DNA of 64,000 nucleotides. Source: an uncultured Acidimicrobiales bacterium (GTDB lineage: Bacteria; Actinomycetota; Actinomycetes; Mycobacteriales; QHCE01). Positions 1-64,000 of this stretch are shown piece by piece (positions within the stretch are counted from its first letter, which is position 1; each line of letters opens with the position of its first letter). Where the stretch lies: positions 281,652 through 345,651 of the forward strand of contig CAVTOA010000003.1 of assembly GCA_963736285.1 (NCBI GenBank), written 5' to 3'. The notes beneath the pieces were generated by a model. It did not search any database. It was given only the letters and a program-made list of their open reading frames with translations, and was not told the origin of the DNA. Made by a program: the position numbers and the translations under genes.

Positions 1-61
1 TCCGACCCAGGACACGACGCGGCGCGAATAGCGGCAAACGCACACCACCAGGCCAATAGCG

Positions 62-412
62 CTACTTCCCCACCGGGCACAATTTGTTTTCCACAACGTC
101 GACGATTTGCACTGCCTTTGCGGAGTCAATCTTGACGGTGTCGGTGCTGAATCGTTTAGTCACATTTTCGATGAGCTTGTCGTTGGGCGTTCCGGATGAC
201 AAGTCTTCGCAAGTCTGCGCACCTGCTTTAAGGACACGCTCTTTGTCTTTCGCCAACGCTGGGTCAACGTCTTTCAAGCTCGCCACATACGCGTTCTGCG
301 CCTTGTCGCTCCAGGATCGCGTCGCGGATTTCGCCTTGTCTACTCCTTGGCATCCCGCAAGCAGGACAGCCACACACACCACACCGGTAACCGCAAGATG
401 ACGACGCAACAT
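62..412 (-). CDS. putative secreted lipoprotein
   Basis: 116-aa ORF with an N-terminal signal peptide and lipobox LLAG/C. Later Cys residues fit a small secreted protein. TAG stop. Confidence 0.55.
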   Translation of the reverse strand: MLRRHLAVTGVVCVAVLLAGCQGVDKAKSATRSWSDKAQNAYVASLKDVDPALAKDKERVLKAGAQTCEDLSSGTPNDKLIENVTKRFSTDTVKIDSAKAVQIVDVVENKLCPVGK

Positions 413-473
413 TGCTCCATAATCGACGAACCATCACATAACCCTGCCGGCGGGGTCGGCCCAATCCCAGGCC

Positions 474-1745
474 CTACCAACCGATGGCCTGCAACATGGT
501 TTGAAACTTGGCGGATGTTTCGGCGAGTTCGAGCGCCGGCTCGGACGCGGGCATGATCCCTCCCCCAGCAAACAACCGCAGTGAATCACCTTGCACATCG
601 GCGCAACGAATCGTAATTCCCCATTCGCCATCGCCGCGAGCATCGGTCCAACCCACCGCCCCGGTATAGAACCCTCGATCAAAGGGTTCGCTGCGCTTAA
701 TGAAGGCCTGCGCCTCGGCGGTGGGCGTGCCGCAAATTGCGGGTGTGGGGTGTAGCGCCGTCGCCAATGTCAATGCGGAAACGGATGGGTCAATGATCTC
801 GCCAGTGATCATGGTCGACAAATGCCAGACCGTTGGCGTGCTAATCAACGACGGCTTGGCTGGAACATTGAGTCGCCGGCAGAAAGGGCGCAACCCATCC
901 ACCAACGCGTCAATGACGACCTGATGCTCTTCGCGGTCCTTTACTGACGCGTACAGCTCTCGAATGCGTCGCTGATCTTCCTCCGGGTCATCACTACGGG
1001 GAAGCGACCCGGCCAGCGGATTTGCGGCAACGCGAGATCCATACTTACTGACCAGCAATTCAGGGCTGGCTCCAATCAGGACGCGATTGCTATGCCGGCG
1101 CACCTGCCCGGCCGATTCGGACTCTATGCCGGTCTCCAGGGCCGGGAGGTTCACGGCAAATGTGTAGCCCTGCGAGTTTCTACGTGCGACATTTCGCAAG
1201 AGCTGGGCGACATCGACCGGCTCGGCAGAAAGTAACTCCAAAGAGCGCGATAGCACCACTTTGCGGAGCTCGCCCGCCTGCAGCGCAACCACTGCTTTGG
1301 CGACGTTCTCCTCATGTATCTGGGGCTCGGGAAGCTCCTGCAGCTGCCCATTACGGATAGCGGATCGATGCTCGAGTGACGCCGCCTGCGGATGCAATGG
1401 TCCAGCCCACCGAGGCGTGCGAACCAGCGAAAGACACGCGGGCCTAGCCGAATCGAACGGAAGCGCACCGATCACCAGCGGAGTCGGAGCCGAATGGTTG
1501 GAGAACTTCGCGCCGGCGCTCACGGCGGGCGTCTGGTCCGCGAGCAGTTGGTCTACCCGGCCGGCCAAGCCAGCATCGGGTATGGCCGACGCAGCTGGCA
1601 GCCACTCGCGATCGCCATCGGCGAGCAATGTCCGTTCGGGGGAGGCGAAAAACGATGAACTTGGCAAATATTCGTACAACAGAGACATCGCGGTTAGCTC
1701 GGGAGCCACACCTATCGCCATAAATCCCTCCGTTTGACTCCACAT
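474..1745 (-). CDS. isochorismate synthase (MenF/EntC family chorismate-binding enzyme)
   Basis: 423-aa ORF. C-terminal chorismate-binding signature (FDRGFYTGAVGW ... FAGGGIMPASEPALELAETSAKF). The true start may be an internal Met near 1721. Confidence 0.8.
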   Translation of the reverse strand: MWSQTEGFMAIGVAPELTAMSLLYEYLPSSSFFASPERTLLADGDREWLPAASAIPDAGLAGRVDQLLADQTPAVSAGAKFSNHSAPTPLVIGALPFDSARPACLSLVRTPRWAGPLHPQAASLEHRSAIRNGQLQELPEPQIHEENVAKAVVALQAGELRKVVLSRSLELLSAEPVDVAQLLRNVARRNSQGYTFAVNLPALETGIESESAGQVRRHSNRVLIGASPELLVSKYGSRVAANPLAGSLPRSDDPEEDQRRIRELYASVKDREEHQVVIDALVDGLRPFCRRLNVPAKPSLISTPTVWHLSTMITGEIIDPSVSALTLATALHPTPAICGTPTAEAQAFIKRSEPFDRGFYTGAVGWTDARGDGEWGITIRCADVQGDSLRLFAGGGIMPASEPALELAETSAKFQTMLQAIGW

Positions 1746-1772
1746 TAGACAGAAGAGCCAGCAAACAATCTG

Positions 1773-3035
1773 CTAGAAGGTGAAGGTACTCCCCACCGGG
1801 TCACTGGGAGTAAAGGTGGCCGACAGGGACGAGAAACTATTCACCATTGCCATCGACGCGTAGCGCTCAGAACCAACCTTCATCACCTTAAAATCGGGCA
1901 TTCTTTCGAGAACTGCACGCAGCATCACGTCAATTTGAATCCGGGCGAGGTGAGCACCAACGCAGTAGTGAATACCAAATCCAAATGCGGCATGCGGATT
2001 AGGCGAACGATCAAATTGCACCTGCTCGGGGCAATCAAACACCGCGGGATCGCGATTCGCGGCCGCAAACGACATCAATACCCGATCCCCTTTGCGAATC
2101 TGCTGCCCATCCAGCTCAACGTCGCGGGTCGCAGTTCGCGCAAGCGCTGCAACGGGAGGAAGAAAACGCAGAAACTCCTCTACTGCGGACGGGATCAACG
2201 ACGGGTCGTCGATGAGCATTTGCCGGTGGTCTGGATTGAGATACAACCAGTTGAGCGCGTTGGCTACCGCGCCCGTGGTGGTATTAACGCCGGCCGCAAG
2301 CACGAGCGTGCAGGTCGCCATCAGCCGATCGTCGCTGAGTGGTTTTCCATCGATTTCTGCGGTTGTCAACCGTGTCAGCAAGTCGTCTTTGGGGTCGGCA
2401 CGCCGCTTTGCCGCGGTTCGGCGCAACGAACGGGCAAGCATTTTGATCCCCTCGGCGGCTTCAAGATAGCGGTCACTACCGCCCGGGGCGTTATTAATGT
2501 CCAGCACTGGACCCGCATAGTGCTCCCACTCTTTGAGCGGGAGGCCCAGTATCTTCATCGTCAAAATTGCCGGTACCGGGCTCGCCAAATCACGCGCAAA
2601 ATCGATAGCACCCCGAGTGCACTGCCGGTCAAGACATGCGGTGGTGATGTCCTGAATAAAGGGACGCCACTTTTGTACTTGCTCGGCAGAAAATACGGGT
2701 TTTAGCAAGTTGTGGTACGCCATATACTCCGGCGGGTCGAGCTCAATGGGCACCTCCACGACTGGTCCAGCCGGAAGCGAGATGCCACCGTGATTGCCCT
2801 CCGCTGTAATATCATGCGCAGACGAGAACGTCGCATCGTCGCGGATCACTTCAGACAAAGCCTCGTAGCTGGACACTAACCAGAACCCGCCATGCGCTTC
2901 AGACCACGCAACTGGGCATTTGGCAAGGTTTTCATCCGAAACGTCCTGCCAGCGCGCGCGATATTCCGGCGAGTGATGGTCAAAGTCGATGACAGGCTTA
3001 GACGAAACAGCCTCTTCATAATCAGTACCTGTCAT
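1773..3035 (-). CDS. cytochrome P450
   Basis: Heme-binding loop FGFGIHYCVGAHLAR and EEFLRF (ExxR) motif. Start placed at the Met preceded by GGGAG (ORF track extends to 3047). Confidence 0.85.
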   Translation of the reverse strand: MTGTDYEEAVSSKPVIDFDHHSPEYRARWQDVSDENLAKCPVAWSEAHGGFWLVSSYEALSEVIRDDATFSSAHDITAEGNHGGISLPAGPVVEVPIELDPPEYMAYHNLLKPVFSAEQVQKWRPFIQDITTACLDRQCTRGAIDFARDLASPVPAILTMKILGLPLKEWEHYAGPVLDINNAPGGSDRYLEAAEGIKMLARSLRRTAAKRRADPKDDLLTRLTTAEIDGKPLSDDRLMATCTLVLAAGVNTTTGAVANALNWLYLNPDHRQMLIDDPSLIPSAVEEFLRFLPPVAALARTATRDVELDGQQIRKGDRVLMSFAAANRDPAVFDCPEQVQFDRSPNPHAAFGFGIHYCVGAHLARIQIDVMLRAVLERMPDFKVMKVGSERYASMAMVNSFSSLSATFTPSDPVGSTFTF

Positions 3036-3393
3036 CAGAACTCCCAATGCCGCAACAAAACTTGGCTAACATCACATAATACGACGTAATCTCAGGTCGA
3101 TGCCCATACTCAAAATGGCTCTGCGACGGCATTTTTGCGAAACCAGCACAGAAATGGCATTTAACCGACGCAGACAGTAATCGTGAACACTACCTCTACC
3201 GTGCCCGACAAACGCCCCAAATAGAAGAGCTAGTGCAGGCTTTTAACGGAGTCGTGCGATTACGCGAGCTCCTCCGAGGCTGGAAGAAACGCCACCGCCA
3301 CCTGAGAACCCACAGTGGCTCTCCAGGCGGCCACTCCGCAGCCGCACTCCCAGTTTCTATGAGCGGACTCCCACCAGTGGCGGGCCATCGGCA

Positions 3394-3963
3394 TCACTGG
3401 CCAGAACCACCAGCTTGATCAAAGTCAGCTCTGTCCTTTCGGCCTTTGCCACTGATCTTTCGACGTTCGGTGTTTCTTTTTTCAGAGGACGAAGTGGTCT
3501 CTACTTTCTCAGTCACCACGTACTTACGCAGCCGCGCACCCCCATGCCCCCCAGACTCGACATCCATCCGCACCCGCTCCTCTGAGCGGATCATCGGCTC
3601 GTCTTCCCGCAAGCGCTCTTGAGCGGGGTCGGAGTTTGCGGGATGGCGGGCAGGGTTGATGTCGTAGTAGCCATAAAGCTCGACTTCCTGATTCGCGGGA
3701 AGCTCACCATCGGCGTCGATACGCGGTGCACCCTTGACCGCCTCTTTTTTCACACTGAGCACAAGGTGCTCACCCTCAATGCGCGCCCGATTTAGCGGAG
3801 CAAAGCTCTCTTTGATCCCAAAAAAACCAGTACGGACGGTCACCCAGCTCGGCTCTTTACTATCGTCCTCTAGGTACACCTGGCCCACCTTGCCGACCTT
3901 TTCTCCGTCGACGTCGTACACGGCCATTCCCACTAGGTCGGGAACCTGATCCTGGGTAATCAT
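3394..3963 (-). CDS. PRC-barrel domain protein
   Basis: N-terminal PRC-barrel-like sequence (LVGMAVYDVDGEKVGKVGQVYLEDD...PSWVTVRTGFFG) followed by a charged C-terminal tail. Confidence 0.65.
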   Translation of the reverse strand: MITQDQVPDLVGMAVYDVDGEKVGKVGQVYLEDDSKEPSWVTVRTGFFGIKESFAPLNRARIEGEHLVLSVKKEAVKGAPRIDADGELPANQEVELYGYYDINPARHPANSDPAQERLREDEPMIRSEERVRMDVESGGHGGARLRKYVVTEKVETTSSSEKRNTERRKISGKGRKDRADFDQAGGSGQ

Positions 3964-4061
3964 GCTGCCTCCTCATTTGAGTCTGTTAGGGAGTGTTTCC
4001 TAACGACAAACGCCCCTAAACGTGGCGATACGGAGTGCTCGGCAAACGAGAAAGCAGCCAT

Positions 4062-4096
4062 AAAAAAGGCGGCCGGGGCATCACACCCAGGCCGCC
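4062..4096 (-). terminator. intrinsic terminator downstream of ssrA and its trailer repeats
   Basis: On the minus strand, GGCGGCC-15 nt-GGCCGCC is followed by TTTTTT. It lies after the repeat array, not directly after the tmRNA. Confidence 0.7.
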
Positions 4097-4106
4097 GTTC
4101 GAAGAA

Positions 4107-4330
4107 CTCGTCAACAAGCTCAATCGGCTCGGACACGCAAGCAAGCTTGCGTATCTCTCGCCTCAGTCGTGTGATCCTCGCTTAGCTCGTCAACAAGCTC
4201 AGTCAGCTCGGACACGCAAGCAAGCTTGCGTATCTCTCGCCTCAGTCGTGTGATCCTCGCTTAGCTCGTCAACAAGCTCAATCGGCTCGGACACGCAAGC
4301 AAGCTTGCGTATCTCTCGCCTCAGTCGCTT
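4107..4330 (-). repeat. 79-bp tandem repeat, about 2.8 copies, abutting the tmRNA 3' end
   Basis: Units start at 4107, 4186 and 4265 (period 79). Each contains the hairpin ACGCAAGC-AA-GCTTGCGT. The core is about 95% identical to the repeats next to tRNA-Leu at 43335-43507. Confidence 0.9.
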
Positions 4331-4703
4331 GTGGAGGTGGCGGGAATCGAACCCGCGTCCTTCGTCGCTTCAACAGGACTTCTCCGGGCGCAGCTTGCTG
4401 TGCCTCTACTCGGCCTCACCGATCCCGCAAGCAAGTCGGTGTGACAGGCCCAGTCGCTGTTTGATGTCCCAACGAACCCCGCGACCGAGTTTGTTGGTGC
4501 AGTCCCCTAGCTGATGCCAGGATCCGGGTCGGGAACGTCCCCGGTCTGACAGAGGTGCTTCGCTTTAAGCAGCGAGAGCAACCTCAGCGCGGTTATTAAC
4601 ATTGGCGCTTATTGGTTTGCGACACGTGGTTTACGAGATCATCGTCGCCTTCCTCGGCCCGCTTCCCCTGCCTCGACGTCCGAAGTCGAGACCTGTCACC
4701 CCC
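4331..4703 (-). ncRNA. ssrA: tmRNA (transfer-messenger RNA)
   Basis: Minus strand begins GGGGGTGACAGGTCTCGAC and ends GGGTTCGATTCCCGCCACCTCCA. The acceptor stem is 7 bp with a G3-U pair. Internal tag ORF GCC AAT GTT AAT AAC CGC GCT GAG GTT GCT CTC GCT GCT TAA gives ANVNNRAEVALAA. CCA is not encoded. smpB is nearby. Confidence 0.93.
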
Positions 4704-4798
4704 AAGATGGATAGCTGCTTTGTACTTCCGCGACTAGCTTAGCGGGAAGGTCTACCGATTTATTCCCGCAGGCTCCCGACTCCGTGGCTTCGTGCGCG

Positions 4799-6619
4799 CT
4801 ACCAGCTGCCACCGCCGCCGCCTCCGCCACCACCGCCGGAGAACCCGCCTCCCCCAAAACCAGACGACCCAGAAGCGGACGGCGGCGTTGATGCCATCAC
4901 CCCGCTGGTGCTGGTGCTGAAGCTGCCGATGGATGCACCAAAGTAGAGAAGACTCCATCCTTGCAGACCGGAGTACCAATAGAGACCAGAAGAACCATCA
5001 GGCTGCACTGAACCGAGATCTTTGAATTGGTCGGCCCAACGCTCCGCCACGCCAAATACAATGGCGTAGGGCAAATACCGAGAAAATATTTCTTCTCGCT
5101 CTTCAAACCGGATCTGATTCGCTTCCGCCGTAGCAAGATATTGTCGGAATCCGAGAATGCGCGCCAGCATGGCACTGCCTTTCCCTGTCCGAGCGGGCAT
5201 ATATGTGGCAGCGAAAAAGAAGATAAGGGCCGCAACAAACAATCCCACGCCTATAAAAGCGATGTGAGTAGAAATAAACAAAACAAAGGTAATCACCGCT
5301 GCGACGGCCGCAATACCGATGGCATAGCCCCGATACTTATTGCGAGTTGTCTCCGGGGAACCGCGGTACCACCCTTGTTCTACGACGTCACGATATAGTT
5401 CTGATTTGACGAACTGCAAATCCTTGGCAAACGTATTTTTCAGCGTGGAAAGGCGTACACTAGTTTGGTTCCCAAACAGGGAATCAAACAATGTCCGCTC
5501 ATACCGCGTGAAATTCGGATCGCCATCATCTAGCTTCACTAATTCCCAATCCTGGCTCGAAAATCGCCCTTTCCTTGGGATTTCGCGAATATGCACATGT
5601 TTACGCACGGCAAAATCAACAATTGTGGCAGTGACATCAATGGTGTCAGCCCGTTCATCGATCAGAGTACCGACCTGGGCCGGACGCACGCGGTCCGGCG
5701 GAGTGAACTCCACCACTATAGGTCCCCGACCCAAGTACCTCTTGCGCCGCTCCGTGCCGTCTTGGCCGGCCAACGGAGTCAGCCCTGGTATTTGATCTGC
5801 GTAGGCGCGGTCGCGCCCCACCCGCCATGCGACCAGCAACGCGCCGGAAATCCCTAACAGCGCCAGGACCGATGCTCCGCCAATTGTCCACGGAGTAATT
5901 CTGAAAGCAGCCGCAAAATCGTGCCGCTCTTCCAAGATGGGTCCAGTGTTGTGCACACTCCCCCGCGGAAAACCCACTACAACAGTCATGCCGGAGTATG
6001 CGTTTAGATTCGCGTCGGAAAATATCGCCGAAAGCCCACCTGGTGCAGACTCATTGTCGCAGCCAGCATGACTATCCTTGGGGCCAACGAAACATTGGAC
6101 ATGAGTAATATTTGCGGGGCCCGTTACCTTTGTGCTTATAGAGCCAATCGGAACATTCCATTCAGTTCCTACCGCATTCCAGTACAGCTCTTCGTGATCC
6201 TTAAAACTATTGAGCGCACCCTTCACGGAATACGCAATGCGATATGTATGAACGCCACTTGTAGATTCATTCGGCTTGCCAATTTTGAAATTCACATAAC
6301 CGTTATTCGAGCTACGCTTATAGGTTACCGAGTGACCATCCATCAAGATATTTACGTCATTGATCGGATATATGCGATCTTTGGTTTCATTGTAATGAAA
6401 CCGCGCGGGTATTTTACGATAAATACCATGTTTGCTGTTATTTCCGAAATCGTAAACAATAGTTTCAGTGACGCGCAGATTGCCGTCTCGCTGCACATCA
6501 AGCACCACATCGTATGTGTTAATGGACTCACCGACATCAGCGGATGCTGCTTGGCCTGTAGCCACGACAACGGCGACAACGCAAAATAGCGCAAAAACCA
6601 GGGCAGGTAAACGCTTCAT
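4799..6619 (-). CDS. DUF2207-family membrane protein with Gly-rich C-terminus
   Basis: 606 aa with a signal peptide, a large N-terminal extracytoplasmic domain, several TM helices and a C-terminal GGGGFSGGGGGGGGGGSW tail typical of DUF2207. Visibly AT-richer than its flanks. Confidence 0.7.
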   Translation of the reverse strand: MKRLPALVFALFCVVAVVVATGQAASADVGESINTYDVVLDVQRDGNLRVTETIVYDFGNNSKHGIYRKIPARFHYNETKDRIYPINDVNILMDGHSVTYKRSSNNGYVNFKIGKPNESTSGVHTYRIAYSVKGALNSFKDHEELYWNAVGTEWNVPIGSISTKVTGPANITHVQCFVGPKDSHAGCDNESAPGGLSAIFSDANLNAYSGMTVVVGFPRGSVHNTGPILEERHDFAAAFRITPWTIGGASVLALLGISGALLVAWRVGRDRAYADQIPGLTPLAGQDGTERRKRYLGRGPIVVEFTPPDRVRPAQVGTLIDERADTIDVTATIVDFAVRKHVHIREIPRKGRFSSQDWELVKLDDGDPNFTRYERTLFDSLFGNQTSVRLSTLKNTFAKDLQFVKSELYRDVVEQGWYRGSPETTRNKYRGYAIGIAAVAAVITFVLFISTHIAFIGVGLFVAALIFFFAATYMPARTGKGSAMLARILGFRQYLATAEANQIRFEEREEIFSRYLPYAIVFGVAERWADQFKDLGSVQPDGSSGLYWYSGLQGWSLLYFGASIGSFSTSTSGVMASTPPSASGSSGFGGGGFSGGGGGGGGGGSW

Positions 6620-6653
6620 ATTGCGAGACTAGCCGGTTAGTACAACCGCACTG

Positions 6654-7130
6654 CTATTCCATACCTTTGTTACGACGACCCATCGCTCGCGCTATCTCGC
6701 GATCAGCGTCACGTTTGGCGAGCGTTTGGCGTTTATCGTAGGAGCGCTTGCCGCGCGCTAGCCCGATCTCCGCCTTCGCCCGACCATGCGAAAAATAGAG
6801 TTTGAGCGGGACAAGCGTGAGCCCCGCTTCATTGAGTTTGGTCGTGATACGAGCGATCTCACCACGATGCAGCAGTAGCTTGCGTACTCGCCGAACTGGG
6901 TGATTAGTCCACGTCCCCTGGGTGTATTCCGGGATATGCACCCCATGAAGGAACACTTCGCCATTATCGATAATGGCGAAACCGTCCACAAGCGACGCAC
7001 GCCCCGCTCGCAACGACTTTACCTCGGTGCCAGTAAGCACCAAGCCAGCCTCAAACGTCTCGATGATGGCATAGTCGTGGTGCGCCTTTCGGTTGGTTGT
7101 CACCACCGAACGCCCTTGCTCGCGCGCCAC
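6654..7130 (-). CDS. smpB: SsrA-binding protein SmpB
   Basis: 158 aa. [10 protein letters not shown] ... GTEVKSLR ... LVPLKLYF ... [13 protein letters not shown] are typical SmpB sequences. Confidence 0.95.
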
Positions 7131-7183
7131 AACGCCCCCTCTAGTTTACCGGCATTCTCGTTACAGCCTTAGAGAATATCGGG

Positions 7184-8506
7184 TCACATCGGGAACCAGC
7201 CCAGCGGTTGCTTGGGTGCCCCATTGATTCGGACCTCAAAGTGCAGATGCGGACCTGTCGCAGCACCTGTCATGCCCACTTTGCCGATGGTCTGACCCTG
7301 GCTCACTTGCTGTCCCTTGTGGACCAATATCTGCGACTGATGCCCATAACACGTTGACACACCGGACGTCCCATTAATTGTGCCGTGAAGAATGCACGTG
7401 TAGTTACCGTAGCCGCGTTCCCAACCGGCGTATACGACAGTTCCGCCCGCGGCCGCCCATATAGGTGCACCCGTACCCGCCGCGAGATCTACCCCCGCAT
7501 GGAGCTGCCATACGTGGTAGTACGGATCGAATCTCCAACCGTAGTCACTGGATTTCCAGCCCACGACCGGCTTAATGAATCCACCGCTGCGCGATGGTGG
7601 CCCATAGCCACCCGAGGACGAAGAATGGCCGGACTGAGCTTGCTGCGCCTGCTGTAGCTGATCCTCAATCCGTCGAGACTCTTCTTGGAGTTCGTTGTAC
7701 TTCTGCTGACTCGCGTCCTTTTCCCGCTGGGCAGTCGTATAAGCCCGCTGGCTCTGGCTCACCAGGTCGTTAACCTTTTGTTTAGCCGTGTTCGCATCAG
7801 CCGCCTGCTGTTGAGCGTCCCTCAGCGCCTGCCGGGCTTGATCGTTTGCCTGATCTGCCTGCTGTTTGCTCTTCGTTACATCTGCACGCCGCTCTCCAGC
7901 GCGGAGCCGTGCCGCTTTCATGACGTCGATGTGGTCTTGCTGGTTCGCACCCAGGGCCCGCACGTATTCGACCGCGTCCACCACTTGCTGAGGATCCTTC
8001 GCCGCAAGCACCAGCGACGAGGAAAGATACCGCGCACTTTCATAGCTTTGTCGCGCAAATGACGCAAACTTTGCACGCGCGGCTTTCACGTCATTGTCAG
8101 CTTGGTCATAGCTACTCTGGGCTCGTTGTAGCTGCTGCTGTGCCGCCTCGGCATCGCGCTGCGTCTCATTTGCTCTTACTTGAGCCGCAATTACCTGGCC
8201 TCTTGCTTCGTCTGCGGCTTGCTGAGCCGCCGGCAGCTGCTGATTCGCCCGCGAGAAATCCGCCCAGGCCTGCTGAGCTTTACTCGTGGCATTCTCCAAA
8301 ACGGAGTCAGCTTGTTGTAGCTCCCGATCGACTCGGCTCTTATCCCCCGATGGGTCAGCCTTCGCCGAGCCACCGCCGGTAGCGATCACGCTGACGATCA
8401 GCGTGGCAAAGAAGATCCACCGCCACACCAAGCCGCGATCGTGGCCCGCCCGGGTGCGTTGATCGCTGTTCAGCGCTCTCCTACCGTTTGTGCCATTAAG
8501 CGTCAT
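7184..8506 (-). CDS. coiled-coil M23 (LytM-type) metallopeptidase, likely FtsEX-associated
   Basis: TM/signal, then about 250 aa of Gln/Ala-rich coiled coil, then a C-terminal M23 domain that retains HAGVDLAA and GPHLHFEV metal ligands. Immediately downstream of ftsE-ftsX. Confidence 0.85.
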   Translation of the reverse strand: MTLNGTNGRRALNSDQRTRAGHDRGLVWRWIFFATLIVSVIATGGGSAKADPSGDKSRVDRELQQADSVLENATSKAQQAWADFSRANQQLPAAQQAADEARGQVIAAQVRANETQRDAEAAQQQLQRAQSSYDQADNDVKAARAKFASFARQSYESARYLSSSLVLAAKDPQQVVDAVEYVRALGANQQDHIDVMKAARLRAGERRADVTKSKQQADQANDQARQALRDAQQQAADANTAKQKVNDLVSQSQRAYTTAQREKDASQQKYNELQEESRRIEDQLQQAQQAQSGHSSSSGGYGPPSRSGGFIKPVVGWKSSDYGWRFDPYYHVWQLHAGVDLAAGTGAPIWAAAGGTVVYAGWERGYGNYTCILHGTINGTSGVSTCYGHQSQILVHKGQQVSQGQTIGKVGMTGAATGPHLHFEVRINGAPKQPLGWFPM

Positions 8507-8624
8507 AAAAACCCTCGATCCCTTATTGAGGGTTCACCGTACGCGTGAGCACTTGTGGGCACAAATAACCCAGGCGGAACACTTGTGCAAATAGTGAAAA
8601 TAGATCAAATTGACATGTTCGACG

Positions 8625-9506
8625 CTAGACCTTCACATACAACCGCAAGGTGCTCCAGCCGGTGATCGCGGCGATTGCGACCGCAACAAGGCCCAAAATT
8701 GGTCCAGTCACCATAATGTCGCTCCACTGAATGATCGGAATTAGCCCGCTGGTAAACACCGGTTTAAGCGCGCCGTCAATGAGCCACAGTTTGCTGACGA
8801 TGAGGGCAAACCAAGCGAGCACAGCCCCAATGAGTCCGGCGATCGCCGCCTCCAGCACGAATGGCAAACGCACATACCAGTTAGACGCACCGACGAGTTT
8901 CATAATGCTGACCTCGCGGCGGCGACTATACGCAGCCACCTGAATGGTGTTTCCGATCAGCAGCACCGCCGCCACACCTTGCAAGATGGCGACCACGAAG
9001 ACCGTGTTCTTAATGGCATCCACCATCGCAAACAGCTGGGTCACGATTTCTTGCTGACTAGAAACTCGGGATACACCGTCCTCGTGCCGATATTTATTGG
9101 ACACATCGGTGTAATCGCCTGGATCACGCAACTTAACCCGGAACGACGACGGCAACGCGCTGGCGTCTACACCAGACACCAAGTCCGGCGAGTTTTTGAA
9201 CAGCTCACGAAAACGCTTATAGGCCTGCTCTTTCGTCTCTAAAGCCACCTCGCGCACGCGACGGTCGTCTTTTAGCTGCTGCTCAAGCTTGTTTCGTTGG
9301 TCGTTAGACGCATCGTCGCGCAGATAAAACATCACCTCGACCTTGCCGCGAAGCAGATCCTTCGTTTTTTGGATCTGCACATACAGCAACCCGCCAGCGC
9401 CAAGCAGCGCCAATGAGATCGCAGTGGTGATGATCATCGCTACCGTCATGGTGACATTGCGCCAGAGGCCAGTCGCAGCCTCAGAAAAAACAAACTTTGC
9501 GCGCAT
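8625..9506 (-). CDS. ftsX: cell division permease-like protein FtsX
   Basis: 293 aa with four TM segments and an extracytoplasmic loop domain. Downstream of ftsE. Confidence 0.9.
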   Translation of the reverse strand: MRAKFVFSEAATGLWRNVTMTVAMIITTAISLALLGAGGLLYVQIQKTKDLLRGKVEVMFYLRDDASNDQRNKLEQQLKDDRRVREVALETKEQAYKRFRELFKNSPDLVSGVDASALPSSFRVKLRDPGDYTDVSNKYRHEDGVSRVSSQQEIVTQLFAMVDAIKNTVFVVAILQGVAAVLLIGNTIQVAAYSRRREVSIMKLVGASNWYVRLPFVLEAAIAGLIGAVLAWFALIVSKLWLIDGALKPVFTSGLIPIIQWSDIMVTGPILGLVAVAIAAITGWSTLRLYVKV

Positions 9507-9582
9507 GGCTTCCTCGGGTGTCTCGTTGGCTTTCGCAGGGGACGTGGCTTAGGGAGAGCGGCGGTTAGGCAGCAAAGGCGGC

Positions 9583-10263
9583 CTAACCGTAGACTCCTCG
9601 GTTTTGGTCACGAATGACCCGGCCGCCTTCTAGCTCCACCACTCGGCGGCGCATCTGATTGACGATGTTCGCGTCGTGGGTAGCCATGACCACGGTCGTG
9701 CCCGTGCGGTTAATCCGGTCCAGTAATCGCATGATCTCGATACTGGTATCTGGGTCCAGGTTTCCGGTGGGTTCATCAGCGAGCAGCACCAGCGGTCTGT
9801 TCACAAACGCACGAGCAATGGCGACCCGTTGCTGCTCACCACCGGAGAGCTCCGTTGGATACCGATTTTCCTTGCCCTCCAGTCCAACGAGGCTCAAGAC
9901 CTCGGGTACAACCCGGCGAATAACCGGGCGAGTCTTTCCGATTACTTCCAGAGCAAAGGCCACGTTCTCCGCAGCCGTCTTGTTGGGAAGTAGCCGGAAA
10001 TCTTGGAAGACACATCCGATGCTGCGGCGCACTTGTGGCACCCGCCAACCACGGATGGAGGTTAGGTCGCGGCCCGCAATCCACACCTTGCCTTTGGAAG
10101 GCGTCTCTTCTCGCAGCAGCAACCGGATAAACGTCGACTTGCCTGAGCCGGACGGTCCGATGAAAAAGACAAACTCGCCCTTGTCGACAGTGACGCTGAC
10201 ATCGTCCAGCGCTGGGCGCCGCGACTTTGGATACAGCTTGGTTACACGGTCGAGGGTAATCAC
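9583..10263 (-). CDS. ftsE: cell division ATP-binding protein FtsE
   Basis: ABC ATPase with Walker [10 protein letters not shown], signature LSGGEQQRV and Walker [12 protein letters not shown]. Confidence 0.95.
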
Positions 10264-10413
10264 AACGTGCCAGTGTAGCGAGCGACTCCCGCGAGCCGCT
10301 AACGGCGTAGCAAGTAGCGCGTGGGCACATGCGAGACAACACTCGCATTATGGACAGGGGCGACACGAAGCGCATTTTACGGAAATTACTGGCTATTTCG
10401 CTAATCTTGACAA

Positions 10414-11007
10414 GTGGCTAACTATTCCAATGCAGACAGTGACCTCGTCGACGCGATGACCAAGGCGCTAGTCCAGCTCCCACCCACCGAACAGTGGACT
10501 CGTATCCACGAGCACCTCGTGGCTGTCACGCAAGAATTAGCCACAGTGGGCTCCCATGCACACGCAGAGCCGGTAAAAAATGCCGCCGAGGCTATGCACC
10601 AAGCCACATCTCATCTTCAAGACGCACAGACCCATTACTCCATGGTCATCACAGAATTTGCACACGCCCTAGGCCGGACTATTGTTCCAGCGGGCGATAT
10701 CAAGCTCCCAACAATGCGACGCCCTCATCGCCCCAGTGGAACCAGCGCCGCCGCACTTAGTCAATTCTATTCGGACTGTCGCGAGGTGCTCATGTCCGAT
10801 TTGATAGGTCCAATTAGGACCAGCATCGCAACCGCATCCGGCGAGATAAACACCTGCCTAAAAATGGCACAGGATAAAGAAAAACCTGTTCCCCCGGCAG
10901 TACTTCCCGCATGCAGCGGCCTCATTACTTTGCACGCTAGCCTTGGGTTGCCCGCGATGAAACAGCTCAATGCCGCGAACGAGCTCCACACAAAAGCGAT
11001 GGTCTAG
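10414..11007 (+). CDS. hypothetical helical protein (opposite strand to all neighbours)
   Basis: 197-aa ORF with a non-ATG start in the track and no clear RBS. The first ~90 aa look like a two-helix hairpin. No family recognised. Confidence 0.4.
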   Translation: MANYSNADSDLVDAMTKALVQLPPTEQWTRIHEHLVAVTQELATVGSHAHAEPVKNAAEAMHQATSHLQDAQTHYSMVITEFAHALGRTIVPAGDIKLPTMRRPHRPSGTSAAALSQFYSDCREVLMSDLIGPIRTSIATASGEINTCLKMAQDKEKPVPPAVLPACSGLITLHASLGLPAMKQLNAANELHTKAMV

Positions 11008-11048
11008 CTACTGACGCGGAATGTGGGCTACGTTAATCCAACCCTGGC

Positions 11049-12212
11049 TCAGCTTGCCGCGGTCTCTTTCTCGTGGCTTCTCCGCCACCGAATTCCGGCC
11101 TCGATAAAGTCGTCGATTTCGCCGTCAAATACAGCCTGCGGATTCCCGACTTCGTGACCCGTGCGGATGTCCTTCACCATCTGGTAGGGGTGCAATACAT
11201 AAGAACGCATCTGATTACCCCACGAGCCCGCTGAGTCGGTACGCAAAGCATCCATCTCCGCCTTTTGCTCTTGGCGGCGCAGCTCCAGCAAACGCGATTG
11301 CAACACCCTCATAGCCGCCGCGCGATTTTGGATCTGCGATTTCTCGTTTTGGCAGCTCACGACTATTCCACTTGGCACGTGCGTGATACGGACGGCCGAG
11401 TCAGTGGTATTTACGCTCTGCCCGCCAGGTCCCGATGAGCGGAATACGTCGACACGGATCTCATTTTCTGGGATTTCTACGTGGTCGGTCTGCTCCACAA
11501 CGGGCAGCACCTCTACCCCAGCAAAAGACGTCTGCCGGCGTCCCTGGTTGTCGTAGGAGCTGATCCGCACCATGCGGTGAGTGCCGCTCTCTACCGAGAG
11601 GGTCCCGTAGGCATAAGGGATCTTGACCGCGAACGTGGCTGACTTAATACCTGCCTCTTCCGCGTAGGAGATGTCGTACACCTCCGTCGGATAGCCGTGC
11701 CGTTCCGACCAGCGCAGATACATCCGAAGGAGCATCTCCGCAAAGTCTGACGCGTCTATCCCACCCGCTTGTGCGTGAATGTTCACCAGCGCTTCACGAG
11801 CGTCATAGTCGCCAGAAAGCAACGTACGAACTTCCAACTCGTCAATCGAAGACCGCAGCGACCGCAGCTCGGCAGTAACCTCATTTCGTACGCTCGAGTC
11901 TGACTCATCCTCTGCCAAATCGAACAGAACCCGACAGTCATCCAGCCGACGGCGCAAGCTACCCACTCTGTTCAGTTCGCCTTGAACAAACGACAGTCGA
12001 GAGGTAACTCTCTGTGCTCTTTCTTGATCGCCCCACAGATCCGGAGCCGCTGCCTCCTGATTGAGCTCAGCTAACTCGCCACGCAATTTGTCGAGATCAA
12101 GGACCGTTTCAACGGAAGAGAGCGTGGAGTCAAGGTCTTTGAGTTCGTCGCGTACGTCTACAGATGCCACGTTGCCCAGCGTACGGGGTAGAGGCGTTAG
12201 CTCGTGGACCAT
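11049..12212 (-). CDS. prfB: peptide chain release factor 2 (uninterrupted ORF, variant SSY instead of SPF)
   Basis: GGQ motif (SGPGGQSVN) and an RF2-type domain 2 sequence, [20 protein letters not shown], alignable to E. coli LVRKSPFDSGGRRHTSF. No CUU UGA frameshift site. Confidence 0.9.
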
Positions 12213-12307
12213 GGGAGCCCTAATTGGTCTGCGCCGCGCTCTTACAAAGAATCAGCAAGGCACATGCGGCAGCGCCACGGCTCGGCGCAGACCAATTCTG
12301 ACAAGTG

Positions 12308-12853
12308 CTAACTCGACGTTGGTGCGCTCGCGAGCCAGCGCAAAACCGCTTTTTGGTAGGTGATAGAGAACTCCAAGGTGGCAACCTGAAAAGCGTCGCC
12401 TTCTTTCTTCGCCTCCTTGAGCTGCTCCTTGAGCTCCTCAAGCTTGGCATCGCGTGCCTGCGTCTGTGACTCGTAAAGCTCACGGAGCTGCTTAGCGCTG
12501 TGCTGGCCCCCGAACGCTGCCCGCAAAAGCAGCGGGTTTCGAAGCTGATCGCGGCCCGCAGGCTCGCCGAGCCACCGAGTAAAGGCACGCTTACCCGCAG
12601 CAGTGATCGAATACGGTTGGGAAGACCGCGGTCCCGGCTTGCCGGTACGCACGTACCCCGCCTCAGCGAGCAACGGCAGTTCCCGGTAGACCTGACTACG
12701 GGTAGTGGTCCAGAACGGACCCAAACGAGCCTCAGCCGTGGCCATGAGCTGGCCCCCGGTCATCGCTCCATCGTGGAGTAGCCCAAGCAGGGCAGCTGCT
12801 GTCGCATTAAGACCTTTGTCCGCCATACCTACACGCTGCCACGTTATTGCCAC
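12308..12853 (-). CDS. PadR-family transcriptional regulator
   Basis: Winged-helix PadR signature (LLGLLHDGAMTGGQL ... SQVYRELPLLAEAGYV ... YSITAAGKRAF) and a C-terminal coiled-coil. Confidence 0.8.
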   Translation of the reverse strand: MAITWQRVGMADKGLNATAAALLGLLHDGAMTGGQLMATAEARLGPFWTTTRSQVYRELPLLAEAGYVRTGKPGPRSSQPYSITAAGKRAFTRWLGEPAGRDQLRNPLLLRAAFGGQHSAKQLRELYESQTQARDAKLEELKEQLKEAKKEGDAFQVATLEFSITYQKAVLRWLASAPTSS

Positions 12854-12873
12854 AGAATCCAGTCCTTAACAGG

Positions 12874-12886
12874 TTCCACTGTGGAT
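12874..12886. promoter_or_regulatory. palindromic operator candidate upstream of the PadR gene
   Basis: TTCCAC-T-GTGGAT (ATCCACAGTGGAA on the gene strand), 20-35 nt upstream of the PadR ORF start. Shares ATCCACAG with the 13-mer box. Confidence 0.35.
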
Positions 12887-12952
12887 TTTTCTTGAGCTAA
12901 TCCGCTGGTCACGCCTACAAAAGGCGTGACCGCTGTGCGCCACGCGCGAGGG

Positions 12953-13411
12953 TCAACGCAAAGGTGAACGCGCTTCACTGACCGCGGTCCTTACCAAACC
13001 GTGAGAGAACCCAAACACCGTCCCGAAGGGGATTTGAACCAGGCGGCGGCATCTCACCATTACTGCTCTCCGGTCCACAGTGGCGGCCATGACTAGGGAC
13101 GCGTCATCAGTGAGCATGTACGAGCGATATTCACCAAGCGCATGCTGAGCGGCCTCCGTAGCGACGGGAAGCGCGTCGCCCTCCCGCACGCCAACCGCGT
13201 AGACGGCATCCGAGTCAAGCCCGGATGCAGCGGCGATGGCACCTCCGTCGCAGTCTGCTTGCAGGTCACGCTGGGCAAGGAACGCTGACGATGCGGCAGC
13301 TACACCGGCCGTGAGCAAACTCACGATGAGGAAGCACACCAATATAAGGGGAATACTGCTTCCCGCATCACCGTGGATCCGTGCGTGAATACCCGCCAAG
13401 AGCCGTCGCAT
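12953..13411 (-). CDS. TadE/TadG-like pilus assembly (pseudopilin-like) protein
   Basis: Start set at the Met that overlaps the upstream stop (TGATG). N-terminal hydrophobic segment IPLILVCFLIVSLLTAGVAAA. Last gene of the tad operon. Confidence 0.6.
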   Translation of the reverse strand: MRRLLAGIHARIHGDAGSSIPLILVCFLIVSLLTAGVAAASSAFLAQRDLQADCDGGAIAAASGLDSDAVYAVGVREGDALPVATEAAQHALGEYRSYMLTDDASLVMAATVDRRAVMVRCRRLVQIPFGTVFGFSHGLVRTAVSEARSPLR

Positions 13412-13920
13412 CAGACCGCCGCCGTCCGATACGTATCCACATGCACTACAAACCTGCCGGTCACAGTGTTGCGACTGCTGTCCAAAAAGCTTGGCACCCC
13501 CGGAACCGTGAATACCTGAACCACGCATGCGACAAACTCTGCCCCCGGCTCCAACGTGGCCGCACCAGGCGCTGGCGCAACCGGCCCGTTGTCGCACGAT
13601 TGATTGTGTTGGACAAAGCGAAGGAGGGCCTCGCTCGTATCAAGGTTTTGGTCTTGCAACGCCAACCGCACCGCAAAAACCGCACGGTCCACCCCGGTGT
13701 TCACGTTGTCCGCGCTAGCCACAGCACGTCCGGCCTCACGAGCGGCCTGGGTAACAGCGAAGACATTCCGCTGTAGCTCGAACACCGCCACCAACAGGTA
13801 CAGCAGTGGAACCAACACCATGATGCCAAGAAAGACAAATTCGATCGTCGCGGCACCGGTCTCGTCTCGGAACCGACCCAGCACACCACGAAGATTCCTA
13901 GTGCGAGATGGGAGCGTCAA
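13411..13920 (-). CDS. TadE-like protein
   Basis: TadE N-terminal motif GAATIEFVFLGIMVLVPLLYL. Overlaps both neighbouring genes (ATGA and TGATG). Confidence 0.75.
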   Translation of the reverse strand: MTLPSRTRNLRGVLGRFRDETGAATIEFVFLGIMVLVPLLYLLVAVFELQRNVFAVTQAAREAGRAVASADNVNTGVDRAVFAVRLALQDQNLDTSEALLRFVQHNQSCDNGPVAPAPGAATLEPGAEFVACVVQVFTVPGVPSFLDSSRNTVTGRFVVHVDTYRTAAV

Positions 13921-14354
13921 TTTCTTCCCTCCTTGACCGCATGGCCCCGCACCTCTAGTGGCAACACGTCACCCAATGGAGCAAAAAAGACCGGCAACGC
14001 GCCGTCACATCGAACCTCAACGGTCACAATCCCGCCGGTTCCCGTTGCTTGCCTGCCGGTACAGGAGAGCTGGGACGACGCCGATTCGCCTACGCCACGG
14101 CCGAGCAACACCCGGGCGCGACTCGCCCCAGCTGCTGAGGACACATTGGCTGCGGCGGCATAACGTGCGCCCTCAGCAACGCTCGCTGCCGCAACATTGC
14201 GGATGTACAGATATACCGCCACCTGCAGAATCGCCAACGTCAGGAAGATGAGCAGCACAGAGACCAAGGCAAACTCAACGAGCGTGGAGCCCTCCTCTGA
14301 CATCTTTGCGGTCGACACGTGCGCTCTGCGCAAGAAGGACGCCCGGAACGCCAT
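13917..14354 (-). CDS. TadE-like protein
   Basis: TadE motif GSTLVEFALVSVLLIFLTLAILQ, within the tad operon. Confidence 0.75.
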   Translation of the reverse strand: MAFRASFLRRAHVSTAKMSEEGSTLVEFALVSVLLIFLTLAILQVAVYLYIRNVAAASVAEGARYAAAANVSSAAGASRARVLLGRGVGESASSQLSCTGRQATGTGGIVTVEVRCDGALPVFFAPLGDVLPLEVRGHAVKEGRN

Positions 14355-14360
14355 CTCCGC

Positions 14361-14576
14361 CTAACCACCAGTGCCTGAAACCACTTGGCCAATGGCGGTT
14401 TGAACAGCACCAATGATCGCGCCCTTAAACACCGCAAAGACAGCAACAACCAGGCCCGCGGTCATCACCGTAACCATGACCCAGCCAGGAACATCGCCAC
14501 GATCCAGGCCAAGGCGTCGCAGTGACGATATGCGAGCTCGAACGGCCGTGATGGGCCAGCAACGTTGCATCCGCAT
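14361..14576 (-). CDS. Flp-type small pilin candidate
   Basis: Start chosen at the ATG preceded by GGAGG (ORF track extends to 14711). 71 aa with a charged leader ending RG, then DVPGWVMVTVMTAGLVVAVFAVF as a hydrophobic helix. Sits between tadC and the tadE genes. Confidence 0.6.
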   Translation of the reverse strand: MRMQRCWPITAVRARISSLRRLGLDRGDVPGWVMVTVMTAGLVVAVFAVFKGAIIGAVQTAIGQVVSGTGG

Positions 14577-14666
14577 GCACGCCTCCTTCATTGGGAGTAC
14601 AAATAGGATTGATTGACTGCACAGCGTAAAGGAAATGACCGACTGAGTGAGACCGCTGACTGCGCT

Positions 14667-14681
14667 CTGTGGATAACTCCC
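14667..14681 (-). promoter_or_regulatory. conserved box GGGAGTTATCCACAG upstream of flp
   Basis: Reads GGGAGTTATCCACAG on the gene strand, about 90-105 nt upstream of the flp start. The same 15-mer occurs at 17963-17977. Confidence 0.6.
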
Positions 14682-14721
14682 ATGCGGCTCGCGGTAGGCA
14701 AGCCAAATCACGCCCGACCCT

Positions 14722-15663
14722 TTATTGCGTCAACACGGTGATGCTCGCCAAGCCCGGGTAAAGAGCAAAAAGGACAGTAACGGGCAAGATCAGAAAGACC
14801 ACCGGTACCATCATCAAGATTTCCTTTCTCCCTCCCGCTGCGAGCAATGCACGCTTGCCCGCTTCTCGAACATCGGCCGCTTGTGCACGCAATAGCTCGG
14901 CCAATGGAGTTCCTCGCTCTAACGCGATCGCCACGCCATCAACAAATCTTGCCAATGGCGGAAGACTCGTGCGTTTGGAAAGTCGCTCCAATGCGGCAGG
15001 CAAGGTGACGCCCTCTCGCGTATTTGAAATGACGATCTTCAACTCTTTAGAGAGCTCACCGCCGCACAAGCGACATACGCGCTCCAGCGCCGCAAGGGGT
15101 GCTTCACCTGCGGTAACCGCAAGCGCGAGGAATTCCGCGACTATTGGAAACTCGGCGAGCATGTCCTGCTCACGACGCCGAACCCGCATGCTGAGCCACC
15201 AGTCATAGCCCAATGCACCCGCCAGAAATCCCGCGATCGCAAGCACGATGAGGGCTATGAGACTCACCGAACTGGCCGCAATAGATAGCAGCACAGATGA
15301 CAAGCCACCCATTACAAATCCAACAACGCCCCACACCAGTTGTTCAACTCGAAAATCCTCGACGCTCGCCGATGAGCCCAACGCGCTTAACCTGCGCTGC
15401 ACTGACCTGGAACCGCCAAGCGATCGCTCCATCATCGCCGCACCTCGCTCAAGAGCCGGCCGCAAAACCGCTAGAGGAACACCCCAAAGATGAAGCGTTT
15501 CATCGCTCTGAGCCAAGTTAGACGACGGCTGACGTGCACGAAGATAGGGAGCTAGGCGATCGTCGAGCCTCACCCGCCTCATTGGCGGTGAATACGCAAT
15601 AGCCACCAGGAGACCGGTGGCTCCAAAGAGGCCCAGTAACGCTCCTAACGCGACAGAGTTCAC
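14722..15663 (-). CDS. tadC: type II secretion F-family pilus assembly membrane protein TadC
   Basis: 313 aa polytopic protein with a T2SSF-like domain. 4-nt overlap with tadB. Confidence 0.8.
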   Translation of the reverse strand: MNSVALGALLGLFGATGLLVAIAYSPPMRRVRLDDRLAPYLRARQPSSNLAQSDETLHLWGVPLAVLRPALERGAAMMERSLGGSRSVQRRLSALGSSASVEDFRVEQLVWGVVGFVMGGLSSVLLSIAASSVSLIALIVLAIAGFLAGALGYDWWLSMRVRRREQDMLAEFPIVAEFLALAVTAGEAPLAALERVCRLCGGELSKELKIVISNTREGVTLPAALERLSKRTSLPPLARFVDGVAIALERGTPLAELLRAQAADVREAGKRALLAAGGRKEILMMVPVVFLILPVTVLFALYPGLASITVLTQ

Positions 15664-16526
15664 TGTAATACTCGCTTCTCTTCAGGCAAACGGCCAATGC
15701 GAACCATTGCGCGATAAGCAAGGATGCTCACAACTGCCCCAAGTAACAGCAGAATTCGGCCCGCAAAAGACTCGTACGCGCTCAAAGTGGCCGACTGAGT
15801 CGCAAGGAGAAGCAGCACGAGCCAAGGGGCAGCGACCGCAAGGCGAGCAGCATTAATGGTCCAATTTTGACGAGTCTCAAGCTCGGCGCGGGTACGACTC
15901 TCGTCACGCAGAAATGTCGATAGAGTCCGTAACAGCCGACCTAAATCTGTTCCCCCTACTTCGCGTGCGAGCCGTAACGACTCGCAGATCCGATCACCAA
16001 CGGGATCTGCGAGGTGAGTCTTGAGCCGATCGAGGCAATCCGAAAATTTGCCGGTAATTCGGTAATCGCTGGCAAAGCGGCCGAATGCGGCCTGGAGGGG
16101 CGCTGGACCCCGTACTGCCAAAGCCGCGACACCTTCTGGCAAGGAGAGGCCCGCGCGGACGGCGGACGCCAGACTGTCCACAACCTCCGGCCATACCTCG
16201 CGGAAATCAAGTCTGCGCCTTCTTCTTAGGCTACCGATCATCCCGACAGGAGAGAAAAACCCGAAGAATACAAAGCATGTGGCCACCGAGATGCTCCGGC
16301 TCAATGCCAACGTCGCCATACCTGCTAGCAAGCCCGCTGCCAGCTGTAGGCACATGACCTGCCACGGGCCCACTCCTGTGATTCCTGCTTGCCGCAGTGC
16401 TGCGGTTCGTCGCGCTTTCCACTTCGCAAGAGAGTCGGGTCGCTCCGGTCGCACGGGCGCACGACTGTGCCACACAAGCAGTACACCCAAGCCAAACAGT
16501 AACCCGATGACGGCGCCCATTAGCAC
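15660..16526 (-). CDS. tadB: pilus assembly membrane protein TadB
   Basis: 288 aa polytopic T2SSF-like protein. Overlaps tadA by 7 nt. Confidence 0.8.
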   Translation of the reverse strand: MLMGAVIGLLFGLGVLLVWHSRAPVRPERPDSLAKWKARRTAALRQAGITGVGPWQVMCLQLAAGLLAGMATLALSRSISVATCFVFFGFFSPVGMIGSLRRRRRLDFREVWPEVVDSLASAVRAGLSLPEGVAALAVRGPAPLQAAFGRFASDYRITGKFSDCLDRLKTHLADPVGDRICESLRLAREVGGTDLGRLLRTLSTFLRDESRTRAELETRQNWTINAARLAVAAPWLVLLLLATQSATLSAYESFAGRILLLLGAVVSILAYRAMVRIGRLPEEKRVLQ

Positions 16527-17881
16527 TCACCATCTCCCGCCGAAACAGAAGTCACCCGATATTTCGGCTCACTTCGGACAGCGTTGAGCAGCCGGACGAT
16601 ATCGATGCCCGCCCGGGTGAACCGCTCCATATTGGATGGGAAGCCATCTGCTCGTACGAGCTCATTGCCTCGAGTCGCAAAGATGTCGACTGATTCGATG
16701 ACTGTGCCCTCAACCCTGCCAGAGAGGGCTACGACTTCCCCTACTCGCCGCCTGCCCTGACTATCGCTGGTGAGGTGAACCACCAGATCAACACTCGCCG
16801 CGACAGTCGGGACAACGAAAGAGGCCGCGACATTGCTGCCTGCCAGCAGCGGGAGCGTACACAGTTTGGTAATCGCTTCTCGGGCTGAATTGGCATGGAC
16901 ACTCGCCATCCCCGGTAGGCCAGAGTTCAATGCTATGAGCAAGTCTAAGCACTCTGCTTGGCGAACCTCACCAACAATAATTCGCGAGGGGCGCATTCGG
17001 AGGGCTTCGCTAATGAGTCTGCGAAGAGGAATCTCCCCCGTTCCTTCCAAGTTTGGCTGACGCGTTTGCATCGGCACCCAATCCCGGGCATTTAGCCGTA
17101 GCTCAAAGACCTCCTCACAACTGATAATTCGATCATGCTGCGGAATCGCACCAGCCAAGCAATTTAAAAGAGTTGTCTTGCCGGCTTGAGTGCCCCCAGC
17201 CACAACGACATTGAGCCCAGCAATTACCGCCGCCTCTAGGAAACACGCTGCGTGCGCGGTCATAGTTCGAAGTGCGACCAGCTCCGTGAGGGACCGGGCT
17301 TTCACGATGAACTTTCGGATATTGACTGCCCAATGTTCCCGTGTGATGTCAGGTATGACTACGTGCAGGCGAGAACCATCTGGCAAAGTGGCATCAACAA
17401 ACGGGGTAGAAAGGTCAATGCGCCGCCCGGTGTGTTTAAGCATCCGTTCGACCAGCTCAGTTACCTGTTGGTAAGTGAGGACAACTGTTGTCAATTCGCT
17501 GCGATTATTGCGCGAGATAAAAACGTGACCGGGATCGTTGATCCATATCTCCTCGACTTCTGGATCGTCCAAAAACTGTTGCAAAGGACCGAGACCAGCA
17601 ACGGCGTCAAAAAGCATTTTTGCAACGCACTCGGCGTCAGACAGGGGCGGCGATATGCCCGCAGCAGCTTGTGTCGCATAGTCGACGATGGCCTGATCAA
17701 TTAGTGCGCGCACTGTGGCGGGCTCACGGGCAGGGTCGATGCCGTCGCGTCGGATCAGCTCATGTAGCACTGACTCCACAATGGCATATGAACCTACGGT
17801 GTTCTCTGCCCTTGTGTGACCTACATGGGCCCGTGATGCAGACTGCTTCGAGATACTGGTCAACGTGTTGGTTAATGCCAC
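16520..17881 (-). CDS. tadA: Tad/Flp pilus secretion ATPase TadA/CpaF
   Basis: 453 aa. Walker A GGTQAGKTTLLN, a CEEVFEL region and a RIIVGEVR box typical of VirB11/CpaF ATPases. Confidence 0.9.
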   Translation of the reverse strand: MALTNTLTSISKQSASRAHVGHTRAENTVGSYAIVESVLHELIRRDGIDPAREPATVRALIDQAIVDYATQAAAGISPPLSDAECVAKMLFDAVAGLGPLQQFLDDPEVEEIWINDPGHVFISRNNRSELTTVVLTYQQVTELVERMLKHTGRRIDLSTPFVDATLPDGSRLHVVIPDITREHWAVNIRKFIVKARSLTELVALRTMTAHAACFLEAAVIAGLNVVVAGGTQAGKTTLLNCLAGAIPQHDRIISCEEVFELRLNARDWVPMQTRQPNLEGTGEIPLRRLISEALRMRPSRIIVGEVRQAECLDLLIALNSGLPGMASVHANSAREAITKLCTLPLLAGSNVAASFVVPTVAASVDLVVHLTSDSQGRRRVGEVVALSGRVEGTVIESVDIFATRGNELVRADGFPSNMERFTRAGIDIVRLLNAVRSEPKYRVTSVSAGDGEC

Positions 17882-17962
17882 CGAAGCTACCTTCTTTATC
17901 CCTGATGGGTTACTAGCCGCCGCACGGATCGAGAGAACACTAGCTGACGGTTCAACCCCGCA

Positions 17963-17977
17963 GGGAGTTATCCACAG
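17963..17977 (+). promoter_or_regulatory. conserved box GGGAGTTATCCACAG upstream of the FtsK-like ATPase
   Basis: In the 254-bp tadA/FtsK-like divergent intergenic region, about 160-173 nt upstream of the GTG start at 18136. Identical to the flp box, and both share the preceding CCGCA. Confidence 0.6.
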
Positions 17978-18135
17978 TCACGCATTGTCAACAACGAACG
18001 CGCAGCGTCCATATGCGACTGCGCACATGCGGATTGTTTTGTCCAGCGGGGGAAAAAACTTGTGGAAAGAAACAGAGAAGTCTCGGCACCTGGGGATAAG
18101 GCGTCATCCGGTGAGAATTCACGCAGACTAGTCGT

Positions 18136-21100
18136 GTGGAATTCCCCATCACTTTCGTGGACTCTTGCGGCGATGAGCATGACCTAACTATCTCTGCGGC
18201 TCACACCACGACTGCGCAGGCCCTCGTGGAAAAGCTTCGCGAAATCGACCCGGACGCCCGCATCGACCGGCTTTACCATCCACAAGGACAATTGCGGGCC
18301 ACCCAGCGCATAGGAGAGCCACCCCTCATAGCCGGAATTCGACTCCAGGCCATGCCCGTCGTCTCGTCACGTGAACCGTCTACTACAGACAAGAAGCGTC
18401 AACGCCTCACCCTCACGGCTTCCCAGGACTTAACCTGTTCTCAATATCCTCCTCATGGCTCGCTACTGCTCCATGTCATAGCAGGACCAGACAGCGGCCA
18501 GGTACACCCGCTCACAAGCCGTAGGGCTACCACAGACAAAGCCCGGAAGTCGACTTCTACATCAGACAATTCGCGCAGCATCACGGTTGGCCGCAGCGAT
18601 TGCGCCGACGTTTCAATTGAAGACCCAGATGTATCGAGTCTTCATGCAAAGATAACAATTCGACCCGGATCTCTGCAGCTATCTGACTTGGGCTCAACCA
18701 ATGGCACGACGTTACAGGGAAGAGCCATTGATGGGCCTGTTGAGCTGTGGCCAGAACAGGTTATTCGGTGCGGCGGAAGCTTATTTGTAGTCTCGACATC
18801 GACATTCCCACCATTGCAACTCAGACCAAACCGCTCTGGCTTTTTGATGCTTGGAAGGCCACCTAGGGTCACTCCTCGCCATGTGCCTCCGGAGTTCAGT
18901 TTTCCTGCTCCCCCAATATCCCCACCTCGCACTCCCATACCGTGGCTATTGGTGATTACACCTTTGCTGATCGGAACTGCCTTCTATTGGATTAGTGGAG
19001 CATTACATGGCGATGGCGCGTACTTTCTTTTGCTCACTTTCCTCTCTCCTCTCATGGTTTTTCTCGGTGGACTAACCGACAAGATTGCTCGGTTTAAGGC
19101 TCACCGAAAAGCAATGTTGCGGCACAATCACGTTGTCGCCGATATAACGCAGGGGATAGCTGCTGCGGTCAGCGACGAGCAACAACGGCTGAGAACCGCA
19201 TTTCCCAGTCCCGCCTTACTCTTCCTCGTGATCTGTCACAGAAATTCGCGCCTGTGGGAACGGCGGCCGCGGGATCACGACAACCTGGTGCTTAGGGTTG
19301 GAACAGCAAACCTCCCCTCCGGACTGCGGATTCATGGAGAAACTGGCAACCGCACTCGCCAGCCGGTGAGCTTGCTTGCCTCACACCGGAAACCTCGGGA
19401 GGCACCCTCTCGAACCCTGGCAAGCGTGCCGGCCACGGTGCCACTCCGTGACGTGGGTGTGTTCGGAGTAGCAGGGCCGAGCCGCCTCGGAGTGGTCCGC
19501 TTCCTTGTCGCGCAACTGGCCGGACTCCACCACCCCAAAAATCTTCGCCTAGTGCTACTGGCAAATAACGACGCACCACAGCGCTGGAAATGGTTTCGGT
19601 GGTTGCCACACGCTGCCACCTCTGGCTCTCATCCGAATGGAGCAACCTTCCACATAGGACTATCGCCAGCTCAAAGGAACAGCAGAGTCGGCGAGCTTGG
19701 ATCGCTCATCACGGAGCGCATTTCCCACGACCCAGAAACGCTCCGGCAGCCAAACCATCACGGGCTCGTAGTGCGGCCAAATTATGTCGTGGTAATCGAC
19801 GACGCTGACCTGCTAAGAACCGAGGAAGGCGTTGCTCGCTTACTCATCGACGGCCCGCGTGTTGGAGTCTATGTGATCTGCCTCACCGAAGATTCGCTGC
19901 GCCTTCCTGAAGAATGCGATGCAACTCTGATCACTACTAATGCACCGGGCGAAGGTGCGACCCTACAGATCCGAAATCAGGCGACTCTATCGTCGATCAC
20001 CACCGAGTCTGTATCCCCAGATTGGACGGACACCATTGCGCGCGCATTGGCTCCACTCCACGACGCGGCCCCTGAAGAGGACCACCTTGACCTACCGCCC
20101 CAAGTCTTCCTAGAGGCGTTCTTGTCAGAGATTCACGCCAGGCACCGCGTTTACGTTGAAGCGCGCACCCCTTCCCGCAGACACTGGTCCAAAGCTCATC
20201 AGTCGCATGTCGAGCCATTAGTGCCGGAGAACGTGCACCAGCATTGGCTCGATAAGCCACGCTCATCGCTTGTTCCGGTCGGCATTGGCTCGGCCGGAAC
20301 GGTCGCTATCGACCTCATAAAAAACGGTCCACACGCTCTGATCGCAGGAACGACAGGGTCAGGAAAGTCGGAACTTTTGCAAACCATCATCCTTGGATTG
20401 GCCCTGGGTAATCACCCTCACGAGCTTTCTTTCATACTCATTGACTACAAAGGTGGCGCGGCTTTTTTCGAATGCGACGACCTGCCACACACGGTTGGGC
20501 TTGTCACCGATCTCGACAGTCAATTGACGAGACGTGCTTTGTCCTCGCTTCGGGCGGAGCTACGAAACCGGGAAAAAATCCTCGCGGCTCACCAGATGAA
20601 AAACCACGAAAGCTACTGCATCGCACGCGACCAGGCCTCGCCGCATACACAACCGCCCCGCGCTCACACTTCTACCTGGCCTCACATGGCCCGTCTCGTC
20701 ATCGTTGTCGACGAGTTTGCCGCACTGGCTCAAGAACTCCCTGAGTTCATCACAGGGCTTGTCGACATAGCGCGACGCGGACGTTCTCTAGGAGTGCACC
20801 TCATCCTCGCAACTCAACGTCCTGCGGGCGTGGTTTCGACGGAGATCCGTGCGAACACCGCGCTCCGAATGTGCCTGAGAGTGAACGATCCAGCTGAAAG
20901 TAGCGACGTCATCGGGGCAGTCGATGCCGCTCAACTCAGTCACACGCGGCCTGGTCGTTGTTGGATCCGGACCGGCAATACGTTGCAGCAGGTACAAGTT
21001 GCCTACGGCGGTGTCACTCCCCCCGTCGCCACAAGTGCCTCAGATGTCGACATAAGACATATGCCGTGGGAGGCGCTAGGAGACTCCTTGCAGGAGTTCA

Positions 21101-22824
21101 GCTCGTCGGGCCTCGCAAACGAAAGGGAGGCGGACGCCACTCGAATTGTGTCCACTCTTCGGCTTGCCGCAGCGCCTATCGCACCTCTGCCAAGCCCGTG
21201 GCTACCACCGCTTCCTCGCTTGATCACTCTTACTGAGCTGCTGACTTATTCCGGGAGGCCGCATTCACGCCCCGACTCCATCGATCGCGAGTCTCGGTGG
21301 TGCCTGGCTCCTGTTGGCTTACAGGACATACCTGACGAGCAACGGCGTGCTCTCTACGGACTGTCTCTACGCGGCTCTGTGAGATCCCCCGCCAGCCAAG
21401 ACGGCACCCTATCCAGTGCAGTGCCACTACCTGCGGCAACGAGCGCAGGTGGACCGTCAGATGCGGTGCACCACATCATGTTTGTTGGCGGACCGCATAG
21501 CGGGAAGACATCTGCGTTACGAATGCTGGCAGTCAGCGCCGCACAGTTTGCGACGCCCGAAGAGATGCAGATCTACGTGCTGGACTGTGCAAACGGCGAC
21601 TTGGCTGACCTCGAATATTTGCCCCATTGTGCTGGCATCGCCCACCATCTAGATCTGGAACACGGCGAGCGTTTGCTATACAGCCTGGCAAAAAACACAT
21701 CAACGATCGCGCCGGCAGACCGCCGTGGCGACAAGCCGGCAAAGATACTTCTGATCGACTCTTGGGAGGGTTTCTCTGAAAGCTATGGGTCTGTCGGCCA
21801 TGGTGAGCTCATGGACCTGCTTGGCCTCCTCTTGAGGACCGGTCCGTCCGCCGGAGTGCGGGTGGCAATAACAGGCGGCCGCGCTCTGGCAACAGCTCGG
21901 TTTGCAAGCCACATCACTGAGCGACTCATCCTGCCCTTCGCTGATGTGGACAGCTACTGTTCCCTCGGAGTCCCGAAAGACCAGATCCCCACCAACCCAC
22001 CCCCTGGCAGAGCTTTACGCATGGGTAGACAGATTACCGAAATTCAGCTCGCCGCCACCCAGGCAGTGCCACAGGCCGATCAACGCTCCCAAAAGGAGCT
22101 CGGACCCCGACGAATGATGCCCCTGCCTCAGCACGTAAGACTAGAGGAGCTTGAGCCCCAAGTAGAGCGAGCTCCTCACGCGGCGACACCTGCCGTAATT
22201 TTGGGCATCGGTGGTGAATACGCCCAACCGTTCCAGATAAACTTCGACGACATTACCTCCGGATTGTTGGTGGTCGGTCCACCAGCAAGTGGGCGTACAA
22301 ATACACTTCGGCTCTTTGCACACGCTGCCAGTCAAGCAGCTCGCCAATTTTTTGTCATTTCTTCCCAGAAAACAGAATGGCAGCTGGGGCAAGCGGATAT
22401 ACAACACTCCTATGTGGCCTCTCACCGAGAACCAACGGATGGCCATTGCTTCAGTACAAGCGGCATAGCCGAGCTGGAAAACGCCTTGAAAACGCAAGCG
22501 ACCAAACCCGCGATCATTATCGTCGACGACGCTCAACAGCTCCTGGACACTGAAATGGGAGAACGGCTGTCCACCCTCGCACGAACCGGTGAGCACACAG
22601 TGATTGCGAGTGTCGCCACAGAGGACTTACATAACGCTTTTCGGGGACTCATTCACGAACTACGACGCGCCCACACCGCACTTCTGTTATGGCCCAAGTA
22701 CCACGATGGCTCTCTCTTCGACCTGCAACTAAGTCGCGCAATTGGCCTGCGCTACCCAGGGCGTGGGCTCTACATCGCGCGCGGAAACGCCACACCCATA
22801 CAGCTCGCCCGCATAGGAAGCTGA
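18136..22824 (+). CDS. FHA-domain FtsK/SpoIIIE-family (EssC/EccC-like) membrane ATPase with four P-loop-type domains
   Basis: 1562 aa. FHA-like segment (ITVGRSDCADVSIEDPDVSSLHAKI...GSTNGTTLQG) and two TM helices (IPWLLVITPLLIGTAFYWISG, YFLLLTFLSPLMVFLGGL). One degenerate P-loop domain (GVAGPSRLG ... VVVIDDAD) is followed by Walker A GTTGSGKS with IVVDEF, GGPHSGKT, and GPPASGRT with IIIVDDAQ. Confidence 0.85.
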   Translation: MEFPITFVDSCGDEHDLTISAAHTTTAQALVEKLREIDPDARIDRLYHPQGQLRATQRIGEPPLIAGIRLQAMPVVSSREPSTTDKKRQRLTLTASQDLTCSQYPPHGSLLLHVIAGPDSGQVHPLTSRRATTDKARKSTSTSDNSRSITVGRSDCADVSIEDPDVSSLHAKITIRPGSLQLSDLGSTNGTTLQGRAIDGPVELWPEQVIRCGGSLFVVSTSTFPPLQLRPNRSGFLMLGRPPRVTPRHVPPEFSFPAPPISPPRTPIPWLLVITPLLIGTAFYWISGALHGDGAYFLLLTFLSPLMVFLGGLTDKIARFKAHRKAMLRHNHVVADITQGIAAAVSDEQQRLRTAFPSPALLFLVICHRNSRLWERRPRDHDNLVLRVGTANLPSGLRIHGETGNRTRQPVSLLASHRKPREAPSRTLASVPATVPLRDVGVFGVAGPSRLGVVRFLVAQLAGLHHPKNLRLVLLANNDAPQRWKWFRWLPHAATSGSHPNGATFHIGLSPAQRNSRVGELGSLITERISHDPETLRQPNHHGLVVRPNYVVVIDDADLLRTEEGVARLLIDGPRVGVYVICLTEDSLRLPEECDATLITTNAPGEGATLQIRNQATLSSITTESVSPDWTDTIARALAPLHDAAPEEDHLDLPPQVFLEAFLSEIHARHRVYVEARTPSRRHWSKAHQSHVEPLVPENVHQHWLDKPRSSLVPVGIGSAGTVAIDLIKNGPHALIAGTTGSGKSELLQTIILGLALGNHPHELSFILIDYKGGAAFFECDDLPHTVGLVTDLDSQLTRRALSSLRAELRNREKILAAHQMKNHESYCIARDQASPHTQPPRAHTSTWPHMARLVIVVDEFAALAQELPEFITGLVDIARRGRSLGVHLILATQRPAGVVSTEIRANTALRMCLRVNDPAESSDVIGAVDAAQLSHTRPGRCWIRTGNTLQQVQVAYGGVTPPVATSASDVDIRHMPWEALGDSLQEFSSSGLANEREADATRIVSTLRLAAAPIAPLPSPWLPPLPRLITLTELLTYSGRPHSRPDSIDRESRWCLAPVGLQDIPDEQRRALYGLSLRGSVRSPASQDGTLSSAVPLPAATSAGGPSDAVHHIMFVGGPHSGKTSALRMLAVSAAQFATPEEMQIYVLDCANGDLADLEYLPHCAGIAHHLDLEHGERLLYSLAKNTSTIAPADRRGDKPAKILLIDSWEGFSESYGSVGHGELMDLLGLLLRTGPSAGVRVAITGGRALATARFASHITERLILPFADVDSYCSLGVPKDQIPTNPPPGRALRMGRQITEIQLAATQAVPQADQRSQKELGPRRMMPLPQHVRLEELEPQVERAPHAATPAVILGIGGEYAQPFQINFDDITSGLLVVGPPASGRTNTLRLFAHAASQAARQFFVISSQKTEWQLGQADIQHSYVASHREPTDGHCFSTSGIAELENALKTQATKPAIIIVDDAQQLLDTEMGERLSTLARTGEHTVIASVATEDLHNAFRGLIHELRRAHTALLLWPKYHDGSLFDLQLSRAIGLRYPGRGLYIARGNATPIQLARIGS

Positions 22825-22896
22825 AGGAAAAACCGCGCATGGTGGAGCGGAAGAAACAAAAAGACGTGCCAGCGACCCCGATTCCAGATGGCAGTG

Positions 22897-24537
22897 TTAC
22901 CCCATGTGGGGATACCGATAGTCGACGGGGGGAACAAACGTCTCCTTAACGACCCTCGGTGAGACCCATCGCAACAAATTGAGCACGCTTCCCGCTTTGT
23001 CGTTTGTTCCGCTTGCCCTCGCACCACCAAACGGCTGCTGACCTACAACTGCCCCAGTCGGTTTGTCATTGACATAAAAGTTGCCTGCTGAAAACCGCAA
23101 TATTTCACTCGCTCGACTCACCGCATGTCGGTCGGTGGAAAAAATGGAACCAGTGAGCGCGTACTTGGCAACATGTGCTGCCTGCCGAGTAACGGAATCG
23201 AAGGATGCATCGTCATACACAAATACGGAGAGAATCGGCCCAAAGTACTCAGTGGTAAAGACATCGTTGCCTGCCTCGTTACACACCACCACGGTAGGAC
23301 GCACAAAATAGCCCACGCTATCGTCCGTTAACCCGCCAGCACGTACCGAACATGCGGTGTCCGATTTGATGCGTTCCATTACGGTGGACAATCGGTCGAA
23401 AGACCTTCTGTCGATGACCGCCCCACCAAACTGAGTGAAGTCAGCGACATCACCGTAAGGAAGTCCCTCGGCTGTGGCTACCAGCTGATCACCCAGGCCG
23501 CCTTCCCACATCGACCGTGGCACATATGCACGTGAGGCCGCCGAGCACTTCTGCCCCTGATATTCGAAGGCACCCCGAACTAATGCGGTGTGAACCGCCA
23601 TCGGATCCGCACTGGGATGCGCGATCACGAAGTCTTTCCCGCCTGTCTCACCCACAAGACGCGGATAGGTGTGATAGCGGTCAATCTTTTGCCCAACGGT
23701 GCGCCACAAGTGTTGGAAGGTTCGGGTCGAGCCAGTGAAATGTATGCCCGCCAAGCTGGAATGAGCCAAGGCCACTCGCGACACCGCTTCACCATCGCCG
23801 GTGACCATATTGATCACTCCAGGTGGTAGCCCTGCGGCCTCCAGCAATCGCATCGTGTAATGCGCGGCCAGCTGCTGAGTAGGTGACGGCTTCCACACCA
23901 CAGTGTTGCCCATCAGCGCTGGAGCCAGCGGTAGATTGCCGGCGATTGCGGTGAAATTGAAGGGGGTGATCGCCAAGACAAAACCTTCAAGAGGGCGATG
24001 ATCGAATTGGTTCCATACTCCTGCCGAAGACCGGGGCTGCTCGGTGAGGATTTTCTGTCCAAACGCGACATTAAACCGCATAAAATCGATCAGCTCGCAG
24101 GCAGAATCGGCCTCTGCCTGAATAACGGTCTTGGACTGGCCGAGCATAGTTGTGGCATTTAACACATCACGCCAAGGACCCGCCAGCAAATCGGCGGCAC
24201 GCAAAAGCACTGCGGCACGATCCCCAAACGATGTGGAACGCCACCCGGGTGCGGCGGACAAAGCGGCATCGATGGCTTTAGCAACATCCGAATCCGTGGC
24301 CTGCCTCAATGTCCCTAAGACATGACGATGATTATGCGGCTGTACCACGGAGACTTGTTCGCCTTCGCCGATCAGCTCTTGGCCACCAATGGTATGGGTC
24401 AGCCGCATCTCGCGATCGGCATGAGCGGCCAGGGCGTTGACTAGCGCCGCACGTTCAGGGCTGTCTGGTGCGTAGTCCCGCATCGGCTCGTTCGTGGGTT
24501 CAGGAACGGCTAGCAATGCGTCCATCGAATGAGGCAT
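22897..24537 (-). CDS. pruA: L-glutamate gamma-semialdehyde (1-pyrroline-5-carboxylate) dehydrogenase
   Basis: 546-aa aldehyde dehydrogenase. VGETGGKDF and QGQKCSA catalytic Cys region. Length and sequence fit actinobacterial PruA/RocA. Confidence 0.85.
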   Translation of the reverse strand: MPHSMDALLAVPEPTNEPMRDYAPDSPERAALVNALAAHADREMRLTHTIGGQELIGEGEQVSVVQPHNHRHVLGTLRQATDSDVAKAIDAALSAAPGWRSTSFGDRAAVLLRAADLLAGPWRDVLNATTMLGQSKTVIQAEADSACELIDFMRFNVAFGQKILTEQPRSSAGVWNQFDHRPLEGFVLAITPFNFTAIAGNLPLAPALMGNTVVWKPSPTQQLAAHYTMRLLEAAGLPPGVINMVTGDGEAVSRVALAHSSLAGIHFTGSTRTFQHLWRTVGQKIDRYHTYPRLVGETGGKDFVIAHPSADPMAVHTALVRGAFEYQGQKCSAASRAYVPRSMWEGGLGDQLVATAEGLPYGDVADFTQFGGAVIDRRSFDRLSTVMERIKSDTACSVRAGGLTDDSVGYFVRPTVVVCNEAGNDVFTTEYFGPILSVFVYDDASFDSVTRQAAHVAKYALTGSIFSTDRHAVSRASEILRFSAGNFYVNDKPTGAVVGQQPFGGARASGTNDKAGSVLNLLRWVSPRVVKETFVPPVDYRYPHMG

Positions 24538-24597
24538 GCCATCATCCTGGCACGCTCTCCGTTTTCCGGGGAGGCCTGCGCGTTTTCCGATCTCTCC

Positions 24598-25308
24598 CTA
24601 CCGAGAGGCTGGCGCCACCACATCAATGCCCTTTAGAGCACTGACAGCGCTCGGGTCAGCTAACGACGAAACTAGTAAATGCGCCGGAAGACGCACACCC
24701 TCTACAGAGGGTGCACCGATTACGAACAAACCCGCAGACTTGGCCGAACTCACACCCGGTTGCGAATCTTCAATAGCGATGGCCCATTCTGGTTCCACAT
24801 TGAGTTTTTGGCAGGCAAGCAGATACGGATCCGGCGCCGGTTTTGACGCCAATACATCGTCCGCACCGATCACTACGTCGAACGCGTCCCACAGCCCCAC
24901 GCCGCTCAACGCCCGTTGCACAAAACGTCGAGATGAATTCGAGGCCACCGCCATAGGTACCATGCCGTGCAACGATTTCACCAGCTCAAGCACTCCGGGC
25001 ATGGCCACAACATCGTGTAACTGACGCTCTGTCATGGCATATAGCCGAGCCAACAACTCCCTACCCTGACCGGGCATTTCCAACAACCGCTCCAAAATAT
25101 GAAGGGTCTGTTCTGCCGATTTCCCCAGCACCTCTTGCTTATGCTCTGGTCCAAATACTTTGCCGAACTCCGCAAACAATGCCACTTCGGACTTGGAAAA
25201 CAACGCTTCGGTGTCTACCAACACGCCATCGCAATCGAAGACAATGGCTCGTGGGGGGCATGGGGGTCGTCTATCGCTAGAAATTGTGAGGACACCCGGA
25301 TCACTCAT
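24598..25308 (-). CDS. HAD-superfamily hydrolase
   Basis: Motif I DCDGVLVD, and a later AIEDSQPG motif. Start set at the Met whose ATG overlaps the upstream stop (TGATG). ORF track extends to 25359. Confidence 0.8.
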   Translation of the reverse strand: MSDPGVLTISSDRRPPCPPRAIVFDCDGVLVDTEALFSKSEVALFAEFGKVFGPEHKQEVLGKSAEQTLHILERLLEMPGQGRELLARLYAMTERQLHDVVAMPGVLELVKSLHGMVPMAVASNSSRRFVQRALSGVGLWDAFDVVIGADDVLASKPAPDPYLLACQKLNVEPEWAIAIEDSQPGVSSAKSAGLFVIGAPSVEGVRLPAHLLVSSLADPSAVSALKGIDVVAPASR

Positions 25309-25811
25309 CAGTTTGTCTCCAGCGAGAGCAATTGGTCCACTTCGGATATGTCGTACCACTCCAACTCGTACTCGTCGGCGGAATCGACAGTAAACTCCGC
25401 GTCCGGATCGCCTAGCTCGGCTGGCAGCACCGCACGCACCGCCGCGTCAATCGTGGTCTGTGCATCTTCGCCGTCTATGTGGACGCATGCGGCTGCGGAG
25501 TAAGGAATCTTTGTGTTCACCCGCACGACCGAACGATCTAAATCGGCTCGTTCTGCTACGTGCTCACTGTCTACATCGACTGAAACCACCACACGCCGAC
25601 GTGCGGCGCCCGAATCAGCGTCAAGCAACCTCAGCGAAGCCCTCGCAGCATCGAGGAAAGCCGCGTATTCCAATTCGTCGATGTCGTTATCTGGGTACCA
25701 ATCACGCGTAGCGGAGGTGACAGCGAATCCGGTGACCGGAACAGGGCCTAAAGCGCCATCATTTTTAAATCCCCGCAGCCCTTGAATCGTTGTTGGTAAG
25801 TAGACGCGCAC
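25308..25811 (-). CDS. conserved actinobacterial hypothetical protein
   Basis: 167-aa acidic ORF, translationally coupled to the HAD gene. No family recognised. Confidence 0.55.
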   Translation of the reverse strand: MRVYLPTTIQGLRGFKNDGALGPVPVTGFAVTSATRDWYPDNDIDELEYAAFLDAARASLRLLDADSGAARRRVVVSVDVDSEHVAERADLDRSVVRVNTKIPYSAAACVHIDGEDAQTTIDAAVRAVLPAELGDPDAEFTVDSADEYELEWYDISEVDQLLSLETN

Positions 25812-25867
25812 TATGCCCCCATCAATCGCCTGCTCGAGCGGCTCATTATGCCGAACTGCTCTGACAT

Positions 25868-26905
25868 TTAGACCCTCACGCTAGCGAGCTGCTGGCGAAG
25901 TAGCCGCAATGACGTTTCCTGAGCCACCTCGATAACGAGAGACCTACGCGACACGTCCATCAAGTTCGCCCCCATCGCCGTCAGATCATCCAAACCCGGG
26001 CACAGTACGTATACCTTGGCGCCGCTCCTTATGATGTGCTCCATCTCTCGACGCAAACGCCGCGTCACCGAACGCCTCCATCGACGCTCAAGACGTGCCA
26101 ACATTCCTGTCGGTGAATCCAATGCAAAGGCCGCCAGCGGTGCTACTACATAGATCTCATCCAGATTCTCTTGTGCGAGCAAATCTGCTGACGTCGACGA
26201 ATACATTCCGCCATCGACGTAACGTCGCCCATCAATGTCGACCGGTGTAAACCAGCCAGGAATGGCACACGAGGCTCCGACCGCCGCCGGCAACGAGGGA
26301 AACGGCGAGCCAGCTCGCCCGAATGCCACTCGCTCGCCAGAGTCGTAATTCATCGCCACTATCCACAATGCGGGATGCGGCGCCCATGTGCGTTGTGGAC
26401 CCAGGGCCAGTTCAACGATGTCCTCGATCGGCGCCAGAGAACCACGCCCAAGGGGCAACAGTGCCGACAGGGCCGCACGCGGCGTAATGCTTCGAGGATT
26501 GCGCAAAGCCGTGAGCAACAGCCTCATAGAACCCGGGCGCAAATGAGGCCGGCTAGGGCGTGGACGTCCTCCGTTGAGCTCATCGTTGTAGTCGATGAGG
26601 AAGTCGCCCGGCGCGGGCGCACCCATCTGTTGACGCAACATCATTGGCACTGATATGCCGCAGCCCAGCACGGATCCCACAAGTGCGCCAGCTGACGTGC
26701 CGACGATGATGTCGACTTGCCGGCAGTCTAAGCCCGTGGATTTTTCTAACGCGGCCAGCGCCCCTACCATCCAGGCATACCCGAGAACACCTCCACCGCC
26801 GAGGACAAGACCGCGCCGTACTTGATCTCCGTCTACCACGGTCTCATCTTCCCCCTCGTCACGACGGTTGCGCGGAAAGGCGCCGCCTTTCCTGGCTGCT
26901 GCCAC
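25868..26905 (-). CDS. patatin-like phospholipase
   Basis: Oxyanion GGGGVLG, nucleophile elbow GTSAG and catalytic DGG motif. Confidence 0.85.
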   Translation of the reverse strand: MAAARKGGAFPRNRRDEGEDETVVDGDQVRRGLVLGGGGVLGYAWMVGALAALEKSTGLDCRQVDIIVGTSAGALVGSVLGCGISVPMMLRQQMGAPAPGDFLIDYNDELNGGRPRPSRPHLRPGSMRLLLTALRNPRSITPRAALSALLPLGRGSLAPIEDIVELALGPQRTWAPHPALWIVAMNYDSGERVAFGRAGSPFPSLPAAVGASCAIPGWFTPVDIDGRRYVDGGMYSSTSADLLAQENLDEIYVVAPLAAFALDSPTGMLARLERRWRRSVTRRLRREMEHIIRSGAKVYVLCPGLDDLTAMGANLMDVSRRSLVIEVAQETSLRLLRQQLASVRV

Positions 26906-28175
26906 CGGACATCAGTGCCGGGGATCCGACCAATGACTCGGCAATCTGGGCGAGACGCACCCGAAGACGAGATTCTGGCGCTACCTCTGCAAGGGTTCGC
27001 CCTACCGCCACCGCTCGATCCGCCGCCAGCTGATCGTGAGGCAATTGCTGCGCATTAATGACTCCCGCATACCGCTTTAGCGCAGCCATTACCTCCTGCT
27101 CCGGATCGCCGGGGACCACACCACGGCGGGTCTTATTAACCACCACGTGGCGTGTCGTATCGGGCACTATCCCCGCTAACTCGTCCAGACCCCGGATCAG
27201 CCTGCCCATGCCCACCGGATCAGCCGCTCCGACCGCCACCACAATGTCAGAAGAAGCCAAAGCCGCCAATGTGGCTCCATTACGTCTAGGTGCCATAGTG
27301 TCGTAGGACAGTTCTTCGTCTGTCTCTAAGCAAAATCCGCAGTCGATGACAGTGAACGCAGCAAGCTCCCGCGCTCGAGCCAGCACCGCCATCAACGAAT
27401 CCGGACGCAGCTCCACCCACCTCTCAGGTCGCGTAATTCCCGTCAAAACCCTCAACTGAGGATGGATAGCCCTGGCCAAGCCGGCGAGTGCTGGTATGTC
27501 TAGCGCACCATTATTGGCCAAGTGAGCTGCGGCAGCGATGCCCGGCGCCTCGTCCAGCATGCTAAGCATTTGGGCAATCGTCCCCCCATAAGAATCCGCA
27601 TCTATCAGTAATGTCGGAACGCCCAATCGAGCGGCTTCATCCGCCAATCCGATTGCCAGAGTGGTACGGCCGGGTGCACCGGTCGGACCCCACACCGCTA
27701 CTACTCGTCCCGGTGCCGCAGGTGAAATTGGACCACGGTTGTCCGCAGGTAGAGACGCTGAAAAGAGAGCCGCTCGAGGGTCGGCTGGCATGTGTCGCGC
27801 AGACGAAGGCCGCATTTGTGCCGCACCCCGAATAAGAGCTTCTGCCACAAGCGCTGCTGGAGATCGCAAAGGCAAGACCTGCGTCAGACCCAGTTGACGT
27901 AGCCGCCGCTCCCCCGCTTCGTCGTGTGCATCGACCAGCCCCACGATGGCGACGCCGGCCGCATATAGCCGAGTGAGTATCTCGTGATCGAGATGTCGAA
28001 GGTCCGCGGAGAGCAAGGCCGCACGCGCAACGCCGACCGATGCCGTGGCTAGAAGATCCGCAACGTCAGCACATCTGCGCACTACGGCAATCCCATGCTC
28101 GGCTTGACCCAGTGCGGTGACCAAGGCAGCCTCGAGCTCGGCATTAGTGACGGCGGTCAGTACTGGCAAATCCAT
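26859..28175 (-). CDS. CpaE/TadZ- or Ssd-like ParA/MinD-family ATPase
   Basis: N-terminal receiver-like domain followed by the deviant Walker A VVAVWGPTGAPGRTTLAIGLA. Resembles M. tuberculosis Rv3660c in its tad context. Confidence 0.75.
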   Translation of the reverse strand: MDLPVLTAVTNAELEAALVTALGQAEHGIAVVRRCADVADLLATASVGVARAALLSADLRHLDHEILTRLYAAGVAIVGLVDAHDEAGERRLRQLGLTQVLPLRSPAALVAEALIRGAAQMRPSSARHMPADPRAALFSASLPADNRGPISPAAPGRVVAVWGPTGAPGRTTLAIGLADEAARLGVPTLLIDADSYGGTIAQMLSMLDEAPGIAAAAHLANNGALDIPALAGLARAIHPQLRVLTGITRPERWVELRPDSLMAVLARARELAAFTVIDCGFCLETDEELSYDTMAPRRNGATLAALASSDIVVAVGAADPVGMGRLIRGLDELAGIVPDTTRHVVVNKTRRGVVPGDPEQEVMAALKRYAGVINAQQLPHDQLAADRAVAVGRTLAEVAPESRLRVRLAQIAESLVGSPALMSGGSSQERRRLSAQPS

Positions 28176-28214
28176 AACTCTGGCCTTCTTCGTTTAATTT
28201 GCGGTCTTGATCGC

Positions 28215-29057
28215 TCATTGATGAGAAGCCATGTTGTGGGAGCTCCGCTGGTTAGCCGGCACATTGCTTGAAGACGTGGGATGCGTCGGTGGCGGCACGG
28301 ATGCGGAAGAGCTAGCCCTTGGATCCGCTTTAGCGCCGCCCAACTTCGTAGGCTCGCACAATGACGTTCGGGTGGTGGAGCCCGCGGATAGCGTGACATC
28401 GATCTCCGCCGCCCGGACCGCGTTGACAACGCGCGAAGTGGTGTCCGACGCCACCCAGACTGTCAGCGACCATTCGCCTGTGTCGGAAAGACCCGAATGA
28501 GGCGAGGTCACGTCTTGCACGGTGGCGCTCTGCAGTACTCGCTCTGTCTGGCCTGCCCTGTTGTCTCGAGGGCTGGCAAAAACATCGACACGCCGGCCCC
28601 GGGTGACAGAAGGCGGAAGGTGGTGCGATGCCACCGGAATGCTCACCAAGGCACCACAGGCCGCGACACGCAATGCACCACGAGGGATGAGCTCATGCGC
28701 TGACACATCTCTCACCAGTGTCTTTCCGGTCACAACTTGTGTGTCGGCGAAATATTGCGCTGAGCCCCTGGGTAGCCGCACGCTTACTCGTTCAATATCT
28801 GCGGCAGTCAGCGTTGCGCCCGCAGCAGTGTCGTGCCGTACTGCCCACACAAGCGTCGAGTGGTCGGCGGACGCAACAACACGTGCACCGAGAGCGACCG
28901 AGACGAGCAACAGAAGGACACCACACACAAGACGAATGTTGAGCCATGTGGGCATCCGAGTACGGGTGGCGCTAGGAGAGGCGAAGTGCCCCTCACCCGC
29001 CGCACGTAACGGACCCTCCGTTGCTTTGATCGCAGAGGGCGACGACACCTGACTCAT
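28215..29057 (-). CDS. SAF-domain protein (CpaB/RcpC-like pilus assembly protein)
   Basis: Start set at the Met preceded by GGAGAGG (ORF track extends to 29321). One TM helix, then a SAF-like segment (AAGATLTAADIERVSVRLP...VTGKTLVRDVSAHELI). Directly upstream of the cpaE-like gene. Confidence 0.65.
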   Translation of the reverse strand: MSQVSSPSAIKATEGPLRAAGEGHFASPSATRTRMPTWLNIRLVCGVLLLLVSVALGARVVASADHSTLVWAVRHDTAAGATLTAADIERVSVRLPRGSAQYFADTQVVTGKTLVRDVSAHELIPRGALRVAACGALVSIPVASHHLPPSVTRGRRVDVFASPRDNRAGQTERVLQSATVQDVTSPHSGLSDTGEWSLTVWVASDTTSRVVNAVRAAEIDVTLSAGSTTRTSLCEPTKLGGAKADPRASSSASVPPPTHPTSSSNVPANQRSSHNMASHQ

Positions 29058-29378
29058 CGAAATACCTCTCCACACATACTGATTTGCGAGAAAACCTCGG
29101 CCATCCTGCACCATCACGACCAAAGCATCGAAAGTTTTCCACAAGAAGGATGGAAATCGCTTCCCCTGTGGACAGAGGAACCAGAGTCGGCGTAAGTGGC
29201 AAAATAAGGCAGTGCGCGGGGCAGGTTCCCCAACGCACTGACTAACCGCCGTTGCCGGTGGAGCGTTACGGCGCTCCTTCACCCGGACCAACCAGAACCG
29301 CACGGCTACACCAGTGATCATCAGGGAACAAACTGCTGTCTCTGATCAAGCACGGAAGAACAGAAAGCAGAGCCACCC

Positions 29379-29618
29379 ATGAGTTCCGACCGATTCCTTC
29401 AACTCGCCGAGGTAGCCGAAGTGCTCAATATCAGCGCCTCACAGACCTATGCATTGGTTCGTTCGGGAGAGCTACCGGCCATCAAGATCGGCGGGCGTGG
29501 CCAGTGGCGAGTCGAGCGAGACGAGTTAGAGAAATACATCAAGCGGATGTACACGGAGACGCAGAAATTTGTTCGCTCTCACCCGCTCGAACGGGACGAG
29601 GCATTTTCTAGCGACTAG
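29379..29618 (+). CDS. excisionase-family helix-turn-helix DNA-binding protein
   Basis: 79 aa. FLQLAEVAEVLNISASQTYALVRSGELPAIKIGGRGQWRV matches the excisionase/MerR-like HTH pattern. Confidence 0.75.
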   Translation: MSSDRFLQLAEVAEVLNISASQTYALVRSGELPAIKIGGRGQWRVERDELEKYIKRMYTETQKFVRSHPLERDEAFSSD

Positions 29619-29621
29619 CGC

Positions 29622-30287
29622 TCAATACATGCGCCGCTCTTCAAGCGAACGCACGAGTTCAACCGCGGTAAGCGGAACATCGCACACCGCGGTCACCGCA
29701 TGCCTGCGCCGAGGCTCACCTGTCGGGTGTGTGGCGATTTCCACGAAATCTTTGCCAACTCGGTCGATTGTGCCAGACAACTGTTCGCTGCCCGTGAGGG
29801 AAAACACCAGCGGCACCCGACTTCGAGCCGCCTTCCTCAATAAAAACCTCATGTCCAGTTTGGACGCAACGACACCTTCCCCATTGGGCACAGTGGAATG
29901 CGCGCCCATTCCACTGATCAAACCGATCTTCCCGATTGGAATAAGGGTGTGCCTGACAGCACTTTGCATACAGGACGTGGCATCACCCGGCGTACTTTCC
30001 CCCAGCAATAACCAGTCTGGGCCCACGTCAGACACCTGACCGCACACCCTGCCAGCGGTAGGCACGAGCACTGTTATGCGATTTCCCTTGGAAGCATGTA
30101 AGCGGTCAATCAGCCGCAACCGCGCGTTTTCCAGACGGGTGCGATCCGCAATCTCCGCTGCGAGCTCAGCGGCTTCAGCCTCGCCAACTTCGGTTTCGAG
30201 ATCCAAGAAGAGCCGCTCCCATCTGTCGACAAAACGTGCTAATCCGGCGGCGTTGTCTTTGAGGTTGTCACTGAAGTTCACGGTCAA
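29622..30287 (-). CDS. conserved hypothetical protein
   Basis: 221-aa ORF with plausible composition. No family recognised. Confidence 0.5.
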   Translation of the reverse strand: MTVNFSDNLKDNAAGLARFVDRWERLFLDLETEVGEAEAAELAAEIADRTRLENARLRLIDRLHASKGNRITVLVPTAGRVCGQVSDVGPDWLLLGESTPGDATSCMQSAVRHTLIPIGKIGLISGMGAHSTVPNGEGVVASKLDMRFLLRKAARSRVPLVFSLTGSEQLSGTIDRVGKDFVEIATHPTGEPRRRHAVTAVCDVPLTAVELVRSLEERRMY

Positions 30288-30435
30288 GACTGTGCCAGTG
30301 GATCGCCGGCAGCATGTCGTCGGCCATCTTTTCGGACGCTCCTTCTAGCAAACAAAGCCTTACTAAGGCTTACGGTATTGACTGCACTCGAAATAATCTG
30401 TATGAAGGCAAACGAACGCAAACGAAAGGAAAAAC

Positions 30436-31128
30436 GTGCGAGTGCTGCGCCCAACGGCAACGCTGGCTTTGCTAATGGCAACCTCAGTGCTCCTGCTGCA
30501 ATTGCGCCCCAGCTCTATTCGCATGGGAGCGCGGCTTCCAGAACTGTTGGACCATGCTCCAACTGATTCTCATGCGGTAGACCAGCTCGGGCTGCTGCTA
30601 GCAACACTCGGCAGCTGGCTCGCGTTGGGATGGCTTGGTCTCGGTGTCACCCTGGTTTTCGCATCAAGGCTCCCCGGCGCCATGGGAAGGGTTGCGCGTC
30701 GCACCGCCCGGGCTCTGCTTCCTCATGCCATTCGCAGTGCGATCGCAGCTGTTTTAAGCATGAGCGTCATCGCGGGCTCAACGTCACAAGCATGGGCCGC
30801 CGAAGGCGCGGGCCCTCACAGCGACCCCTCCAGCGTCGCAGTGGTGCCCTTCGATTTGGACTGGCCAATGTCGCCCTCAGTCGACACCACATCGAAGACG
30901 CCAACAGACGGTAGATCGCCAGCCTCAGTACTCGCCGACGACGTCGTGGTGAGGCGCGGAGACACCCTGTGGCGTATCGCCGCAGAGCATCTACCCCCCG
31001 ACGCAACCAGCCCCACCATCGCCGAAGCCTGGCCTCTGTGGTGGCGCGCCAATTATTCGACTATCGGCGATGACCCCTCCTATTTGGAACCGGGTCAACG
31101 TCTCAAGAATCCCAGGTCAGTGTCGTAA
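30436..31128 (+). CDS. LysM-domain membrane protein
   Basis: N-terminal TM segments and a C-terminal LysM motif (VVVRRGDTLWRIAAEHL ... YLEPGQRL). Confidence 0.7.
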   Translation: MRVLRPTATLALLMATSVLLLQLRPSSIRMGARLPELLDHAPTDSHAVDQLGLLLATLGSWLALGWLGLGVTLVFASRLPGAMGRVARRTARALLPHAIRSAIAAVLSMSVIAGSTSQAWAAEGAGPHSDPSSVAVVPFDLDWPMSPSVDTTSKTPTDGRSPASVLADDVVVRRGDTLWRIAAEHLPPDATSPTIAEAWPLWWRANYSTIGDDPSYLEPGQRLKNPRSVS

Positions 31129-31165
31129 GCGTTTGTCTTTCCTTCACCCCCATTAACCATCTACT

Positions 31166-31825
31166 TTGGAGCCTTTCGTGTCTCTAGCTTCGGTTGCGTC
31201 ACCATCACTCGACAATCCGCTAGACAGCTCAGCCCTCGGTGAGCTGGCAGCGCCATCCGGGGGCGCAAGCCGACTAACCGCGCTGCGCCATCTGCGAACC
31301 GCTCCAGCGCTAGAGCCCCCGTGTGAAGATGAGCTCATACCCACGTCGCCACGCTCCCCCGGGCTGCGCCTGATCGTTGGTGGCCAAATCACCGAGTTGC
31401 CACCACTTGAACTCGCGGAATATCAGCCCGACGACACGGAAACGCCCCCCGATAACGGATTCGGTTACAGCTTTGCCCGCCAAACAACCGCCAGCAGCGC
31501 TCTACCCGACGCCAAAAGACATGTGCTTCGGCTTACTCAGGGCCTGTTGGAGGCACTCGCCGGAGTTCGACCCTTGCAGCAATTGAGCAGCCTTCTACAC
31601 GAGTCTGTCTACTTTGACCTATGTGGACGTAGGACACCGCAATCACGGCCAAGAATTGGCACCGTAAGTACCGCACATGTGCGCCACGCGCGCATCACCG
31701 AACCCGCCGACGGCGTGGTGGAAGCCAGCGTCGTCGCGATGGAACGAGGGTATGCCTACGCGATCGCTGTGCGCCTGGAAGGACTAGACGGACGCTGGCA
31801 GTGCACTCACTTCGAAATTATCTGA
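31166..31825 (+). CDS. Rv3235-family protein
   Basis: C-terminal half (LLEALAGVRPLQQL ... VEASVVAMERGYAYAIAVRLEGLDGRWQCTHFE) and a position next to secA, as in mycobacteria. Confidence 0.6.
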   Translation: MEPFVSLASVASPSLDNPLDSSALGELAAPSGGASRLTALRHLRTAPALEPPCEDELIPTSPRSPGLRLIVGGQITELPPLELAEYQPDDTETPPDNGFGYSFARQTTASSALPDAKRHVLRLTQGLLEALAGVRPLQQLSSLLHESVYFDLCGRRTPQSRPRIGTVSTAHVRHARITEPADGVVEASVVAMERGYAYAIAVRLEGLDGRWQCTHFEII

Positions 31826-31829
31826 CGTG

Positions 31830-34660
31830 TTAGACCGCAGTGGGCGCACCGTGGCACTTCTTGTACTTCTTCCCGGAACCACATGGACAAGGCGCGTTGC
31901 GGGACGGCCCATGACCGACTTTCTGTCCGCTGTCCGGAATCTTCTCCCCGGCAGCAAGTGCCGACGAAGGACCACTCGCAACACTGACAGCGGCCAGGCC
32001 GTCATTCTCATCGCCGTCGATGGTGGGCGCGGAGTAACGCAAATGCCGCGGTCGTGATGCACCACCAAGCCCCTTGGCATGTACCTCCACTTTCGGCTCA
32101 GCCTCAGGCTCGGAGGGCTCCTCGTCCAGCTCACCGCCTGCTTGCGTGCCTGTTTCGTCGCCGCTCTGCTCCACATCGACGTCCAGATGGAAGAGGTAAC
32201 CTACGGTCTCTTCTTTGATCGACTCCATCATGGCCGCGAAGAGATCGAATCCTTCTCGCTGATATTCGACCAACGGATCGCGCTGCGCATAGGCGCGCAG
32301 TCCTATGCCCTCTTGCAGATAGTCCATCTCATATAGGTGCTCGCGCCATTTGCGGTCCAGCACAGTGAGCACAACGTTGCGTTCAAGCTCCCGGAGCGTA
32401 TCGGCTCCAAGCTCTTCTTCCCGCCGGTCGTATGCCGCTTGCGCATCCTCTTTGAGCGTACCAACAAGAAAGTCTGGGTCGAGGGAGTCCTAGCCACCAG
32501 CCTCTTCGATGATCTCGTCGATCAGAACGAAATGGGGTACAGCAGTTTGAGATCCGTCCAGAGCTGCTCAAGATCCCAGTCTTCGGCGTATCCCTCGGCG
32601 GTCGCCGCCTAGCACGCGCTCGGCGATGACATCATCGATCATGCCGCGAACTTGATCGGCGATATCCGCGCCTTCGAGCACTTCTTTCCGCTCGGCGTAA
32701 ATAACTTGCCGCTGCTTGTTGAGCACCTCGTCGTATTTCAGGACATTCTTACGAATCTCCGCGTTCTGCTGCTCCAGTTGTGTTTGCGCACCTTGGATCT
32801 GGCGACTGACCAATTTAGACTCGATAGGCACATCTTCTGGCACCCGCAATCCGTTCATCACCATCTCTACCGCGGCAGAATTAAACCGCCGCATCAACTC
32901 ATCTTGCAGCGAGAGGTAAAAGCGCGACTCTCCTGGATCTCCCTGTCGCCCGGACCGACCCCGCAACTGATTGTCGATACGCCGCGAATCGTGACGCTCG
33001 GTCCCAAGCACGTATAGTCCGCCCGCTTCAGCCGACTTGATCGGCCTCGTCAGCGCAACTCTTCTCCCACCGCTCCAGTGTGGATTCCCAGGCCTGTTCG
33101 TATACCTCAGGGTCTTCGTCACGACATATGCCTTGTTGGCGAGCTCCGCCGCCGCCAAGTACTCCGGGTTGCCACCAAGCAGGATGTCAGTTCCACGACC
33201 GGCCATATTGGTCGCAACAGTGACAGCGACTCAGCCGACCCGCCTGAGCGATGATCTCAGCCTCTTTGGCGTGGAATTTAGCGTTAAGAACCTCGTGCCG
33301 AACACCGCGGCGAACAGCATGTCCGAGAGGAACTCCGAGCTCTCCACGCTCACCGTCCCCACCAAAACCGGCTGTCCAAGCTCATTTCGCTCGACAATGT
33401 CTTCGACAACGGCGGTGAACTTTGCCTCTTCCGTCTTATAGATAACGTCGGACGATCCTTCCGCACCATCGGCCGGTGGGTAGGGATCGGTACTACACCC
33501 ATCTCATAAGTCTTCTGGAACTCGGCTCGCCTCGGTCAGAGGCGGTACCGGTCATTCCAGCAAGCTTGTCGTACATCCGGAAGTAGTTTTGCAGCGTGAT
33601 CGTGGCGAGCGTCTGGTTTTCTTCCTTGATCTGTACGCCCTCTTTGGCCTCGATCGCCTGGTGCATGCCCTCGTTGTAACGCCGCCCATGGAGTACTCGA
33701 CCGGTGAATTCATCGACGATGAGCACCTCACCATCAGAGACGATGTAGTCACGGTCGCGCTTGTAGAGCTCCTGTGCTTTAAGCGCGTTGTTCAAGTAGC
33801 TGACCAACGGGGTATTAGCCGCCTCGTACAGATTGTCGATGCCGAGCTGATCCTCCACTTTGGTCACGCCGGACTCTCCGATCCCCACCGTGCGCTTGGA
33901 CTCATCGACCTCGTAGTCAGTATCCCGCTTAAGTCGGGGGATGATGCGGGAGAACTCTTGATACCAGCGAGCCGACTGCTCTACCGGACCAGAAATAATC
34001 AGCGGGGTACGGGCCTCGTCAATCAGGATGGAGTCGACCTCATCGACGATGGCAAAAAATGCCCACGCTGCACAACTCATCTTCGGTCGCACGCCATGTT
34101 GTCGCGCAGATAGTCGAAACCAAACTCGTTATTGGTGCCGTAAGTGATGTCACGCGCGTACTGGTCGCGGCGGTGATCTGGCCGCTCATTGGCAAGGATG
34201 ACACCCAACATCTAGACCCAAAAAGCGATGGACTCGCCCCATCCACTCCGAGTCACGCTGAGCCAGATAGTCGTTAACCGTCATGATGTGAACACCTTTG
34301 CCAGCTAACGCGTTCAGATATGCGGCCGGCACCGAGGTGAGGGTTTTACCTTCACCGGTTCTCATCTCCGCGATATTGCCGAAATGTAACGCGGCAGCGC
34401 CCATGAGCTGGACATCGAAATGGCGCTGGCCAAGCACGCGGCGTCGCAGCCTCCCGCGCGGTCGCGAAATGCTTCTGGGAGCAGATCGTCAAGCGACTCA
34501 CCATCGGCATAACGCTCCTTGTATTATCGGTTAGTTCTTGTAGTTCCGCATCCGTGAGCTCGGTGTAGTCGTCTTCGATGGAGTCGACCGCATCAGCGAT
34601 GCCCTTCAAGCGGCGAATAGTACGGCCTTCGCCGACGCGAAGAAGCCTTTCCAAAATCAC
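31830..34660 (-). pseudogene. secA: preprotein translocase ATPase SecA, disrupted by many frameshifts and one in-frame TAG
   Basis: SecA sequence is spread over at least 6 ORF fragments in different frames (34352-34660, 34186-34437, 33493-34092, 32568-33206, 31830-32372, plus unlisted pieces between them). The C-terminal zinc motif [14 protein letters not shown] is present. An in-frame TAG falls within ...[15 protein letters not shown] near 32490. Confidence 0.85.
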
Positions 34661-34789
34661 GACTGCGTCCTCACTTCATTAGTATTGCGCTCTGCCCAGC
34701 CAGCTCCCCATGGTATTAGGCGTTACTGAATTCGCTCATCCTGCGGGGTACCTGCCGAACCGTGACAATCATGACAGGACGCATCAGGT

Positions 34790-34835
34790 ATATGCGTGGA
34801 GGCGTAGGAGAAACCTCCTACGCCTCCACGCATAT
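34790..34835. repeat. perfect 21-bp-stem hairpin between hpf and secA
   Basis: ATATGCGTGGAGGCGTAGGAG-AAAC-CTCCTACGCCTCCACGCATAT. It is enclosed by an outer 10-nt inverted repeat, GCTCTGCCCA (34689-34698) and TGGGCAGAGC (34835-34844). Confidence 0.85.
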
Positions 34836-34880
34836 GGGCAGAGCAGAGCAACGGTCGACTACACAAAACCCAAGGCCTGC

Positions 34881-35648
34881 TCAAGCCGCAAGGCTAATAA
34901 CTCCATAGTCGTAGCCGTGCCGTCGATAGACCACGCTGGGGCGGCCCGTATCTACGTCGCTAAAGAGATAAAAATCGTGCCCCACAAGCTCCATCTCAAA
35001 CAGCGCTTGATCGACAGTCATGGGTTTAGCACTGTGCTCTTTTTCTCGCACCACACGCCCAGGAACGTAGTCGTCTGCTGAGTCTTGGGTCTCCAGAAGG
35101 TCGGTTGACTGGCCGGCATGGGATGACGACGCGCCAGAACCATCAGTGAACGATGAAGGTGGTGCGGCAAGCCAGTCCGAGAGCTGCGCTGTCGCGGCAG
35201 CTACCGATACAGGCGTCCTCCGTCCATGATGGACGCGCCGCCGATCCGCAGCACGACGCAAACGGTTTTCTAGTTTCTTTACCGCAATATCGAGAGCGGA
35301 GTAGAAATCCTTAGCGCATGCCTCGCTGCGAATCACTGGACCGCGAGATCGACACGTCAATTCGACTCGCTGACATGACTGAGACTGCCGAGGATTGCGC
35401 TCATGGATGAGTTCAACATCGATACGAATGAGTTTGCCGTCATAACGGGAAAGCCGCGAAAGCTTTTCGGCCACATGCTGCCGATAGTGCTCCGGAACTT
35501 CCACATTTCGGCCCTCTACCACCACTTCGACTTCTGGTGTGGCGTGATCACTTGAGATCGGGGCGCTGTCCTCTATAGCAATATTGTTTGGCACATTGGT
35601 TGGCATAGCAGTGGCTGTGCTTGCTGCATTGTCCACGTGTACCTCCAC
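34881..35648 (-). CDS. hpf: long-form ribosome hibernation promoting factor
   Basis: S30AE domain (VEGRNVEVPEHYRQHVAEKL) and a C-terminal dimerisation domain (KPMTVDQALFEMELVGHDFYLF). The start is uncertain. Confidence 0.85.
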   Translation of the reverse strand: MEVHVDNAASTATAMPTNVPNNIAIEDSAPISSDHATPEVEVVVEGRNVEVPEHYRQHVAEKLSRLSRYDGKLIRIDVELIHERNPRQSQSCQRVELTCRSRGPVIRSEACAKDFYSALDIAVKKLENRLRRAADRRRVHHGRRTPVSVAAATAQLSDWLAAPPSSFTDGSGASSSHAGQSTDLLETQDSADDYVPGRVVREKEHSAKPMTVDQALFEMELVGHDFYLFSDVDTGRPSVVYRRHGYDYGVISLAA

Positions 35649-35945
35649 GCAATTCGCAATGGTGTCAACCGGGATTGGGGTTTACCGGCGACTACTTGGC
35701 TCCGCCGACGCCTACCAAACACAAAGCGCCCACGGCAATCGAATTACGACCACCCCCACTTGCGATCGAGGATTGAACTAGCGGCATCTACAACCGTCAC
35801 TTTTAGTGTGGATGCAACGCTGTAAAACCGACGCTAACGCTTCGCGCGCGCCCAGTCACCCCTTGTCGGCAAATCCGTCCTATTTCCTTGCCGTATCTCA
35901 ACATCTGGTCGGAACTCTTGACGAGAACTACAGAAGAAAGAACGG

Positions 35946-36725
35946 CTACTCCCTGAGCGGAGCCGCAAGAGTTACCGCACCCGATACCTCGATCTCCACC
36001 GTTCGTAACAACAACGTGGCCTCAGAAAGCGTTGCTCCGCTCGCCACAACATCATCGAGCAACACGAAAGAAGGCTTACCGCCGCTCGTTTCATCGCCTT
36101 GCCCACACCACGGTGATCGCCATCCGGGGCTCGCGCCTCCCCTGTGCCGCAGCACAAACGCCCCACTGATATTTGCCCTCCGTTTCGCTGCCGACAGACC
36201 CACTGAATCTGGCCTGCCATCACGTGCGCGTAGCGGGCACCACAGACGTAGGCGCATGCCGCCCATTCTGAGACGATGAATAGCGTGCCACGCAATCCGC
36301 AACACGTGATCGCCAGCGCGACGGCGCCGTGCTGATCCGCTCGCCGGGATTGGAACAATCACCAAGGGTGTCGCAAGCCACGGTGCACACGTCGCTCGGG
36401 CAATCAAAATAGCCTCCGCTAGCACCCGGCCAAACAATGGTGCGAGTCGATGCGCTTGGTGCTCCTTATATGCCAATAACGCGGATCGAACTGCTCCGTA
36501 ATATCTAAGCGCAGCCATCGCTGGCGGGCCGCCATTCGCACCGAAATGAGCGGCCCGCACTAAGAAAGGCGCCACCCGAACCTGACCCAAACACCTCTCA
36601 CATAGCCCCACTCCGGAGACTGGCGTGGCCCGGTAGCCCTCCGCGAGATATGCGCATCCAAAGCAAGCACGCGGATACAACAAATCCAGCAGCGACTGAA
36701 TCCCAGCAGACAGCAACCCATTCAC
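35946..36725 (-). CDS. comF: ComF-family (ComFC-like) phosphoribosyltransferase-domain protein
   Basis: N-terminal Cys-rich segment (CFGC ... CERC) and a C-terminal PRT motif VLLDDVVASGATL. Positioned as for Rv3242c. Confidence 0.75.
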   Translation of the reverse strand: MNGLLSAGIQSLLDLLYPRACFGCAYLAEGYRATPVSGVGLCERCLGQVRVAPFLVRAAHFGANGGPPAMAALRYYGAVRSALLAYKEHQAHRLAPLFGRVLAEAILIARATCAPWLATPLVIVPIPASGSARRRRAGDHVLRIAWHAIHRLRMGGMRLRLWCPLRARDGRPDSVGLSAAKRRANISGAFVLRHRGGASPGWRSPWCGQGDETSGGKPSFVLLDDVVASGATLSEATLLLRTVEIEVSGAVTLAAPLRE

Positions 36726-36775
36726 CCGTTTAGCGTTCCGTTGATATCTCTATGCCGCTAGTGGCGCGGATAAAA

Positions 36776-36788
36776 CTGTGGATAACTC
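36776..36788 (-). promoter_or_regulatory. conserved box GAGTTATCCACAG upstream of comF, flanked by two TTTTATCCG repeats
   Basis: The gene strand reads TTTTATCCGAGAATTGAGTTATCCACAGTTTTATCCGCG, 52-64 nt upstream of the comF GTG. The 13-mer is identical to the flp and FtsK-like boxes. Confidence 0.55.
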
Positions 36789-36848
36789 AATTCTCGGATA
36801 AAAGCATCGGCGATCAACAAGTAACCGCAGCGCGGCCCTTCTGCCTCA

Positions 36849-38489
36849 TCAACTAGAGCTCTCATCATCCACATCGGATGGTCGCAACGGAATAGGCGAG
36901 CTATCCAACTCAGTACCGACATGCAGCGGAACCGTCAACAGAAACTGCGTTCCATAACCCGGACGACCCCATGCTTGCAGCGTGCCGCCGTGCAATCGTG
37001 CGTCTTCCCAGGCGATGGCGAGCCCTAGACCCGTTCCGCCTGTTTGCCGCGCCCGCGACGGATCGGCGCGCCAAAAGCGAGTAAACACGGAGTCAACGTC
37101 TGCCGGGCGCAGGCCCACTCCATAGTCACGCACAGCCACCGCCACGGCCTCTGAATTCGCCGCAAGCCGCACCACGACCGGTCTTCCTTCGGCGTATTCC
37201 AGCGCGTTCCCCACTAGGTTGCGCAGTACCCGCTCGATCCGGCGGGGGTCGACATCGGCAACGATGCGGGAACTCGGAATCACCGTCTGTAGCTGAATGT
37301 GGTTACGCTCGGCGAGCGGTCTGAGCCCTGCCAGCACACGATCGATCAGTACCGCGATGTCTGTCGGCTCTGGTTCCAGCACTGCGAAGCCGCTGTCGTA
37401 CCTGCTGATCTCCAACAGGTCCGCGAGCAAGGCTTCGAACCGGTCGAGCTCTGCCACCAGCAACTCGGAGCTGCGCGCCGCTTCGATCGAAAACTGATTG
37501 CGCTTGCTATACAAGATCTCCGCGGCCATGCGGACCGTCGTCAATGGAGTGCGCAACTCGTGGGAAACGTCCGAGGTGAATCGGCGCTGCAATCGCGATA
37601 AATCTTCTAGCTGGACGATCTGGCTTTGTAGGTTTGCCGCCATCTGGTTGAACGCTTGCGCCAATTGTGCCAAGTCGTCGGTGCCATGCACCTTCATGCG
37701 TTCCTCGAGCATCCCGGCCGACAGCCGGCTGGCAGTACGTGCCGCCAGCCTCACCGGCGTCACCACCTGATGCGTGACCACCCACGCGATGCCCGTCAGT
37801 AGTAAAGCCAGCAGAATGCCCGTGCCCAGCAACGCCTTGCGCACCAAGTCGATGGCTCGGCTTTCGGCATCGAGCGGGAAGAAATAATAGAGTTGGAACT
37901 GGCCAGCCGCGGTCTCCAACGCGGTACCCACCACCAAAAAGGGGCGATGAGTCCCGCCGTCCAGACTCGTCGATACATATTTGTACGCCAGCGGTTTACG
38001 CTTACCCACCACATCGGACAGTTCACGGGGGATGACCAATGTGTCGGATGCGAATTGCGCCAGATATAGCCGGGGAAGGCGTGAGCTGTGGGTGCTAATA
38101 GCGACCGCAAAATCCGCCGTTTCGGCTCCTCGCGTCGACAAGTTGACTACGACCATGCGCAGGGTGGAGTCGAGGGCTGGATCCGAAGGACCATTGAGCG
38201 TTTGCAGCTGTTGAGCGGCATAACGCTGACCGCTCTTTGCTTCGTCGAGTGCCTGATTGCGTTTGGTAGTCACTAAGCCATGAGCGATTTGGTTCATTAA
38301 TAACAAGCCAAGTATCGCAATCACGACCGCCGAAACCACCAAGGTGGTTGCCACCACCCGAAGCTGAATATTCGCCCGCCACGTGCGCAACGCCCAGTGC
38401 CAGCAAGCCGCGGCCACGCGAGACACCGGCCGAACAGCGGCCATGAGTTTCTCGACAGCGGGCTGGGGTGGGGGGTGCCGGGCGCTCAT
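36849..38489 (-). CDS. mtrB: sensor histidine kinase MtrB
   Basis: Two TM helices, a HAMP domain, H-box FTSDVSHELRTPLT and an ATPase domain. Directly downstream of mtrA. Confidence 0.9.
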   Translation of the reverse strand: MSARHPPPQPAVEKLMAAVRPVSRVAAACWHWALRTWRANIQLRVVATTLVVSAVVIAILGLLLMNQIAHGLVTTKRNQALDEAKSGQRYAAQQLQTLNGPSDPALDSTLRMVVVNLSTRGAETADFAVAISTHSSRLPRLYLAQFASDTLVIPRELSDVVGKRKPLAYKYVSTSLDGGTHRPFLVVGTALETAAGQFQLYYFFPLDAESRAIDLVRKALLGTGILLALLLTGIAWVVTHQVVTPVRLAARTASRLSAGMLEERMKVHGTDDLAQLAQAFNQMAANLQSQIVQLEDLSRLQRRFTSDVSHELRTPLTTVRMAAEILYSKRNQFSIEAARSSELLVAELDRFEALLADLLEISRYDSGFAVLEPEPTDIAVLIDRVLAGLRPLAERNHIQLQTVIPSSRIVADVDPRRIERVLRNLVGNALEYAEGRPVVVRLAANSEAVAVAVRDYGVGLRPADVDSVFTRFWRADPSRARQTGGTGLGLAIAWEDARLHGGTLQAWGRPGYGTQFLLTVPLHVGTELDSSPIPLRPSDVDDESSS

Positions 38490-38506
38490 TTTGGTAGCCG
38501 GCTCAT

Positions 38507-39226
38507 TTAACCCCCGTCGGGGTGTGGTCCAGCGTTGTTTGCCGCACCAGCCTTATAGCCCACGCCCCGCACAGTGAGCACAATCTCTGGATGTTCCGGG
38601 TCAATCTCCACTTTGGCGCGCAACCGTTGCACGTGGACATTCACCAACCGAGTATCGGCCGCATGTCGATAACCCCACACCTGCTCCAACAACAGCTCCC
38701 GGGAGAACACCTGCCGGGGCTTGCGAGCCAAGGCCAGAAGAAGATCGAACTCCAACGGGGTCAATGCAATGGAGTCACCACCGCGAGTGACCTGATGGCC
38801 AGCGACATCAATAGTTACGGGATTAGTTGAGGGCCCAACAGTGAGCGCTTCCTCCGCATGTGCGTCCGGCTGCCTTAGTCGGGCCCGTATTCGCGCGACC
38901 AATTCTTTGGGTTTAAACGGTTTGACTACATAGTCGTCGGCGCCAGACTCTAGCCCGAGAACCACATCGATGGTGTCGCTCTTGGCTGTCAACATGACGA
39001 TCGGCACGCCAGATTCGGCACGGATCGCACGGCACACGTCGATGCCATTCATGCCCGGCAACATCAGGTCTAGCAGGACGATGTCCGGCTTAGTCTCGTG
39101 GAACGCCGGCAACGCACGCTCGCCATCTGCCACGAATAGAGGTTCGAAGCCTTCGCCGCGCAGCACAATGCCCAGCATCTCTGCCAATGCTGCGTCGTCG
39201 TCAACCACGAGTACGCGTACCTTCAT
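38507..39226 (-). CDS. mtrA: OmpR-family response regulator MtrA
   Basis: Receiver domain (VLVVDDD ... LLDLMLPG) plus a winged-helix output domain. Conserved pairing with mtrB. Confidence 0.9.
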   Translation of the reverse strand: MKVRVLVVDDDAALAEMLGIVLRGEGFEPLFVADGERALPAFHETKPDIVLLDLMLPGMNGIDVCRAIRAESGVPIVMLTAKSDTIDVVLGLESGADDYVVKPFKPKELVARIRARLRQPDAHAEEALTVGPSTNPVTIDVAGHQVTRGGDSIALTPLEFDLLLALARKPRQVFSRELLLEQVWGYRHAADTRLVNVHVQRLRAKVEIDPEHPEIVLTVRGVGYKAGAANNAGPHPDGG

Positions 39227-39302
39227 AGCTCCATCGTGGCACCTTCGCCGGATTCTCGCCGCCTGCGACGGCCCGTGTTTTACGACGTATTCCGCAATAT
39301 CC

Positions 39303-40676
39303 TTAGCGGGTCACGTAACCCAGCAAGTCCTGCCGCGTAAGAACGCCCACGGGTTTTCCTTCTTCGAGGACGATTGCCGCATCCGCGTCCTTGAGGGTCG
39401 ACACCACCTCGGTGACTGGCTCACCGGAACCGATCATGGGAAAAGCAGGAGCTACGTGGTGGCTTATCGGATCCGCGAGTGCGGCTTTCCCAGAGAACAG
39501 CGCATCCAACAGGGGCTTCTCGGAGATAGATCCCAATATCTCCGCCGTCATGACCGGAGGCTCCGCTCCGAGTACAGGAACCTGCGAAACTCCGTACTTT
39601 CGGAGTACGTCAATCGCTTCCCTCACCGTCTCTTGTGGATGGACATGCACCAATGACGGCAGCCGCCCGGACTTGCCCCGCAGCACCTCGCCCACCGTGG
39701 CGGTCCCGGGTCGGGTCAGGAAGCCATATTTGGACATCCAGTCATCATTAAAGATTTTGGACAGATAGCCCCGCCCCCCATCCGGCAGCAACACCACGAC
39801 CACCGCGTCAGGGTCAGCATCTGCCGCAACCTCTAGCGCTGCCACCACAGCCATTCCGCAGGAACCGCCCACCAGTAGGCCCTCTTCTCGCGCCAGCCTG
39901 CGGGTCATGGCGAAGGAGTCTTTATCGCTGACGGCAATGATCTGGTCTGGCAGCTTTGCGTCGTATGCCGAAGGCCAGAAGTCTTCTCCCACACCTTCAA
40001 CCAGGTATGGACGGCCTGTCCCTCCCGAGTAAACAGAGCCAACCGGATCAGCGCCGATGACCTTGACGCGCCCCTCGGACTTTTCCTTCAAGTAGCGCCC
40101 TGTGCCACTAATGGTTCCGCCGGTGCCGACCCCTGCGACAAAGTGAGTTATTTTGCCGTCAGTGTCGGACCAAATCTCAGGCCCGGTGGAGTGATAGTGC
40201 GCCGCTGGACCCTCCACATTGGAATACTGATCTGGCTTCCACGCGTCCGCGATCTCGTCGACCAATCGATCGGAAACGCTGTAGTACGAATCTGGATGCT
40301 CTGGCGGAACGGCCGTGGGACACACCCTCACTTCTGCCCCATATGCCCGCAGCACGTCAAGCTTGTCCGTGCCAACCTTGTCGGGGCACACAAATACACA
40401 GTGGTACCCGCGCTGCTGGGCGACCAAAGCCAAACCAACACCAGTGTTTCCACTCGTGGGTTCGACGATGGTGCCCCCTGGCCGCAAAAGACCCGCGCGC
40501 TCGGCCGCGTCGATCATCCGCGGAGCGATGCGATCCTTAACCGAACCGCCGGGGTTGAAGTATTCCACCTTGGCCAAAACCAGCGGGCCATTCGGGCCCA
40601 ATTCGCTGGTTACCGAGCGCAGCGCAACCAAAGGTGTGTTACCGATCAGCTGAACTATCGAGTTGACATAGCGCAC
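39303..40676 (-). CDS. cystathionine beta-synthase (PLP domain plus tandem CBS domains)
   Basis: IGNTPLV, PGGSVKDR and TSGNTG PLP motifs, with C-terminal CBS pairs. Start placed at the GTG giving MRYVNSIVQLIGNTPL, because the longer ORF (to 40793) overlaps the divergent gene. Confidence 0.85.
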   Translation of the reverse strand: MRYVNSIVQLIGNTPLVALRSVTSELGPNGPLVLAKVEYFNPGGSVKDRIAPRMIDAAERAGLLRPGGTIVEPTSGNTGVGLALVAQQRGYHCVFVCPDKVGTDKLDVLRAYGAEVRVCPTAVPPEHPDSYYSVSDRLVDEIADAWKPDQYSNVEGPAAHYHSTGPEIWSDTDGKITHFVAGVGTGGTISGTGRYLKEKSEGRVKVIGADPVGSVYSGGTGRPYLVEGVGEDFWPSAYDAKLPDQIIAVSDKDSFAMTRRLAREEGLLVGGSCGMAVVAALEVAADADPDAVVVVLLPDGGRGYLSKIFNDDWMSKYGFLTRPGTATVGEVLRGKSGRLPSLVHVHPQETVREAIDVLRKYGVSQVPVLGAEPPVMTAEILGSISEKPLLDALFSGKAALADPISHHVAPAFPMIGSGEPVTEVVSTLKDADAAIVLEEGKPVGVLTRQDLLGYVTR

Positions 40677-40768
40677 GGCGCCAGCGTACGCGGGGCTATA
40701 GCCAAGGTGGGTTAATCTCAGTCCGCGGACCACGATGTCGGCCAACAAGCATGGAAGGACCTCATTAA

Positions 40769-41878
40769 ATGACGACACGGAGTCGCGCCGCACGGGCCCG
40801 GCAGATCGCCGTTAAGGCGGCCTACGGGACCGGCGCCGTGGGTCTGCTCGGCATCACCGCAGCTGCCCTGCTCGTAGGTCAAGCGCTCCGGGCACGGCAG
40901 GTCATTCCCGTCGCTACCGACGCTCCGCTGCCTTGCGACGGACGCTACGGAGACAACGAACCAGGCAAGCCGCTCACGCTGGCACTCATAGGCGACTCCA
41001 CCGCGGCCGGGTTCGGAGTAGAAAGCCCAGAAGAGACTCCCGGCGCACTTATGGGCATGAGCCTTTCCCAAGCACTACACCGGCCAGTCGATGTACGGTG
41101 CCCCGCCGTTGTGGGGGCACTCAGCAAAGATCTGCCTGCTCAGCTCGACCTTGTATTGGCGAACCCACCGGACATTGTCGCCATTCTCGTCGGCGCCAAC
41201 GATGTGACTCGAGGAATCCGCCCCCTCAACGCTGTGCGCCACTTGGATCGAGCCGTTCGGCGGCTCATTGAGCATAATGTGCGCGTTGTCGTCGGCACAT
41301 GCCCTGACCTTGGCGCAATCCAACCCATCCGGCGACCATTGCGCTGGATAGCCCGAGAATGGAGCAGAGAGTTGGCGGCGGCCCAAACCGTGGCCGTGGT
41401 GGCAGCGGGCGGCCGCACCGTATCGCTAGGTGACCTGCTGGGAGCAGAATTCCTGGCGCGGCCAGAAGAGATGTTCGCCCACGACCAATTCCACCCTTCT
41501 GCCCTGGGGTACGCACGGGCGGTAGCAGTGGTATTGCCGTCACTCATCACAGCACTCGGATACGACGAAAACCTGGCACGCACACCCGCGATAGACATCA
41601 CCCTGCCACCAGCGCCTGCGCCCGACGGGGTCCAACGACTCGCCCACGCCGCCGTCGCGGCCGCGAACAACGCCGGAACCGAGGTCGCCCCCGTCAGTGC
41701 ACTCGATGCGGCCAATCACGTTTCCGACCAGCATGGACGACGGCTCCCACCGTTGCTGGGAGAACTACGGCATCGGCTCCACCTTCTCGCCGAACTCCTG
41801 CCAGGCAAAACGCGAGAACATAATCACGAACGTCCTAGGGACCCCGCCCATGTGCGCGACACCGGGACGCTGGGATAG
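40769..41878 (+). CDS. SGNH/GDSL-family hydrolase
   Basis: TM anchor, block I IGDSTAAG, GANDV, and block V DQFHPS. Confidence 0.8.
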   Translation: MTTRSRAARARQIAVKAAYGTGAVGLLGITAAALLVGQALRARQVIPVATDAPLPCDGRYGDNEPGKPLTLALIGDSTAAGFGVESPEETPGALMGMSLSQALHRPVDVRCPAVVGALSKDLPAQLDLVLANPPDIVAILVGANDVTRGIRPLNAVRHLDRAVRRLIEHNVRVVVGTCPDLGAIQPIRRPLRWIAREWSRELAAAQTVAVVAAGGRTVSLGDLLGAEFLARPEEMFAHDQFHPSALGYARAVAVVLPSLITALGYDENLARTPAIDITLPPAPAPDGVQRLAHAAVAAANNAGTEVAPVSALDAANHVSDQHGRRLPPLLGELRHRLHLLAELLPGKTREHNHERPRDPAHVRDTGTLG

Positions 41879-41896
41879 CCGATGAACGCCAGAGCG

Positions 41897-42217
41897 CTAC
41901 GTCAACTGCTTACTCGCCTTACGAAGGGCAGCACATGCTCTGCCAGTGAGCTCCGCACTCGGGCGTGCCGCCATCAGATCGTGCGCTATTACCGCGAACT
42001 GATCTGCCAAAGCTACATCATTCGCAAGTCGCGGCACCGCGCGATGCGGCTCACCTTCGGCATCTGCGGCAAAGTCAGCTAATTGCTGCACCAACGCACC
42101 CACCGCGCCCGCATGCATTCGCCATCGCGGCTTCGCCCACACAGCAATACGTTGATGAAAACCAGCGGCGGCCGATCGCAGAGAATCGGCCGCCGTGGCA
42201 GTTGACGAGTAACTCAT
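41897..42217 (-). CDS. hypothetical protein
   Basis: About 106 aa counted from the internal Met (MSYSSTATAAD...). Follows the BI-1 gene after 5 nt. No family recognised. Confidence 0.4.
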   Translation of the reverse strand: MSYSSTATAADSLRSAAAGFHQRIAVWAKPRWRMHAGAVGALVQQLADFAADAEGEPHRAVPRLANDVALADQFAVIAHDLMAARPSAELTGRACAALRKASKQLT

Positions 42218-42222
42218 GCGCA

Positions 42223-43113
42223 CTAATTTCGCGCGTAACCGAGCAGCCGCAAAATCTCCAAATACAGCCAGATCAAGCCAACCAGGATGCCAAAGGAGCA
42301 GTACCACGCATACCGCTGCTCAACACCCGCGTTTACGCCGGCCTCCACCGCCCCAAAATCGTTGATGAAGGTCAGCGCTGCCAGCCCAATCGCCACCAGG
42401 CTAAAGATGACGGCCATCGGACCGCCATCGCGCAGACCAAGCCCATGGCCATTGTTCACACCGAAGGCACCGAGCAAAAGATTGAGCATCGCCAGGCCCA
42501 AGAAGCCAAACAGCATGCCGGTCACCCAACGAGTGAACTTCGGGGTGGCGCGCAAAACGCGCAGCTTATAGAGCGCAGCCATGCCAAAGAACACGGCGAA
42601 CGTGCCCACCACAGCCTGCAGCACGATGCCGCCGCCGTAAATCTCCGCGTAGAAGCGGCTTACGACGCCGAGCACCACGCCTTCTACCACCGCGTAGGCG
42701 CTAATCACCAACGGGTTAGTGACCTGCATGAAGGCGATAACCAAGCCCAATACAAGGCCGAGAATAATGCCACCGGCGAGAGCAACCCCCGTGGTGCCGG
42801 TGCTCTCCGGCACCAGAAGCCATGTCGCCGCACCCGATAGGCCAGTCAACCCGAGCAGTGCCACAGTGCGAACGACCACGTCGTCAACCGTCATCGCTCG
42901 CTGAGAAGACGGAGCATACGGCGAGTAGCTCTGCTGCTGTTGCTGCTGGTAGTTCGGGTCCATCGTGGTGGTGGGAGCACCGTAATTCGGGCCATAACCA
43001 CCGGGATAGCCAGGCGACGAGTAGCCAGGCCCGCCCACTGGTTCACGGCGCAACCCGGCATGGCGAGTTGCCCGCTGGGTCAATCGACCCAAGACCGGAT
43101 TCTTACTTCTCAC
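42223..43113 (-). CDS. Bax inhibitor-1/YccA-family membrane protein
   Basis: GTG start after GGAGG gives MRSKNPVLG. Pro/Gly/Tyr/Gln-rich N-terminus, then 7 TM helices. Confidence 0.8.
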   Translation of the reverse strand: MRSKNPVLGRLTQRATRHAGLRREPVGGPGYSSPGYPGGYGPNYGAPTTTMDPNYQQQQQQSYSPYAPSSQRAMTVDDVVVRTVALLGLTGLSGAATWLLVPESTGTTGVALAGGIILGLVLGLVIAFMQVTNPLVISAYAVVEGVVLGVVSRFYAEIYGGGIVLQAVVGTFAVFFGMAALYKLRVLRATPKFTRWVTGMLFGFLGLAMLNLLLGAFGVNNGHGLGLRDGGPMAVIFSLVAIGLAALTFINDFGAVEAGVNAGVEQRYAWYCSFGILVGLIWLYLEILRLLGYARN

Positions 43114-43334
43114 GGTTGGCCTCCCTGAGGGCTTACATAAGGCGCAGTACCCGCCAAATAACACGGATACGCTGACACATAGTTGGCTATAGCGTATCGC
43201 GTAGGCGCCAAATGTCGCGGTGTGGACAGCACGCATTGAGTCGGTGCGCTAAAGGTGAGGGCAACGAGTCAGCGCCGCTGCTGGGCACCCTAAGCCATTA
43301 AGATAGTTGGGAACAGATCCGACAGCCGTCAAAC

Positions 43335-43507
43335 TCGCCTGTGTTCCTCGCTCCGCTCGTCAACACGCTCAATCGGCTCGGACACACAAGCAAGCTTGCG
43401 TGTCTCTCGCCCAACAAAACCAATCGCCTGTGTTCCTCGCTCCGCTCGTCAACACGCTCAATCGGCTCGGACACACAAGCAAGCTTGCGTGTCTCTCGCC
43501 TCAATCG
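43335..43507 (-). repeat. 89-bp-period tandem repeat (2 copies) abutting the tRNA-Leu 3' end
   Basis: Identical units at 43335 and 43424. The 56-nt core CTCGTCAACACGCTCAATCGGCTCGGACACACAAGCAAGCTTGCGTGTCTCTCGCC differs at 3 positions from the ssrA-linked unit. Confidence 0.9.
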
Positions 43508-43511
43508 CGTG

Positions 43512-43597
43512 TGCCCGGGACGGGACTCGAACCCGCATGCCCGTTTTAAGGGCAGCCGTTTTTAAGACGGCCGTGTCTGCCATTCCACCACCCAGGC
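43512..43597 (-). tRNA. tRNA-Leu (anticodon UAA)
   Basis: Hand-folded cloverleaf with acceptor GCCTGGG/CCCGGGC, anticodon stem GCCGT/ACGGC, loop CTTAAAA, a long variable arm, and T-loop GGTTCGAGTCC. CCA is not encoded. Confidence 0.9.
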
Positions 43598-43671
43598 TTG
43601 CGCCCTACCGTACGCAAAGCGCCAGCGACCTTGGCTGCATTGCCATAACGGTGTGAACGCAGCCAGGTTAC

Positions 43672-44541
43672 TTACGCACGTGTAGGCACCAACGTTGTCA
43701 TCCGAATGGATGAGCGAGCTGGACCGCGCGCGCAAAGACGCCGTCGAGCATCGCTGCTGTGAGTTTGCCAGTAAAGGTATTTTGCTGACTCACGTGGTAG
43801 CACCCTAAGACCGTGAGCGGATTGTTCGGTCGATCTTCGACCGTGACTTCCGCCCCATGGCCAAACCGTGGCCGGGGCCGCGGCACCTCGATCCCTAATC
43901 GGACCAACGCTGGCCACAGCGTGTTCCAGCCGAACGCGCCAAGCACCACAAGGACCTTGAGTGTTGGCCGCAAGCAGCTCCAGCTCGCGATCTAGCCAAG
44001 GGGTGCAGGTGTCGCGCTCTGCCGGTGTTGGCTTGTTAGCTGGCGGTGCGCATCGGACCGCTGCGAAAATACGCGTCCGCCGCAGCGCGAGTCCATCATG
44101 GACGCAGATGCTTTCCGCTTGATTGGCGAGGCCAGCGCGGTGCAACGCGGCAAAAAGCCACTCACCACTCTTGTCGCCGGTGAAAATTCGGCCGGTGCGG
44201 TTGCCGCCATGGGCAGCGGGCGCCAATCCGACAATGCCGATACTGGCATCTCGCGGGCCGAAGCCCGGCAACGGGCGGCCCCAATACTCTTCATTTTTGA
44301 ACGCGGCCCGTTTTTCTCGAGCCACCTGTTCTCGCCACTCCACTAACCTTGGGCACGACCGGCAAGACGCTATGTGAGCGTCGAGTTCGTCCAATGTGGC
44401 TGCTTGCTGCGCTTGCTCGACGACGTCCACCGCAGAGCGCGCGGGTATTACCGCGGAGCTACTGCGCAGGTAGCTGGGGACTGAAGTCACGGTCAGATTA
44501 TGAGCAGGTCTATCTAGCGTGGGCCGTACGACTACCGGCAC
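43672..44541 (-). pseudogene. family 4/5 uracil-DNA glycosylase with one frameshift
   Basis: The N-terminal 4Fe-4S motif CRSCPRL and GLAPAAHGGNRTGRIFTGD lie in one frame. The C-terminal VLVVLGAFGW ... LGCYHVSQQNTFTGKL lies in another (43698-43973). The shift is near 43975. Confidence 0.75.
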
Positions 44542-44824
44542 CTATGACGGTATTAAAAGCATCTTGGGCCGCTCGTCGAGCTGCTTGTGTGGCTGCGTCT
44601 CGCGCTGCTCCACGCCGCTGCCCACGTTGCGCTGTAGCCATAGCAGCGACAACATCCCGTAGAGCCGTGCCTCCTTGCTGCACCGCCCAAGGATTGTTCG
44701 CCGCAAAAGTTCGAGCTGCCAAAGTAGCCCTACGGACACACCTACCAAGCCGTTGCCACCACCGCCTTGGCGACCTATGTGCACTCATTAGTGCCACCCG
44801 TTCTTCGTTGTCGCTACTGCTCAC
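44510..44824 (-). CDS. hypothetical Arg/Ala-rich small protein (weak call)
   Basis: 104-aa ORF with a GTG start, low third-position GC and no clear RBS. Overlaps the annotated udg start. Confidence 0.2.
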   Translation of the reverse strand: MSSSDNEERVALMSAHRSPRRWWQRLGRCVRRATLAARTFAANNPWAVQQGGTALRDVVAAMATAQRGQRRGAARDAATQAARRAAQDAFNTVIGAGSRTAHAR

Positions 44825-45158
44825 ACCAGCTTACTGGTCCTCATCAAACGTGCGGACGTTTGTCGTCCCAATGGCTCACCGCGGTTGAAACCCACGGCGT
44901 AGATAGCAATGAAACCCATAGGAACCACAGTCATGGAGGGGTGCCTACCTACCGGCCGGTCGTCGTGGGCGCGGCGCCTGAGCCGATGGCGAGGGGCTGC
45001 CGGTTTCTGTTCGGCAGAGGCGTGATGCGAGGCGCACGCGGCGAGGAAGGTGGACGACGACTGGAATTTCGGTGAGCCGCCTGAGCCGCCTGAGGCGGCG
45101 GAGTGGCCGCGGCAGCTGCGAAAGTTTCTCTAGCCGGCCTTTTAACTCGCCTATTAAC

Positions 45159-45183
45159 GTCGTTGGCTCCCAGCCAACGACGG
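45159..45183 (-). terminator. hairpin downstream of the 131-aa ORF
   Basis: Perfect 11-bp stem CGTCGTTGGCT-CCC-AGCCAACGACG, 23 nt after the stop at 45206. No strong U-tract. Confidence 0.45.
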
Positions 45184-45205
45184 CTGGGACCGGCTTTAGC
45201 CGGCG

Positions 45206-45601
45206 TCATACCAAGAACCTCTGTCGGCAGGAAATGGACAACGTGGACGTCGTGGCAGGCGTTGCGGCTTGCGCTGTAGTCCGAGTCCGCCCTTTCTTAC
45301 CAAAGAACTGACCCACAGCCTTGCTAAAGGCTGCATTAACGGCCACGCCAGTAGCGTGCTTGCCAAGCTCGGCTTTTAGTGCATATTTCTTGTTGCCATT
45401 TTCGGCTTTGATAACGGTGTCAATAGACGCGGCAACGTCGACTGGGCTTACATTCTCTGCTACGGATCGCCCTATGTGTTTAGTGACTGGATGTCTAGCG
45501 ACACGAGCTGTTCCTGAGGCCACTTTTGCTGCACCGGGAGCCTTTGCTACAGCTTGGACTGCCCTTGCTCCCTTAGCTCCTTTAACCGCTCCTTTGGCCA
45601 C
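45206..45601 (-). CDS. hypothetical Lys/Ala-rich protein
   Basis: 131-aa ORF with a GTG start and low GC3 relative to the core genes. Followed by a hairpin. No family recognised. Confidence 0.35.
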   Translation of the reverse strand: MAKGAVKGAKGARAVQAVAKAPGAAKVASGTARVARHPVTKHIGRSVAENVSPVDVAASIDTVIKAENGNKKYALKAELGKHATGVAVNAAFSKAVGQFFGKKGRTRTTAQAATPATTSTLSISCRQRFLV

Positions 45602-45718
45602 TTTTCCGGCTGCTACGGCAAGCCGCTCGCCGGGAACGAGGGCTAGCGCGTTAGTGAATGAGGGGTTAGTTCCCGTGTACGTAGTCAGCTTTCTTATGGA
45701 ATTAGCAGGAAGATCAGC

Positions 45719-46030
45719 TCACCCATTGACGAACTTAATTTTTGCTCGTCGTTCCATAAGCCTCTGCGCCTTATGGAAATTGCCGGCTTGAGCGGCACTT
45801 TCAATCTGACGGTCAGTGATCCTCAAGCCTAGTTCGAATGCCTTTTTTGCTGGCAATCTGCCGAGGTGGATGTTAACGTCGGCGCCCATTAAAGCAAGGG
45901 TAAAGAGACCACCAGTAAAAGTATCCGCAACGGCCACAGCTGCTTGCGTAGTGCCCTTAGCTACCTGGCGCCTATCAATGCCAGGCTCGCTGCGTCGCGC
46001 CCGCCTTGCGGGGACAAGCTCAGCGGACAT
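45719..46030 (-). CDS. hypothetical small protein with one hydrophobic segment
   Basis: 103-aa ORF with an ATG start. AAVAVADTFTGGLFTLALMGA is a putative TM helix. GC3 is about 55%. No family recognised. Confidence 0.4.
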   Translation of the reverse strand: MSAELVPARRARRSEPGIDRRQVAKGTTQAAVAVADTFTGGLFTLALMGADVNIHLGRLPAKKAFELGLRITDRQIESAAQAGNFHKAQRLMERRAKIKFVNG

Positions 46031-46143
46031 GGCGGGCTCCGATCGGTCATTGGACCCACGGTAACAGGCGTTGTCACGGCGTCACAGCTGGTAGAGCCGG
46101 ATTTGAGTAGACCGCAAGAGAATGGCCAGCCGCTGGAAGATGG

Positions 46144-47072
46144 CTAACCCAGGGCGTAGGCGATGCCGTCGAGGATGTCGTGCTCGCTCGCGATCAGCTG
46201 ACTGGCACCCGCGGCCTGCATAATCTGCTGGACGATGAGCGCACCTCCGGCGATGATGTCGGCCCGTCCGGGTTGCAACGATCCGATCTCTGCGCGCTGC
46301 TGACGGCTGGATGTTAGTAACCGCTGGGTTACCTGGGAGACATCGTCCATGGTCATGGCGGCATGGTGCACCCGCTGCAGAGTCATAATGGGACAGTCCT
46401 AACGCGATGGCGGTCATCGTCGTTACCGAGCCCGCTACTCCGACGAGCGTGCGTGCAGAACCACGGCAACCCGCTCGGAGCGCGGTTCCGAGACATGCGC
46501 GTTGATCATTTCGTCACGAGCGGCCTCGATCTGCTCAGCGGAAGGTGGGTCGCCCATCAGGCATCGCTCCGTGATGCGGACGGAACCAATGTCGATCGAC
46601 ATTGCCGCGTCGACGCCGTGGCGAGGATTGCACCCAGCACCAGCTCCGTTGAGCCACCACCCACGTCGATCACACACCATGGCGCCGGCGAATCCTGCAA
46701 GCTGCGGACCGCGCCAGTAAAGGACAGATATGCCTCTTCAGCGCCCGAAATGACCTCCGGCTCCACCGCGACCGTCTCTAGTGCCAGCAACCGAAACTCG
46801 TCCGCATTGGACGCATCTCGGGTAGCGCTGGTCGCCACCAGACGTACTTTGTCGACACCAAGCTCATGTAGCTGGGTGGCGAAGCTCACGAGCACCGCTC
46901 GTGCACGCGCCAGCGCTGCGGTGGTCAGCGTGCCGGAGGCGTCGACCCCTTCTCCTAGCCGAACAATCTCGGCCCGCCGGACGACGTCGTGGAGTGATCC
47001 GTCGGCCGAGATGTCGGCGATCAACAACCGAAAGGAGTTGGTACCGCAGTCGATGGCGGCCACCCGGGTCAT
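46144..47072 (-). pseudogene. ppx: Ppx/GppA-family exopolyphosphatase, frameshifted
   Basis: The N-terminus MTRVAAIDCGTNSFRLL ... VIDVGGGSTELV (46557-47072) continues in two other frames (46435-46680 and 46144-46386). The start ATG overlaps the DUF501 stop (ATGA). Confidence 0.8.
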
Positions 47073-47638
47073 GCCCGGCTCTCCGATGTGGACACATCGG
47101 GCTCGACACATGGACCCGAGCACCACCACTCTGATAACTGCGCGAGCGCTTCGTCACCGAATGGATTGACCCCTGGGCCTGCCGCGAGCGAATGGCCCAC
47201 CAGCGCATGTAAACACTTGACTCGCTCGGGCATCCCGCCAGCAGAGACTCCGGCGATCTCCGGCACTTCGTCGCCCAACTGGTCCCGGCGATGCAGGTAG
47301 TCGTTGTGCGCCTGGCGGTATTTCTCGGCTAACTTTGGATCGTCACTGAGCCGGGCGGTCATCTCCCGCATCACACCGGCACCCTCGAGACGGCTAATCG
47401 CCGCAGCGGCCTTAGGACAGGTCAGATAGAAGGTCGTCGGGAATGGCGTGCCGTCAGCCAATCGCGGCAACGTCCGCACCACATCCGGCGAGCCGCAGGG
47501 GCATCGATGCGCGACGGCGACCATGCCGCGAGGCTCACGCCCCAATTGGGTCGTAACCACCTGACGATCGCTGTCAGTAACGCTCTCTTGGACGCTCACG
47601 TGCTCGCGGGACGATCCGCTGCCTGGACGGTTGACCAC
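47069..47638 (-). CDS. DUF501-domain protein (Rv1025-like)
   Basis: CPCGSPDVVRT ... FPTTFYLTCP ... GGMPERVKCLHA. Sits between ftsB and ppx, as in mycobacteria. Confidence 0.8.
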   Translation of the reverse strand: MVNRPGSGSSREHVSVQESVTDSDRQVVTTQLGREPRGMVAVAHRCPCGSPDVVRTLPRLADGTPFPTTFYLTCPKAAAAISRLEGAGVMREMTARLSDDPKLAEKYRQAHNDYLHRRDQLGDEVPEIAGVSAGGMPERVKCLHALVGHSLAAGPGVNPFGDEALAQLSEWWCSGPCVEPDVSTSESRA

Positions 47639-48222
47639 AGTTTCTTATACCAGGAGCCCCGGTTACTACTGTGGCCGCGCTGGGCATCGACGGCCGAGCT
47701 CTCACCCGAGCCCGCGTTCTCATCTTTGATGACATAAGCCATCTCGCCGGGTTGGACATATTGCCGGCGTTTGCGCGCCTGGCTACGGATATAGTCCGGA
47801 TCTTTCCACTGGTCTTTCTGCCCTTGTAGCGCATGAATACGCTCGCGCTGTGACGCCTGGTCACGCTCCATCTGAGCGATCTGTGCCTGCTGGGCAAAGT
47901 ATTGCCGAGCAGGATAGGCCAGCGTGAGAGCCAACAAAGCCAGCACCACGGCCAACACGGCGGCCCGGCCGGTGAAACGCGGACCAGGTCGACGCTGAAA
48001 ACGTCTGCCTGTTTGGGCGGCCCGATTGCTCGCCACCGTGCGCCTGATTCCGGGTCTGCGCCCAGCGGGCTCCCGATCCGAATGTTCTATTTCGCCGGCG
48101 GATCCGCGTAGAGGTAGAAGAAGTTCTAGTTTTTGCTTTACCGCCGCCTTTTCCCGCTGATCGGGGGGAGCGGTTCGCCGCTCCGCGCCGCGCCGCGGCC
48201 GCCCCTGGTCCAGATGAGGCAC
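47596..48222 (-). CDS. ftsB: septum formation initiator FtsB/DivIC-like protein
   Basis: Basic N-terminus, a single TM (AAVLAVVLALLALTLAY), then a coiled-coil (QQAQIAQMERDQASQRERIHALQ) and DPDYIRSQAR. The start is uncertain. Confidence 0.75.
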   Translation of the reverse strand: MPHLDQGRPRRGAERRTAPPDQREKAAVKQKLELLLPLRGSAGEIEHSDREPAGRRPGIRRTVASNRAAQTGRRFQRRPGPRFTGRAAVLAVVLALLALTLAYPARQYFAQQAQIAQMERDQASQRERIHALQGQKDQWKDPDYIRSQARKRRQYVQPGEMAYVIKDENAGSGESSAVDAQRGHSSNRGSWYKKLWSTVQAADRPAST

Positions 48223-48258
48223 CAGAGCCGGCTGCGGAGGGATGACGAACCATTCCGT

Positions 48259-49579
<1,321 letters not shown>

Positions 49580-49775
49580 TTAGGCCATACATTGCGGTTG
49601 TGCTGTGACGCCGATTGAGACAGCCGGTGGCGTCACAGCACCAAGATTCAGCCGGCAGCCTACCGCGCAACCATGCCACTCCCCCGCCGATGCCACAGGA
49701 TTTAGCGAGCTGACCGGTCATTTTCTGAGTTCACTCCAGAAAATGACCGGCAGACACGTGGGGCTAGTCGCGGAC

Positions 49776-50836
49776 CTACGCGGAGCTGGCTTCAGTGGCC
49801 CGAATCTGCCCAGCGAGCCGGTCCGCTGCCGAACGGAGGGCGGCTTCGGCATCGAGACCATGGGAACGGGCGGCGACCACAATGGACAACAACAGATCAC
49901 CCAACCGCTCGGAGTCATCCGGCACATTGAGCCCGGCGAGGCAGGCTCGGCGTTGTGACCGGCACCTGGAACTTCTCCGCCTTTGACAGGTACTTCCGGG
50001 CTAGGGACAGTGCGGGTTGCGCCCTGGCGACACCATCCAAAGCAGACGTTCGCTGCTTTTCGTGGCGCTTGATTTCTTCCCAATTGCGCTTCACATCGTC
50101 TGCGGTCTCTGCCTGGCACCCGCGCAAACACATGCGGGTGACGCCGCACCAGCTTGTCCACTAGGGCGCCAGCGACGTCGTCAATATTCCACCGATCTTG
50201 CTCTGGGTTTTCTTCGGCGAGACGCGCATGGAACACCGGTTGCAACAGCACGTCGCCGAGTTCTTCGATCATCGCCTCACGGTCATTTGCTTCTATGGCG
50301 TCGTAGGCTTCGTAAGCTTCCTCCAGCAAGTACGGCATGAGTGAGCTGTGTGTCTGCTCCGCATCCCACGGGCAGCCACCGGGAGTGCGCAACCGATCCA
50401 TCACCGCGACCACGTCGAGCAGCCGAGCCCCCGGCGGATCCCAGGAGCCGTACACCACCTCTAGCTCAGGCACTGGTCGGCGGTCACCCGCGCCGCTCAC
50501 GCCGTTTTCTCGCACCACGCTATGGCCAAGCGCGGTCGCGAACTGGGTATCGCCGGTTGGTCCCGCGAACCAAACCGGCTCAACCCCGGAGTGTGCGACC
50601 AGCCGAAACGAAGCCGCCTGCTCGGTCGGGGTGCCATCGAGAATTTCAACCGGCACATCGCAGGCACGCAGTGCGGCTACCGCCTCCGTCTCTGCCCCGG
50701 CATAGACGGGATGCGTTTGGAGCAGGCTCCAGGCGCGGGCAGTAAGCAGGCCAGCCGGAAGTCGCGGCGAGGTAACCAGCAGGTAAAGCCGACTAGTGCT
50801 GACATCGTCAATTACATCTGGGGAGGTTTCGGTCAC
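49776..50836 (-). pseudogene. mazG: MazG nucleoside triphosphate pyrophosphohydrolase, two frameshifts in the C-terminal half
   Basis: The N-terminal and first MazG domain are in the frame of 49718-50836. ADDVKRNWEEIKRHEK is in the frame of 49915-50133. The last helix (LGDLLLSIVVAARSHGLDAEAALRSAADRL) is in a third frame and ends with TAG at 49776. Confidence 0.75.
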
Positions 50837-51119
50837 GCAAACCAGACTAGAGCCGACGTCGTCGATGAAACTTTCGGATAAGAGCTAGCTCAGATACAGA
50901 AGCATTTCAAAGTTCACCGCATGCTCTAGCACAGGGTCGAATCGACCAGGTAAGCTTGTGAGCGGTTGCAGTCGTAGTTCCTCGATCGTTGGTAAGACGC
51001 CCGCGGAATGTAAGACAGCGGGCACTTTTTGGGTTTCAGATCGTCTCCCGGAAAGCCGTCCGGCAATCACGAAGCGCACAACGTGTGTGGTTCGTACCGT
51101 TTTCCGCAGGGAGAAAGTT

Positions 51120-51326
51120 ATGGCTCAGCAAGGCACCGTCAAGTGGTTCAACGCCGACAAGGGCTTTGGATTCATTGCACCAGACGGTGAGGGTCCAGAC
51201 GTGTTCGTTCACTACTCCGCCATCAACAGCAATGGGTTCCGCAGCTTGGACGAAGGTCAGCGAGTGGAGTTCGAAATCACGCAGGGCCAGAAGGGTCCGC
51301 AAGCGGAGCAAGTTAGCATGCTCTAG
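51120..51326 (+). CDS. cspA: cold-shock protein CspA family
   Basis: 68 aa. [33 protein letters not shown] includes the RNP1/RNP2 motifs. Long 5' UTR-type upstream region. Confidence 0.95.
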
Positions 51327-51339
51327 ATGCTCGCAGAGG

Positions 51340-51370
51340 ATCCCCGCCCAGCTGGGCGGGGATTTTTTTT
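51340..51370 (+). terminator. intrinsic terminator of cspA
   Basis: TCCCCGCCC-AGCT-GGGCGGGGA followed by T8. Confidence 0.85.
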
Positions 51371-51409
51371 GGCTCTGCTCCCTTGCAACGCCTCCGACAT
51401 CGTCGCGCT

Positions 51410-52456
51410 TCACAACGGCGCCTGGTAGTTGTTTTCCCAAGCATCAACCCGGAAGCCCAGGCGCTCATTGATCGCCCGCATATAACGGTTCTCGGCCGCG
51501 TTCCACGTCTGAATCTCATGTACATCAGACCGCTCTTCCGCAAGCCAATTGAGCATCGCCGACTTAAGCCAGATACCCAAGCCATGCCCCCGGTGTTCAC
51601 GCACCACCGAGGTGTCCTCCTGCCAGGCCCGAGAAGGCGTCCAATGCGAGATAAGTACCTCGGTAAGGCCCGCGATGGCGCCCGTCGCTTCATGTACCGC
51701 GACAACGACTCGTAGCTCTTTCCCTACCGCATGCTGATGCTCGAAAGCCCGTACCGCTTCGGTGTTCCAATGCCATGGTTCGAATTCGAGGTCGCCGAGA
51801 GGGGCGTCAGCCATAGCATTCTTAGCGGCGGCATAGGCACGCACCACATTGTCAGGCGCGGAGCCCACCCAGCTGACGAGACGATACCCCTCCCGGCCCG
51901 CCTGAAGCTCCTTCTCCACCAGAAAAGTGTCCATAGTAGATCTGGTGATGAGTGAGCGGGCCTCTACTTGGGCTAGGGAAAAGCCCCAACGTTCAGCTAC
52001 GTAGGAACCGGCACCGCCAGCAACGGCCGCACCGTCTAGGACCGTCCGGTCGTGATCGCGTGCGGTTTTGACCGCTGCGGCAAGCAGCCTGGTTCCGTAA
52101 CCATGAGCACGATGCTCGGGGGCGACAATGATGTCCACTTTGACTCGCTGCCTGTTTTGTACCAGTGGCAGGCGCAACTCAGCCACTCCCACCACATTTC
52201 CGGTGTCTCGCGCAAGCCAGAAGTAGCGCTGAGTGTTGACGTTTTCCGTAGTCAGCTCCGCCGTGGTGTCTTGCTGCACCGGGAGCGGGTCTTGTGGGAG
52301 GTCAACTGCCAAGGCGGCGACGACCACGTCGTGCCATGCTCGCAGGATCGCCTTGTCTGCGTCCACAGGTGAAAAACTGTCGATGGTCACATCGATGTTT
52401 TCCCAGCTCACTGACGAGACCAAACTACTTTGATCTTCGGGGAGTTCCATCCCCAT
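51410..52456 (-). CDS. tandem GNAT-domain N-acetyltransferase
   Basis: Two acetyl-CoA-binding-type segments (VAPEHRAHGYGTRLL and VVREHRGHGLGIWLK). Confidence 0.75.
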   Translation of the reverse strand: MGMELPEDQSSLVSSVSWENIDVTIDSFSPVDADKAILRAWHDVVVAALAVDLPQDPLPVQQDTTAELTTENVNTQRYFWLARDTGNVVGVAELRLPLVQNRQRVKVDIIVAPEHRAHGYGTRLLAAAVKTARDHDRTVLDGAAVAGGAGSYVAERWGFSLAQVEARSLITRSTMDTFLVEKELQAGREGYRLVSWVGSAPDNVVRAYAAAKNAMADAPLGDLEFEPWHWNTEAVRAFEHQHAVGKELRVVVAVHEATGAIAGLTEVLISHWTPSRAWQEDTSVVREHRGHGLGIWLKSAMLNWLAEERSDVHEIQTWNAAENRYMRAINERLGFRVDAWENNYQAPL

Positions 52457-53306
52457 CGGACAGACTTGTCAAAATTTTCATAGGTGGTCTATCCGTAAAG
52501 CGATCCAAGGGATGAACAGACTCCTCTTTTTTCGACTTCTTATATTGAATGAGATCGAGACCTAATTCCTTCCGGGAAATGTTCACTTCGGCGCAAATTC
52601 GCTCCATTTCCTTAAAAGAGGGATGGTATTTTACGCTTAATGCAACTCCGTTCGACAAGTTTGTTTGTAGCGAGCGCAGAAAAGTCCCGAAAAACTCTTG
52701 CTCATCCCAGGTATGATTTATTGGCGATAGCCTGCAAAGAATGTTCGCGGTTCTTTCTCGAACCTCTGGCGGGTACTGGTCGCAATCCTGCAGATCATCT
52801 ATTCTTCTCGCAATCTCCCCAACAATAGACTTCCGAGGGAAAAGATTAATGAATACTTGCTTTACTTTCTTATTGGACGGATCTTGATCCGCAAAAATTC
52901 CTCGCTCTTCCCACGTAAGGCCAGGCCAAATGAGAAAATGCTCCTCCCCCAGATCGATGGTGTTGTCTTCTTCATTCAGAGCGACATTCACTCTAGGGCC
53001 GTTTAGTTCGTATTGCCTTTTCTGTCTACATTGCTCTAGGTAGTAATGGTTATATTCGTTTCTTACCGCAAAAGGAAGAATCAAGTTCATGCCAATGAGT
53101 AACGGCATTTTTTCGCGAATAAATTTTTTATCTCGATCAGATAAATGAAAAAAACGGTCAGCTCGAATTCTATCCGCTTCTAACTTCGATTTCCCTTCCA
53201 AATCATCTTGAAAGAAACTCATCAGCCACGGCGTACGTGGCATTCCCACCCTTTCGAGAAACACGCGGGCCTTATTCCAGTTGGACATGACACGCGATCC
53301 ACTCAA
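52425..53306 (-). CDS. orphan hypothetical protein encoded in a low-GC insert
   Basis: 293-aa uninterrupted ORF (an alternative ATG start is at 53288). A sampled stretch, 52561-52740, is about 44% GC against about 60% in the flanks. Lys/Glu/Asn-rich. No motif recognised. Confidence 0.55.
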   Translation of the reverse strand: MSGSRVMSNWNKARVFLERVGMPRTPWLMSFFQDDLEGKSKLEADRIRADRFFHLSDRDKKFIREKMPLLIGMNLILPFAVRNEYNHYYLEQCRQKRQYELNGPRVNVALNEEDNTIDLGEEHFLIWPGLTWEERGIFADQDPSNKKVKQVFINLFPRKSIVGEIARRIDDLQDCDQYPPEVRERTANILCRLSPINHTWDEQEFFGTFLRSLQTNLSNGVALSVKYHPSFKEMERICAEVNISRKELGLDLIQYKKSKKEESVHPLDRFTDRPPMKILTSLSDGDGTPRRSK

Positions 53307-53367
53307 TGGCCAACGTTTGCTCCGGCTTGGTACGCGCTAGATAGGTGCGGCATGACCTCGCTCCCCG

Positions 53368-56300
53368 CTACTCAAACACCTGCTCGATGAGCGTGGTGCA
53401 CCACCGCAGCAGCTCAGCGTCGCGCAGTGGTTTCCCGCCGATGCGCGCCGTGGTCGGCGCCGGGACTGTGACTACTTGGGCGGCTTGCTTGTACATTGCC
53501 CCAGGGTAAAGCCGCTGCAACCGCATCACCCGGCTTTCTGGAAGATCGACGGGCGCGAACCGGATGGCGCGGCCAGCTACCGCAATGTCTGTCAATCTGT
53601 GCGCTCGGGCAAGAATCCGGAAAGCCGCGACACCAAACAGATGCTCCACTTGTTCCGGCAAGAGACCGTAGCGGTCGAGCACCTCTTCTCGGACGGCCCG
53701 CAACTGGTCGGCCGTTTCGGCCGCCGCCAGTTTGCGATAAATCTCAAGCCGTAAGCGCTCGCCAGTCACGTAGTCGTGCGGAATGTTGGCATCGATCGGC
53801 AAGTCCACTTTGACCTCTGCCGCTTCTTCATTGCGCTCGCCTTTGAATTCGGCGACAGCCTCTCCCACCATCCGGACATACAGATCGAAGCCGATCGCGG
53901 CGATGTGCCCCGACTGCTGACCGCCCAGCAGGTTGCCAGCGCCACGAATCTCCAGGTCTTTCATAGCGACATACATTCCCGCACCCAGCTCGGTGTGCTG
54001 GGCGATGGTGGCGAGCCGTTCATGCGCCGTCTCAGTAAGTGGACGTTCTGGCGGGTAGAAAAAGTAACCGTAGGCGCGTTCCCGCCCACGCCCGACCCGA
54101 CCACGGATCTGGTGTAGCTGGGAAAGCCCGAACATGTCGGCACGTTCCACGATCAGCGTGTTCGCATTGGGCATGTCCAAACCGGACTCAACGATGGTGG
54201 TGCAGACCAGCACGTCATACCGCTTCTCCCAGAAGCCGACCATGACCTGCTCGAGCGCGTCTTCGCTCATTTGCCCGTGCCCCACCGACACTCGGGCCTC
54301 TGGCACGAGCTCACGGATTCGTTGCGCCGCGCGCTCGATCGACTCCACCCGGTTATGAATAAAGAAAACCTGCCCGTCCCGCAGAAGCTCTCGACGAATC
54401 GCAGCAGAGATCTGCTTGTCGTCATAGGCGCCCACGTAGGTAAGAACCGGGTGCCGCTCCTCCGGCGGGGTGGCGATAGTCGACATCTCGCGAATGCCGG
54501 TCAGGCTCATCTCCAGCGTGCGTGGGATAGGCGTCGCCGACATGGTGAGTACGTCAACCGCCGTGCGCAGATGCTTCAAGTGCTCTTTATGCTCCACTCC
54601 GAACCGCTGCTCTTCGTCCACAATGACTAGTCCGAGATCTTTGAACCGCACCCCCGGCTGTAGCAACCGGTGCGTGCCGATGACGATGTCGACACTGCCC
54701 TCGGCCAAACCCGCCAGTACGTCCTTTGCCTCCACTTCGGTCTGGAACCGGGAAAGCTGAGCGATCTTGACCGGGAACTGCGCCATTCGCTCGGTGAAGG
54801 TGCCCGTGTGCTGCCGAGCCAGCAGTGTGGTCGGGACCAGAATGACCACCTGCTTGCCGTCTTGCACCGCCTTGAAAGCCGCTCGCACCGCGATCTCGGT
54901 CTTGCCGTAACCAACATCACCGCAAATGACGCGGTCCATCGGATGCGGCTGCCGCATATCGCCCTTGACCTCGTCGATGGCGGCCATTTGGTCAGGAGTC
55001 TCGGTGAACGGAAAGGCATCCTCTAGCTCACGTTGCCACGGGGTGTCGGGGCCATACGCGTAGCCCGGCGTGGCGGTGCGGGCGGCGTAGAGACGAATGA
55101 GTTCAGCAGCGATCTCCTTGACCGCCTTGCGCGCTCGGCCTTTCGCTTTCTGCCAGTCGGCACCACCCATCCGGTGCAATGCCGGCGCTTCTCCCCCGAC
55201 ATAGCGGGTCAGCTGGTCGAGCTGATCGGTCGGAACGAACAGTCGGTCGCCCGGTTGCCCCCGCTTGCTCGCGGCGTACTCCAGTACCAAGTATTCGCGT
55301 TCGCCGCCGTTGATGGTTCGACGCACCATCTCGACATAGCGACCGACTCCGTGCTGCTCATGCACCACATAGTCGCCTGGCTGCAGCTGTAGCGGATCGA
55401 CCGCATTACGACGACGGCTCGCCATTTTGCGCGGCGCCTCGGCCGGGCGAGCGCCGGTGAGGTCGGTCTCGGTGATGACCGCCAGCTTCAGGGACTCGAG
55501 GGTAAAACCCCGATCCAGCGCACCCGTCGTGACCAGCACTTGCCCCGGTGTAGGTTTGTCCACAATGGACCCCACGGTGGTTGCCGGGACGTCAGCATCA
55601 TGAAACTGCTCCACCGCTCGACGTGCGGTTCCGTGCCCCGCCACGACGACAACGACCCGCCAACCATTGCGTGCCCGGTCGCCGATCTCCGCAATCGCTT
55701 TCTCAGTGTCGCCGCGATATGCCGGCGCTGGATGCGCGTCCACCGTCACAGCGTCCGCGTCGGCTAATGGGCTGACCGTCCACCATGGAAACTGGCGCTG
55801 CTGGGCGGTGGCCCGAGCATCGGCCAAGCTATGGAAAGAGGCTGCCCCGAGATCAATGGGTGCTTGGGCCCCGACCGCAGCAGCGGCCCAGGAGGCCGCC
55901 AAAAACTCCTCACTCGTGGCGACCAAGTCATGCGCGCGGGTGCGCACGCGCTCCGGGTCACACACCAGCACATGGGTCTTGGGTGACAACGCGTCAAACA
56001 GCAGTTCAAGTTTCTGACCAGACGCCGCGTCTATCAGCACCGGCATCAACGACTCCATGCCCTCTACCGGAATGCCGTCAGCGAGCTTGTCCAGCAGCTC
56101 CGCAAGATCGGGACGCTCAGTGCAGAGTTCAGCGGCGCGCTTGCGCACCCCGTCCGTCAGCAGCAATTCACGACACGGCGGCGCCCACAGTCCATGGGGC
56201 GCGACTTCCAGAGAACGTTGGTCTGCCACCGAGAAGTAGCGAACCTCGTCGACCTCGTCGCCAAAGAACTCGACCCGCAAGGGATGTTCTTCCGTGGGCG

Positions 56301-56982
56301 GGAAAACGTCGAGAATGCCACCCCGCACCGCGAACTCACCGCGTTTCTCCACGAGATCAACCCGCGAGTACGCGAGCTCGACCAACGTGCGCACGACCTC
56401 GTCCAAATTCGCCGACTCACCAGAGCGCAACGCGACCGGATCAATGTCGCCCAATCCAGCAAGCTGCGGTTGAAGAACGCTTCGAACCGGCGCAACAATC
56501 ACCCTGACCGGACCGGTCGTGGGATCGTCACCGCTCGGATGGGCGAGACGACGCAACACCGCAAGCCGACGTCCCACCGTGTCCGCCCGAGGCGAGAGCC
56601 GCTCATGCGGCAGCGTCTCCCAGGCTGGATACACTACGACCTCATCCGGCGGCAGCACTGACCGCAGCGCCAGCGCTAGGTCTTCTGACTCCCGTTCCGT
56701 TGCGGTGACTACCAGCAACGGAACGCCCGCACCGCCCTGTTCTTGGTCAGTGGCGAGCGCGGCCGCCACGAAGGGCCGCAGTGCATCGGGGGCGGTGAGT
56801 TCGACGCCCGGGCCTTCATCGCTGCGGCCCAGCGCCCGAGACACCACATCGGCCAGGACCGTGTCGCCGAGTATTAGCGCGCCTAAGCCGACCAGTGAGG
56901 AAGGGGCGCTCACAGCACTGTCAGAGGTAAGAGAAGTTGAGCTGGAAACAGGAGGTGCGGAGCCGGCGCCGGGGGAGGTCAT
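53368..56982 (-). CDS. mfd: transcription-repair coupling factor Mfd
   Basis: 1204 aa. Contains a CarD-like domain, SF2 helicase motifs ([24 protein letters not shown]) and a TRCF C-terminal domain. Confidence 0.95.
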
Positions 56983-57015
56983 ATATCGAGCCTAAAGCGT
57001 GCCCCCATGGCCGTA

Positions 57016-58185
57016 TTACCTGCCACTGAGCTCTGCGTAGATATCGAGATAACGCGGAACGATGTGCTCCGGACGGAAATGATCCAGCGCCCGTTGCCTG
57101 CCGGCAGCGCCCATTTGTGTGCGGATTTGATTGTCCCCGATAATTCTCAAGGCCGCGTCGGCCATGGCATCGACATCTTTGGGGGCGCACAGCACTCCGG
57201 TCACGCCATCCTCAACCACCTCGGGCAGGCCGCCGACCTTGGAGGCGACCACCGGCACCTCACAGCTCATCGCCTCCAGCGCGACGAGGCCGAAACTCTC
57301 GGTCGTGCTGGGCAGTAAGAAAACATCAGCGATGCTCAGCATCGTTTCCAAATCTGGGCACAGACCTAAGAATTGCGTGCGGCCAGAAATGCCGAGCTCT
57401 TGGGCCAGCTCGTACGCGCCCGCCCGTTCCGGACCATCGCCGACCATCAACAGCCGTGAAGGAAACTCAGAATTGACCCGAGCGAAGGTTTCGATGACAT
57501 CGTGCACCCGCTTGACAGGTCGGAAATTGCTGACGTGGATGAAGATCGCCTCATCGGGGTGTGCATACCGAGCACGCGCTTTAGCGTCGTTGTTGCGACG
57601 AAACCGCTCGGAATCAACAAAATTATGGATGACGTCTATAGGGGCGTCCACGTCAAAAACTGCCCGCGCTTCCGCCGCTAAGTAATGCGACACAGCGGTT
57701 ACTCGATCACAATTTTGAATGGCATGACGAGTGGAATGCCGAAACGCCGCGGCAGAACCCACGATCGTCACATCTGTGCCGTGCAACGTGGTGACCACTT
57801 TGGAGCGTCCCAAAATGTCGCGTGCATGGAGCGCGCTCGAGGCGTGCGGGATCGCATAATGCGCGTGCACAACCTCGAGATCATGTTCGGTAATGACGTC
57901 AGCCAGCGCGTTGGCCTGCGCGAGCTCTGGAAAGGGCTGCTCAAATAGCGGATATGAATAGCCGCCCACCTCATGGAAGAACAAGCTGTTGGGGGTCGTT
58001 CGCCCAAGTCGGAAGGGCAAAGAAGAACCCACGAAATGAGTGGCGTTGCCCGCCTCGGCAGTGAGCACACCGAGCTCTGTGGCGACGACCCCAGAGCCGC
58101 CGGCACCTGCATGGCACAAGACTGCGATCTTCACAACTGCGGATGGTAAAGCGACCGCCTTAGCACCGAACACACCGAGTCCCAC
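57016..58185 (-). CDS. GT4 glycosyltransferase closely resembling BshA (N-acetylglucosaminyl-malate synthase)
   Basis: GGSGVV ... LPFRL ... HAHYAIPHA ... TTLHGTDVT ... [10 protein letters not shown] ... [29 protein letters not shown] closely parallels Bacillus BshA as I recall it. The start is uncertain. Confidence 0.7.
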
Positions 58186-58254
58186 CTTTGGCGGGAGAAA
58201 CCGGCTTCGCTTCTACCCCCTCGACGGTGCAAACCGGCACATTTGTGCTAAAGC

Positions 58255-61080
58255 TTGAGCATGATCGCCAACCGGGGCCACGATGTCGCAGCGTCCACAG
58301 CTACCCCATCCACAACCACGACACCAACTACGACCGCGACACCCTCGGAAAACCCAGAGAGTGCAGAAGCCAACGCCGCACTACGCGCCGACATTCGTCG
58401 GCTTGGCAATCTTCTCGGCGAGACCCTGGTGCGGCAAGAAGACGCGGAGCTGCTAGCAACCGTGGAGCGAGTGCGCGCGGTAGTACGTCACGAACCGGCG
58501 AATGCCGCCTCGGTGTTGGAACGAGTCGACACAGCCACAGCCACTCGGTTGACCCGTGCTTTCTCCACATACTTTTTGCTCGCTAACGCGGCCGAACAAG
58601 TGCATCGAGGACGCAATCTGCGAGAACAACGGCATCGCAAAGGCGGTTGGATTGCCCATGCCGGGCGGGAGATCGCTGACGCCATCGCCCGAGACAACAT
58701 GGGTGGGGGTGAATCGACGGCTGCTCGACTACGCGAAGTGGCCACACATTTGGCTGTACGCCCGGTATTCACCGCGCACCCCACCGAAGCGGCCCGGCGG
58801 TCCACCTTGACCAAGCTCCGCATGATCGCGGATCTACTTGAAGAACGTGAGCCAGACGCCCACACCCAGCACCGGCTCGCCGAGCTCGTCGACCTCCTGT
58901 GGCAGACAGACGAACTCCGGCTGGAGCGCCCCGAACCCGCAGATGAGGCACGCAACGCCGTCTACTACCTGTCATCGCTGCATCACGACACCGCGGCCAT
59001 GGTGCTAGTCGAACTCGCCGACATGCTCAGCCAGCTGGGCATTCATCAGCCGGCAACCGCTCGGCCACTCACCTTCGGCACATGGATAGGTGGCGACCGA
59101 GACGGAAACCCATTTGTGACACCTGAGGTCACGCTCGAGGTGCTAGTACTCGCTCACGAATACGGCATCCGGGCAACCGAGCGGGCGATCGACGAACTGA
59201 TCGACGAACTGTCTATCTCCGAACGCGTCGCCGGCGTCAGCGAGGAACTGACCGCCAGCTTGACCGCCGACCTCCGTCAGCTACCCGACCTGGAGCCGCG
59301 CCATCGCAGAGTCAATGCTGGTGAGCCATATCGCCTCAAGCTGCGATGCATCCGCGCCAAGTTGGAGCACACTCGTCGACGGCTCGCTCGTAGTACGCCG
59401 CACGTGCCTGGGCGAGATTATCTGGGAACCGCCGAGCTCATGGCCGATTTGGAGATCATCCGTCGCTCGCTTGTGGCCCATCGAGGCGAATTGGTCGCAA
59501 GCGGACGGCTGACCACCATCATTCGTACCATTAGTGCATTTGGAATCCAACTGGCCACTATGGACATTCGTGAGCACGCGGCGGCACATCACGCCGTACT
59601 CTCCCAGCTCTTCGACCGGCTCGGCGAACTGAGCCAGCCATACCAAGAGTTGGATCGCGCCACCCGCACCGCGCTGCTGGCCACGGAACTGGCTAGTCAC
59701 CGTCCGCTCTCCAACGCGGCACCCGAGCTCACGCTCGCCAACGCAAAGACTTACGGGGTGTTCAGCTCCATTGCCGCCGCGCAGCAACGGTTCGGCGCGG
59801 AAACGATCGAGTCTTACATCATCTCGATGACCGAGGGTGTCGACGACGTTTTGGCCGCTGCGGTGCTCGCTCGCGAAGCTGGACTAGTTGATGTCACCGC
59901 TGGTCGCGCCGACATTGGCTTTGTTCCCCTGCTCGAGCAGGTGGCCGAGTTGTCCCATGCCGGCGCCATCCTCGACGACCTACTATCCGTGCCGGCATAC
60001 CGAGCGATTGTTACGGCGCGAGGTAATGTGCAGGAGGTCATGCTGGGTTACTCAGACTCCAATAAGGACGCCGGCATCGCCGCATCGCAATGGCAAATTC
60101 ACCAAGCGCAGCGGGCCCTACGGCAAATCGCCGATAAACACGGTGTGCGCCTGCGGCTATTCCACGGCCGTGGCGGCACCATCGGACGCGGCGGCGGCCC
60201 CACCTATGACGCCATCCTTGCCCAACCAGAAGGAACCGTCGATGGCGAAATGAAGGTAACCGAGCAAGGCGAAGTGATCTCCGACAAATACGCTCTGCCC
60301 ACGCTCGCCCGCGAAAATCTGGAACTGACCGTGGCCGCCGTACTACGTGCCAGCGTGCTACAGGTCACTCCGCCCAAGCACACGCAAAACGTCGAACTCT
60401 GGCACACCACTATGGACAAGCTCAGCGCGGCCGCACATGGTGTATATCGTCGACTCATCGACGACCCCGCGCTCACCGCCTATTTTTGGGCGGCCACACC
60501 CACGGAACTATTGGGCGAGCTCAACATCGGCTCCCGCCCCGCTAAACGACCAGACGCCGACTCGGGATTGGCGGGCTTGCGCGCGATTCCATGGGTATTC
60601 GGTTGGACCCAGTCGCGGCAGATCGTTCCGGGCTGGTTCGGAGTCGGCTCTGGCGTCGCCGCACTGCGGGCCGACGGGCACGGCGAACTCCTACACGACA
60701 TGTTCCGACACTGGCGGTTCTTCCACACATTTCTGGCCAACGTCGAGATGACATTGTTCAAAACAGACCTAGCAATCACCGCGCATTACGTCGAACGACT
60801 CGTGCCAGAGGAACTACACAGCGTCTTCGCCGCAATCCGCGCCGAACATGACCGTGCCGTTGCGGAAGTACTCGCAATTACCGGTCAAGGTCGCCTGCTG
60901 GACTCGCAACCGGGGCTGCGTCGGACACTCAGCGTCCGCGACCGCTACCTGCTGCCCCTGCACCATCTACAAGTGGATCTGCTGGCTCGCTACCGTGAGG
61001 GAAACCAAGACCCCGAAGTCCGCCGAGCCCTACTATTGACGGTCAACGGGATCGCTGCCGGCATGCGCAACACCGGCTAG
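58255..61080 (+). CDS. ppc: phosphoenolpyruvate carboxylase
   Basis: 941 aa. VFTAHPTE, GYSDSNKDAG, FHGRGGTIGRGGGP and C-terminal NGIAAGMRNTG. Confidence 0.95.
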   Translation: MSMIANRGHDVAASTATPSTTTTPTTTATPSENPESAEANAALRADIRRLGNLLGETLVRQEDAELLATVERVRAVVRHEPANAASVLERVDTATATRLTRAFSTYFLLANAAEQVHRGRNLREQRHRKGGWIAHAGREIADAIARDNMGGGESTAARLREVATHLAVRPVFTAHPTEAARRSTLTKLRMIADLLEEREPDAHTQHRLAELVDLLWQTDELRLERPEPADEARNAVYYLSSLHHDTAAMVLVELADMLSQLGIHQPATARPLTFGTWIGGDRDGNPFVTPEVTLEVLVLAHEYGIRATERAIDELIDELSISERVAGVSEELTASLTADLRQLPDLEPRHRRVNAGEPYRLKLRCIRAKLEHTRRRLARSTPHVPGRDYLGTAELMADLEIIRRSLVAHRGELVASGRLTTIIRTISAFGIQLATMDIREHAAAHHAVLSQLFDRLGELSQPYQELDRATRTALLATELASHRPLSNAAPELTLANAKTYGVFSSIAAAQQRFGAETIESYIISMTEGVDDVLAAAVLAREAGLVDVTAGRADIGFVPLLEQVAELSHAGAILDDLLSVPAYRAIVTARGNVQEVMLGYSDSNKDAGIAASQWQIHQAQRALRQIADKHGVRLRLFHGRGGTIGRGGGPTYDAILAQPEGTVDGEMKVTEQGEVISDKYALPTLARENLELTVAAVLRASVLQVTPPKHTQNVELWHTTMDKLSAAAHGVYRRLIDDPALTAYFWAATPTELLGELNIGSRPAKRPDADSGLAGLRAIPWVFGWTQSRQIVPGWFGVGSGVAALRADGHGELLHDMFRHWRFFHTFLANVEMTLFKTDLAITAHYVERLVPEELHSVFAAIRAEHDRAVAEVLAITGQGRLLDSQPGLRRTLSVRDRYLLPLHHLQVDLLARYREGNQDPEVRRALLLTVNGIAAGMRNTG

Positions 61081-61691
61081 CTGATTTTTAGACTGGCCAC
61101 CAGCTGGTCGCACGCCTTTTGTATGAGACGTTTGTGCTCGTTCCAGTGGCACTCGACTCTGACGCCGGACACATTGGCCTTGTCGGAAACCGCACCATGA
61201 AGGTCAATCACGTAATCGATTTCCGGATTACTCATAGGCACTTCGGAGATCGTTAAAGCGGGGAGCGTGGCGACCGTCATCCGACCCACTTGCGCGCCCA
61301 TTGACGTGCTCTCAGCGGCGATGTCGGCCAGATTGAGCGGGCTGGTGGTGACCGCGTCGACCGTCAGATAGTCGTCCTGCACTGGCAGCGCGGTGACCTC
61401 GGTGGGCATGACAATCGCCAAGTATTGATCGCGGCGAGTCGGATGCGTGACATCGGTGTCCGTGCGCTCAGTGACCTCCGCTAGACCGGCCGGAACCCGG
61501 AACGAATAGTGCGCCGCGGCACGCGTCACCGTCTCCCCCGCCGAATGCACCGTGGCGACGTTCGTCATTTTGGAAGTGCCACACGCATTCAGCAACAACA
61601 CACCAGCTGTGGCCAGCACCGCCACCGCCGCACTCCGAAGTCTGAGAGCCGCCGTTGGCCTTCCCGAGGTGCGGACACACGCTAATGGCAT
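61077..61691 (-). CDS. putative lipoprotein
   Basis: Signal peptide with lipobox LLNA/C. Its stop overlaps the ppc stop in a shared CTAG. Confidence 0.55.
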   Translation of the reverse strand: MPLACVRTSGRPTAALRLRSAAVAVLATAGVLLLNACGTSKMTNVATVHSAGETVTRAAAHYSFRVPAGLAEVTERTDTDVTHPTRRDQYLAIVMPTEVTALPVQDDYLTVDAVTTSPLNLADIAAESTSMGAQVGRMTVATLPALTISEVPMSNPEIDYVIDLHGAVSDKANVSGVRVECHWNEHKRLIQKACDQLVASLKIS

Positions 61692-61746
61692 GGTCCGACT
61701 GTAGCCACCGACCGAGTCGGTGCCATCACCTGGTTCGGTCGTGCGA

Positions 61747-62880
61747 TTAGTCTATTGTGGACTTACTCTCGTGGACCTCGGCATACAGCGTGCTCAGACG
61801 TCCAGGATCGTTGGGATCCTCGTCCCCCGCCACCAAACGCTCTTCCAATGCAAGCTTGCGAGCACGAAAACCAGCATCCATTGCTCGCCCTGGATTAGCC
61901 AAAAGGTCGATAACCGCGCTCGTCAACGCTCGGGGAAAGTTTGCCGGGACCACTCGTCCGATGTCCTCCGCCACCGCCTCGCGCATGCCATCCGCGTCAG
62001 AGGCGACAACCGGACGACCCAACTCTCTTGCTTCTAGCGGCACCAACGAACTCCCTTCCCAGCGAGAAGGGCAGATGACGATGTCGGCGGCATACATCCA
62101 GGCCAGCGCCGTCTCCCGCTCCACCCGCCCGATGAACCGAATGCCCATACCCATCTGCTGCTCCAGGTCACGTCGAGCCGGTCCATCTCCCACCAACACA
62201 AGTTCGGCATTCGGGATAGCGTCACGAACCAAGGGCCAAGCAGCAACGGCGACGTCCTGCCCCTTCTGCTCACACAGGCGTGCGGCACACACCACCACTG
62301 GTTGACCAGCCGACAACCCCAACTCTGCCCGAACGCTTGCCCGGTCGCGGTCGCATAAGGCATCGATAGGAGCGACGTCGATATTCGGCGGGACGTATGC
62401 GAACCGACCACGAACCCCATTCCGTCGTCCAGTAGCGGCTTCACCCTGACTAGCGCAGATGGTCACCGCCGTCCACCTCGCGGCAAACCGCTCCCATTCG
62501 CGGATCAACCGCTGGCGTAGACCTTTGGCCGAAAGAAACGCCCAGCCATAGGGACTAAAAACCGTAGGAACACGGCCACGTATCGCCATCCGCCCGATCA
62601 TTCCGGCGCGAGAGCCATGTAAATGTGCGACGGCGGGCGCGGTCTGCTCCACAAGCTCCCCCAACTGGCGCGCCTGCAGCGCAAGCGCCACATCGGAGCC
62701 ACTCAGAGGACGCCAAGGAACCACCCGAGCACCAGCCTGTTGAGCTAGCCGAGCCAACCAGCTGTCTGGGCACGCGACAGTCGCGCTGCCACCCGCCGCG
62801 AGATGACGTGAAATTTCGTCCGCGAGGCAGTGCGCTAGCCCAGTGTTAATTGCGTCAGAGACATGCAGCACGTGGGGCAT
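61747..62880 (-). CDS. GT4-family glycosyltransferase
   Basis: C-terminal EGSSLVPLEARELGRPVVASDADGMREAV (E-x7-E type motif). Start placed at MPHVLHVS (ORF track extends to 62910). Confidence 0.75.
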   Translation of the reverse strand: MPHVLHVSDAINTGLAHCLADEISRHLAAGGSATVACPDSWLARLAQQAGARVVPWRPLSGSDVALALQARQLGELVEQTAPAVAHLHGSRAGMIGRMAIRGRVPTVFSPYGWAFLSAKGLRQRLIREWERFAARWTAVTICASQGEAATGRRNGVRGRFAYVPPNIDVAPIDALCDRDRASVRAELGLSAGQPVVVCAARLCEQKGQDVAVAAWPLVRDAIPNAELVLVGDGPARRDLEQQMGMGIRFIGRVERETALAWMYAADIVICPSRWEGSSLVPLEARELGRPVVASDADGMREAVAEDIGRVVPANFPRALTSAVIDLLANPGRAMDAGFRARKLALEERLVAGDEDPNDPGRLSTLYAEVHESKSTID

Positions 62881-62979
62881 CACCCTGCCGAGCGTGCCAC
62901 AGTTGCCCATTGCTTCGCGAGTCGCTCTTTCTCTTTGCCTGTCACAGATTGGGGTGCTCGTGGTGGATCAGTCCGAAAC

Positions 62980-63585
62980 TTATTGTCGGGAAGAATCGGG
63001 GTAGTCCGCGTGGAAGATATTTTGCACGTCGGCCAACGGGCGAGCCAGCAACGCCTCCACCGCATCTGCCGCACGTTCAATGTGGACAGCCAGCTCTTTG
63101 CGCTCAGGGGCAGCAAAGTCCGTTAACACGAAGTCTGCGACGGGTTGCCGCCCAGGAGGGCGGCCGATACCAAAGCGCACCCGGAGAAAATCCGGGCTGC
63201 CCAACGATTGAGCAAGCGAACGTAACCCGTTGTGCCCTGCTGTTCCGCCGCCCTGCTTGAGCCTTAGCGCACCATACGGAAGATCTAGCTCGTCGTGAAC
63301 CACCACGATGCGTTCTGTCGGTACTTTGAAAAAGTCACGCACACCAACTACCGGGCCGCCAGAAATATTCATGAACGACATCGGTTTGACGAGCACCGCC
63401 CGCCAGCCCAGCCCCTCGCCCAGTCCGCATTCGCTGATCTGAGCCTGTGAGCGGTGCGCCTTGAAACGCGCCCCAGCACGATGAGCCAACGCGTCGACCA
63501 CCATGAAGCCAGCATTGTGCCGATTACCAGCGTAACGAGGGCCAGGGTTACCAAGTCCAACAACGAGGAAAAGCTCATTGGTCAT
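62980..63585 (-). CDS. pth: peptidyl-tRNA hydrolase
   Basis: [21 protein letters not shown] ... HDELDLPYG ... [11 protein letters not shown]. Confidence 0.95.
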
Positions 63586-63686
63586 GGTTCCCCGACCCTA
63601 CTCCCGCTTCACATACTGGCGAGCCAGGTTTCACCTAGCTGACGAGCCCGACTGGTGCGCGACTACACACGTCGCGTCCGCACAAG

Positions 63687-64000
63687 TTAGGAAGCCGCGG
63701 GCTCGGCAGCGGGCTCCGCTTCTTCTTCGCTGGCCTGCTTCTCGATCCCAAGGCCAGCCTCTGCCGAGGAGAGGTCTGCCTCCATTTGCGCCGCCGTGGG
63801 AGACGCCATCACACTGACGACAATAGCTTCTGGGTCGGTGTCCAATGTGGACCCGCTTGGAAGCTTCACGTCTTTCGCCAACACGTGCTGGCCGATCTCG
63901 AGACCATCCAAGCTCACCTCGACCGACTCGGGTAGATGAGTAGCCTCAGCCTCCACCGCGAGGGTGGTGAGCTCCTGTGTGAGAAGACCACCCTTGGCCT
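63687..64000 (-). CDS. rplY: 50S ribosomal protein L25/general stress protein Ctc, C-terminal part (runs off the window)
   Basis: Position upstream of pth, an L25 C-terminal beta-domain-like sequence and an acidic tail EEEAEPAAEPAAS. The N-terminus lies outside the window. Confidence 0.7.
   Translation of the reverse strand, partial: AKGGLLTQELTTLAVEAEATHLPESVEVSLDGLEIGQHVLAKDVKLPSGSTLDTDPEAIVVSVMASPTAAQMEADLSSAEAGLGIEKQASEEEAEPAAEPAAS

What the first reader, a model, noticed from the sequence alone, without database searches (positions are those of the whole stretch)
11553..11561. Release factor 2 has SSY where the conserved SPF stop-codon-recognition tripeptide should be
The codons AGC TCC TAC (read directly from the minus strand) give [20 protein letters not shown]. 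This aligns without gaps to E. coli LVRKSPFDSGGRRHTSF and, as I recall it, to the usual actinobacterial ISPFDNQ.RRQTSF. SPF is the established tripeptide anticodon of RF2 that specifies UGA/UAA. Two adjacent substitutions fall exactly in this motif while the surrounding sequence and the GGQ motif are canonical. Two such changes are unlikely to be random error and could alter stop-codon specificity or efficiency.
Basis: partly seen in the sequence, partly recalled or inferred. Interest (0 to 1): 0.7.

Follow-up and report, generated by a model that had tools for sequence, protein, structure and literature searches.

The report
Release factor 2 with Ser-Ser-Tyr motif
The housekeeping release factor 2 of an uncultured actinobacterium really does carry Ser-Ser-Tyr where textbooks show Ser-Pro-Phe, but this belongs to a recurrent natural pattern (SAY, SKY, SEY in relatives), and the window still uses UGA as its commonest stop codon, so the genetic code is probably unchanged.

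Summary
Window 11049..12212 (-) is a full-length RF2, and codons AGC TCC TAC (11561..11553) give [22 protein letters not shown] aligns without gaps onto SPF of solved RF2 structures.

It is the syntenic housekeeping copy (prfB-ftsE-ftsX-smpB-ssrA) and is under strong purifying selection. It keeps the residues that the literature and my recollection tie to stop-codon reading and catalysis: the first Ser, the Thr of RRQTSF, the GG of helix alpha5 and GGQ.

The two substitutions have different weight:
- **F->Y** is ordinary; SPY is published as common in bacteria.
- **P->S** is the unusual part. Published work calls this Pro universal in RF2.

It is not an isolated oddity:
- The closest relative (84% identical, syntenic) has SAY, one nucleotide away.
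- Other relatives have SAY.
- A large clade of soil metagenome genomes labelled Streptosporangiaceae has SKY.
- Distant representatives have SEY or SEF.
- All 129 actinobacterial sequences without Pro also have Tyr and a Leu->Met change five residues upstream.

UGA remains the commonest stop codon in the window (42%, including prfB's own) and behaves as a true terminator. An altered specificity is therefore not supported, though small changes in efficiency or specificity are not excluded. The presence of RF1 could not be tested.

Verdict: a real, apparently undescribed variant of a known motif, of moderate interest.

The parts
11049..12212 (-). prfB, peptide chain release factor 2. It is a 387-aa ORF from the first ATG; the true start may be the GTG about 15 codons downstream, where homologues begin. 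It is a single ORF with no programmed +1 frameshift and ends in TGA.
   Evidence: TIGR00020, 485 bits vs cut-off 370; PDB RF2 chains, E = 3e-100; alignment with relatives.
11553..11561 (-). Codons AGC TCC TAC = Ser218-Ser219-Tyr220. They occupy the position of the SPF 'tripeptide anticodon' (E. coli S205-P206-F207).
11571..11573 (-). ATG = Met214 (HRM). The position is Leu in nearly all SP[FY]-type RF2s and Met in all 129 actinobacterial RF2s without Pro. It co-varies with the motif.
11529..11531 (-). ACG = Thr228 of RRQTSF, equivalent to E. coli T215, which reads the third stop-codon base. It is conserved.
   Evidence: the role of T215 is from PMC5776981.
11418..11426 (-). GGC GGG CAG = Gly263-Gly264-Gln265, the canonical GGQ peptidyl-tRNA hydrolysis motif.
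11760..11768 (-). Ala149-Gly150-Gly151 (AQAGGIDA), the tip of helix alpha5. The GG here is the site that contacts the first stop-codon base. It is invariant among relatives.
   Evidence: the GG contact with codon position 1 is from PMC1586002.
9583..10263 (-). ftsE, downstream syntenic neighbour of prfB.
8625..9506 (-). ftsX.
6654..7130 (-). smpB.
4329..4703 (-). ssrA (tmRNA). The tag is ANVNNRAEVALAA and its reading frame ends in TAA.

Best explanation
This is the functional housekeeping RF2 of an uncultured actinobacterium with 59% G+C. Its genome is known here only as an unnamed NCBI/ENA contig of 1.5 Mb. Its stop-codon recognition loop carries a lineage-specific version of the tripeptide, Ser-Ser-Tyr.

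Shown here: the gene is intact, syntenic and under purifying selection. Every other decoding or catalytic element that I checked is unchanged. The same position is Ala, Lys or Glu in other natural RF2s, almost always together with Tyr at the third position and Met in place of Leu five residues upstream.

Inferred: the middle residue does not read the codon. Like the freely variable x of the RF1 motif PxT, it probably shapes or stiffens the loop. Once Tyr and Met are in place, Pro becomes dispensable, and A<->S is then a one-nucleotide drift (GCC<->TCC). The factor most likely still terminates at UGA and UAA, because UGA is the window's most used stop codon and RF2 is the only factor known to read it.
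For: Identity and integrity:
- TIGR00020 scores 485 bits.
- PDB RF2 chains match over the full length at E = 3e-100 with no gap in the loop.
- Against the nearest relative dN = 0.13 while synonymous sites are saturated (pS = 0.80).

Housekeeping locus:
- The order is Tad genes, padR, prfB, ftsE, ftsX, M23 peptidase gene, smpB, ssrA.
- The same order is found in relative L081 and in the SKY loci.
- There is no second class-I release factor in the window.

Not an isolated error:
- P0001/L081 (84% identical, syntenic, 59.1% G+C) has SAY with codons AGC GCC TAC.
- P0002, P0017, P0038, L090 and L149 also have SAY.
- All 120 best hits to an SKY query are SKY.
- Codon use varies synonymously within the SKY clade: AAG/AAA, TAC/TAT, TCC/TCG/AGC.

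Coupling:
- Only three alignment columns separate all RF2s without Pro from SP[FY] RF2s: L->M at 214, P->X at 219, and Y at 220.
- In 150 representatives clustered at 50% identity, none of the 135 Pro-containing RF2s has Met (133 have Leu), while 6 of 9 without Pro have Met. These include SEY proteins only 42-45% identical to the query.

Code unchanged:
- Stop codons in the window are TGA 21, TAG 17, TAA 12.
- prfB ends in TGA at the same C-terminal position as its homologues.
- TGA-terminated ORFs meet the next in-frame stop after a median of 25 codons, against 25.5 for TAA.

Literature:
- The Ser of SPF is the residue tied to second-base reading (PMC5776981, PMC6821328).
- SPY is regarded as non-disruptive (PMC3472500, PMC1586002).
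- The RF1 motif is PxT with a variable x (PMC11903333); PQT and PET are seen.
Against: - No biochemical data exist for any RF2 with a residue other than Pro at this position, in the literature I could search.
- Pro was described as universal at this position in RF2 (PMC1586002), which implies a constraint whose relaxation may have a functional meaning.
- Nearby single changes in E. coli RF2 do alter specificity: S205P, F207T and E167K (PMC11903333).
- Loci from the lineages without Pro show somewhat less TGA and more TAG than SP[FY] loci of matched G+C (51-55% vs 63% TGA; 31-36% vs 25-28% TAG). This is not significant within either G+C bin (p about 0.2), and it is confounded by phylogeny and by crude ORF calling.
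- The structural contact between Met214 and residues 219/220 is inferred from co-variation only; I had no coordinates.
- SSY itself was seen in this one genome only.
Confidence: 0.72

Rival explanations
1. The Met...Ser-X-Tyr loop is a functionally distinct RF2 design. It might read UGA more weakly, giving more read-through or recoding, or it might have relaxed third-base discrimination and so contribute to UAG termination. Stop-codon usage in these lineages would then have begun to shift in response.
For: - Neighbouring single substitutions change the specificity of E. coli RF2: S205P gives UAA only; F207T and E167K give omnipotence (PMC11903333).
- The loss of Pro co-occurs with two other changes in separate lineages, which suggests selection on loop properties.
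- TGA is lower and TAG higher in SKY loci (53% / 34%) and in the window (42% / 34%) than in SP[FY] loci (64% / 25%).
Against: - The difference in stop usage is not significant within matched G+C bins, and it is confounded by phylogeny.
- TGA is still the most frequent stop and terminates prfB itself.
- Ser218 and Thr228 are retained.
- Tyr at the third position is common with Pro in ordinary bacteria (PMC3472500).
Confidence: 0.17
2. The second Ser is a base-calling or assembly error, and the true sequence is SAY (GCC), as in the nearest relative.
For: SSY was found in this single genome only. It differs from the SAY of L081 by one substitution.
Against: - The site is not in a homopolymer, and a consensus substitution error is unlikely.
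- The same 387-aa protein is recorded in both NCBI and ENA, from a single contig.
- Even if this were true, the Pro would still be absent, so the essence of the finding would stand.
Confidence: 0.06
3. This prfB is a decaying or secondary copy, and a canonical SPF RF2 elsewhere in the genome does the work.
For: Only 64 kb of a contig of at least 1.5 Mb could be examined. At least one cultured actinomycete (Bailinhaonella thermotolerans, WP_119930273.1) has a divergent RF2-like protein with SEF that may be an extra copy.
Against: - The gene is in the canonical prfB-ftsE-ftsX-smpB-ssrA position.
- It is full length with all motifs, and dN is far below dS.
- It is 75-84% identical to ordinary actinobacterial RF2s.
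- No locus examined holds two RF genes.
Confidence: 0.04

Closest known systems
Canonical bacterial RF2 (prfB; TIGR00020; e.g. the solved RF2 structures PDB 9fy1/6szs, E. coli 1gqe, T. thermophilus 4v5e)
   Same: - Full-length match covering domains 1-4.
- GGQ motif.
- GG at the tip of helix alpha5.
- A recognition loop of identical length.
- The first Ser of the tripeptide and the Thr of RRxTSF.
- The genomic position upstream of ftsEX-smpB.
   Different: The tripeptide is SSY, not SPF. The Pro described as universal in RF2 (PMC1586002) is replaced by Ser. Leu five residues upstream (E. coli L201) is Met.
SPY-type RF2 (the SP(F/Y) variant of Baranov et al. 2006; 'nearly one-third of eubacteria' in Duarte et al. 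2012)
   Same: Tyr at the third position. SPY occurs among the closest relatives (Cryptosporangium, some Streptomyces), so it is a plausible evolutionary intermediate.
   Different: SPY proteins keep Pro and Leu (HRLVRISPY). The window has HRMVRISSY.
SAY, SKY and SEY RF2s of uncultured Actinomycetota
   Same: The same Met...Ser-X-Tyr architecture, the same [10 protein letters not shown] context and the same housekeeping synteny.
   Different: The middle residue is Ala, Lys or Glu. Ser at this position was seen only in the window.
PrfH / RFH (TIGR03072), the class-I release-factor homologue with an 'SXY' motif
   Same: The tripeptide matches SXY, Ser-any-Tyr (PMC1586002).
   Different: According to PMC1586002, PrfH lacks domain 1, has a recognition loop three residues shorter, has GP instead of GG, and has Arg after the motif. 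The window protein has domain 1, a full-length loop, GG and Asp. It scores only 97.6 bits against a cut-off of 166.65.
RF1 (PxT motif)
   Same: In RF1 the middle residue of the tripeptide is naturally variable (A, V, Q, E). This is the behaviour now seen for RF2 in these lineages.
   Different: The first and third residues here are of the RF2 type (Ser, aromatic). The RF1 models score below their cut-offs (256 vs 400 bits).

Membership tests
RF2 (prfB) | Whole-protein match to the curated RF2 model above its cut-off, and better than to RF1 or PrfH | tested here: met
   TIGR00020 scores 485.4 bits (cut-off 370). The RF1 models score 256 and 252 bits, below their cut-offs, and PrfH scores 97.6.
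RF2 (prfB) | GGQ peptidyl-tRNA hydrolysis motif | tested here: met
   [16 protein letters not shown] at residues 260-275.
RF2 (prfB) | SPF (or SP[F/Y]) tripeptide in the recognition loop | tested here: not met
   The tripeptide is SSY. Ser is kept, Pro is replaced by Ser, and Phe is replaced by Tyr, which is an accepted variant. The loop length and flanks are unchanged.
RF2 (prfB) | Other elements that contact the stop codon: GG at the tip of helix alpha5 and Thr in RRxTSF | tested here: met
   AGG at 149-151 and T228 are invariant in the alignment with relatives.
RF2 (prfB) | Orthologous genomic position (in actinobacteria, prfB-ftsE-ftsX-smpB-ssrA) | tested here: met
   ftsE lies next to prfB in 77 of 80 named actinobacterial (mostly) genomes.
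RF2 (prfB) | Termination activity at UGA and UAA but not at UAG | not testable with these tools
   Only indirect evidence is available: TGA is the commonest stop codon and behaves as a true stop.
RF2 (prfB) | Programmed +1 frameshift in prfB (present in many bacteria; not a defining feature) | tested here: not met
   The gene is a single uninterrupted ORF. The aligned relatives are likewise single full-length proteins.
PrfH (RFH) | No domain 1, a recognition loop shortened by 3 residues, GP instead of GG, and a score above the TIGR03072 cut-off | tested here: not met
   97.6 bits against a cut-off of 166.65. The match to the RF2 model starts at residue 25, so domain 1 is present. The loop is of full length and GG is present.
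RF1 (prfA) | PxT tripeptide and a score above the RF1 model cut-offs | tested here: not met
   The tripeptide is SSY. The scores are 256 and 252 bits against cut-offs of 400 and 423.

The most novel reading that the evidence does not exclude
Met...Ser-X-Tyr (X = Ser, Ala, Lys or Glu) could be an alternative, independently recurring architecture of the RF2 decoding loop with altered termination properties. For example, it might have reduced efficiency at UGA or some activity at UAG. Abundant soil actinobacterial lineages would then have a measurably different balance between termination and read-through, or a reduced dependence on RF1.
Probability: 0.12. Interest if true: 0.7.

Novelty: new variant of a known kind. 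Interest (0 to 1): 0.4.

Why it matters
The SPF tripeptide is the textbook 'protein anticodon' of RF2, and its proline has been described as universal. This finding shows that whole lineages, including an abundant clade of soil genomes labelled Streptosporangiaceae, run their housekeeping RF2 without that proline while still using UGA as a stop codon.

This gives natural test cases for what the proline does, with the Leu->Met and Phe->Tyr changes as candidate compensators. Those test cases are relevant to current efforts to re-engineer RF2 specificity for recoded genomes, such as S205P/E170K in the one-stop-codon E. coli.

It also has a practical use. Annotation or code-inference pipelines that treat 'SPF absent' as a sign of a defective RF2, or of UGA reassignment, would misjudge these genomes.

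Tried and rejected
- **Short-peptide database search.** A 40-aa query around the motif returned a single 44-aa fragment (P0121, SKY). The word index does not work for short queries, so one capped search was largely wasted.
- **Genome-contig scan.** It found neither the source genome nor named genomes without Pro.
- **Cluster look-ups.** They show only an unnamed 1,497,830-bp NCBI/ENA contig. The look-up of encoding contigs did not hold the window protein.
- **UGA reassignment.** Rejected, for three reasons. TGA ends 21 of 50 filtered ORFs. prfB and domain-complete proteins such as the M23 peptidase end naturally at TGA. The downstream frames close quickly.
- **PrfH (SXY motif).** Rejected on score, the presence of domain 1 and loop length.
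- **Single origin of all RF2s without Pro.** Neighbour-joining bootstraps with the motif columns masked gave 0 of 100 for monophyly. WINDOW+P0001 was supported at 98% and the SKY clade at 100%. A single-protein tree at 75-80% identity is weakly resolved, so I treat 'at least two origins' as likely rather than proven.
- **Literature on the roles of Pro206 and Phe207.** Korostelev 2008, Weixlbaumer 2008 and Uno 2002 are not held. I recall that Ito et al. 2000 found the first and third residues to determine specificity and the middle one not to, but I could not verify this and do not use it as evidence.
- **Structure prediction.** Not run, because the tool returns no coordinates and so could not test the Met214-loop contact.

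Full report
**1. Observation**

The minus strand of the window at 11561..11553 reads AGC TCC TAC. It lies within a 387-aa ORF at 11049..12212 (-), whose product contains ...[26 protein letters not shown]... and ...[16 protein letters not shown]....
- The protein scores 485 bits against the NCBIfam RF2 model TIGR00020 (cut-off 370). It falls below the cut-offs for RF1 (256 and 252 bits) and PrfH (97.6 bits).
- Against PDB sequences it matches RF2 chains over its whole length (E = 3e-100 for 9fy1/6szs). '[19 protein letters not shown]' aligns to 'hrlvrispfdssgrrhtsf' without gaps.

SSY (S218-S219-Y220 of the ORF) therefore occupies exactly the SPF position (E. coli S205-P206-F207).

**2. Which copy, and is it alive?**

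The neighbourhood runs as follows: Tad/Flp pilus genes, a PadR regulator gene, prfB, a small lineage-specific ORF on the other strand, ftsE, ftsX, an M23 peptidase gene, smpB, a DUF2207 gene and ssrA. Several points show that this is the housekeeping RF2 locus.
- prfB-ftsE-ftsX(-smpB) is the arrangement in the named actinobacterial (mostly) genomes fetched. ftsE is adjacent in 77 of 80.
- tblastn with the RF2 protein finds no other class-I release factor in the 64 kb.
- The nearest relative is protein P0001, 84% identical, on ENA contig ERZ25039463:contig_86322 (locus L081, 59.1% G+C against 58.9% for the window). It has the same gene order.
- Between the two prfB genes dN = 0.13 while synonymous sites are saturated (pS = 0.80). 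The gene is therefore under strong purifying selection.

The source genome is in the collection only as an unnamed NCBI/ENA contig of 1,497,830 bp. The organism is an uncultured actinobacterium. Its closest named RF2s come from metagenome-assembled genomes labelled Mycobacteriales/Corynebacteriales and from Cryptosporangium.

**3. How unusual is SSY?**

Among the 120 closest database clusters the tripeptide is SPF in 101, SPY in 15 and SAY in 4, the last including P0002, which carries RRQTCF.

The F->Y half of the finding is ordinary.
- Baranov et al. write the RF2 motif as SP(F/Y) (PMC1586002).
- Duarte et al. state that SPY occurs in nearly one-third of bacteria and is not disruptive, because the discriminating residue is the Ser (PMC3472500).

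The P->S half is the unusual part. Baranov et al. state that Pro is universal at this position in RF2 (PMC1586002). I found no paper describing an RF2 without it.

**4. It is part of a wider natural pattern**

The nearest relative has SAY, encoded AGC GCC TAC. This is one nucleotide from the window's AGC TCC TAC.

I scanned JGI metagenome contigs for S-[codon not starting with C]-[F/Y]-DNQGRRQT.
- A database search with one SKY protein returned 120 of 120 SKY proteins. The named ones are all metagenome-assembled genomes labelled 'Streptosporangiaceae bacterium'.
- These genes also sit in prfB-ftsE-ftsX-smpB synteny.
- The motif codons vary synonymously among them: AAG/AAA, TAC/TAT, TCC/TCG/AGC. 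The residues are therefore maintained by selection in many independent assemblies.

An unbiased sample came from the 150 best representatives of clusters at 50% identity. It contains SPF 130, SPY 3, SPT 2, SKY 6, SEY 2 and SEF 1, plus a few RF1 sequences with PQT or PET. Loss of the Pro is therefore rare but recurrent. SSY itself was seen only in this window.

**5. Co-variation**

I compared 129 actinobacterial RF2s without Pro against 191 with SP[FY].
- Only three alignment columns are shared by every lineage without Pro and are rare in the rest: Leu->Met at residue 214 (HRL->HRM), the Pro position itself, and Tyr at 220.
- All 129 have both Met and Tyr. Only 2 of the 191 SP[FY] proteins have Met.
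- In the broad representative set, none of the 135 Pro-containing RF2s has Met (133 have Leu), whereas 6 of 9 without Pro do. These include SEY proteins only 42-45% identical to the query.
- Neighbour-joining bootstraps with the motif columns masked give 98% for WINDOW+P0001 and 100% for the SKY clade, but 0% for monophyly of all proteins without Pro.

The tree is weakly resolved. Taken with the distant SEY cases, it suggests that the Met/X/Tyr combination arose more than once. That points to structural coupling rather than shared ancestry alone. The physical contact is an inference, because I had no coordinates to measure.

**6. Is the code or the specificity changed?**

All the other elements tied to decoding are intact: the Ser of the tripeptide, the Thr of RRQTSF and the GG at the helix alpha5 tip. 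For the roles, see PMC5776981 (S205 and T215), PMC6821328 (Ser206 allows A or G at position 2) and PMC1586002 (GG contacts position 1). These residues are invariant in the alignment.

Stop-codon usage among 50 filtered ORFs of the window is TGA 21, TAG 17 and TAA 12.
- prfB itself ends in TGA at the same C-terminal position as its homologues.
- TGA-terminated ORFs meet the next in-frame stop after a median of 25 codons, against 25.5 for TAA.
- UGA is therefore a real and frequent terminator, so something must read it. RF2 is the only factor known to do so (PMC1586002).

SKY-clade loci use TGA 53%, TAG 34% and TAA 13%. SP[FY] loci use 64%, 25% and 12%. Within matched G+C bins the difference persists in direction but is not significant (p about 0.2 in each bin). 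It is also confounded by phylogeny and by crude ORF calling. I record it as a weak hint only.

Neighbouring substitutions in E. coli RF2 do change specificity: S205P leaves UAA only, and F207T and E167K give omnipotence (PMC11903333). A subtle functional shift therefore cannot be excluded without assays.

**7. Most likely mechanism**

The factor works as an ordinary RF2. Ser218 reads A or G at codon position 2, Thr228 reads A at position 3, and GGQ catalyses release.

The middle residue behaves like the x of the RF1 motif PxT, which is naturally A, V, Q or E (PMC11903333). That suggests it is a loop-shaping residue rather than a base-reading one. In these lineages Tyr220 and Met214 plausibly take over the stabilising role of Pro. 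After that the position drifts (A<->S is one nucleotide) or is re-selected (K, E).

The intact gene, the synteny, the selection, the recurrence, the co-variation and the use of UGA as a stop are shown here. The structural compensation and the unchanged kinetics are inferred. My confidence in this explanation is about 0.72.

**8. Rivals**

- Altered efficiency or specificity, about 0.17.
- A single-base error, with SAY as the true sequence, about 0.06. The Pro would still be absent.
- A secondary or decaying copy, about 0.04.

The presence of prfA, or of a second prfB elsewhere in the genome, could not be tested.

**9. Comparison with what is known, and verdict**

The protein is a member of the RF2 family on every tested criterion except the literal SPF tripeptide. 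It is not PrfH, despite PrfH's SXY motif. PrfH lacks domain 1, has a shorter loop and has GP for GG (PMC1586002), and the window protein fails the PrfH model.

I class it as a new variant of a known kind. It is a real departure from a motif regarded as near-universal, and it was apparently undescribed in the literature I could search. It is embedded in a larger unrecognised pattern (Met...S-[A/S/K/E]-Y) that includes an abundant soil clade.

Its functional speculation is not supported by stop-codon usage, although it has not been refuted biochemically. Interest is moderate (0.4). The finding offers natural material for dissecting the role of the SPF proline and is relevant to RF2 engineering, but it most likely does not signal a change in the genetic code.

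Noticed in passing
Loci L082-L201 (JGI metagenome contigs); proteins P0134-P0253: A large clade of soil and peat metagenome RF2s reads [19 protein letters not shown], with Lys in place of the 'universal' Pro. The NCBI entries are labelled 'Streptosporangiaceae bacterium' and come from metagenome-assembled genomes. The genes sit in normal prfB-ftsE-ftsX-smpB synteny. One member (L149) has SAY.
   Followed up: partly
Proteins P0286 and P0326 (cluster representatives; Logan contigs of 7.4 and 4.2 kb): Two natural RF2 representatives read HRLVRISPTDAKKRRQTTF, i.e. SPT. F207T is a change reported to make E. coli RF2 omnipotent (PMC11903333). These could be naturally omnipotent RF2s. Their organism and RF1 status are unknown.
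   Followed up: no
Proteins P0344 and P0363 (SEY), P0287 (SKY with HRL), P0297 (SEF): More distant RF2 representatives (42-49% identical) also lack the Pro. SEY occurs with HRM, and SKY occurs once with HRL. SEF (HRRVHISEFDTQRRRQTGF) is found in Bailinhaonella thermotolerans WP_119930273.1. This last protein is divergent enough to be a possible second copy in that genome.
   Followed up: partly
window 10414..11007 (+): A 197-aa ORF with no Pfam match lies between prfB and ftsE on the opposite strand. Its only detected homologue (41% identity) is at the same place in the nearest relative, L081 (11392..11991). It interrupts the usual prfB-ftsE adjacency.
   Followed up: partly
window 18136..22824 (+): A 1562-aa protein has an N-terminal FHA domain, an FtsK/SpoIIIE ATPase domain and a C-terminal AAA domain. 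It lies next to the Tad/Flp pilus gene cluster (about 12953..17881).
   Followed up: no
Stop-codon usage: window and loci L001-L201: Lineages whose RF2 lacks Pro use TAG more (about 34%) and TGA less (42-53%) than SP[FY] lineages (25% and 64%). The trend persists in G+C-matched bins but is not significant (p about 0.2), and it is confounded by phylogeny.
   Followed up: partly
L081 13918..15311: In the nearest relative the M23 peptidase gene is called as two genes (382 aa and 82 aa), whereas the window has one 440-aa ORF (7184..8506). This is probably a frameshift error in that assembly or a recent disruption.
   Followed up: no
Protein P0121 (JGI, 44 aa, on a 38-kb contig): This gene call is annotated as RF2 but covers only [44 protein letters not shown]. 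It is a truncated or frameshifted SKY-type prfB.
   Followed up: no
window 4329..4703 (-) and 43511..43597 (-): The tmRNA carries the tag ANVNNRAEVALAA and its reading frame ends in TAA. tRNA-Leu(UAA) is the only tRNA gene in the 64 kb.
   Followed up: yes
window 1773..3047 / 474..1745 and 24598..25359 / 22897..24537 (-): Two TAG-terminated ORFs are followed by the next gene in the same reading frame, giving 432 and 566 codons to the next in-frame stop. The downstream ORFs each carry an independent full Pfam domain (chorismate-binding enzyme; aldehyde dehydrogenase). I take this as chance frame coincidence, not read-through.
   Followed up: partly

Follow-up and report, generated by a model that had tools for sequence, protein, structure and literature searches.

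A type VII secretion-kind ATPase joined to a Tad pilus locus by conserved linkage and a shared upstream box

In the 64-kb stretch of actinobacterial DNA analyzed here (the window), the gene for a giant membrane ATPase lies between the two halves of a split tad pilus locus, raising the question of what kind of motor it encodes and whether this motor works with the pilus. The original prediction had described this layout, and Pfam searches together with ORF reading located all the genes concerned at or near the expected positions. The first tad block, entirely on the minus strand, encodes a tad-1-type TadA secretion ATPase (16520..17881; PF00437, T2SSE), whose best NCBIfam match is TIGR03819 (257 bits, under the cut-off of 373), the platform proteins TadB (15660..16526) and TadC (14722..15663), both matching PF00482 (T2SSF), a small Flp-like pilin candidate of about 71 aa (14361..14576) with the motif RGDVPGWVMVTVMTAGLV, a TadE pseudopilin (13917..14354; PF07811, 38 bits), a TadE/F-like pseudopilin (13411..13920) in which the class-III signal motif ETGAATIEF is followed by a hydrophobic helix, and a TadG-like pseudopilin (12953..13597; PF13400 Tad, 21.4 bits, slightly below the cut-off). 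The Flp-like ORF gave no match in a Pfam search and lacks the canonical G/XXXXEY site; it is conserved in the homologous loci L001 (as a called gene of 63 aa) and L059. By tblastn, the TadE/F-like pseudopilin matches the M. luteus-like contig L083. The true start of the TadG-like gene is probably near 13411, and its homologue in L001 is 142 aa long. By this gene lies a terminator-like hairpin (12945-12924), and directly downstream of the block a PadR-family regulator is encoded (12308..12853, minus strand; Pfam PadR and Vir_act_alpha_C), at the same place as in L001.

The second block consists of a SAF/CpaB-like gene (28215..28955 or 29057, minus strand), with weak SAF, FlgA and CpaB matches and a 2e-9 match to an HMM made from the SAF neighbors of TadA-linked loci, and the gene for an Ssd/CpaE/TadZ-like ParA-type ATPase (26859..28175, minus strand; TIGR03815 at 51.6 bits, under its cut-off of 154, plus weak CbiA/AAA_31 matches). 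The start of the SAF/CpaB-like gene is uncertain, the alignment with L001 favoring 28955 over 29057. Divergent from it is the gene for an excisionase-family HTH_17 DNA-binding protein (29379..29618, plus strand; PF12728, E = 3.8e-15), kept beside SAF in L001, L002, L040 and L074. Pfam identified PruA (22897-24537), HAD (24598-25359), DUF6912 (25308-25811) and patatin (25868-26905), all on the minus strand, between the ATPase gene and the second block, with short intergenic gaps or overlaps; these conserved passengers are probably co-transcribed with SAF-Ssd. The ATPase gene has PruA and DUF6912 as neighbors in L001, L002, L003, L012, L040 and L074, PruA without DUF6912 in L014 and L080, and patatin in L001, L002, L003 and L012; a HAD match was sought in all of these loci and none was found. 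Because the split arrangement recurs in L001 and, minus patatin, in L002, it is not an assembly artefact. The locus is flanked by housekeeping genes, with smpB-ftsX-ftsE-prfB at one end and secA-hpf-comF-mtrBA at the opposite end. At 35946..36725, minus strand, lies the gene for a ComFC-like protein that combines a double zinc ribbon with a phosphoribosyltransferase, the Pfam matches to DZR_2 and Pribosyltran being weak. The genes comEA and comEC are absent from the window.

The ATPase gene (18136..22824, plus strand) is separated from tadA by a divergent control region of 254 bp (17882..18135), exactly the predicted size. A credible ORF was looked for in this gap and none was found, and the two small ORFs there are not WXG100-like. 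The assembly has frameshifts elsewhere; the 1562-codon ATPase ORF is intact. The encoded protein is arranged as an N-terminal ubiquitin-like (Ubl, beta-grasp) domain (residues 1-75; 18136..18360), an FHA domain (residues ~110-240; 18463..18855; PF00498, with FHA structures recovered by Foldseek), two TM helices found by hydropathy scan (residues 268-286 and 295-313; 18937..19074), a DUF domain and three P-loop domains. Motif reading showed both Walker motifs of D1 (20233..21015; PF01580, FtsK_SpoIIIE) to be intact (A, GTTGSGKS at 738; B, VIVVDEF from 854); D2 and D3 (21433..22821) carry the P-loops GGPHSGKT at 1118 and GPPASGRT at 1381, respectively. The family profile is colinear end to end with T. 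curvata EccC (4NH0; E = 1e-171), YukB and EccC5, and FtsK aligns over one domain only (E = 1e-34). Judged by its sequence, the 1562-aa protein is thus a type VII secretion-kind ATPase related to EccC/EssC/TsdC, scoring below the cut-offs of the NCBIfam EssC and EccC models. Identity as an FtsK-type DNA pump was rejected on account of the EccC colinearity, the three tandem ATPase domains and the lack of an FtsK gamma domain. The AF2 model of the Ubl region (pLDDT ~90) has the element order beta-beta-alpha-beta-beta, its top Foldseek matches are ubiquitin, NEDD8 and SUMO (TM 0.6-0.7), and 53 of the 79 family members examined were found to have the domain; as modeled, an N-terminal Ubl domain on such an ATPase is previously unreported and is absent from the description in PMC11217815. 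The FHA residues G152, R153, S167, H170 and N189 are invariant or near-invariant in the family, and from the retained phosphothreonine-binding residues the domain is predicted to be able to bind phosphothreonine.

As the original prediction held, WXG100, EccB/D/E, EssA/B and mycosin genes are absent from the 64 kb according to Pfam, in a check that covered most window ORFs of at least 150 aa, and to custom HMMs. WXG100 and T7SS-signal HMMs run against all six-frame window ORFs of at least 40 aa yielded nothing credible (best E = 0.04), and neither WXG100 nor any other gene for a T7SS substrate was found in the window or beside its closest relative, L001. WXG100-like ORFs turned up in 60 of the 81 homologous loci, in most cases adjoining the ATPase gene; for the sister loci L003, L040 and L074 and for L089 the WXG100 assignment was confirmed by Pfam, and T7SS_signal proteins were found among the neighbors of ATPase-family genes. 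The earlier view that the ATPase belongs to neither the canonical Tad nor the canonical T7SS gene set was therefore revised, as the protein is of the EccC/EssC type and most homologues adjoin WXG100 or T7SS-signal genes. TadA is encoded within 10 kb of the ATPase gene in 26-27 of the 81 loci, and in two thirds of the ATPase-family loci tad genes are absent within that distance. The linkage takes four different arrangements, co-directional ones in L019 and L032 included, and spans at least six actinobacterial orders, among them Streptosporangiales, Micrococcales and Jiangellales; in the nearest relatives examined individually (L001, L088 and L089), TadA is always divergent from the ATPase gene. 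The orthologue neighborhoods are neither complete canonical T7SS loci nor generally unlinked from tad.

A shared upstream box, also part of the original prediction, was recovered as an element of 11-13 nt, GTTRTCCACAG, that precedes the ATPase gene, flp, the SAF/HTH_17 pair and the ComFC-like gene. The copy pointing at the ATPase gene (GGGAGTTATCCACAG, 17963..17977, plus strand) recurs exactly over 15 nt upstream of flp (GGGAGTTATCCACAG, 14667..14681, minus strand), where L001 carries GTTGTCCACAG. A weaker box (TTTCCACAA, ~18060-18068, minus strand) points at tadA, a pair lies between SAF and HTH_17 (GTTTTCCACAA, 29134-29144, plus strand; CTGTCCACAG, 29166-29175, minus strand), with a box at the equivalent position in L002, L040 and L074, and a third copy (TTGAGTTATCCACAG, 36776..36790, minus strand) is found about 50 nt upstream of the ComFC-like gene. 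The 13-mer occurs three times in the window against 0.001 expected. GTT[AGT]TCCACA had 23 matches in the homologous loci versus 2.3 in shuffles, and 13 of the 23 fall within the 5.5% of the sequence immediately upstream of the ATPase gene. Distant actinobacteria, M. luteus among them, have the box upstream of this gene too; M. luteus-like contigs have a divergent box pair in the tadA1/ATPase gap, and in L003 a WXG100 gene is preceded by the box as well. Its core is identical to TTGTCCACA, the DnaA-box consensus of actinobacteria. The box is conserved across genera, in many loci at the ATPase position, and together with the four arrangements and the adjacency across orders it supports the idea that the ATPase and tad genes make up one module.

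The dependence of M. luteus transformation on Flp/Tad pili, on which the original prediction drew, is documented, tad-1 being essential for natural transformation (Angelov 2015, PMC4322843). A G327E point mutation in Mlut_07490, the gene adjoining tad-1, reduces transformation by a factor of at least 1000 with the comEA/EC promoter remaining active, knockout of Mlut_14650 (SAF) lowers it 1e4-fold, and mutations in or around the HTH_17 gene Mlut_14660 change com gene expression and transformability (PMC8467076). Contig L084 encodes at 3487-6486 a protein whose residue 327 is G and which contains the published peptide AAAAPAVAPWE, features that identify it as Mlut_07490 or a near-identical orthologue. 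This protein is colinear with the window ATPase (40% identity in D1), TadA and TadB of the window are 56% and 51% identical to M. luteus-like TadA1 and TadB, and the synteny covers the ATPase, then divergent TadA, TadB, TadC and TadE, and prfB. With homology and synteny checked here, the Mlut_07490 phenotype supports a functional tie between ATPase and tad genes (PMC8467076). The window HTH_17 gene is the counterpart of the com regulator Mlut_14660, the SAF gene that of Mlut_14650 and, by position, the Ssd/CpaE-like gene that of Mlut_14640 (PMC8467076). The M. luteus ATPase is only 999 aa long, with a degenerate FHA, no detectable Ubl, a mere remnant of D2 and no D3, and has kept D1. In EccC, D3 is the substrate-recognition domain. 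As the M. luteus protein lacks D3 and Ubl yet is required for transformation, it fits a non-canonical role.

The architecture, homology, linkage and box are established here directly. With moderate confidence, we propose that the T7SS-kind ATPase and the tad-1-type Tad machine form a conserved, co-regulated module in which the ATPase supports a Tad competence pilus. The module would comprise the ATPase, TadA/B/C, the Flp-like pilin, the TadE/F/G-like pseudopilins, the SAF/CpaB-Ssd/CpaE pair and the HTH_17 regulator, co-regulated through GTTRTCCACAG, with the HTH_17 protein as the likeliest candidate to bind it. The ATPase would act as a protein-export or assembly motor backing the pilus, possibly by exporting WXG100-type or pilus-associated proteins or by energizing passage through the wall, would probably not pump DNA itself, and may be controlled by a Ser/Thr kinase, encoded elsewhere, that gates it through the FHA domain. 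The shared control sequence, together with M. luteus counterparts needed for DNA uptake, suggests that a T7SS-like ATPase and a competence Tad pilus, thought to be separate machines, work together. Counting against this reading are the lack of a T7SS substrate gene in the window and beside L001, the missing D3 and Ubl of the M. luteus protein, the absence of comEA and comEC from the window, the identity of the box core with the DnaA-box consensus, and the two thirds of family loci that have no tad genes within 10 kb.

Independent T7SSd-like secretion, for instance in interbacterial antagonism or wall remodeling, with Tad merely co-located and co-regulated, seems to us rather unlikely. The Tad-less majority of loci, with its WXG100, T7SS_signal and kinase neighbors, and the T7SSd layout of the Bombiscardovia locus L064 fit such a system, and Garrett et al. 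(2024), who left T7SS-Tad adjacency in Bacillota (T7SSg/h) unexplained, kept an independent-system option open there (PMC11217815). Against it, the M. luteus ATPase mutation phenocopies tad-1 mutants in transformation (PMC8467076), the adjacency survives several rearrangements, and the ATPase gene occurs in the window, as in its closest relative, with no substrate gene nearby.

We find it more doubtful still that, as originally hypothesized, the ATPase serves Tad-dependent transformation as its DNA-uptake motor in the cytoplasmic membrane, taking the role of ComFA in Firmicutes. FtsK, SpoIIIE and Streptomyces TraB, all ATPases of the FtsK superfamily, do pump DNA, the window has a box upstream of the ComFC-like gene and no WXG100 gene, and the retention of D1 without D3 and Ubl in M. 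luteus suggests that T7SS substrate recognition is dispensable. The G327E phenotype with an active comEA/EC promoter points the same way (PMC8467076), but failure of pilus assembly accounts for it equally well. Moreover, the architecture shows no sign of DNA pumping, being colinear with EccC through the DUF and all three ATPase domains and having neither an FtsK gamma nor another DNA-binding domain, and the majority of homologues adjoin WXG100 or T7SS-signal genes, so that an export or assembly role is ranked above a DNA motor.

Inheritance of core-chromosome synteny (prfB ... secA) without function, the box being chance or a DnaA-type site, is very improbable: conserved housekeeping genes on both flanks and the many family members without tad neighbors are in its favor, but the evidence is already against it, as four arrangements in distant orders keep both gene sets together, the box enrichment cannot have arisen by chance and M. 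luteus genetics indicates shared function. Equally hard to credit is a decaying remnant of a lost T7SS in a reduced genome, to which the lack of WXG100, kinase or other partners in 64 kb, an apparently small genome (1.5-Mb contig) and the truncated M. luteus orthologue could be fitted, but not the ORF uninterrupted despite frameshifts elsewhere, the conservation of all catalytic motifs and FHA residues, or the conserved upstream box.

The ATPase of the proposed competence module shares with FtsK, SpoIIIE and TraB the RecA-like P-loop motor fold and Walker A GTTGSGKS, but has three tandem ATPase domains instead of one, two TM helices instead of four and no gamma (KOPS-binding) domain. Like EccC of T7SSa (ESX) and EssC/YukB of T7SSb, it has two TM helices together with a DUF and three ATPase domains of the FtsK/SpoIIIE type; it falls under the NCBIfam equivalog cut-offs, however, lacks the partners EccB/D/E, MycP and EssA/EssB/EsaA, has one FHA domain where EssC has two, and carries its Ubl itself, whereas in those systems Ubl is fused to EccD or free as YukD. 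T7SSd (TsdA, TsdC, TsdD and TsdH, plus TsdI; Olsenella and Bifidobacterium), described by Garrett, Higginson and Palmer in 2024 (PMC11217815), likewise is an actinobacterial system whose EssC-like ATPase bears an N-terminal FHA retaining phosphothreonine-binding residues and which lacks a free-standing ubiquitin-like protein, and Bombiscardovia L064 belongs to the protein family of the window ATPase. Unlike T7SSd, the window lacks WXG100 (TsdA), a kinase (TsdD) and a large TsdI-like gene, and its tad genes and N-terminal Ubl fusion are outside the T7SSd description (PMC11217815). The T7SS-Tad systems of Bacillota also link a T7SS ATPase gene physically to a full tad set, but in another phylum, with ATPases without FHA and a separate ubiquitin-like TsxB, and with neither genetic phenotype nor shared regulatory box reported. 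M. luteus has the layout of the window: tadA-tadB-tadC-(flp)-tadE runs divergently from the ATPase gene, which adjoins prfB (PMC4322843, PMC8467076), the divergent gap holds the same box, and SAF and a CpaE-like gene lie divergent from an HTH_17 gene. In M. luteus, however, SAF/CpaE/HTH_17 form a separate locus about 0.8 Mb away, whereas in the window they are contiguous bar patatin, DUF6912, HAD and PruA, and the M. luteus ATPase is shortened, whereas the window protein keeps the full architecture. What the published M. luteus work treated as an FtsK-like DNA translocase (PMC8467076) is identified here as a T7SS-type ATPase.

Open reading frame calls together with Pfam and NCBIfam scans bore out the original prediction of a Tad pilus locus split around a giant ATPase gene. 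The first half lies on the minus strand and comprises tadA (16520-17881), tadB (15660-16526), tadC (14722-15663), a small Flp-like ORF (14361-14576), tadE (13917-14354), the gene of a second TadE/F-like pseudopilin (13411-13920) and that of a TadG-like protein ending at 12953. A terminator-like hairpin (12924-12945) is found 3' of the last tad gene, and a PadR-family regulator gene (12308-12853) separates this block from prfB, as it does in L001, the locus of the closest homologue of the giant protein. The second half encodes an Ssd/CpaE-like ATPase (26859-28175) and a weakly matching SAF/CpaB-like protein (28215-28955). Between the halves, the ATPase gene (plus strand, 18136-22824, 1562 codons) starts 254 bp from tadA, and genes for patatin, DUF6912, HAD and PruA proteins occupy 22897-26905 on the minus strand. 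On this 1.5-Mb contig of an actinobacterium (about 58% GC), the housekeeping genes smpB-ftsX-ftsE-prfB lie to one side of the locus and secA-hpf-comF-like-mtrBA to the other, with the ComFC-like gene (zinc ribbon plus phosphoribosyltransferase; 35946-36725) located between mtrB and hpf-secA; comEA and comEC are not within the window.

The four passenger genes overlap or almost abut SAF-Ssd, an arrangement suggestive of a single long operon. Several distant relatives also have PruA and DUF6912 genes in the interval from Ssd to the ATPase gene, some of them with patatin as well; the HAD protein had no tblastn match in any locus, and no functional link between the genes at 22897-26905 and the pilus is evident. 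The SecA domains are distributed over at least three ORFs (31830-34700), and the enolase C-terminal domain is isolated in an ORF of its own (48259-49361). Both genes, secA and eno, are essential, and these breaks argue for indel errors in the assembly (probably a long-read MAG) and not for pseudogenes; some gene boundaries elsewhere in the window may be displaced as well.

The giant protein was identified with a profile of 24 homologues, which aligned end to end with T7SS ATPase structures: EccC of T. curvata (4NH0; E 1e-171, positions 372-1452), YukB of B. subtilis (E 1e-143) and EccC5 (E 1e-129, positions 203-1454), whereas FtsK structures matched the same profile over a single ATPase domain (E 1e-34). 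The window protein has two transmembrane helices (residues 268-313), a DUF domain and three FtsK/SpoIIIE-type P-loop domains (D1 to D3) colinear with EccC. D1 is intact (Walker A GTTGSGKS at residue 738, Walker B VIVVDEF), the P-loops of D2 and D3 lie at residues 1118 and 1381, and decay of the gene is unlikely. No Pfam match to the DNA-recognition domain FtsK_gamma was obtained in the protein. Its scores stay under the equivalog cut-offs of EssC (TIGR03928; 481 bits, cut-off 778), EccCa (TIGR03924; 319 bits, cut-off 509) and EccCb (TIGR03925; 266 bits, cut-off 347), implying a separate branch. We conclude with high confidence that it is a T7SS-type ATPase belonging to a broad actinobacterial family related to T7SSd.

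The N-terminal head was resolved into two domains. The FHA domain (PF00498) keeps the phosphothreonine-binding pattern G-R...S..H...N across the family, with G152, R153, S167 and N189 invariant and H170 almost invariant in the family alignment. A fold search with a two-domain model matched only this FHA domain, and separate modelling of residues 1-75 (window 18136-18360; AlphaFold models from a 43-sequence alignment) yielded a confident beta-grasp fold, which in the PDB most resembles ubiquitin, NEDD8 and SUMO. The database entry for the window protein has 1532 aa; its start is placed 30 residues too far downstream and would remove the first strands of this ubiquitin-like domain (Ubl). An HMM of the Ubl matched 53 of 79 family members, among them a Bombiscardovia protein whose locus has the published T7SSd layout. 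The fused Ubl-FHA head is assigned with high confidence. Garrett et al. stressed that T7SSd is without a ubiquitin-like component and reported no fusion (PMC11217815); the Ubl fused to the ATPase may be this "missing" component of T7SSd-like systems.

The claim that no canonical T7SS partner is encoded within the 64 kb also held, in Pfam scans of most large ORFs and in HMM searches. No WXG100 gene was detected in the window by these Pfam scans or by HMMs derived from the WXG100 and T7SS-signal neighbours of the homologues. Among the window ORFs scanned there was no EccB, EccD, EccE, MycP, EssA, EssB, EsaA or YukD, no Pkinase match indicative of a TsdD-type Ser/Thr kinase and no Peptidase_A24 match for the prepilin peptidase TadV, which M. 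luteus likewise encodes elsewhere (PMC4322843). Apart from Mfd, no further window ORF exceeds about 1200 aa, leaving no candidate for a TsdI-like large gene. Two ORFs of 88 and 70 aa in the 254-bp gap were rejected as WXG100 genes, being neither helical-hairpin-like nor matched by any HMM.

The closest homologue of the window protein shares only 37% identity, and its locus L001 has the same split synteny. For 80 further loci found by scanning species-representative genomes, ORFs were called and clustered and the recurrent clusters annotated; ORF calls in the high-GC loci are crude, and the 81 loci are phylogenetically non-independent. The expected neighbourhood of tad genes was found in part of this survey: TadA lies within 10 kb of the ATPase gene in 26-27 of the 81 loci, and two thirds have no tad genes within that distance. 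A WXG100-like ORF is present in 60 of the 81 loci, mostly immediately adjoining the ATPase gene, a position confirmed by Pfam in L003, L040 and L074, and a WXG100 protein was also confirmed in L089; TadA and WXG100 occur together in 15 loci. In Streptomyces loci, the ATPase gene is often accompanied by genes for T7SS_signal proteins and Ser/Thr kinases. No EccB, EccD, EccE, MycP, EssA or EssB was found in the 22 most recurrent neighbour clusters (20 representatives scanned, the other two being TadA and PruA).

TadA-linked loci come from Streptosporangiales, Actinacidiphila/Streptomyces, Jiangellales, "Mycobacteriales" MAGs, Intrasporangiaceae and Blastococcus, and display at least four gene arrangements. 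The ATPase gene is divergent from tadA in the window and in L001, L002, L014, L059, L061, L088 and L089, the last two confirmed by independent gene calls and precomputed Pfam annotation; it is divergent from SAF-Ssd-tadA, with WXG100 downstream, in Streptosporangiales; and all genes are co-directional in L019, with tad first, and in L032, with the ATPase gene first. A distance tree groups the window protein with those of L001, L002, L003, L012, L014, L040, L074, L059 and L061. In the closely related locus L089, a prophage-like block (1-6479) encoding a serine recombinase, an HNH protein, a large terminase and a portal protein lies directly 3' of tadC, where pseudopilin genes would be expected.

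One recurrent neighbour cluster, represented by an 846-aa protein, was considered as a T7SS core component and discarded when it proved to be a membrane-anchored LysM protein; it has no counterpart within the window. Its members (800-1000 aa; L007, L010, L015, L019, L020 and others, e.g., L010 44-2890) carry N-terminal transmembrane helices, a LysM-like segment and a C-terminus that reads as SARP-like from sequence alone. Their gene is the last of the tad operon in Streptosporangiales and, in several Streptomyces loci that have no tad genes, adjoins the ATPase gene, and a role as dedicated regulator is possible.

A genetic counterpart of this locus exists in M. luteus, where Mlut_07490, an FtsK/SpoIIIE-family ATPase with two transmembrane helices, adjoins and is divergent from tadA1 of tad-1 (Torasso Kasem 2021, PMC8467076). 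Its G327E mutation, re-introduced alone, decreases transformation by a factor of 1000 or more, and the comEA/EC promoter is not shut off; the SAF gene Mlut_14650, in an operon with the CpaE-like Mlut_14640, is essential for transformation, and the divergent Mlut_14660 (HTH_17) is a candidate com repressor (PMC8467076). A homology search seeded with a Terrabacter protein listed Intrasporangiaceae, Geodermatophilaceae and similar taxa, and no M. luteus. A published peptide, AAAAPAVAPWE, was back-translated and scanned against metagenome contigs, six of which matched (73-75% GC). In one of them, L084, an ORF of 999 aa (3487-6486) carries the peptide at residue 741 together with a G at 327, and is colinear with the window protein through an FHA remnant, two transmembrane helices, a D1 that is 40% identical and a D2 remnant; D3 and a detectable Ubl are absent from it. 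The M. luteus-like contigs keep the order of the window, with the ATPase gene divergent from TadA-TadB-TadC-TadE...prfB and TadA 56% identical.

Pfam matches assign the locus to a Tad system of the tad-1 type, and identity and synteny support orthology to M. luteus tad-1. The 71-aa Flp candidate reads RG/DVPGWVMV, has no Pfam match and does not present the G/XXXXEY processing site of Flp prepilins, and a typical Flp is likewise missing from M. luteus tad-1, the pseudopilins of which are only of the TadE/F type (Angelov 2015, PMC4322843). The window pseudopilins are of the TadE/F/G type (PF07811, 38 bits; PF13400, 21.4 bits, marginally under its cut-off), and the third carries the motif GAATIEF. 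The matches of Ssd (TIGR03815; 51.6 bits, cut-off 154) and SAF (pilus_cpaB; 17.7 bits, cut-off 71) are weak, and by position their genes correspond to Mlut_14640 and Mlut_14650; SAF is also homologous to the SAF genes of TadA-linked loci. The TadA proteins tested from ATPase-linked loci score about 230-257 bits on TIGR03819 (cut-off 373) and so are related to the Rv3659c equivalog without belonging to it. Since the M. luteus counterparts lie in two separate competence loci, the window unites both in one stretch. By analogy with the M. luteus mutants (PMC8467076, PMC4322843), the window system may have a role in DNA uptake and transformation.

The two halves are also related through an upstream box, GTTRTCCACAG. 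Two identical copies of the 15-mer GGGAGTTATCCACAG, each oriented towards its gene, precede flp (14667-14681, minus strand) and the ATPase gene (17963-17977, plus strand); for a 13-mer of the box, a Markov model of the window predicts 0.001 copies. A degenerate pair (29134-29175) lies between SAF and the divergent HTH_17 gene, and a 13/15 copy (36776-36790), about 50 nt upstream of the ComFC-like gene, could mean that a competence-type gene is part of the regulon. In the 81 loci, GTT[AGT]TCCACA matched 23 times against 2.3 in shuffles, and 13 of the 23 matches fall within the 5.5% of sequence that immediately precedes the ATPase gene. More copies precede tadA and flp in L001, SAF/HTH_17 in L002, L040 and L074, and the WXG100 gene in L003, and in the M. 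luteus-like contigs a divergent pair, CTGTGGACAAC-N26-GTTGTCCACAG, occupies the tadA1/ATPase gap. The core is identical to the DnaA-box consensus of actinobacteria, and the element could be read as a simple DnaA box; this reading, however, leaves its enrichment at these particular promoters unaccounted for. A literature search for the box returned only unrelated PCR primers, and scanning the region for sigma-70 promoters gave no match. The obvious candidate for binding the box is the excisionase-family HTH_17 protein (79-114 aa; window 29379-29618, L001 23332-23598, also L002, L040 and L074), which is very highly conserved, always divergent from the SAF gene, and is the counterpart of Mlut_14660, the com regulator of M. 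luteus.

A longer conserved element, GARTTGTCCACATCGYGA, was seen near cold-shock and MqnA genes of Streptomyces loci (L005, L008, L013, L034, e.g., at 16976, L037, L038, L042, L049, L053, L057, L073 and L075); it has a TTGTCCACA core in common with the box and appears unrelated to the ATPase promoter box.

Whether the adjacency of T7SS and Tad genes is a coincidence was left open by Garrett et al. (PMC11217815). Coincidental synteny is unlikely, and we conclude with high confidence that the ATPase gene is linked to a tad-1-type machine and shares a cis-element with it. If the ATPase is indeed coupled to the competence machinery, the adjacency question would be answered by a linkage that outlasts rearrangements across orders with a common cis-element; a transformation gene of M. 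luteus would be re-identified as a T7SS-type ATPase instead of an FtsK-like DNA translocase, so that secretome and piliation assays make sense and not just DNA-pumping assays; the ubiquitin-like component missing from T7SSd-like systems could be explained by its fusion to the ATPase; and the box GTTRTCCACAG, the HTH_17 regulator and the FHA/phosphothreonine input would make up a candidate circuit controlling competence in actinobacteria, a process so far poorly understood.

As a motor for export or assembly, the ATPase would support the competence/Tad pilus. The DNA-uptake motor put forward in the original prediction is the less likely alternative. A non-canonical cargo is even favoured by an M. 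luteus protein devoid of D3 and by the lack of WXG100 in the window; the architecture gives the DNA motor no positive support. In M. luteus, Flp pili and transformation need tad-1 together with tad-2 for reasons left unexplained (PMC4322843). Our broadest proposal, which we put forward tentatively and consider rather unlikely, is that an EssC/EccC-type ATPase was co-opted by actinobacteria for natural transformation as an integral working part of tad-1, either as an inner-membrane DNA-import motor or as an exporter building a wall-spanning pseudopilus, so that a T7SS-like machine and a type IV-filament machine would be joined in a single composite nanomachine with a dedicated HTH_17/box regulon.

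FtsK/SpoIIIE DNA translocases have one alpha/beta motor and a C-terminal gamma domain, whereas the window protein has three ATPase domains without gamma. With respect to T7SSd, the window ORFs scanned do not include the TsdD kinase, the single-TM TsdH or the large Ig-repeat TsdI that accompany the ATPase there; the window protein itself has the form of a TsdC-type ATPase with a phosphothreonine-competent N-terminal FHA domain. The sole resemblance in the window to T7SSa and T7SSb partners is the fused Ubl, which recalls YukD and the N-terminus of EccD.

Follow-up and report, generated by a model that had tools for sequence, protein, structure and literature searches.

A DnaA-box-like promoter element upstream of Tad-pilus and DNA-uptake genes in Actinomycetota

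In the 64,000-nucleotide stretch of DNA from an uncultured Acidimicrobiales bacterium that was analysed here in full (the window), one short sequence recurs upstream of an flp pilin gene and of an FtsK-like ATPase gene, which raises the question of whether it is a regulatory signal and, if so, for which genes and read by which protein. The initial annotation had reported an identical pair of 15-mers and a third copy of a 13-mer, and a scan of the window recovered all of these as exact matches. It had overlooked the closeness of box 2 to the divergent tadA gene, as well as boxes 4 and 5. The copies are:

14667-14681, minus strand: box 1, GGGAGTTATCCACAG, exact match; flp promoter box, directed toward flp (core 11-mer GTTATCCACAG at 14667-14677, minus strand)
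17963-17977, plus strand: box 2, GGGAGTTATCCACAG, exact match; in the divergent tadA / FtsK-FHA intergenic region
36776-36790, minus strand: box 3, TTGAGTTATCCACAG; comF promoter box, directed toward comF
29166-29175, minus strand: box 4, CTGTCCACAG, less perfect; directed toward the SAF/CpaB-TadZ operon
29135-29144, plus strand: box 5, TTTTCCACAA, less perfect; directed toward the HTH_17 gene
17985-18099: weaker box-like sequences of the tadA / FtsK-FHA intergenic region, TTGTCAACA at 17985 (plus), CTTTCCACAA at about 18059 (minus) and TTATCCCCA at 18091 (minus), from a scan allowing at most 1 mismatch and from direct reading

The 13-mer GAGTTATCCACAG is common to boxes 1 to 3 (the third copy lies at 36776-36788, minus strand), and CCGCA(T/G) precedes both box 1 and box 2. 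The argument that these copies are not random holds: the window contains 3 exact copies of the 13-mer, against 0 in each of 100 dinucleotide-preserving shuffles. A scan allowing up to 3 mismatches was not significant alone, at least 3 matches being found in 16 of 100 shuffles, and the significance of the window copies therefore rests on their exactness. The genes around the boxes are:

12308-12853: PadR-family gene, immediately after the tad genes, both here and in related loci L001-L004
12953-13597, minus strand: TadG-like gene, after the tadF-like gene
13411-13920, minus strand: tadF-like gene, downstream of tadE
13917-14354, minus strand: tadE
14361-14576, minus strand: small pilin-like gene at the flp position, 71 aa; 67 of 80 loci have a tblastn relative in the same place
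14722-15663, minus strand: tadC
15660-16526, minus strand: tadB
16520-17881, minus strand: tadA
18136-22824, plus strand: FHA-domain FtsK/SpoIIIE (EccC/EssC-like) ATPase, 1562 aa; Pfam FHA and FtsK_SpoIIIE
26859-28175, minus strand: TadZ/CpaE/Ssd-like ATPase gene, in the SAF/CpaB-TadZ operon (26859-29117)
28215-29117, minus strand: SAF/CpaB-like gene, start revised from 29321
29379-29618, plus strand: HTH_17 / excisionase-family DNA-binding protein, 79 aa; NCBIfam TIGR01764
34881-35648, minus strand: hpf, after comF
35946-36725, minus strand: comF, ComFC-type phosphoribosyltransferase-fold competence protein; weak Pfam and NCBIfam matches

The flp open reading frame had no Pfam or NCBIfam match; the genes downstream of it have TadE/Tad Pfam matches. 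The tadABC operon (14722-17881) has Pfam T2SSE/T2SSF matches and its synteny is kept in L001-L080. Matches of the FHA-FtsK ATPase to NCBIfam EssC/EccC, and of the SAF/CpaB and TadZ genes to NCBIfam CpaB/FlgA and CpaE_hom_Actino, were below cut-offs; the SAF/CpaB orthologues carry RcpC/SAF Pfam marks. The order mtrB-(lpqB)-comF-hpf-secA is also conserved.

The distances first given for the two identical copies are correct: 90 nt separate the 3′ end of box 1 (14667) from the flp ATG (14576), and 158 nt the end of box 2 (17977) from the GTG of the FtsK-like ATPase (18136). The divergent tadA GTG (17881) is near as well, with box 2 82 nt upstream of it in inverted orientation; with respect to the ATPase gene the box is direct. 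Box 3 ends (36776) 50 nt before the comF GTG (36725).

Among relatives the box has the consensus G-Y-Y-R-T-C-C-A-C-A-G and is a single asymmetric site from which a second half-site is absent. TCCACA occurs within 250 nt upstream of tadA at 69 of 80 species-level loci, against 4.6 expected (binomial P 1.6e-73), and upstream of comF at 29 of 32, against 1.05 expected (binomial P 3.7e-40); as the 80 + 80 loci share descent, these P values overstate independence. In a logo anchored on TCCACA only, G occupies position 0 of tad/com boxes in 72-84% of cases and position 10 in 68-92%, compared with 43% and 35% in background TCCACA. When matches with at most 1 mismatch were collected from 1.5 Mb of related loci, 68 of the 133 lay within 500 nt upstream of tadA. 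The tadA-upstream boxes of relatives occur in either orientation, the flanks outside the box differ between species, and most lineages lack the flp box while retaining that of tadA. Phylogenetic footprinting finds that many Actinomycetota have the box in front of tadA, flp, comF and comEA, consistent with the earlier proposal of a cis-regulatory signal common to tad and competence genes. Judged by this comparison, the box is a conserved promoter element, neither a repeat nor a product of chance. No published description of the element was found in the literature.

The boxed genes of the window are flp-tadEFG, tadABC, SAF-tadZ, the HTH_17 gene and comF, possibly together with the divergent FHA-FtsK ATPase gene; L033, L072 and L007 have boxes of their own upstream of FtsK-FHA genes. 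Two Mycobacterium lineages have the box in front of comEA-comEC, and in one of these (L173, L175, L177) the two comEA-comEC boxes are the only TCCACAG in 18 kb. One motif is therefore found across lineages upstream of pilus genes and of comEA/comEC and comF, in a set that is pooled: the comEA loci are from Mycobacterium, the tad and comF loci are from others, and the source genome is represented by 64 kb. The box would be a promoter-proximal operator defining a Tad-pilus and DNA-uptake (natural competence) regulon in Actinomycetota.

In M. luteus tadA1, tadA2 and comEA are co-regulated (PMC6667448), and in Rhodoluna lacicola comEC, dprA and the tad genes are co-induced (PMC8591293); we count both as independent agreement with such a regulon.

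The position of the box relative to candidate promoters was then considered; orientation and spacing of the boxes are observed directly, and all promoter elements (-10 hexamers and start sites) are sequence predictions. For direct boxes upstream of comF, a NANNNT hexamer follows the box by 37-39 nt in 24 of 28 related loci, with ATG or GTG 5-7 nt past the hexamer in the same loci, so that comF looks leaderless from this conserved arrangement (NANNNT-6 nt-ATG/GTG). Direct boxes at tadA stand 37-40 nt from a -10-like hexamer, and the flp boxes of L001-L004 have TANNNT 36-39 nt downstream. Inverted boxes at tadA in relatives, by contrast with the direct class, are one helical turn closer to the -10: for 23 of 30 the distance to TANNNT is 27-28 nt. 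Where boxes are paired, the second is often 18-19 nt farther upstream, start to start. The hexamers are non-consensus (CAGGCT, CACGGT, AACGCT). Those predicted for boxes 1 to 3 are:

14623-14628, minus strand: predicted flp -10, TACGCT, 38 nt downstream of box 1
17937-17942, minus strand: predicted tadA -10, TAGTGT, 25 nt from the inverted box 2
36732-36737, minus strand: predicted weak comF -10, AACGCT, 38 nt past box 3, with the GTG 6 nt further on

Box 4 is followed after 36 nt by GATGCT (29124-29129) and, 6 nt further on, by the GTG at 29117; box 5 is followed after 37 nt by CAGAGT (29182-29187), which would leave the HTH_17 gene a predicted 5′ UTR of about 185 nt. The spacing from box 2 to TAGTGT is 2-3 nt shorter than in the inverted class of relatives. 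On the ATPase side of box 2 no -10-like hexamer lies 37-39 nt downstream, and since box 2 also belongs by geometry to the inverted class, it most likely serves the divergent tadA promoter. The boxes do stand upstream of flp and of the ATPase gene as described at the outset, but the assignment of box 2 to the ATPase probably needs revision. A fixed distance and helical face upstream of weak predicted promoters is the pattern of activator-dependent promoters of class I/II, and, so far as predicted hexamers can tell, the geometry of the box is that of a monomeric class I/II activator site.

Which protein reads the box? Of the candidates named in the initial annotation, DnaA and the excisionase-family protein at 29379 remain in the lead. 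DnaA is tentatively taken as the most likely reader because the box is an optimal DnaA box. The three window copies contain the 9-mer TTATCCACA, and the logo of relatives reads Y-Y-R-T-C-C-A-C-A; the suggestion that the core is a DnaA box is thus sound, the 9-mer matching the published high-affinity consensus TT(A/G)TCCACA. Of the high-affinity forms, TTATCCACA matches the 58% G+C window and TTGTCCACA the high-G+C relatives (PMC4285127, Table 1), and the same 9-mer, in one or other form, is found in E. coli oriC R1/R4, datA and DARS and, as TTGTCCACA, in actinobacteria. The likeness extends past the 9-mer: the window 13-mer GAGTTATCCACAG is the same as E. coli oriC R4, flanks included, R1 is GTTATCCACAG, and the flanking G's of the strongest E. 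coli sites (R1, R4, datA) are present in tad/com boxes. Sites in E. coli DnaA ChIP-seq include gagTTATCCACAg at oriC and datA and gagTTATCCACAa at purH, and most of those listed have the flanking G's (PMC11317965). Furthermore, like DnaA boxes, the element is asymmetric and used in both orientations, and its com-box variants TCCCCA and TGCACA are those of mycobacterial oriC.

Several observations count against DnaA. In vitro, a single box is a poor target for mycobacterial DnaA. The tad/com boxes are off-origin and single or paired 18-19 nt apart, rather than clustered with the 2-3 bp gap that E. coli DnaA prefers, and they hold a fixed position from a predicted -10 hexamer; such a strict rule of orientation and spacing would be more typical of a dedicated activator. 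The G's conserved at positions 0 and 10 of tad/com boxes are not preferred at two closely related origins, those of M. tuberculosis and a second Mycobacterium: no conserved G precedes their oriC and dnaA-promoter boxes, and what follows these boxes is t, a, t, a, g, a and so on. In the literature no report was found of DnaA controlling pilus or DNA-uptake genes, nor a DnaA regulon for Actinomycetota. Among the hits noted from M. luteus screens for altered comEA/EC promoter activity, dnaA is absent (PMC8467076).

The HTH_17 (excisionase/Xis/BldC-like) protein, whose M. luteus counterpart is the leading hit of these competence-regulation screens, is a possible though doubtful reader that we rank second to DnaA. 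It would be a competence master regulator of Actinomycetota, binding the box as a monomer, activating the com/tad promoters and its own promoter in positive feedback, and restrained post-translationally; the DnaA-box likeness would then be coincidence or functional mimicry. The protein has 7986 homologues (the best 120 of these are 72-85% identical), is conserved to the same degree as the box, and is by domain and position the counterpart of M. luteus Mlut_14660. In M. luteus, almost every mutant with raised comEA/EC promoter activity is altered in Mlut_14660, its 5′ UTR or the adjacent SAF gene; the missense changes are S27L, S46F (in 10 mutants) and R64W, and a knockout of the gene was unobtainable (PMC8467076). 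Besides the HTH_17 gene and its neighbour, the screens hit ClpXP and an FtsK-like gene. By position, the FHA-FtsK ATPase of the window corresponds to M. luteus Mlut_07490, which adjoins tad-1 (PMC8467076). As ClpX/ClpP mutants share the Mlut_14660 phenotype, a proteolytically controlled activator would fit. The HTH_17 gene also lies inside the regulon, divergent from SAF-tadZ, and between the two is a convergent pair, boxes 4 and 5, one per promoter, with equivalents kept in L163, L164, L165 and L196; such an arrangement is typical of local regulators that control their own gene. The G's at positions 0 and 10, which mycobacterial oriC boxes lack, suggest a footprint beyond the DnaA 9-mer. The related 68-aa BldC of Streptomyces, also a small MerR/Xis-like HTH protein, acts as a monomer whose sites, asymmetric and about 9 bp long, are bound directionally (PMC5859096), but its consensus AATTxxxxC, in contiguous head-to-tail repeats, is unrelated to GYYRTCCACAG, and the window protein is not close to any solved structure (the nearest is a weak match, phage Xis 4J2N, E = 0.14). 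It is very unlikely that the site of an unrelated protein would match an optimal DnaA box, flanks included, by chance, and this rival therefore needs the extra assumption of deliberate mimicry. The authors of the M. luteus study read the Mlut_14660 protein as a repressor (PMC8467076), and apparent essentiality would be odd for a competence-only activator.

Another transcription factor, whether the PadR-family protein, the response regulator MtrA or some further protein, is an unlikely reader. Upstream of the PadR gene is a conserved palindrome, TCCACAGTGGA, that contains the box core, yet a PadR gene adjoins tad in only 8 of 80 loci, the window and its closest relatives, against a phylum-wide box present in 69, and PadR proteins act as dimers on inverted repeats rather than on a single asymmetric box; the earlier nomination of PadR was rejected. 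MtrA is suggested by the position of comF immediately downstream of mtrA-mtrB(-lpqB) and by MtrA boxes (GTCACAgcg), which have CACAG in common with the box and are also found in mycobacterial oriC. It was also rejected: its ChIP-seq motif is a degenerate direct repeat, cGT/AnAC/Tc, of about 11-bp period (PMC6265350), and neither the box logo nor the pairs, which are 18-19 nt apart or inverted, have an MtrA-type second repeat unit. An alternative sigma factor, also proposed at first, fits poorly because the box stands 37-39 nt upstream of the -10, farther than a -35 element could lie, or 27-28 nt when inverted, and serves in both orientations, and a -35/-10 motif was discarded on the same grounds. 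It is very improbable that the copies are non-regulatory, whether as a dispersed repeat or mobile-element end, as arms of an inverted repeat flipping the 3.3-kb tadABC segment, or as sigma-factor hexamers. Boxes 1 and 2 do bracket tadC-tadB-tadA as an inverted repeat about 21 nt long (CTGTGGATAACTCCCNTGCGG), and identity among the window copies runs past the family consensus. The 3 exact copies in 64 kb are nevertheless all intergenic and upstream of functionally linked genes, relatives do not share the extended flanks or a constant orientation, and no recombinase gene lies nearby in the window. With copies few and positions tied to gene function, a dispersed repeat or mobile-element terminus was dismissed.

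An operator for Tad and DNA-uptake genes that is read by DnaA is thus the best overall explanation, if one held with somewhat less than even confidence. The box would lie on one helix face just upstream of weak, often leaderless predicted promoters, spanning about -61 to -52 when direct and about -47 to -38 when inverted, so that a monomeric activator bound there could contact RNA polymerase by class I or class II logic. The analysis shows the box itself, its conservation, the genes that it precedes, and its orientation and spacing; that it activates rather than represses, where transcription starts and which protein reads it are what we infer from these sequences. DnaA occupancy, reporting the state of replication initiation, would switch on the DNA-uptake machinery, and the HTH_17 protein may be a box-driven member of the regulon that modulates its output.

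Several known systems resemble this arrangement. DnaA acts as a transcription factor at B. subtilis sda and at Caulobacter gcrA, hdaA and ftsZ. Promoter boxes likewise couple E. coli dnaA, nrdAB and polA to the replication-initiation state (ChIP-seq targets are listed in PMC11317965), but the DnaA regulons described so far serve replication, nucleotide supply, repair and the cell cycle, from which tad/com genes differ. In its working, though not in membership, the box recalls the marboxes of MarA/SoxS/Rob, asymmetric monomer sites whose orientation flips with distance; work by Martin et al. in 1999 reportedly placed the distal class at about -55 to -60 and the proximal class at about -45, one turn closer. 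There is no sequence similarity to marboxes and no AraC-family protein is implicated. Among competence systems, the streptococcal cin-box with sigma-X, the ComK boxes of B. subtilis and CRP-S with Sxy/TfoX also place one short motif at DNA-uptake promoters. Of these, the cin-box is a sigma-factor element of the -10 type and the sites of ComK and CRP-S are dimeric or tetrameric, whereas the present box is unrelated in sequence, single, asymmetric and upstream of -35; the pilus here is Tad/Flp, rather than the Com pseudopilus or type IVa pilus of other competence systems. With one short motif at pilus, comEA/EC and comF promoters the regulon can be read from sequence, and the box gives a handle on the unsolved control of natural transformation in Actinobacteria.

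The 15-mer GGGAGTTATCCACAG, reported in the initial annotation upstream of both flp and the FtsK-like ATPase gene, is exact at both positions, and the distances given there from box to gene are correct. The 13-mer, claimed to be non-random, is found in 3 exact copies in the window and in none of 100 dinucleotide-preserving shuffles; a scan with the 15-mer allowing up to 3 mismatches was by itself not significant and uninformative. The window copies of the box, a short DnaA-box-like promoter element with the core TCCACA, are as follows:

14667-14681, minus strand: box 1, GGGAGTTATCCACAG, upstream of flp
17963-17977, plus strand: box 2, GGGAGTTATCCACAG, between tadA and the ATPase gene
36776-36790, minus strand: box 3, third copy, TTGAGTTATCCACAG, upstream of comF
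29166-29175, minus strand: box 4, CTGTCCACAG, pointing to SAF-tadZ
29135-29144, plus strand: box 5, TTTTCCACAA, pointing to the HTH_17 gene

Boxes 1 and 2 agree at 20 of 21 nt (14667-14687 and 17957-17977; CCGCA[T/G] followed by the 15-mer), far past the family consensus, and no comparable identity between the tadA box and the flp box of one genome was seen in relatives. One promoter may recently have been converted by the other, or the additional shared nucleotides may make a further contact peculiar to this lineage.

The window has a G+C content of about 58% and is actinobacterial, and its genes are arranged in this order:

tmRNA, ftsX/ftsE, prfB, PadR, TadG/F/E-like genes, a 71-aa gene in the flp position, tadC, tadB, tadA
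18136-22824, plus strand: gene for a 1562-aa FHA-FtsK/SpoIIIE (EccC-like) ATPase, divergent from tadA
about 9 kb beyond: a TadZ/CpaE-like gene, a SAF/CpaB-like gene and, divergent (29379-29618, plus strand), the gene for a 79-aa HTH_17 (excisionase-family) protein
thereafter: a fragmented secA, hpf, comF, mtrB, mtrA

In domain content and position the HTH_17/SAF/CpaE trio matches Mlut_14660/14650/14640 of Micrococcus luteus, and the FtsK-like gene beside tadA matches Mlut_07490. Point mutations in these loci alter comEA/EC promoter activity and transformation in M. luteus, with Mlut_07490 yielding a competence-down mutant (PMC8467076). The FHA-FtsK protein of the window scores as EssC/EccC-like (type VII secretion ATPase, three P-loop domains), under curated cut-offs.

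Conservation of the box was followed in two sets of related loci. A scan of a genome collection with TadA gave 80 species-level loci (61-71% identity), including Cellulomonas, Frankiales, Jiangellaceae, Dermatophilaceae and many MAGs, and the order tadA-B-C-flp-tadE-F-(G)-(PadR)-prfB is retained in most of them. TCCACA is present within 250 nt upstream of tadA in 69 of the 80 loci, where 4.6 would be expected, and 68 of the 133 matches to TTRTCCACAG (up to 1 mismatch) in 1.5 Mb of related loci fall within 500 nt upstream of tadA; a minor peak of the motif within tadB is a coding-sequence effect. A box also precedes flp in the four closest relatives. For comF, a metagenome scan with Hpf gave 80 mtrA-mtrB-lpqB-comF-hpf loci, and the count was restricted to the 32 in which the start of comF and 120 nt or more of upstream sequence were included. 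TCCACAG stands just past the lpqB stop codon in 29 of these 32, versus 1.05 expected; the loci share descent, here as in the tadA set, so that P values for such counts are optimistic. The comF-proximal box is always oriented toward comF, and a second box, direct (pointing toward the gene) or inverted, is often found 19 nt upstream of it.

It is clear from the shuffles, and from this conservation in relatives, that the box copies are not of chance origin. A dispersed repeat or an invertible tadABC segment was also rejected: the 21-nt inverted arms are a peculiarity of the window, only the 11-mer is retained in relatives, and the orientation is variable.

The logo of the box reads G-Y-Y-R-T-C-C-A-C-A-G and a second half-site is absent; G at positions 0 and 10, the flanks of the 9-mer, is found in 72-92% of boxes against a background of 35-43%. 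Upstream of comF, a NANNNT hexamer followed after 5-7 nt by ATG/GTG sits 37-39 nt past the box in 24 of 28 loci, and this arrangement at a fixed distance implies that comF transcripts would be leaderless, starting from weak predicted -10 elements (CAGGCT, CACGGT, AACGCT). For tadA the distance from a direct box to TANNNT is 37-40 nt, or 27-29 nt in a smaller class, and inverted boxes lie 27-28 nt from TANNNT in 23 of 30 cases; the direct and inverted classes therefore differ by one helical turn and face opposite ways. The promoters predicted in the window are:

flp: box, 38 nt, TACGCT
comF: box, 38 nt, AACGCT, 6 nt, GTG
SAF-tadZ: box, 36 nt, GATGCT, 6 nt, GTG
HTH_17: box, 37 nt, CAGAGT
tadA: inverted box, 25 nt, TAGTGT

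No -10-like hexamer was found at 37-39 nt on the ATPase side of box 2, and at mycobacterial comEA 50 nt separate the proximal box from TACCGT-6 nt-ATG, an ATG predicted to be leaderless. From this layout we infer that the box would be a site for a monomeric activator contacting RNA polymerase. The longest ORF of the SAF/CpaB-like gene begins at 29321 and would engulf boxes 4 and 5; judging from the layout of the promoter, translation probably begins instead at GTG 29117 (or ATG 29057).

The secA gene (31830-34092) is split into at least 3 ORFs (SecA_DEAD, PP_bind, P-loop and SW pieces), and since the sister MAG loci L163 and L164 show the same fragmentation, the breakage looks like the homopolymer indel error of long-read MAG assemblies and not like a pseudogene. 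The window assembly seems to carry indel errors, which could account for small deviations in spacing such as that at tadA (25 nt). In the window comF directly follows mtrB without an intervening lpqB (36726-36848), nearly all related loci being mtrA-mtrB-lpqB-comF; the missing lpqB and the length of the longest contig with the HTH_17 protein of the window, 1.5 Mb, are hints that the genome may be reduced. The tmRNA gene (4329-4703; tag peptide ANVNNRAEVALAA), near smpB (6654-7130), is ordinary, and an Rfam search of the whole window for structured RNA gave just this and one tRNA. The comF-hpf spacer (35649-35945) is about 300 nt long, or about 420 nt if hpf begins at its S30AE domain. The same position in other bacteria is the site of the raiA-motif RNA; in the window the spacer matched no Rfam family even at E <= 1.

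The box is also found at other genes of the related loci. The convergent pair between HTH_17 and SAF recurs in L163, L164, L165 (Cryptosporangium arvum) and L196, one box stands between these genes in the L186 family, and the FtsK-FHA genes of L033, L072 and L007 have boxes of their own. FHA-FtsK is divergent beside tadA in 15 of the 80 TadA-scan loci. Some genes preceded by a box have no obvious link to competence: ftsE in L004 (20709; box-37 nt-TAGACT-8 nt-GTG), a tryptophan 2,3-dioxygenase-like gene between FtsK-FHA and tadA in L001 (8681) and L003 (8974), and a small lipoprotein gene after tadG, with two boxes 31 nt apart, in L027 (14627/14658) and also in L035 and L053.

A motif scan of the collected loci found no comEA, comEC, dprA or recA; comEA loci were reached via ribosomal protein S20, and the comEA evidence is confined to Mycobacterium. 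In one Mycobacterium lineage comEA-comEC-holA is preceded by a pair of direct boxes, TTTTCCACAG-8 nt-TGATCCACAG, and this pair is the sole TCCACAG in the 18-kb loci L173, L175 and L177. The spacer of a second Mycobacterium lineage has diverged except for the box pair (GTGTGCACAG-8 nt-TAATCCACAA) and the -10. Expression of tadA1, tadA2 and comEA moves together in M. luteus (PMC6667448), and in Rhodoluna lacicola tad genes are induced together with comEC and dprA (PMC8591293); this co-expression fits with one common regulon.

A perfect palindrome that includes the box core, TCCACAGTGGA, lies at 12875-12885 (minus strand), on the upstream side of the PadR gene and about 25 nt from its GTG (12853). 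It is kept upstream of PadR in L001, L003 and L004, with the variant TTCCACTTTGGAA in L002, and could be a PadR autoregulatory operator or, alternatively, a repressively placed box. In L024 (Cellulomonas edaphi) a box-like array just downstream of prfB, at 16034-16500, is made up of four units in tandem, about 90 bp long and each with GGTGGTTGTCCACGGAT.

As the reader of the box DnaA is ranked first, at a little less than an even chance, because so near-optimal a DnaA site would likely be bound by DnaA whatever else binds there. The 9-mer is the high-affinity DnaA box appropriate to each lineage (consensus: PMC4285127), and the window 13-mer is identical to R4 of E. coli oriC, R1 being GTTATCCACAG. 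The in vivo DnaA sites of E. coli at oriC and datA are gagTTATCCACAg and that at purH is gagTTATCCACAa, with flanking G's in most of the sites listed (PMC11317965); furthermore, the off-consensus com-box variants TCCCCA and TGCACA recur in mycobacterial oriC. The element agrees with a DnaA box in the sequence comparisons made except one, its flank pattern, which is not seen at mycobacterial origins: the oriC and dnaA-promoter boxes of two Mycobacterium genomes are without flanking G's. Also against DnaA, box pairs are spaced 18-19 nt and not 2-3 bp (spacing comparison: PMC11317965), and dnaA is not among the hits considered from the M. luteus screens (PMC8467076). The HTH_17 protein, ranked second, is possible rather than probable as the reader. 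The genetics of M. luteus, with recurrent missense alleles, an unobtainable knockout and ClpXP mutants of the same phenotype (PMC8467076), point to it; its gene is within the regulon, the boxes serving both divergent promoters, the protein is extremely conserved, and BldC shows that a monomeric protein can bind asymmetric 9-bp sites (PMC5859096). Against it, solved structures included no close relative, and it is improbable that its site would coincide by chance with the optimal DnaA box and also with the flanks.

DnaA and HTH_17 may also both act, competing or cooperating at the same box. A more particular, and unlikely, proposal is that HTH_17 evolved as a dedicated reader of the optimal DnaA box in mimicry of DnaA, activating the regulon and itself and competing with DnaA at these boxes, possibly also at the origin. 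Such competition would couple paused replication initiation to DNA uptake; the proposal would also account for the apparent essentiality of the HTH_17 gene in M. luteus, for the de-repression of competence by missense alleles and its phenocopy by ClpXP mutants, and for the extra conserved G's on the boxes, missing at origin boxes. Two readers suggested in the initial annotation did not hold up: PadR adjoins tad in 8 of the 80 loci only, the palindrome upstream of it being a separate feature, and for an alternative sigma factor the distance is wrong and the box is used in both orientations. MtrA was rejected on the mismatch of its motif and repeat structure (MtrA motif: PMC6265350).

The element would act as a competence-regulon signal, as do the cin-box, the ComK box and CRP-S, which share neither its sequence nor its position; with the marbox it shares a rule of orientation and distance. 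No description of the element, of an actinobacterial DnaA regulon or of any cis-element for actinobacterial competence was found in the literature searched.

Although natural transformation of Actinomycetota was recognised decades ago, papers of 2021 and 2026 on M. luteus, the model organism, still call the competence regulators and signals unidentified. A phylum-wide box common to the Tad pilus, comF and comEA-comEC promoters supports the conserved prfB-adjacent tad locus being a competence pilus in many lineages, beyond M. luteus. It permits prediction of the regulon from sequence in any genome, mycobacteria included, and leaves two testable proteins as candidates for the master regulator. 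Were DnaA the reader, Actinomycetota would have their DNA uptake tied to the initiator of replication; this physiological connection would be new, as would the class of DnaA target. Were it HTH_17, a mechanism and a binding site could be assigned to the M. luteus genetic hits.
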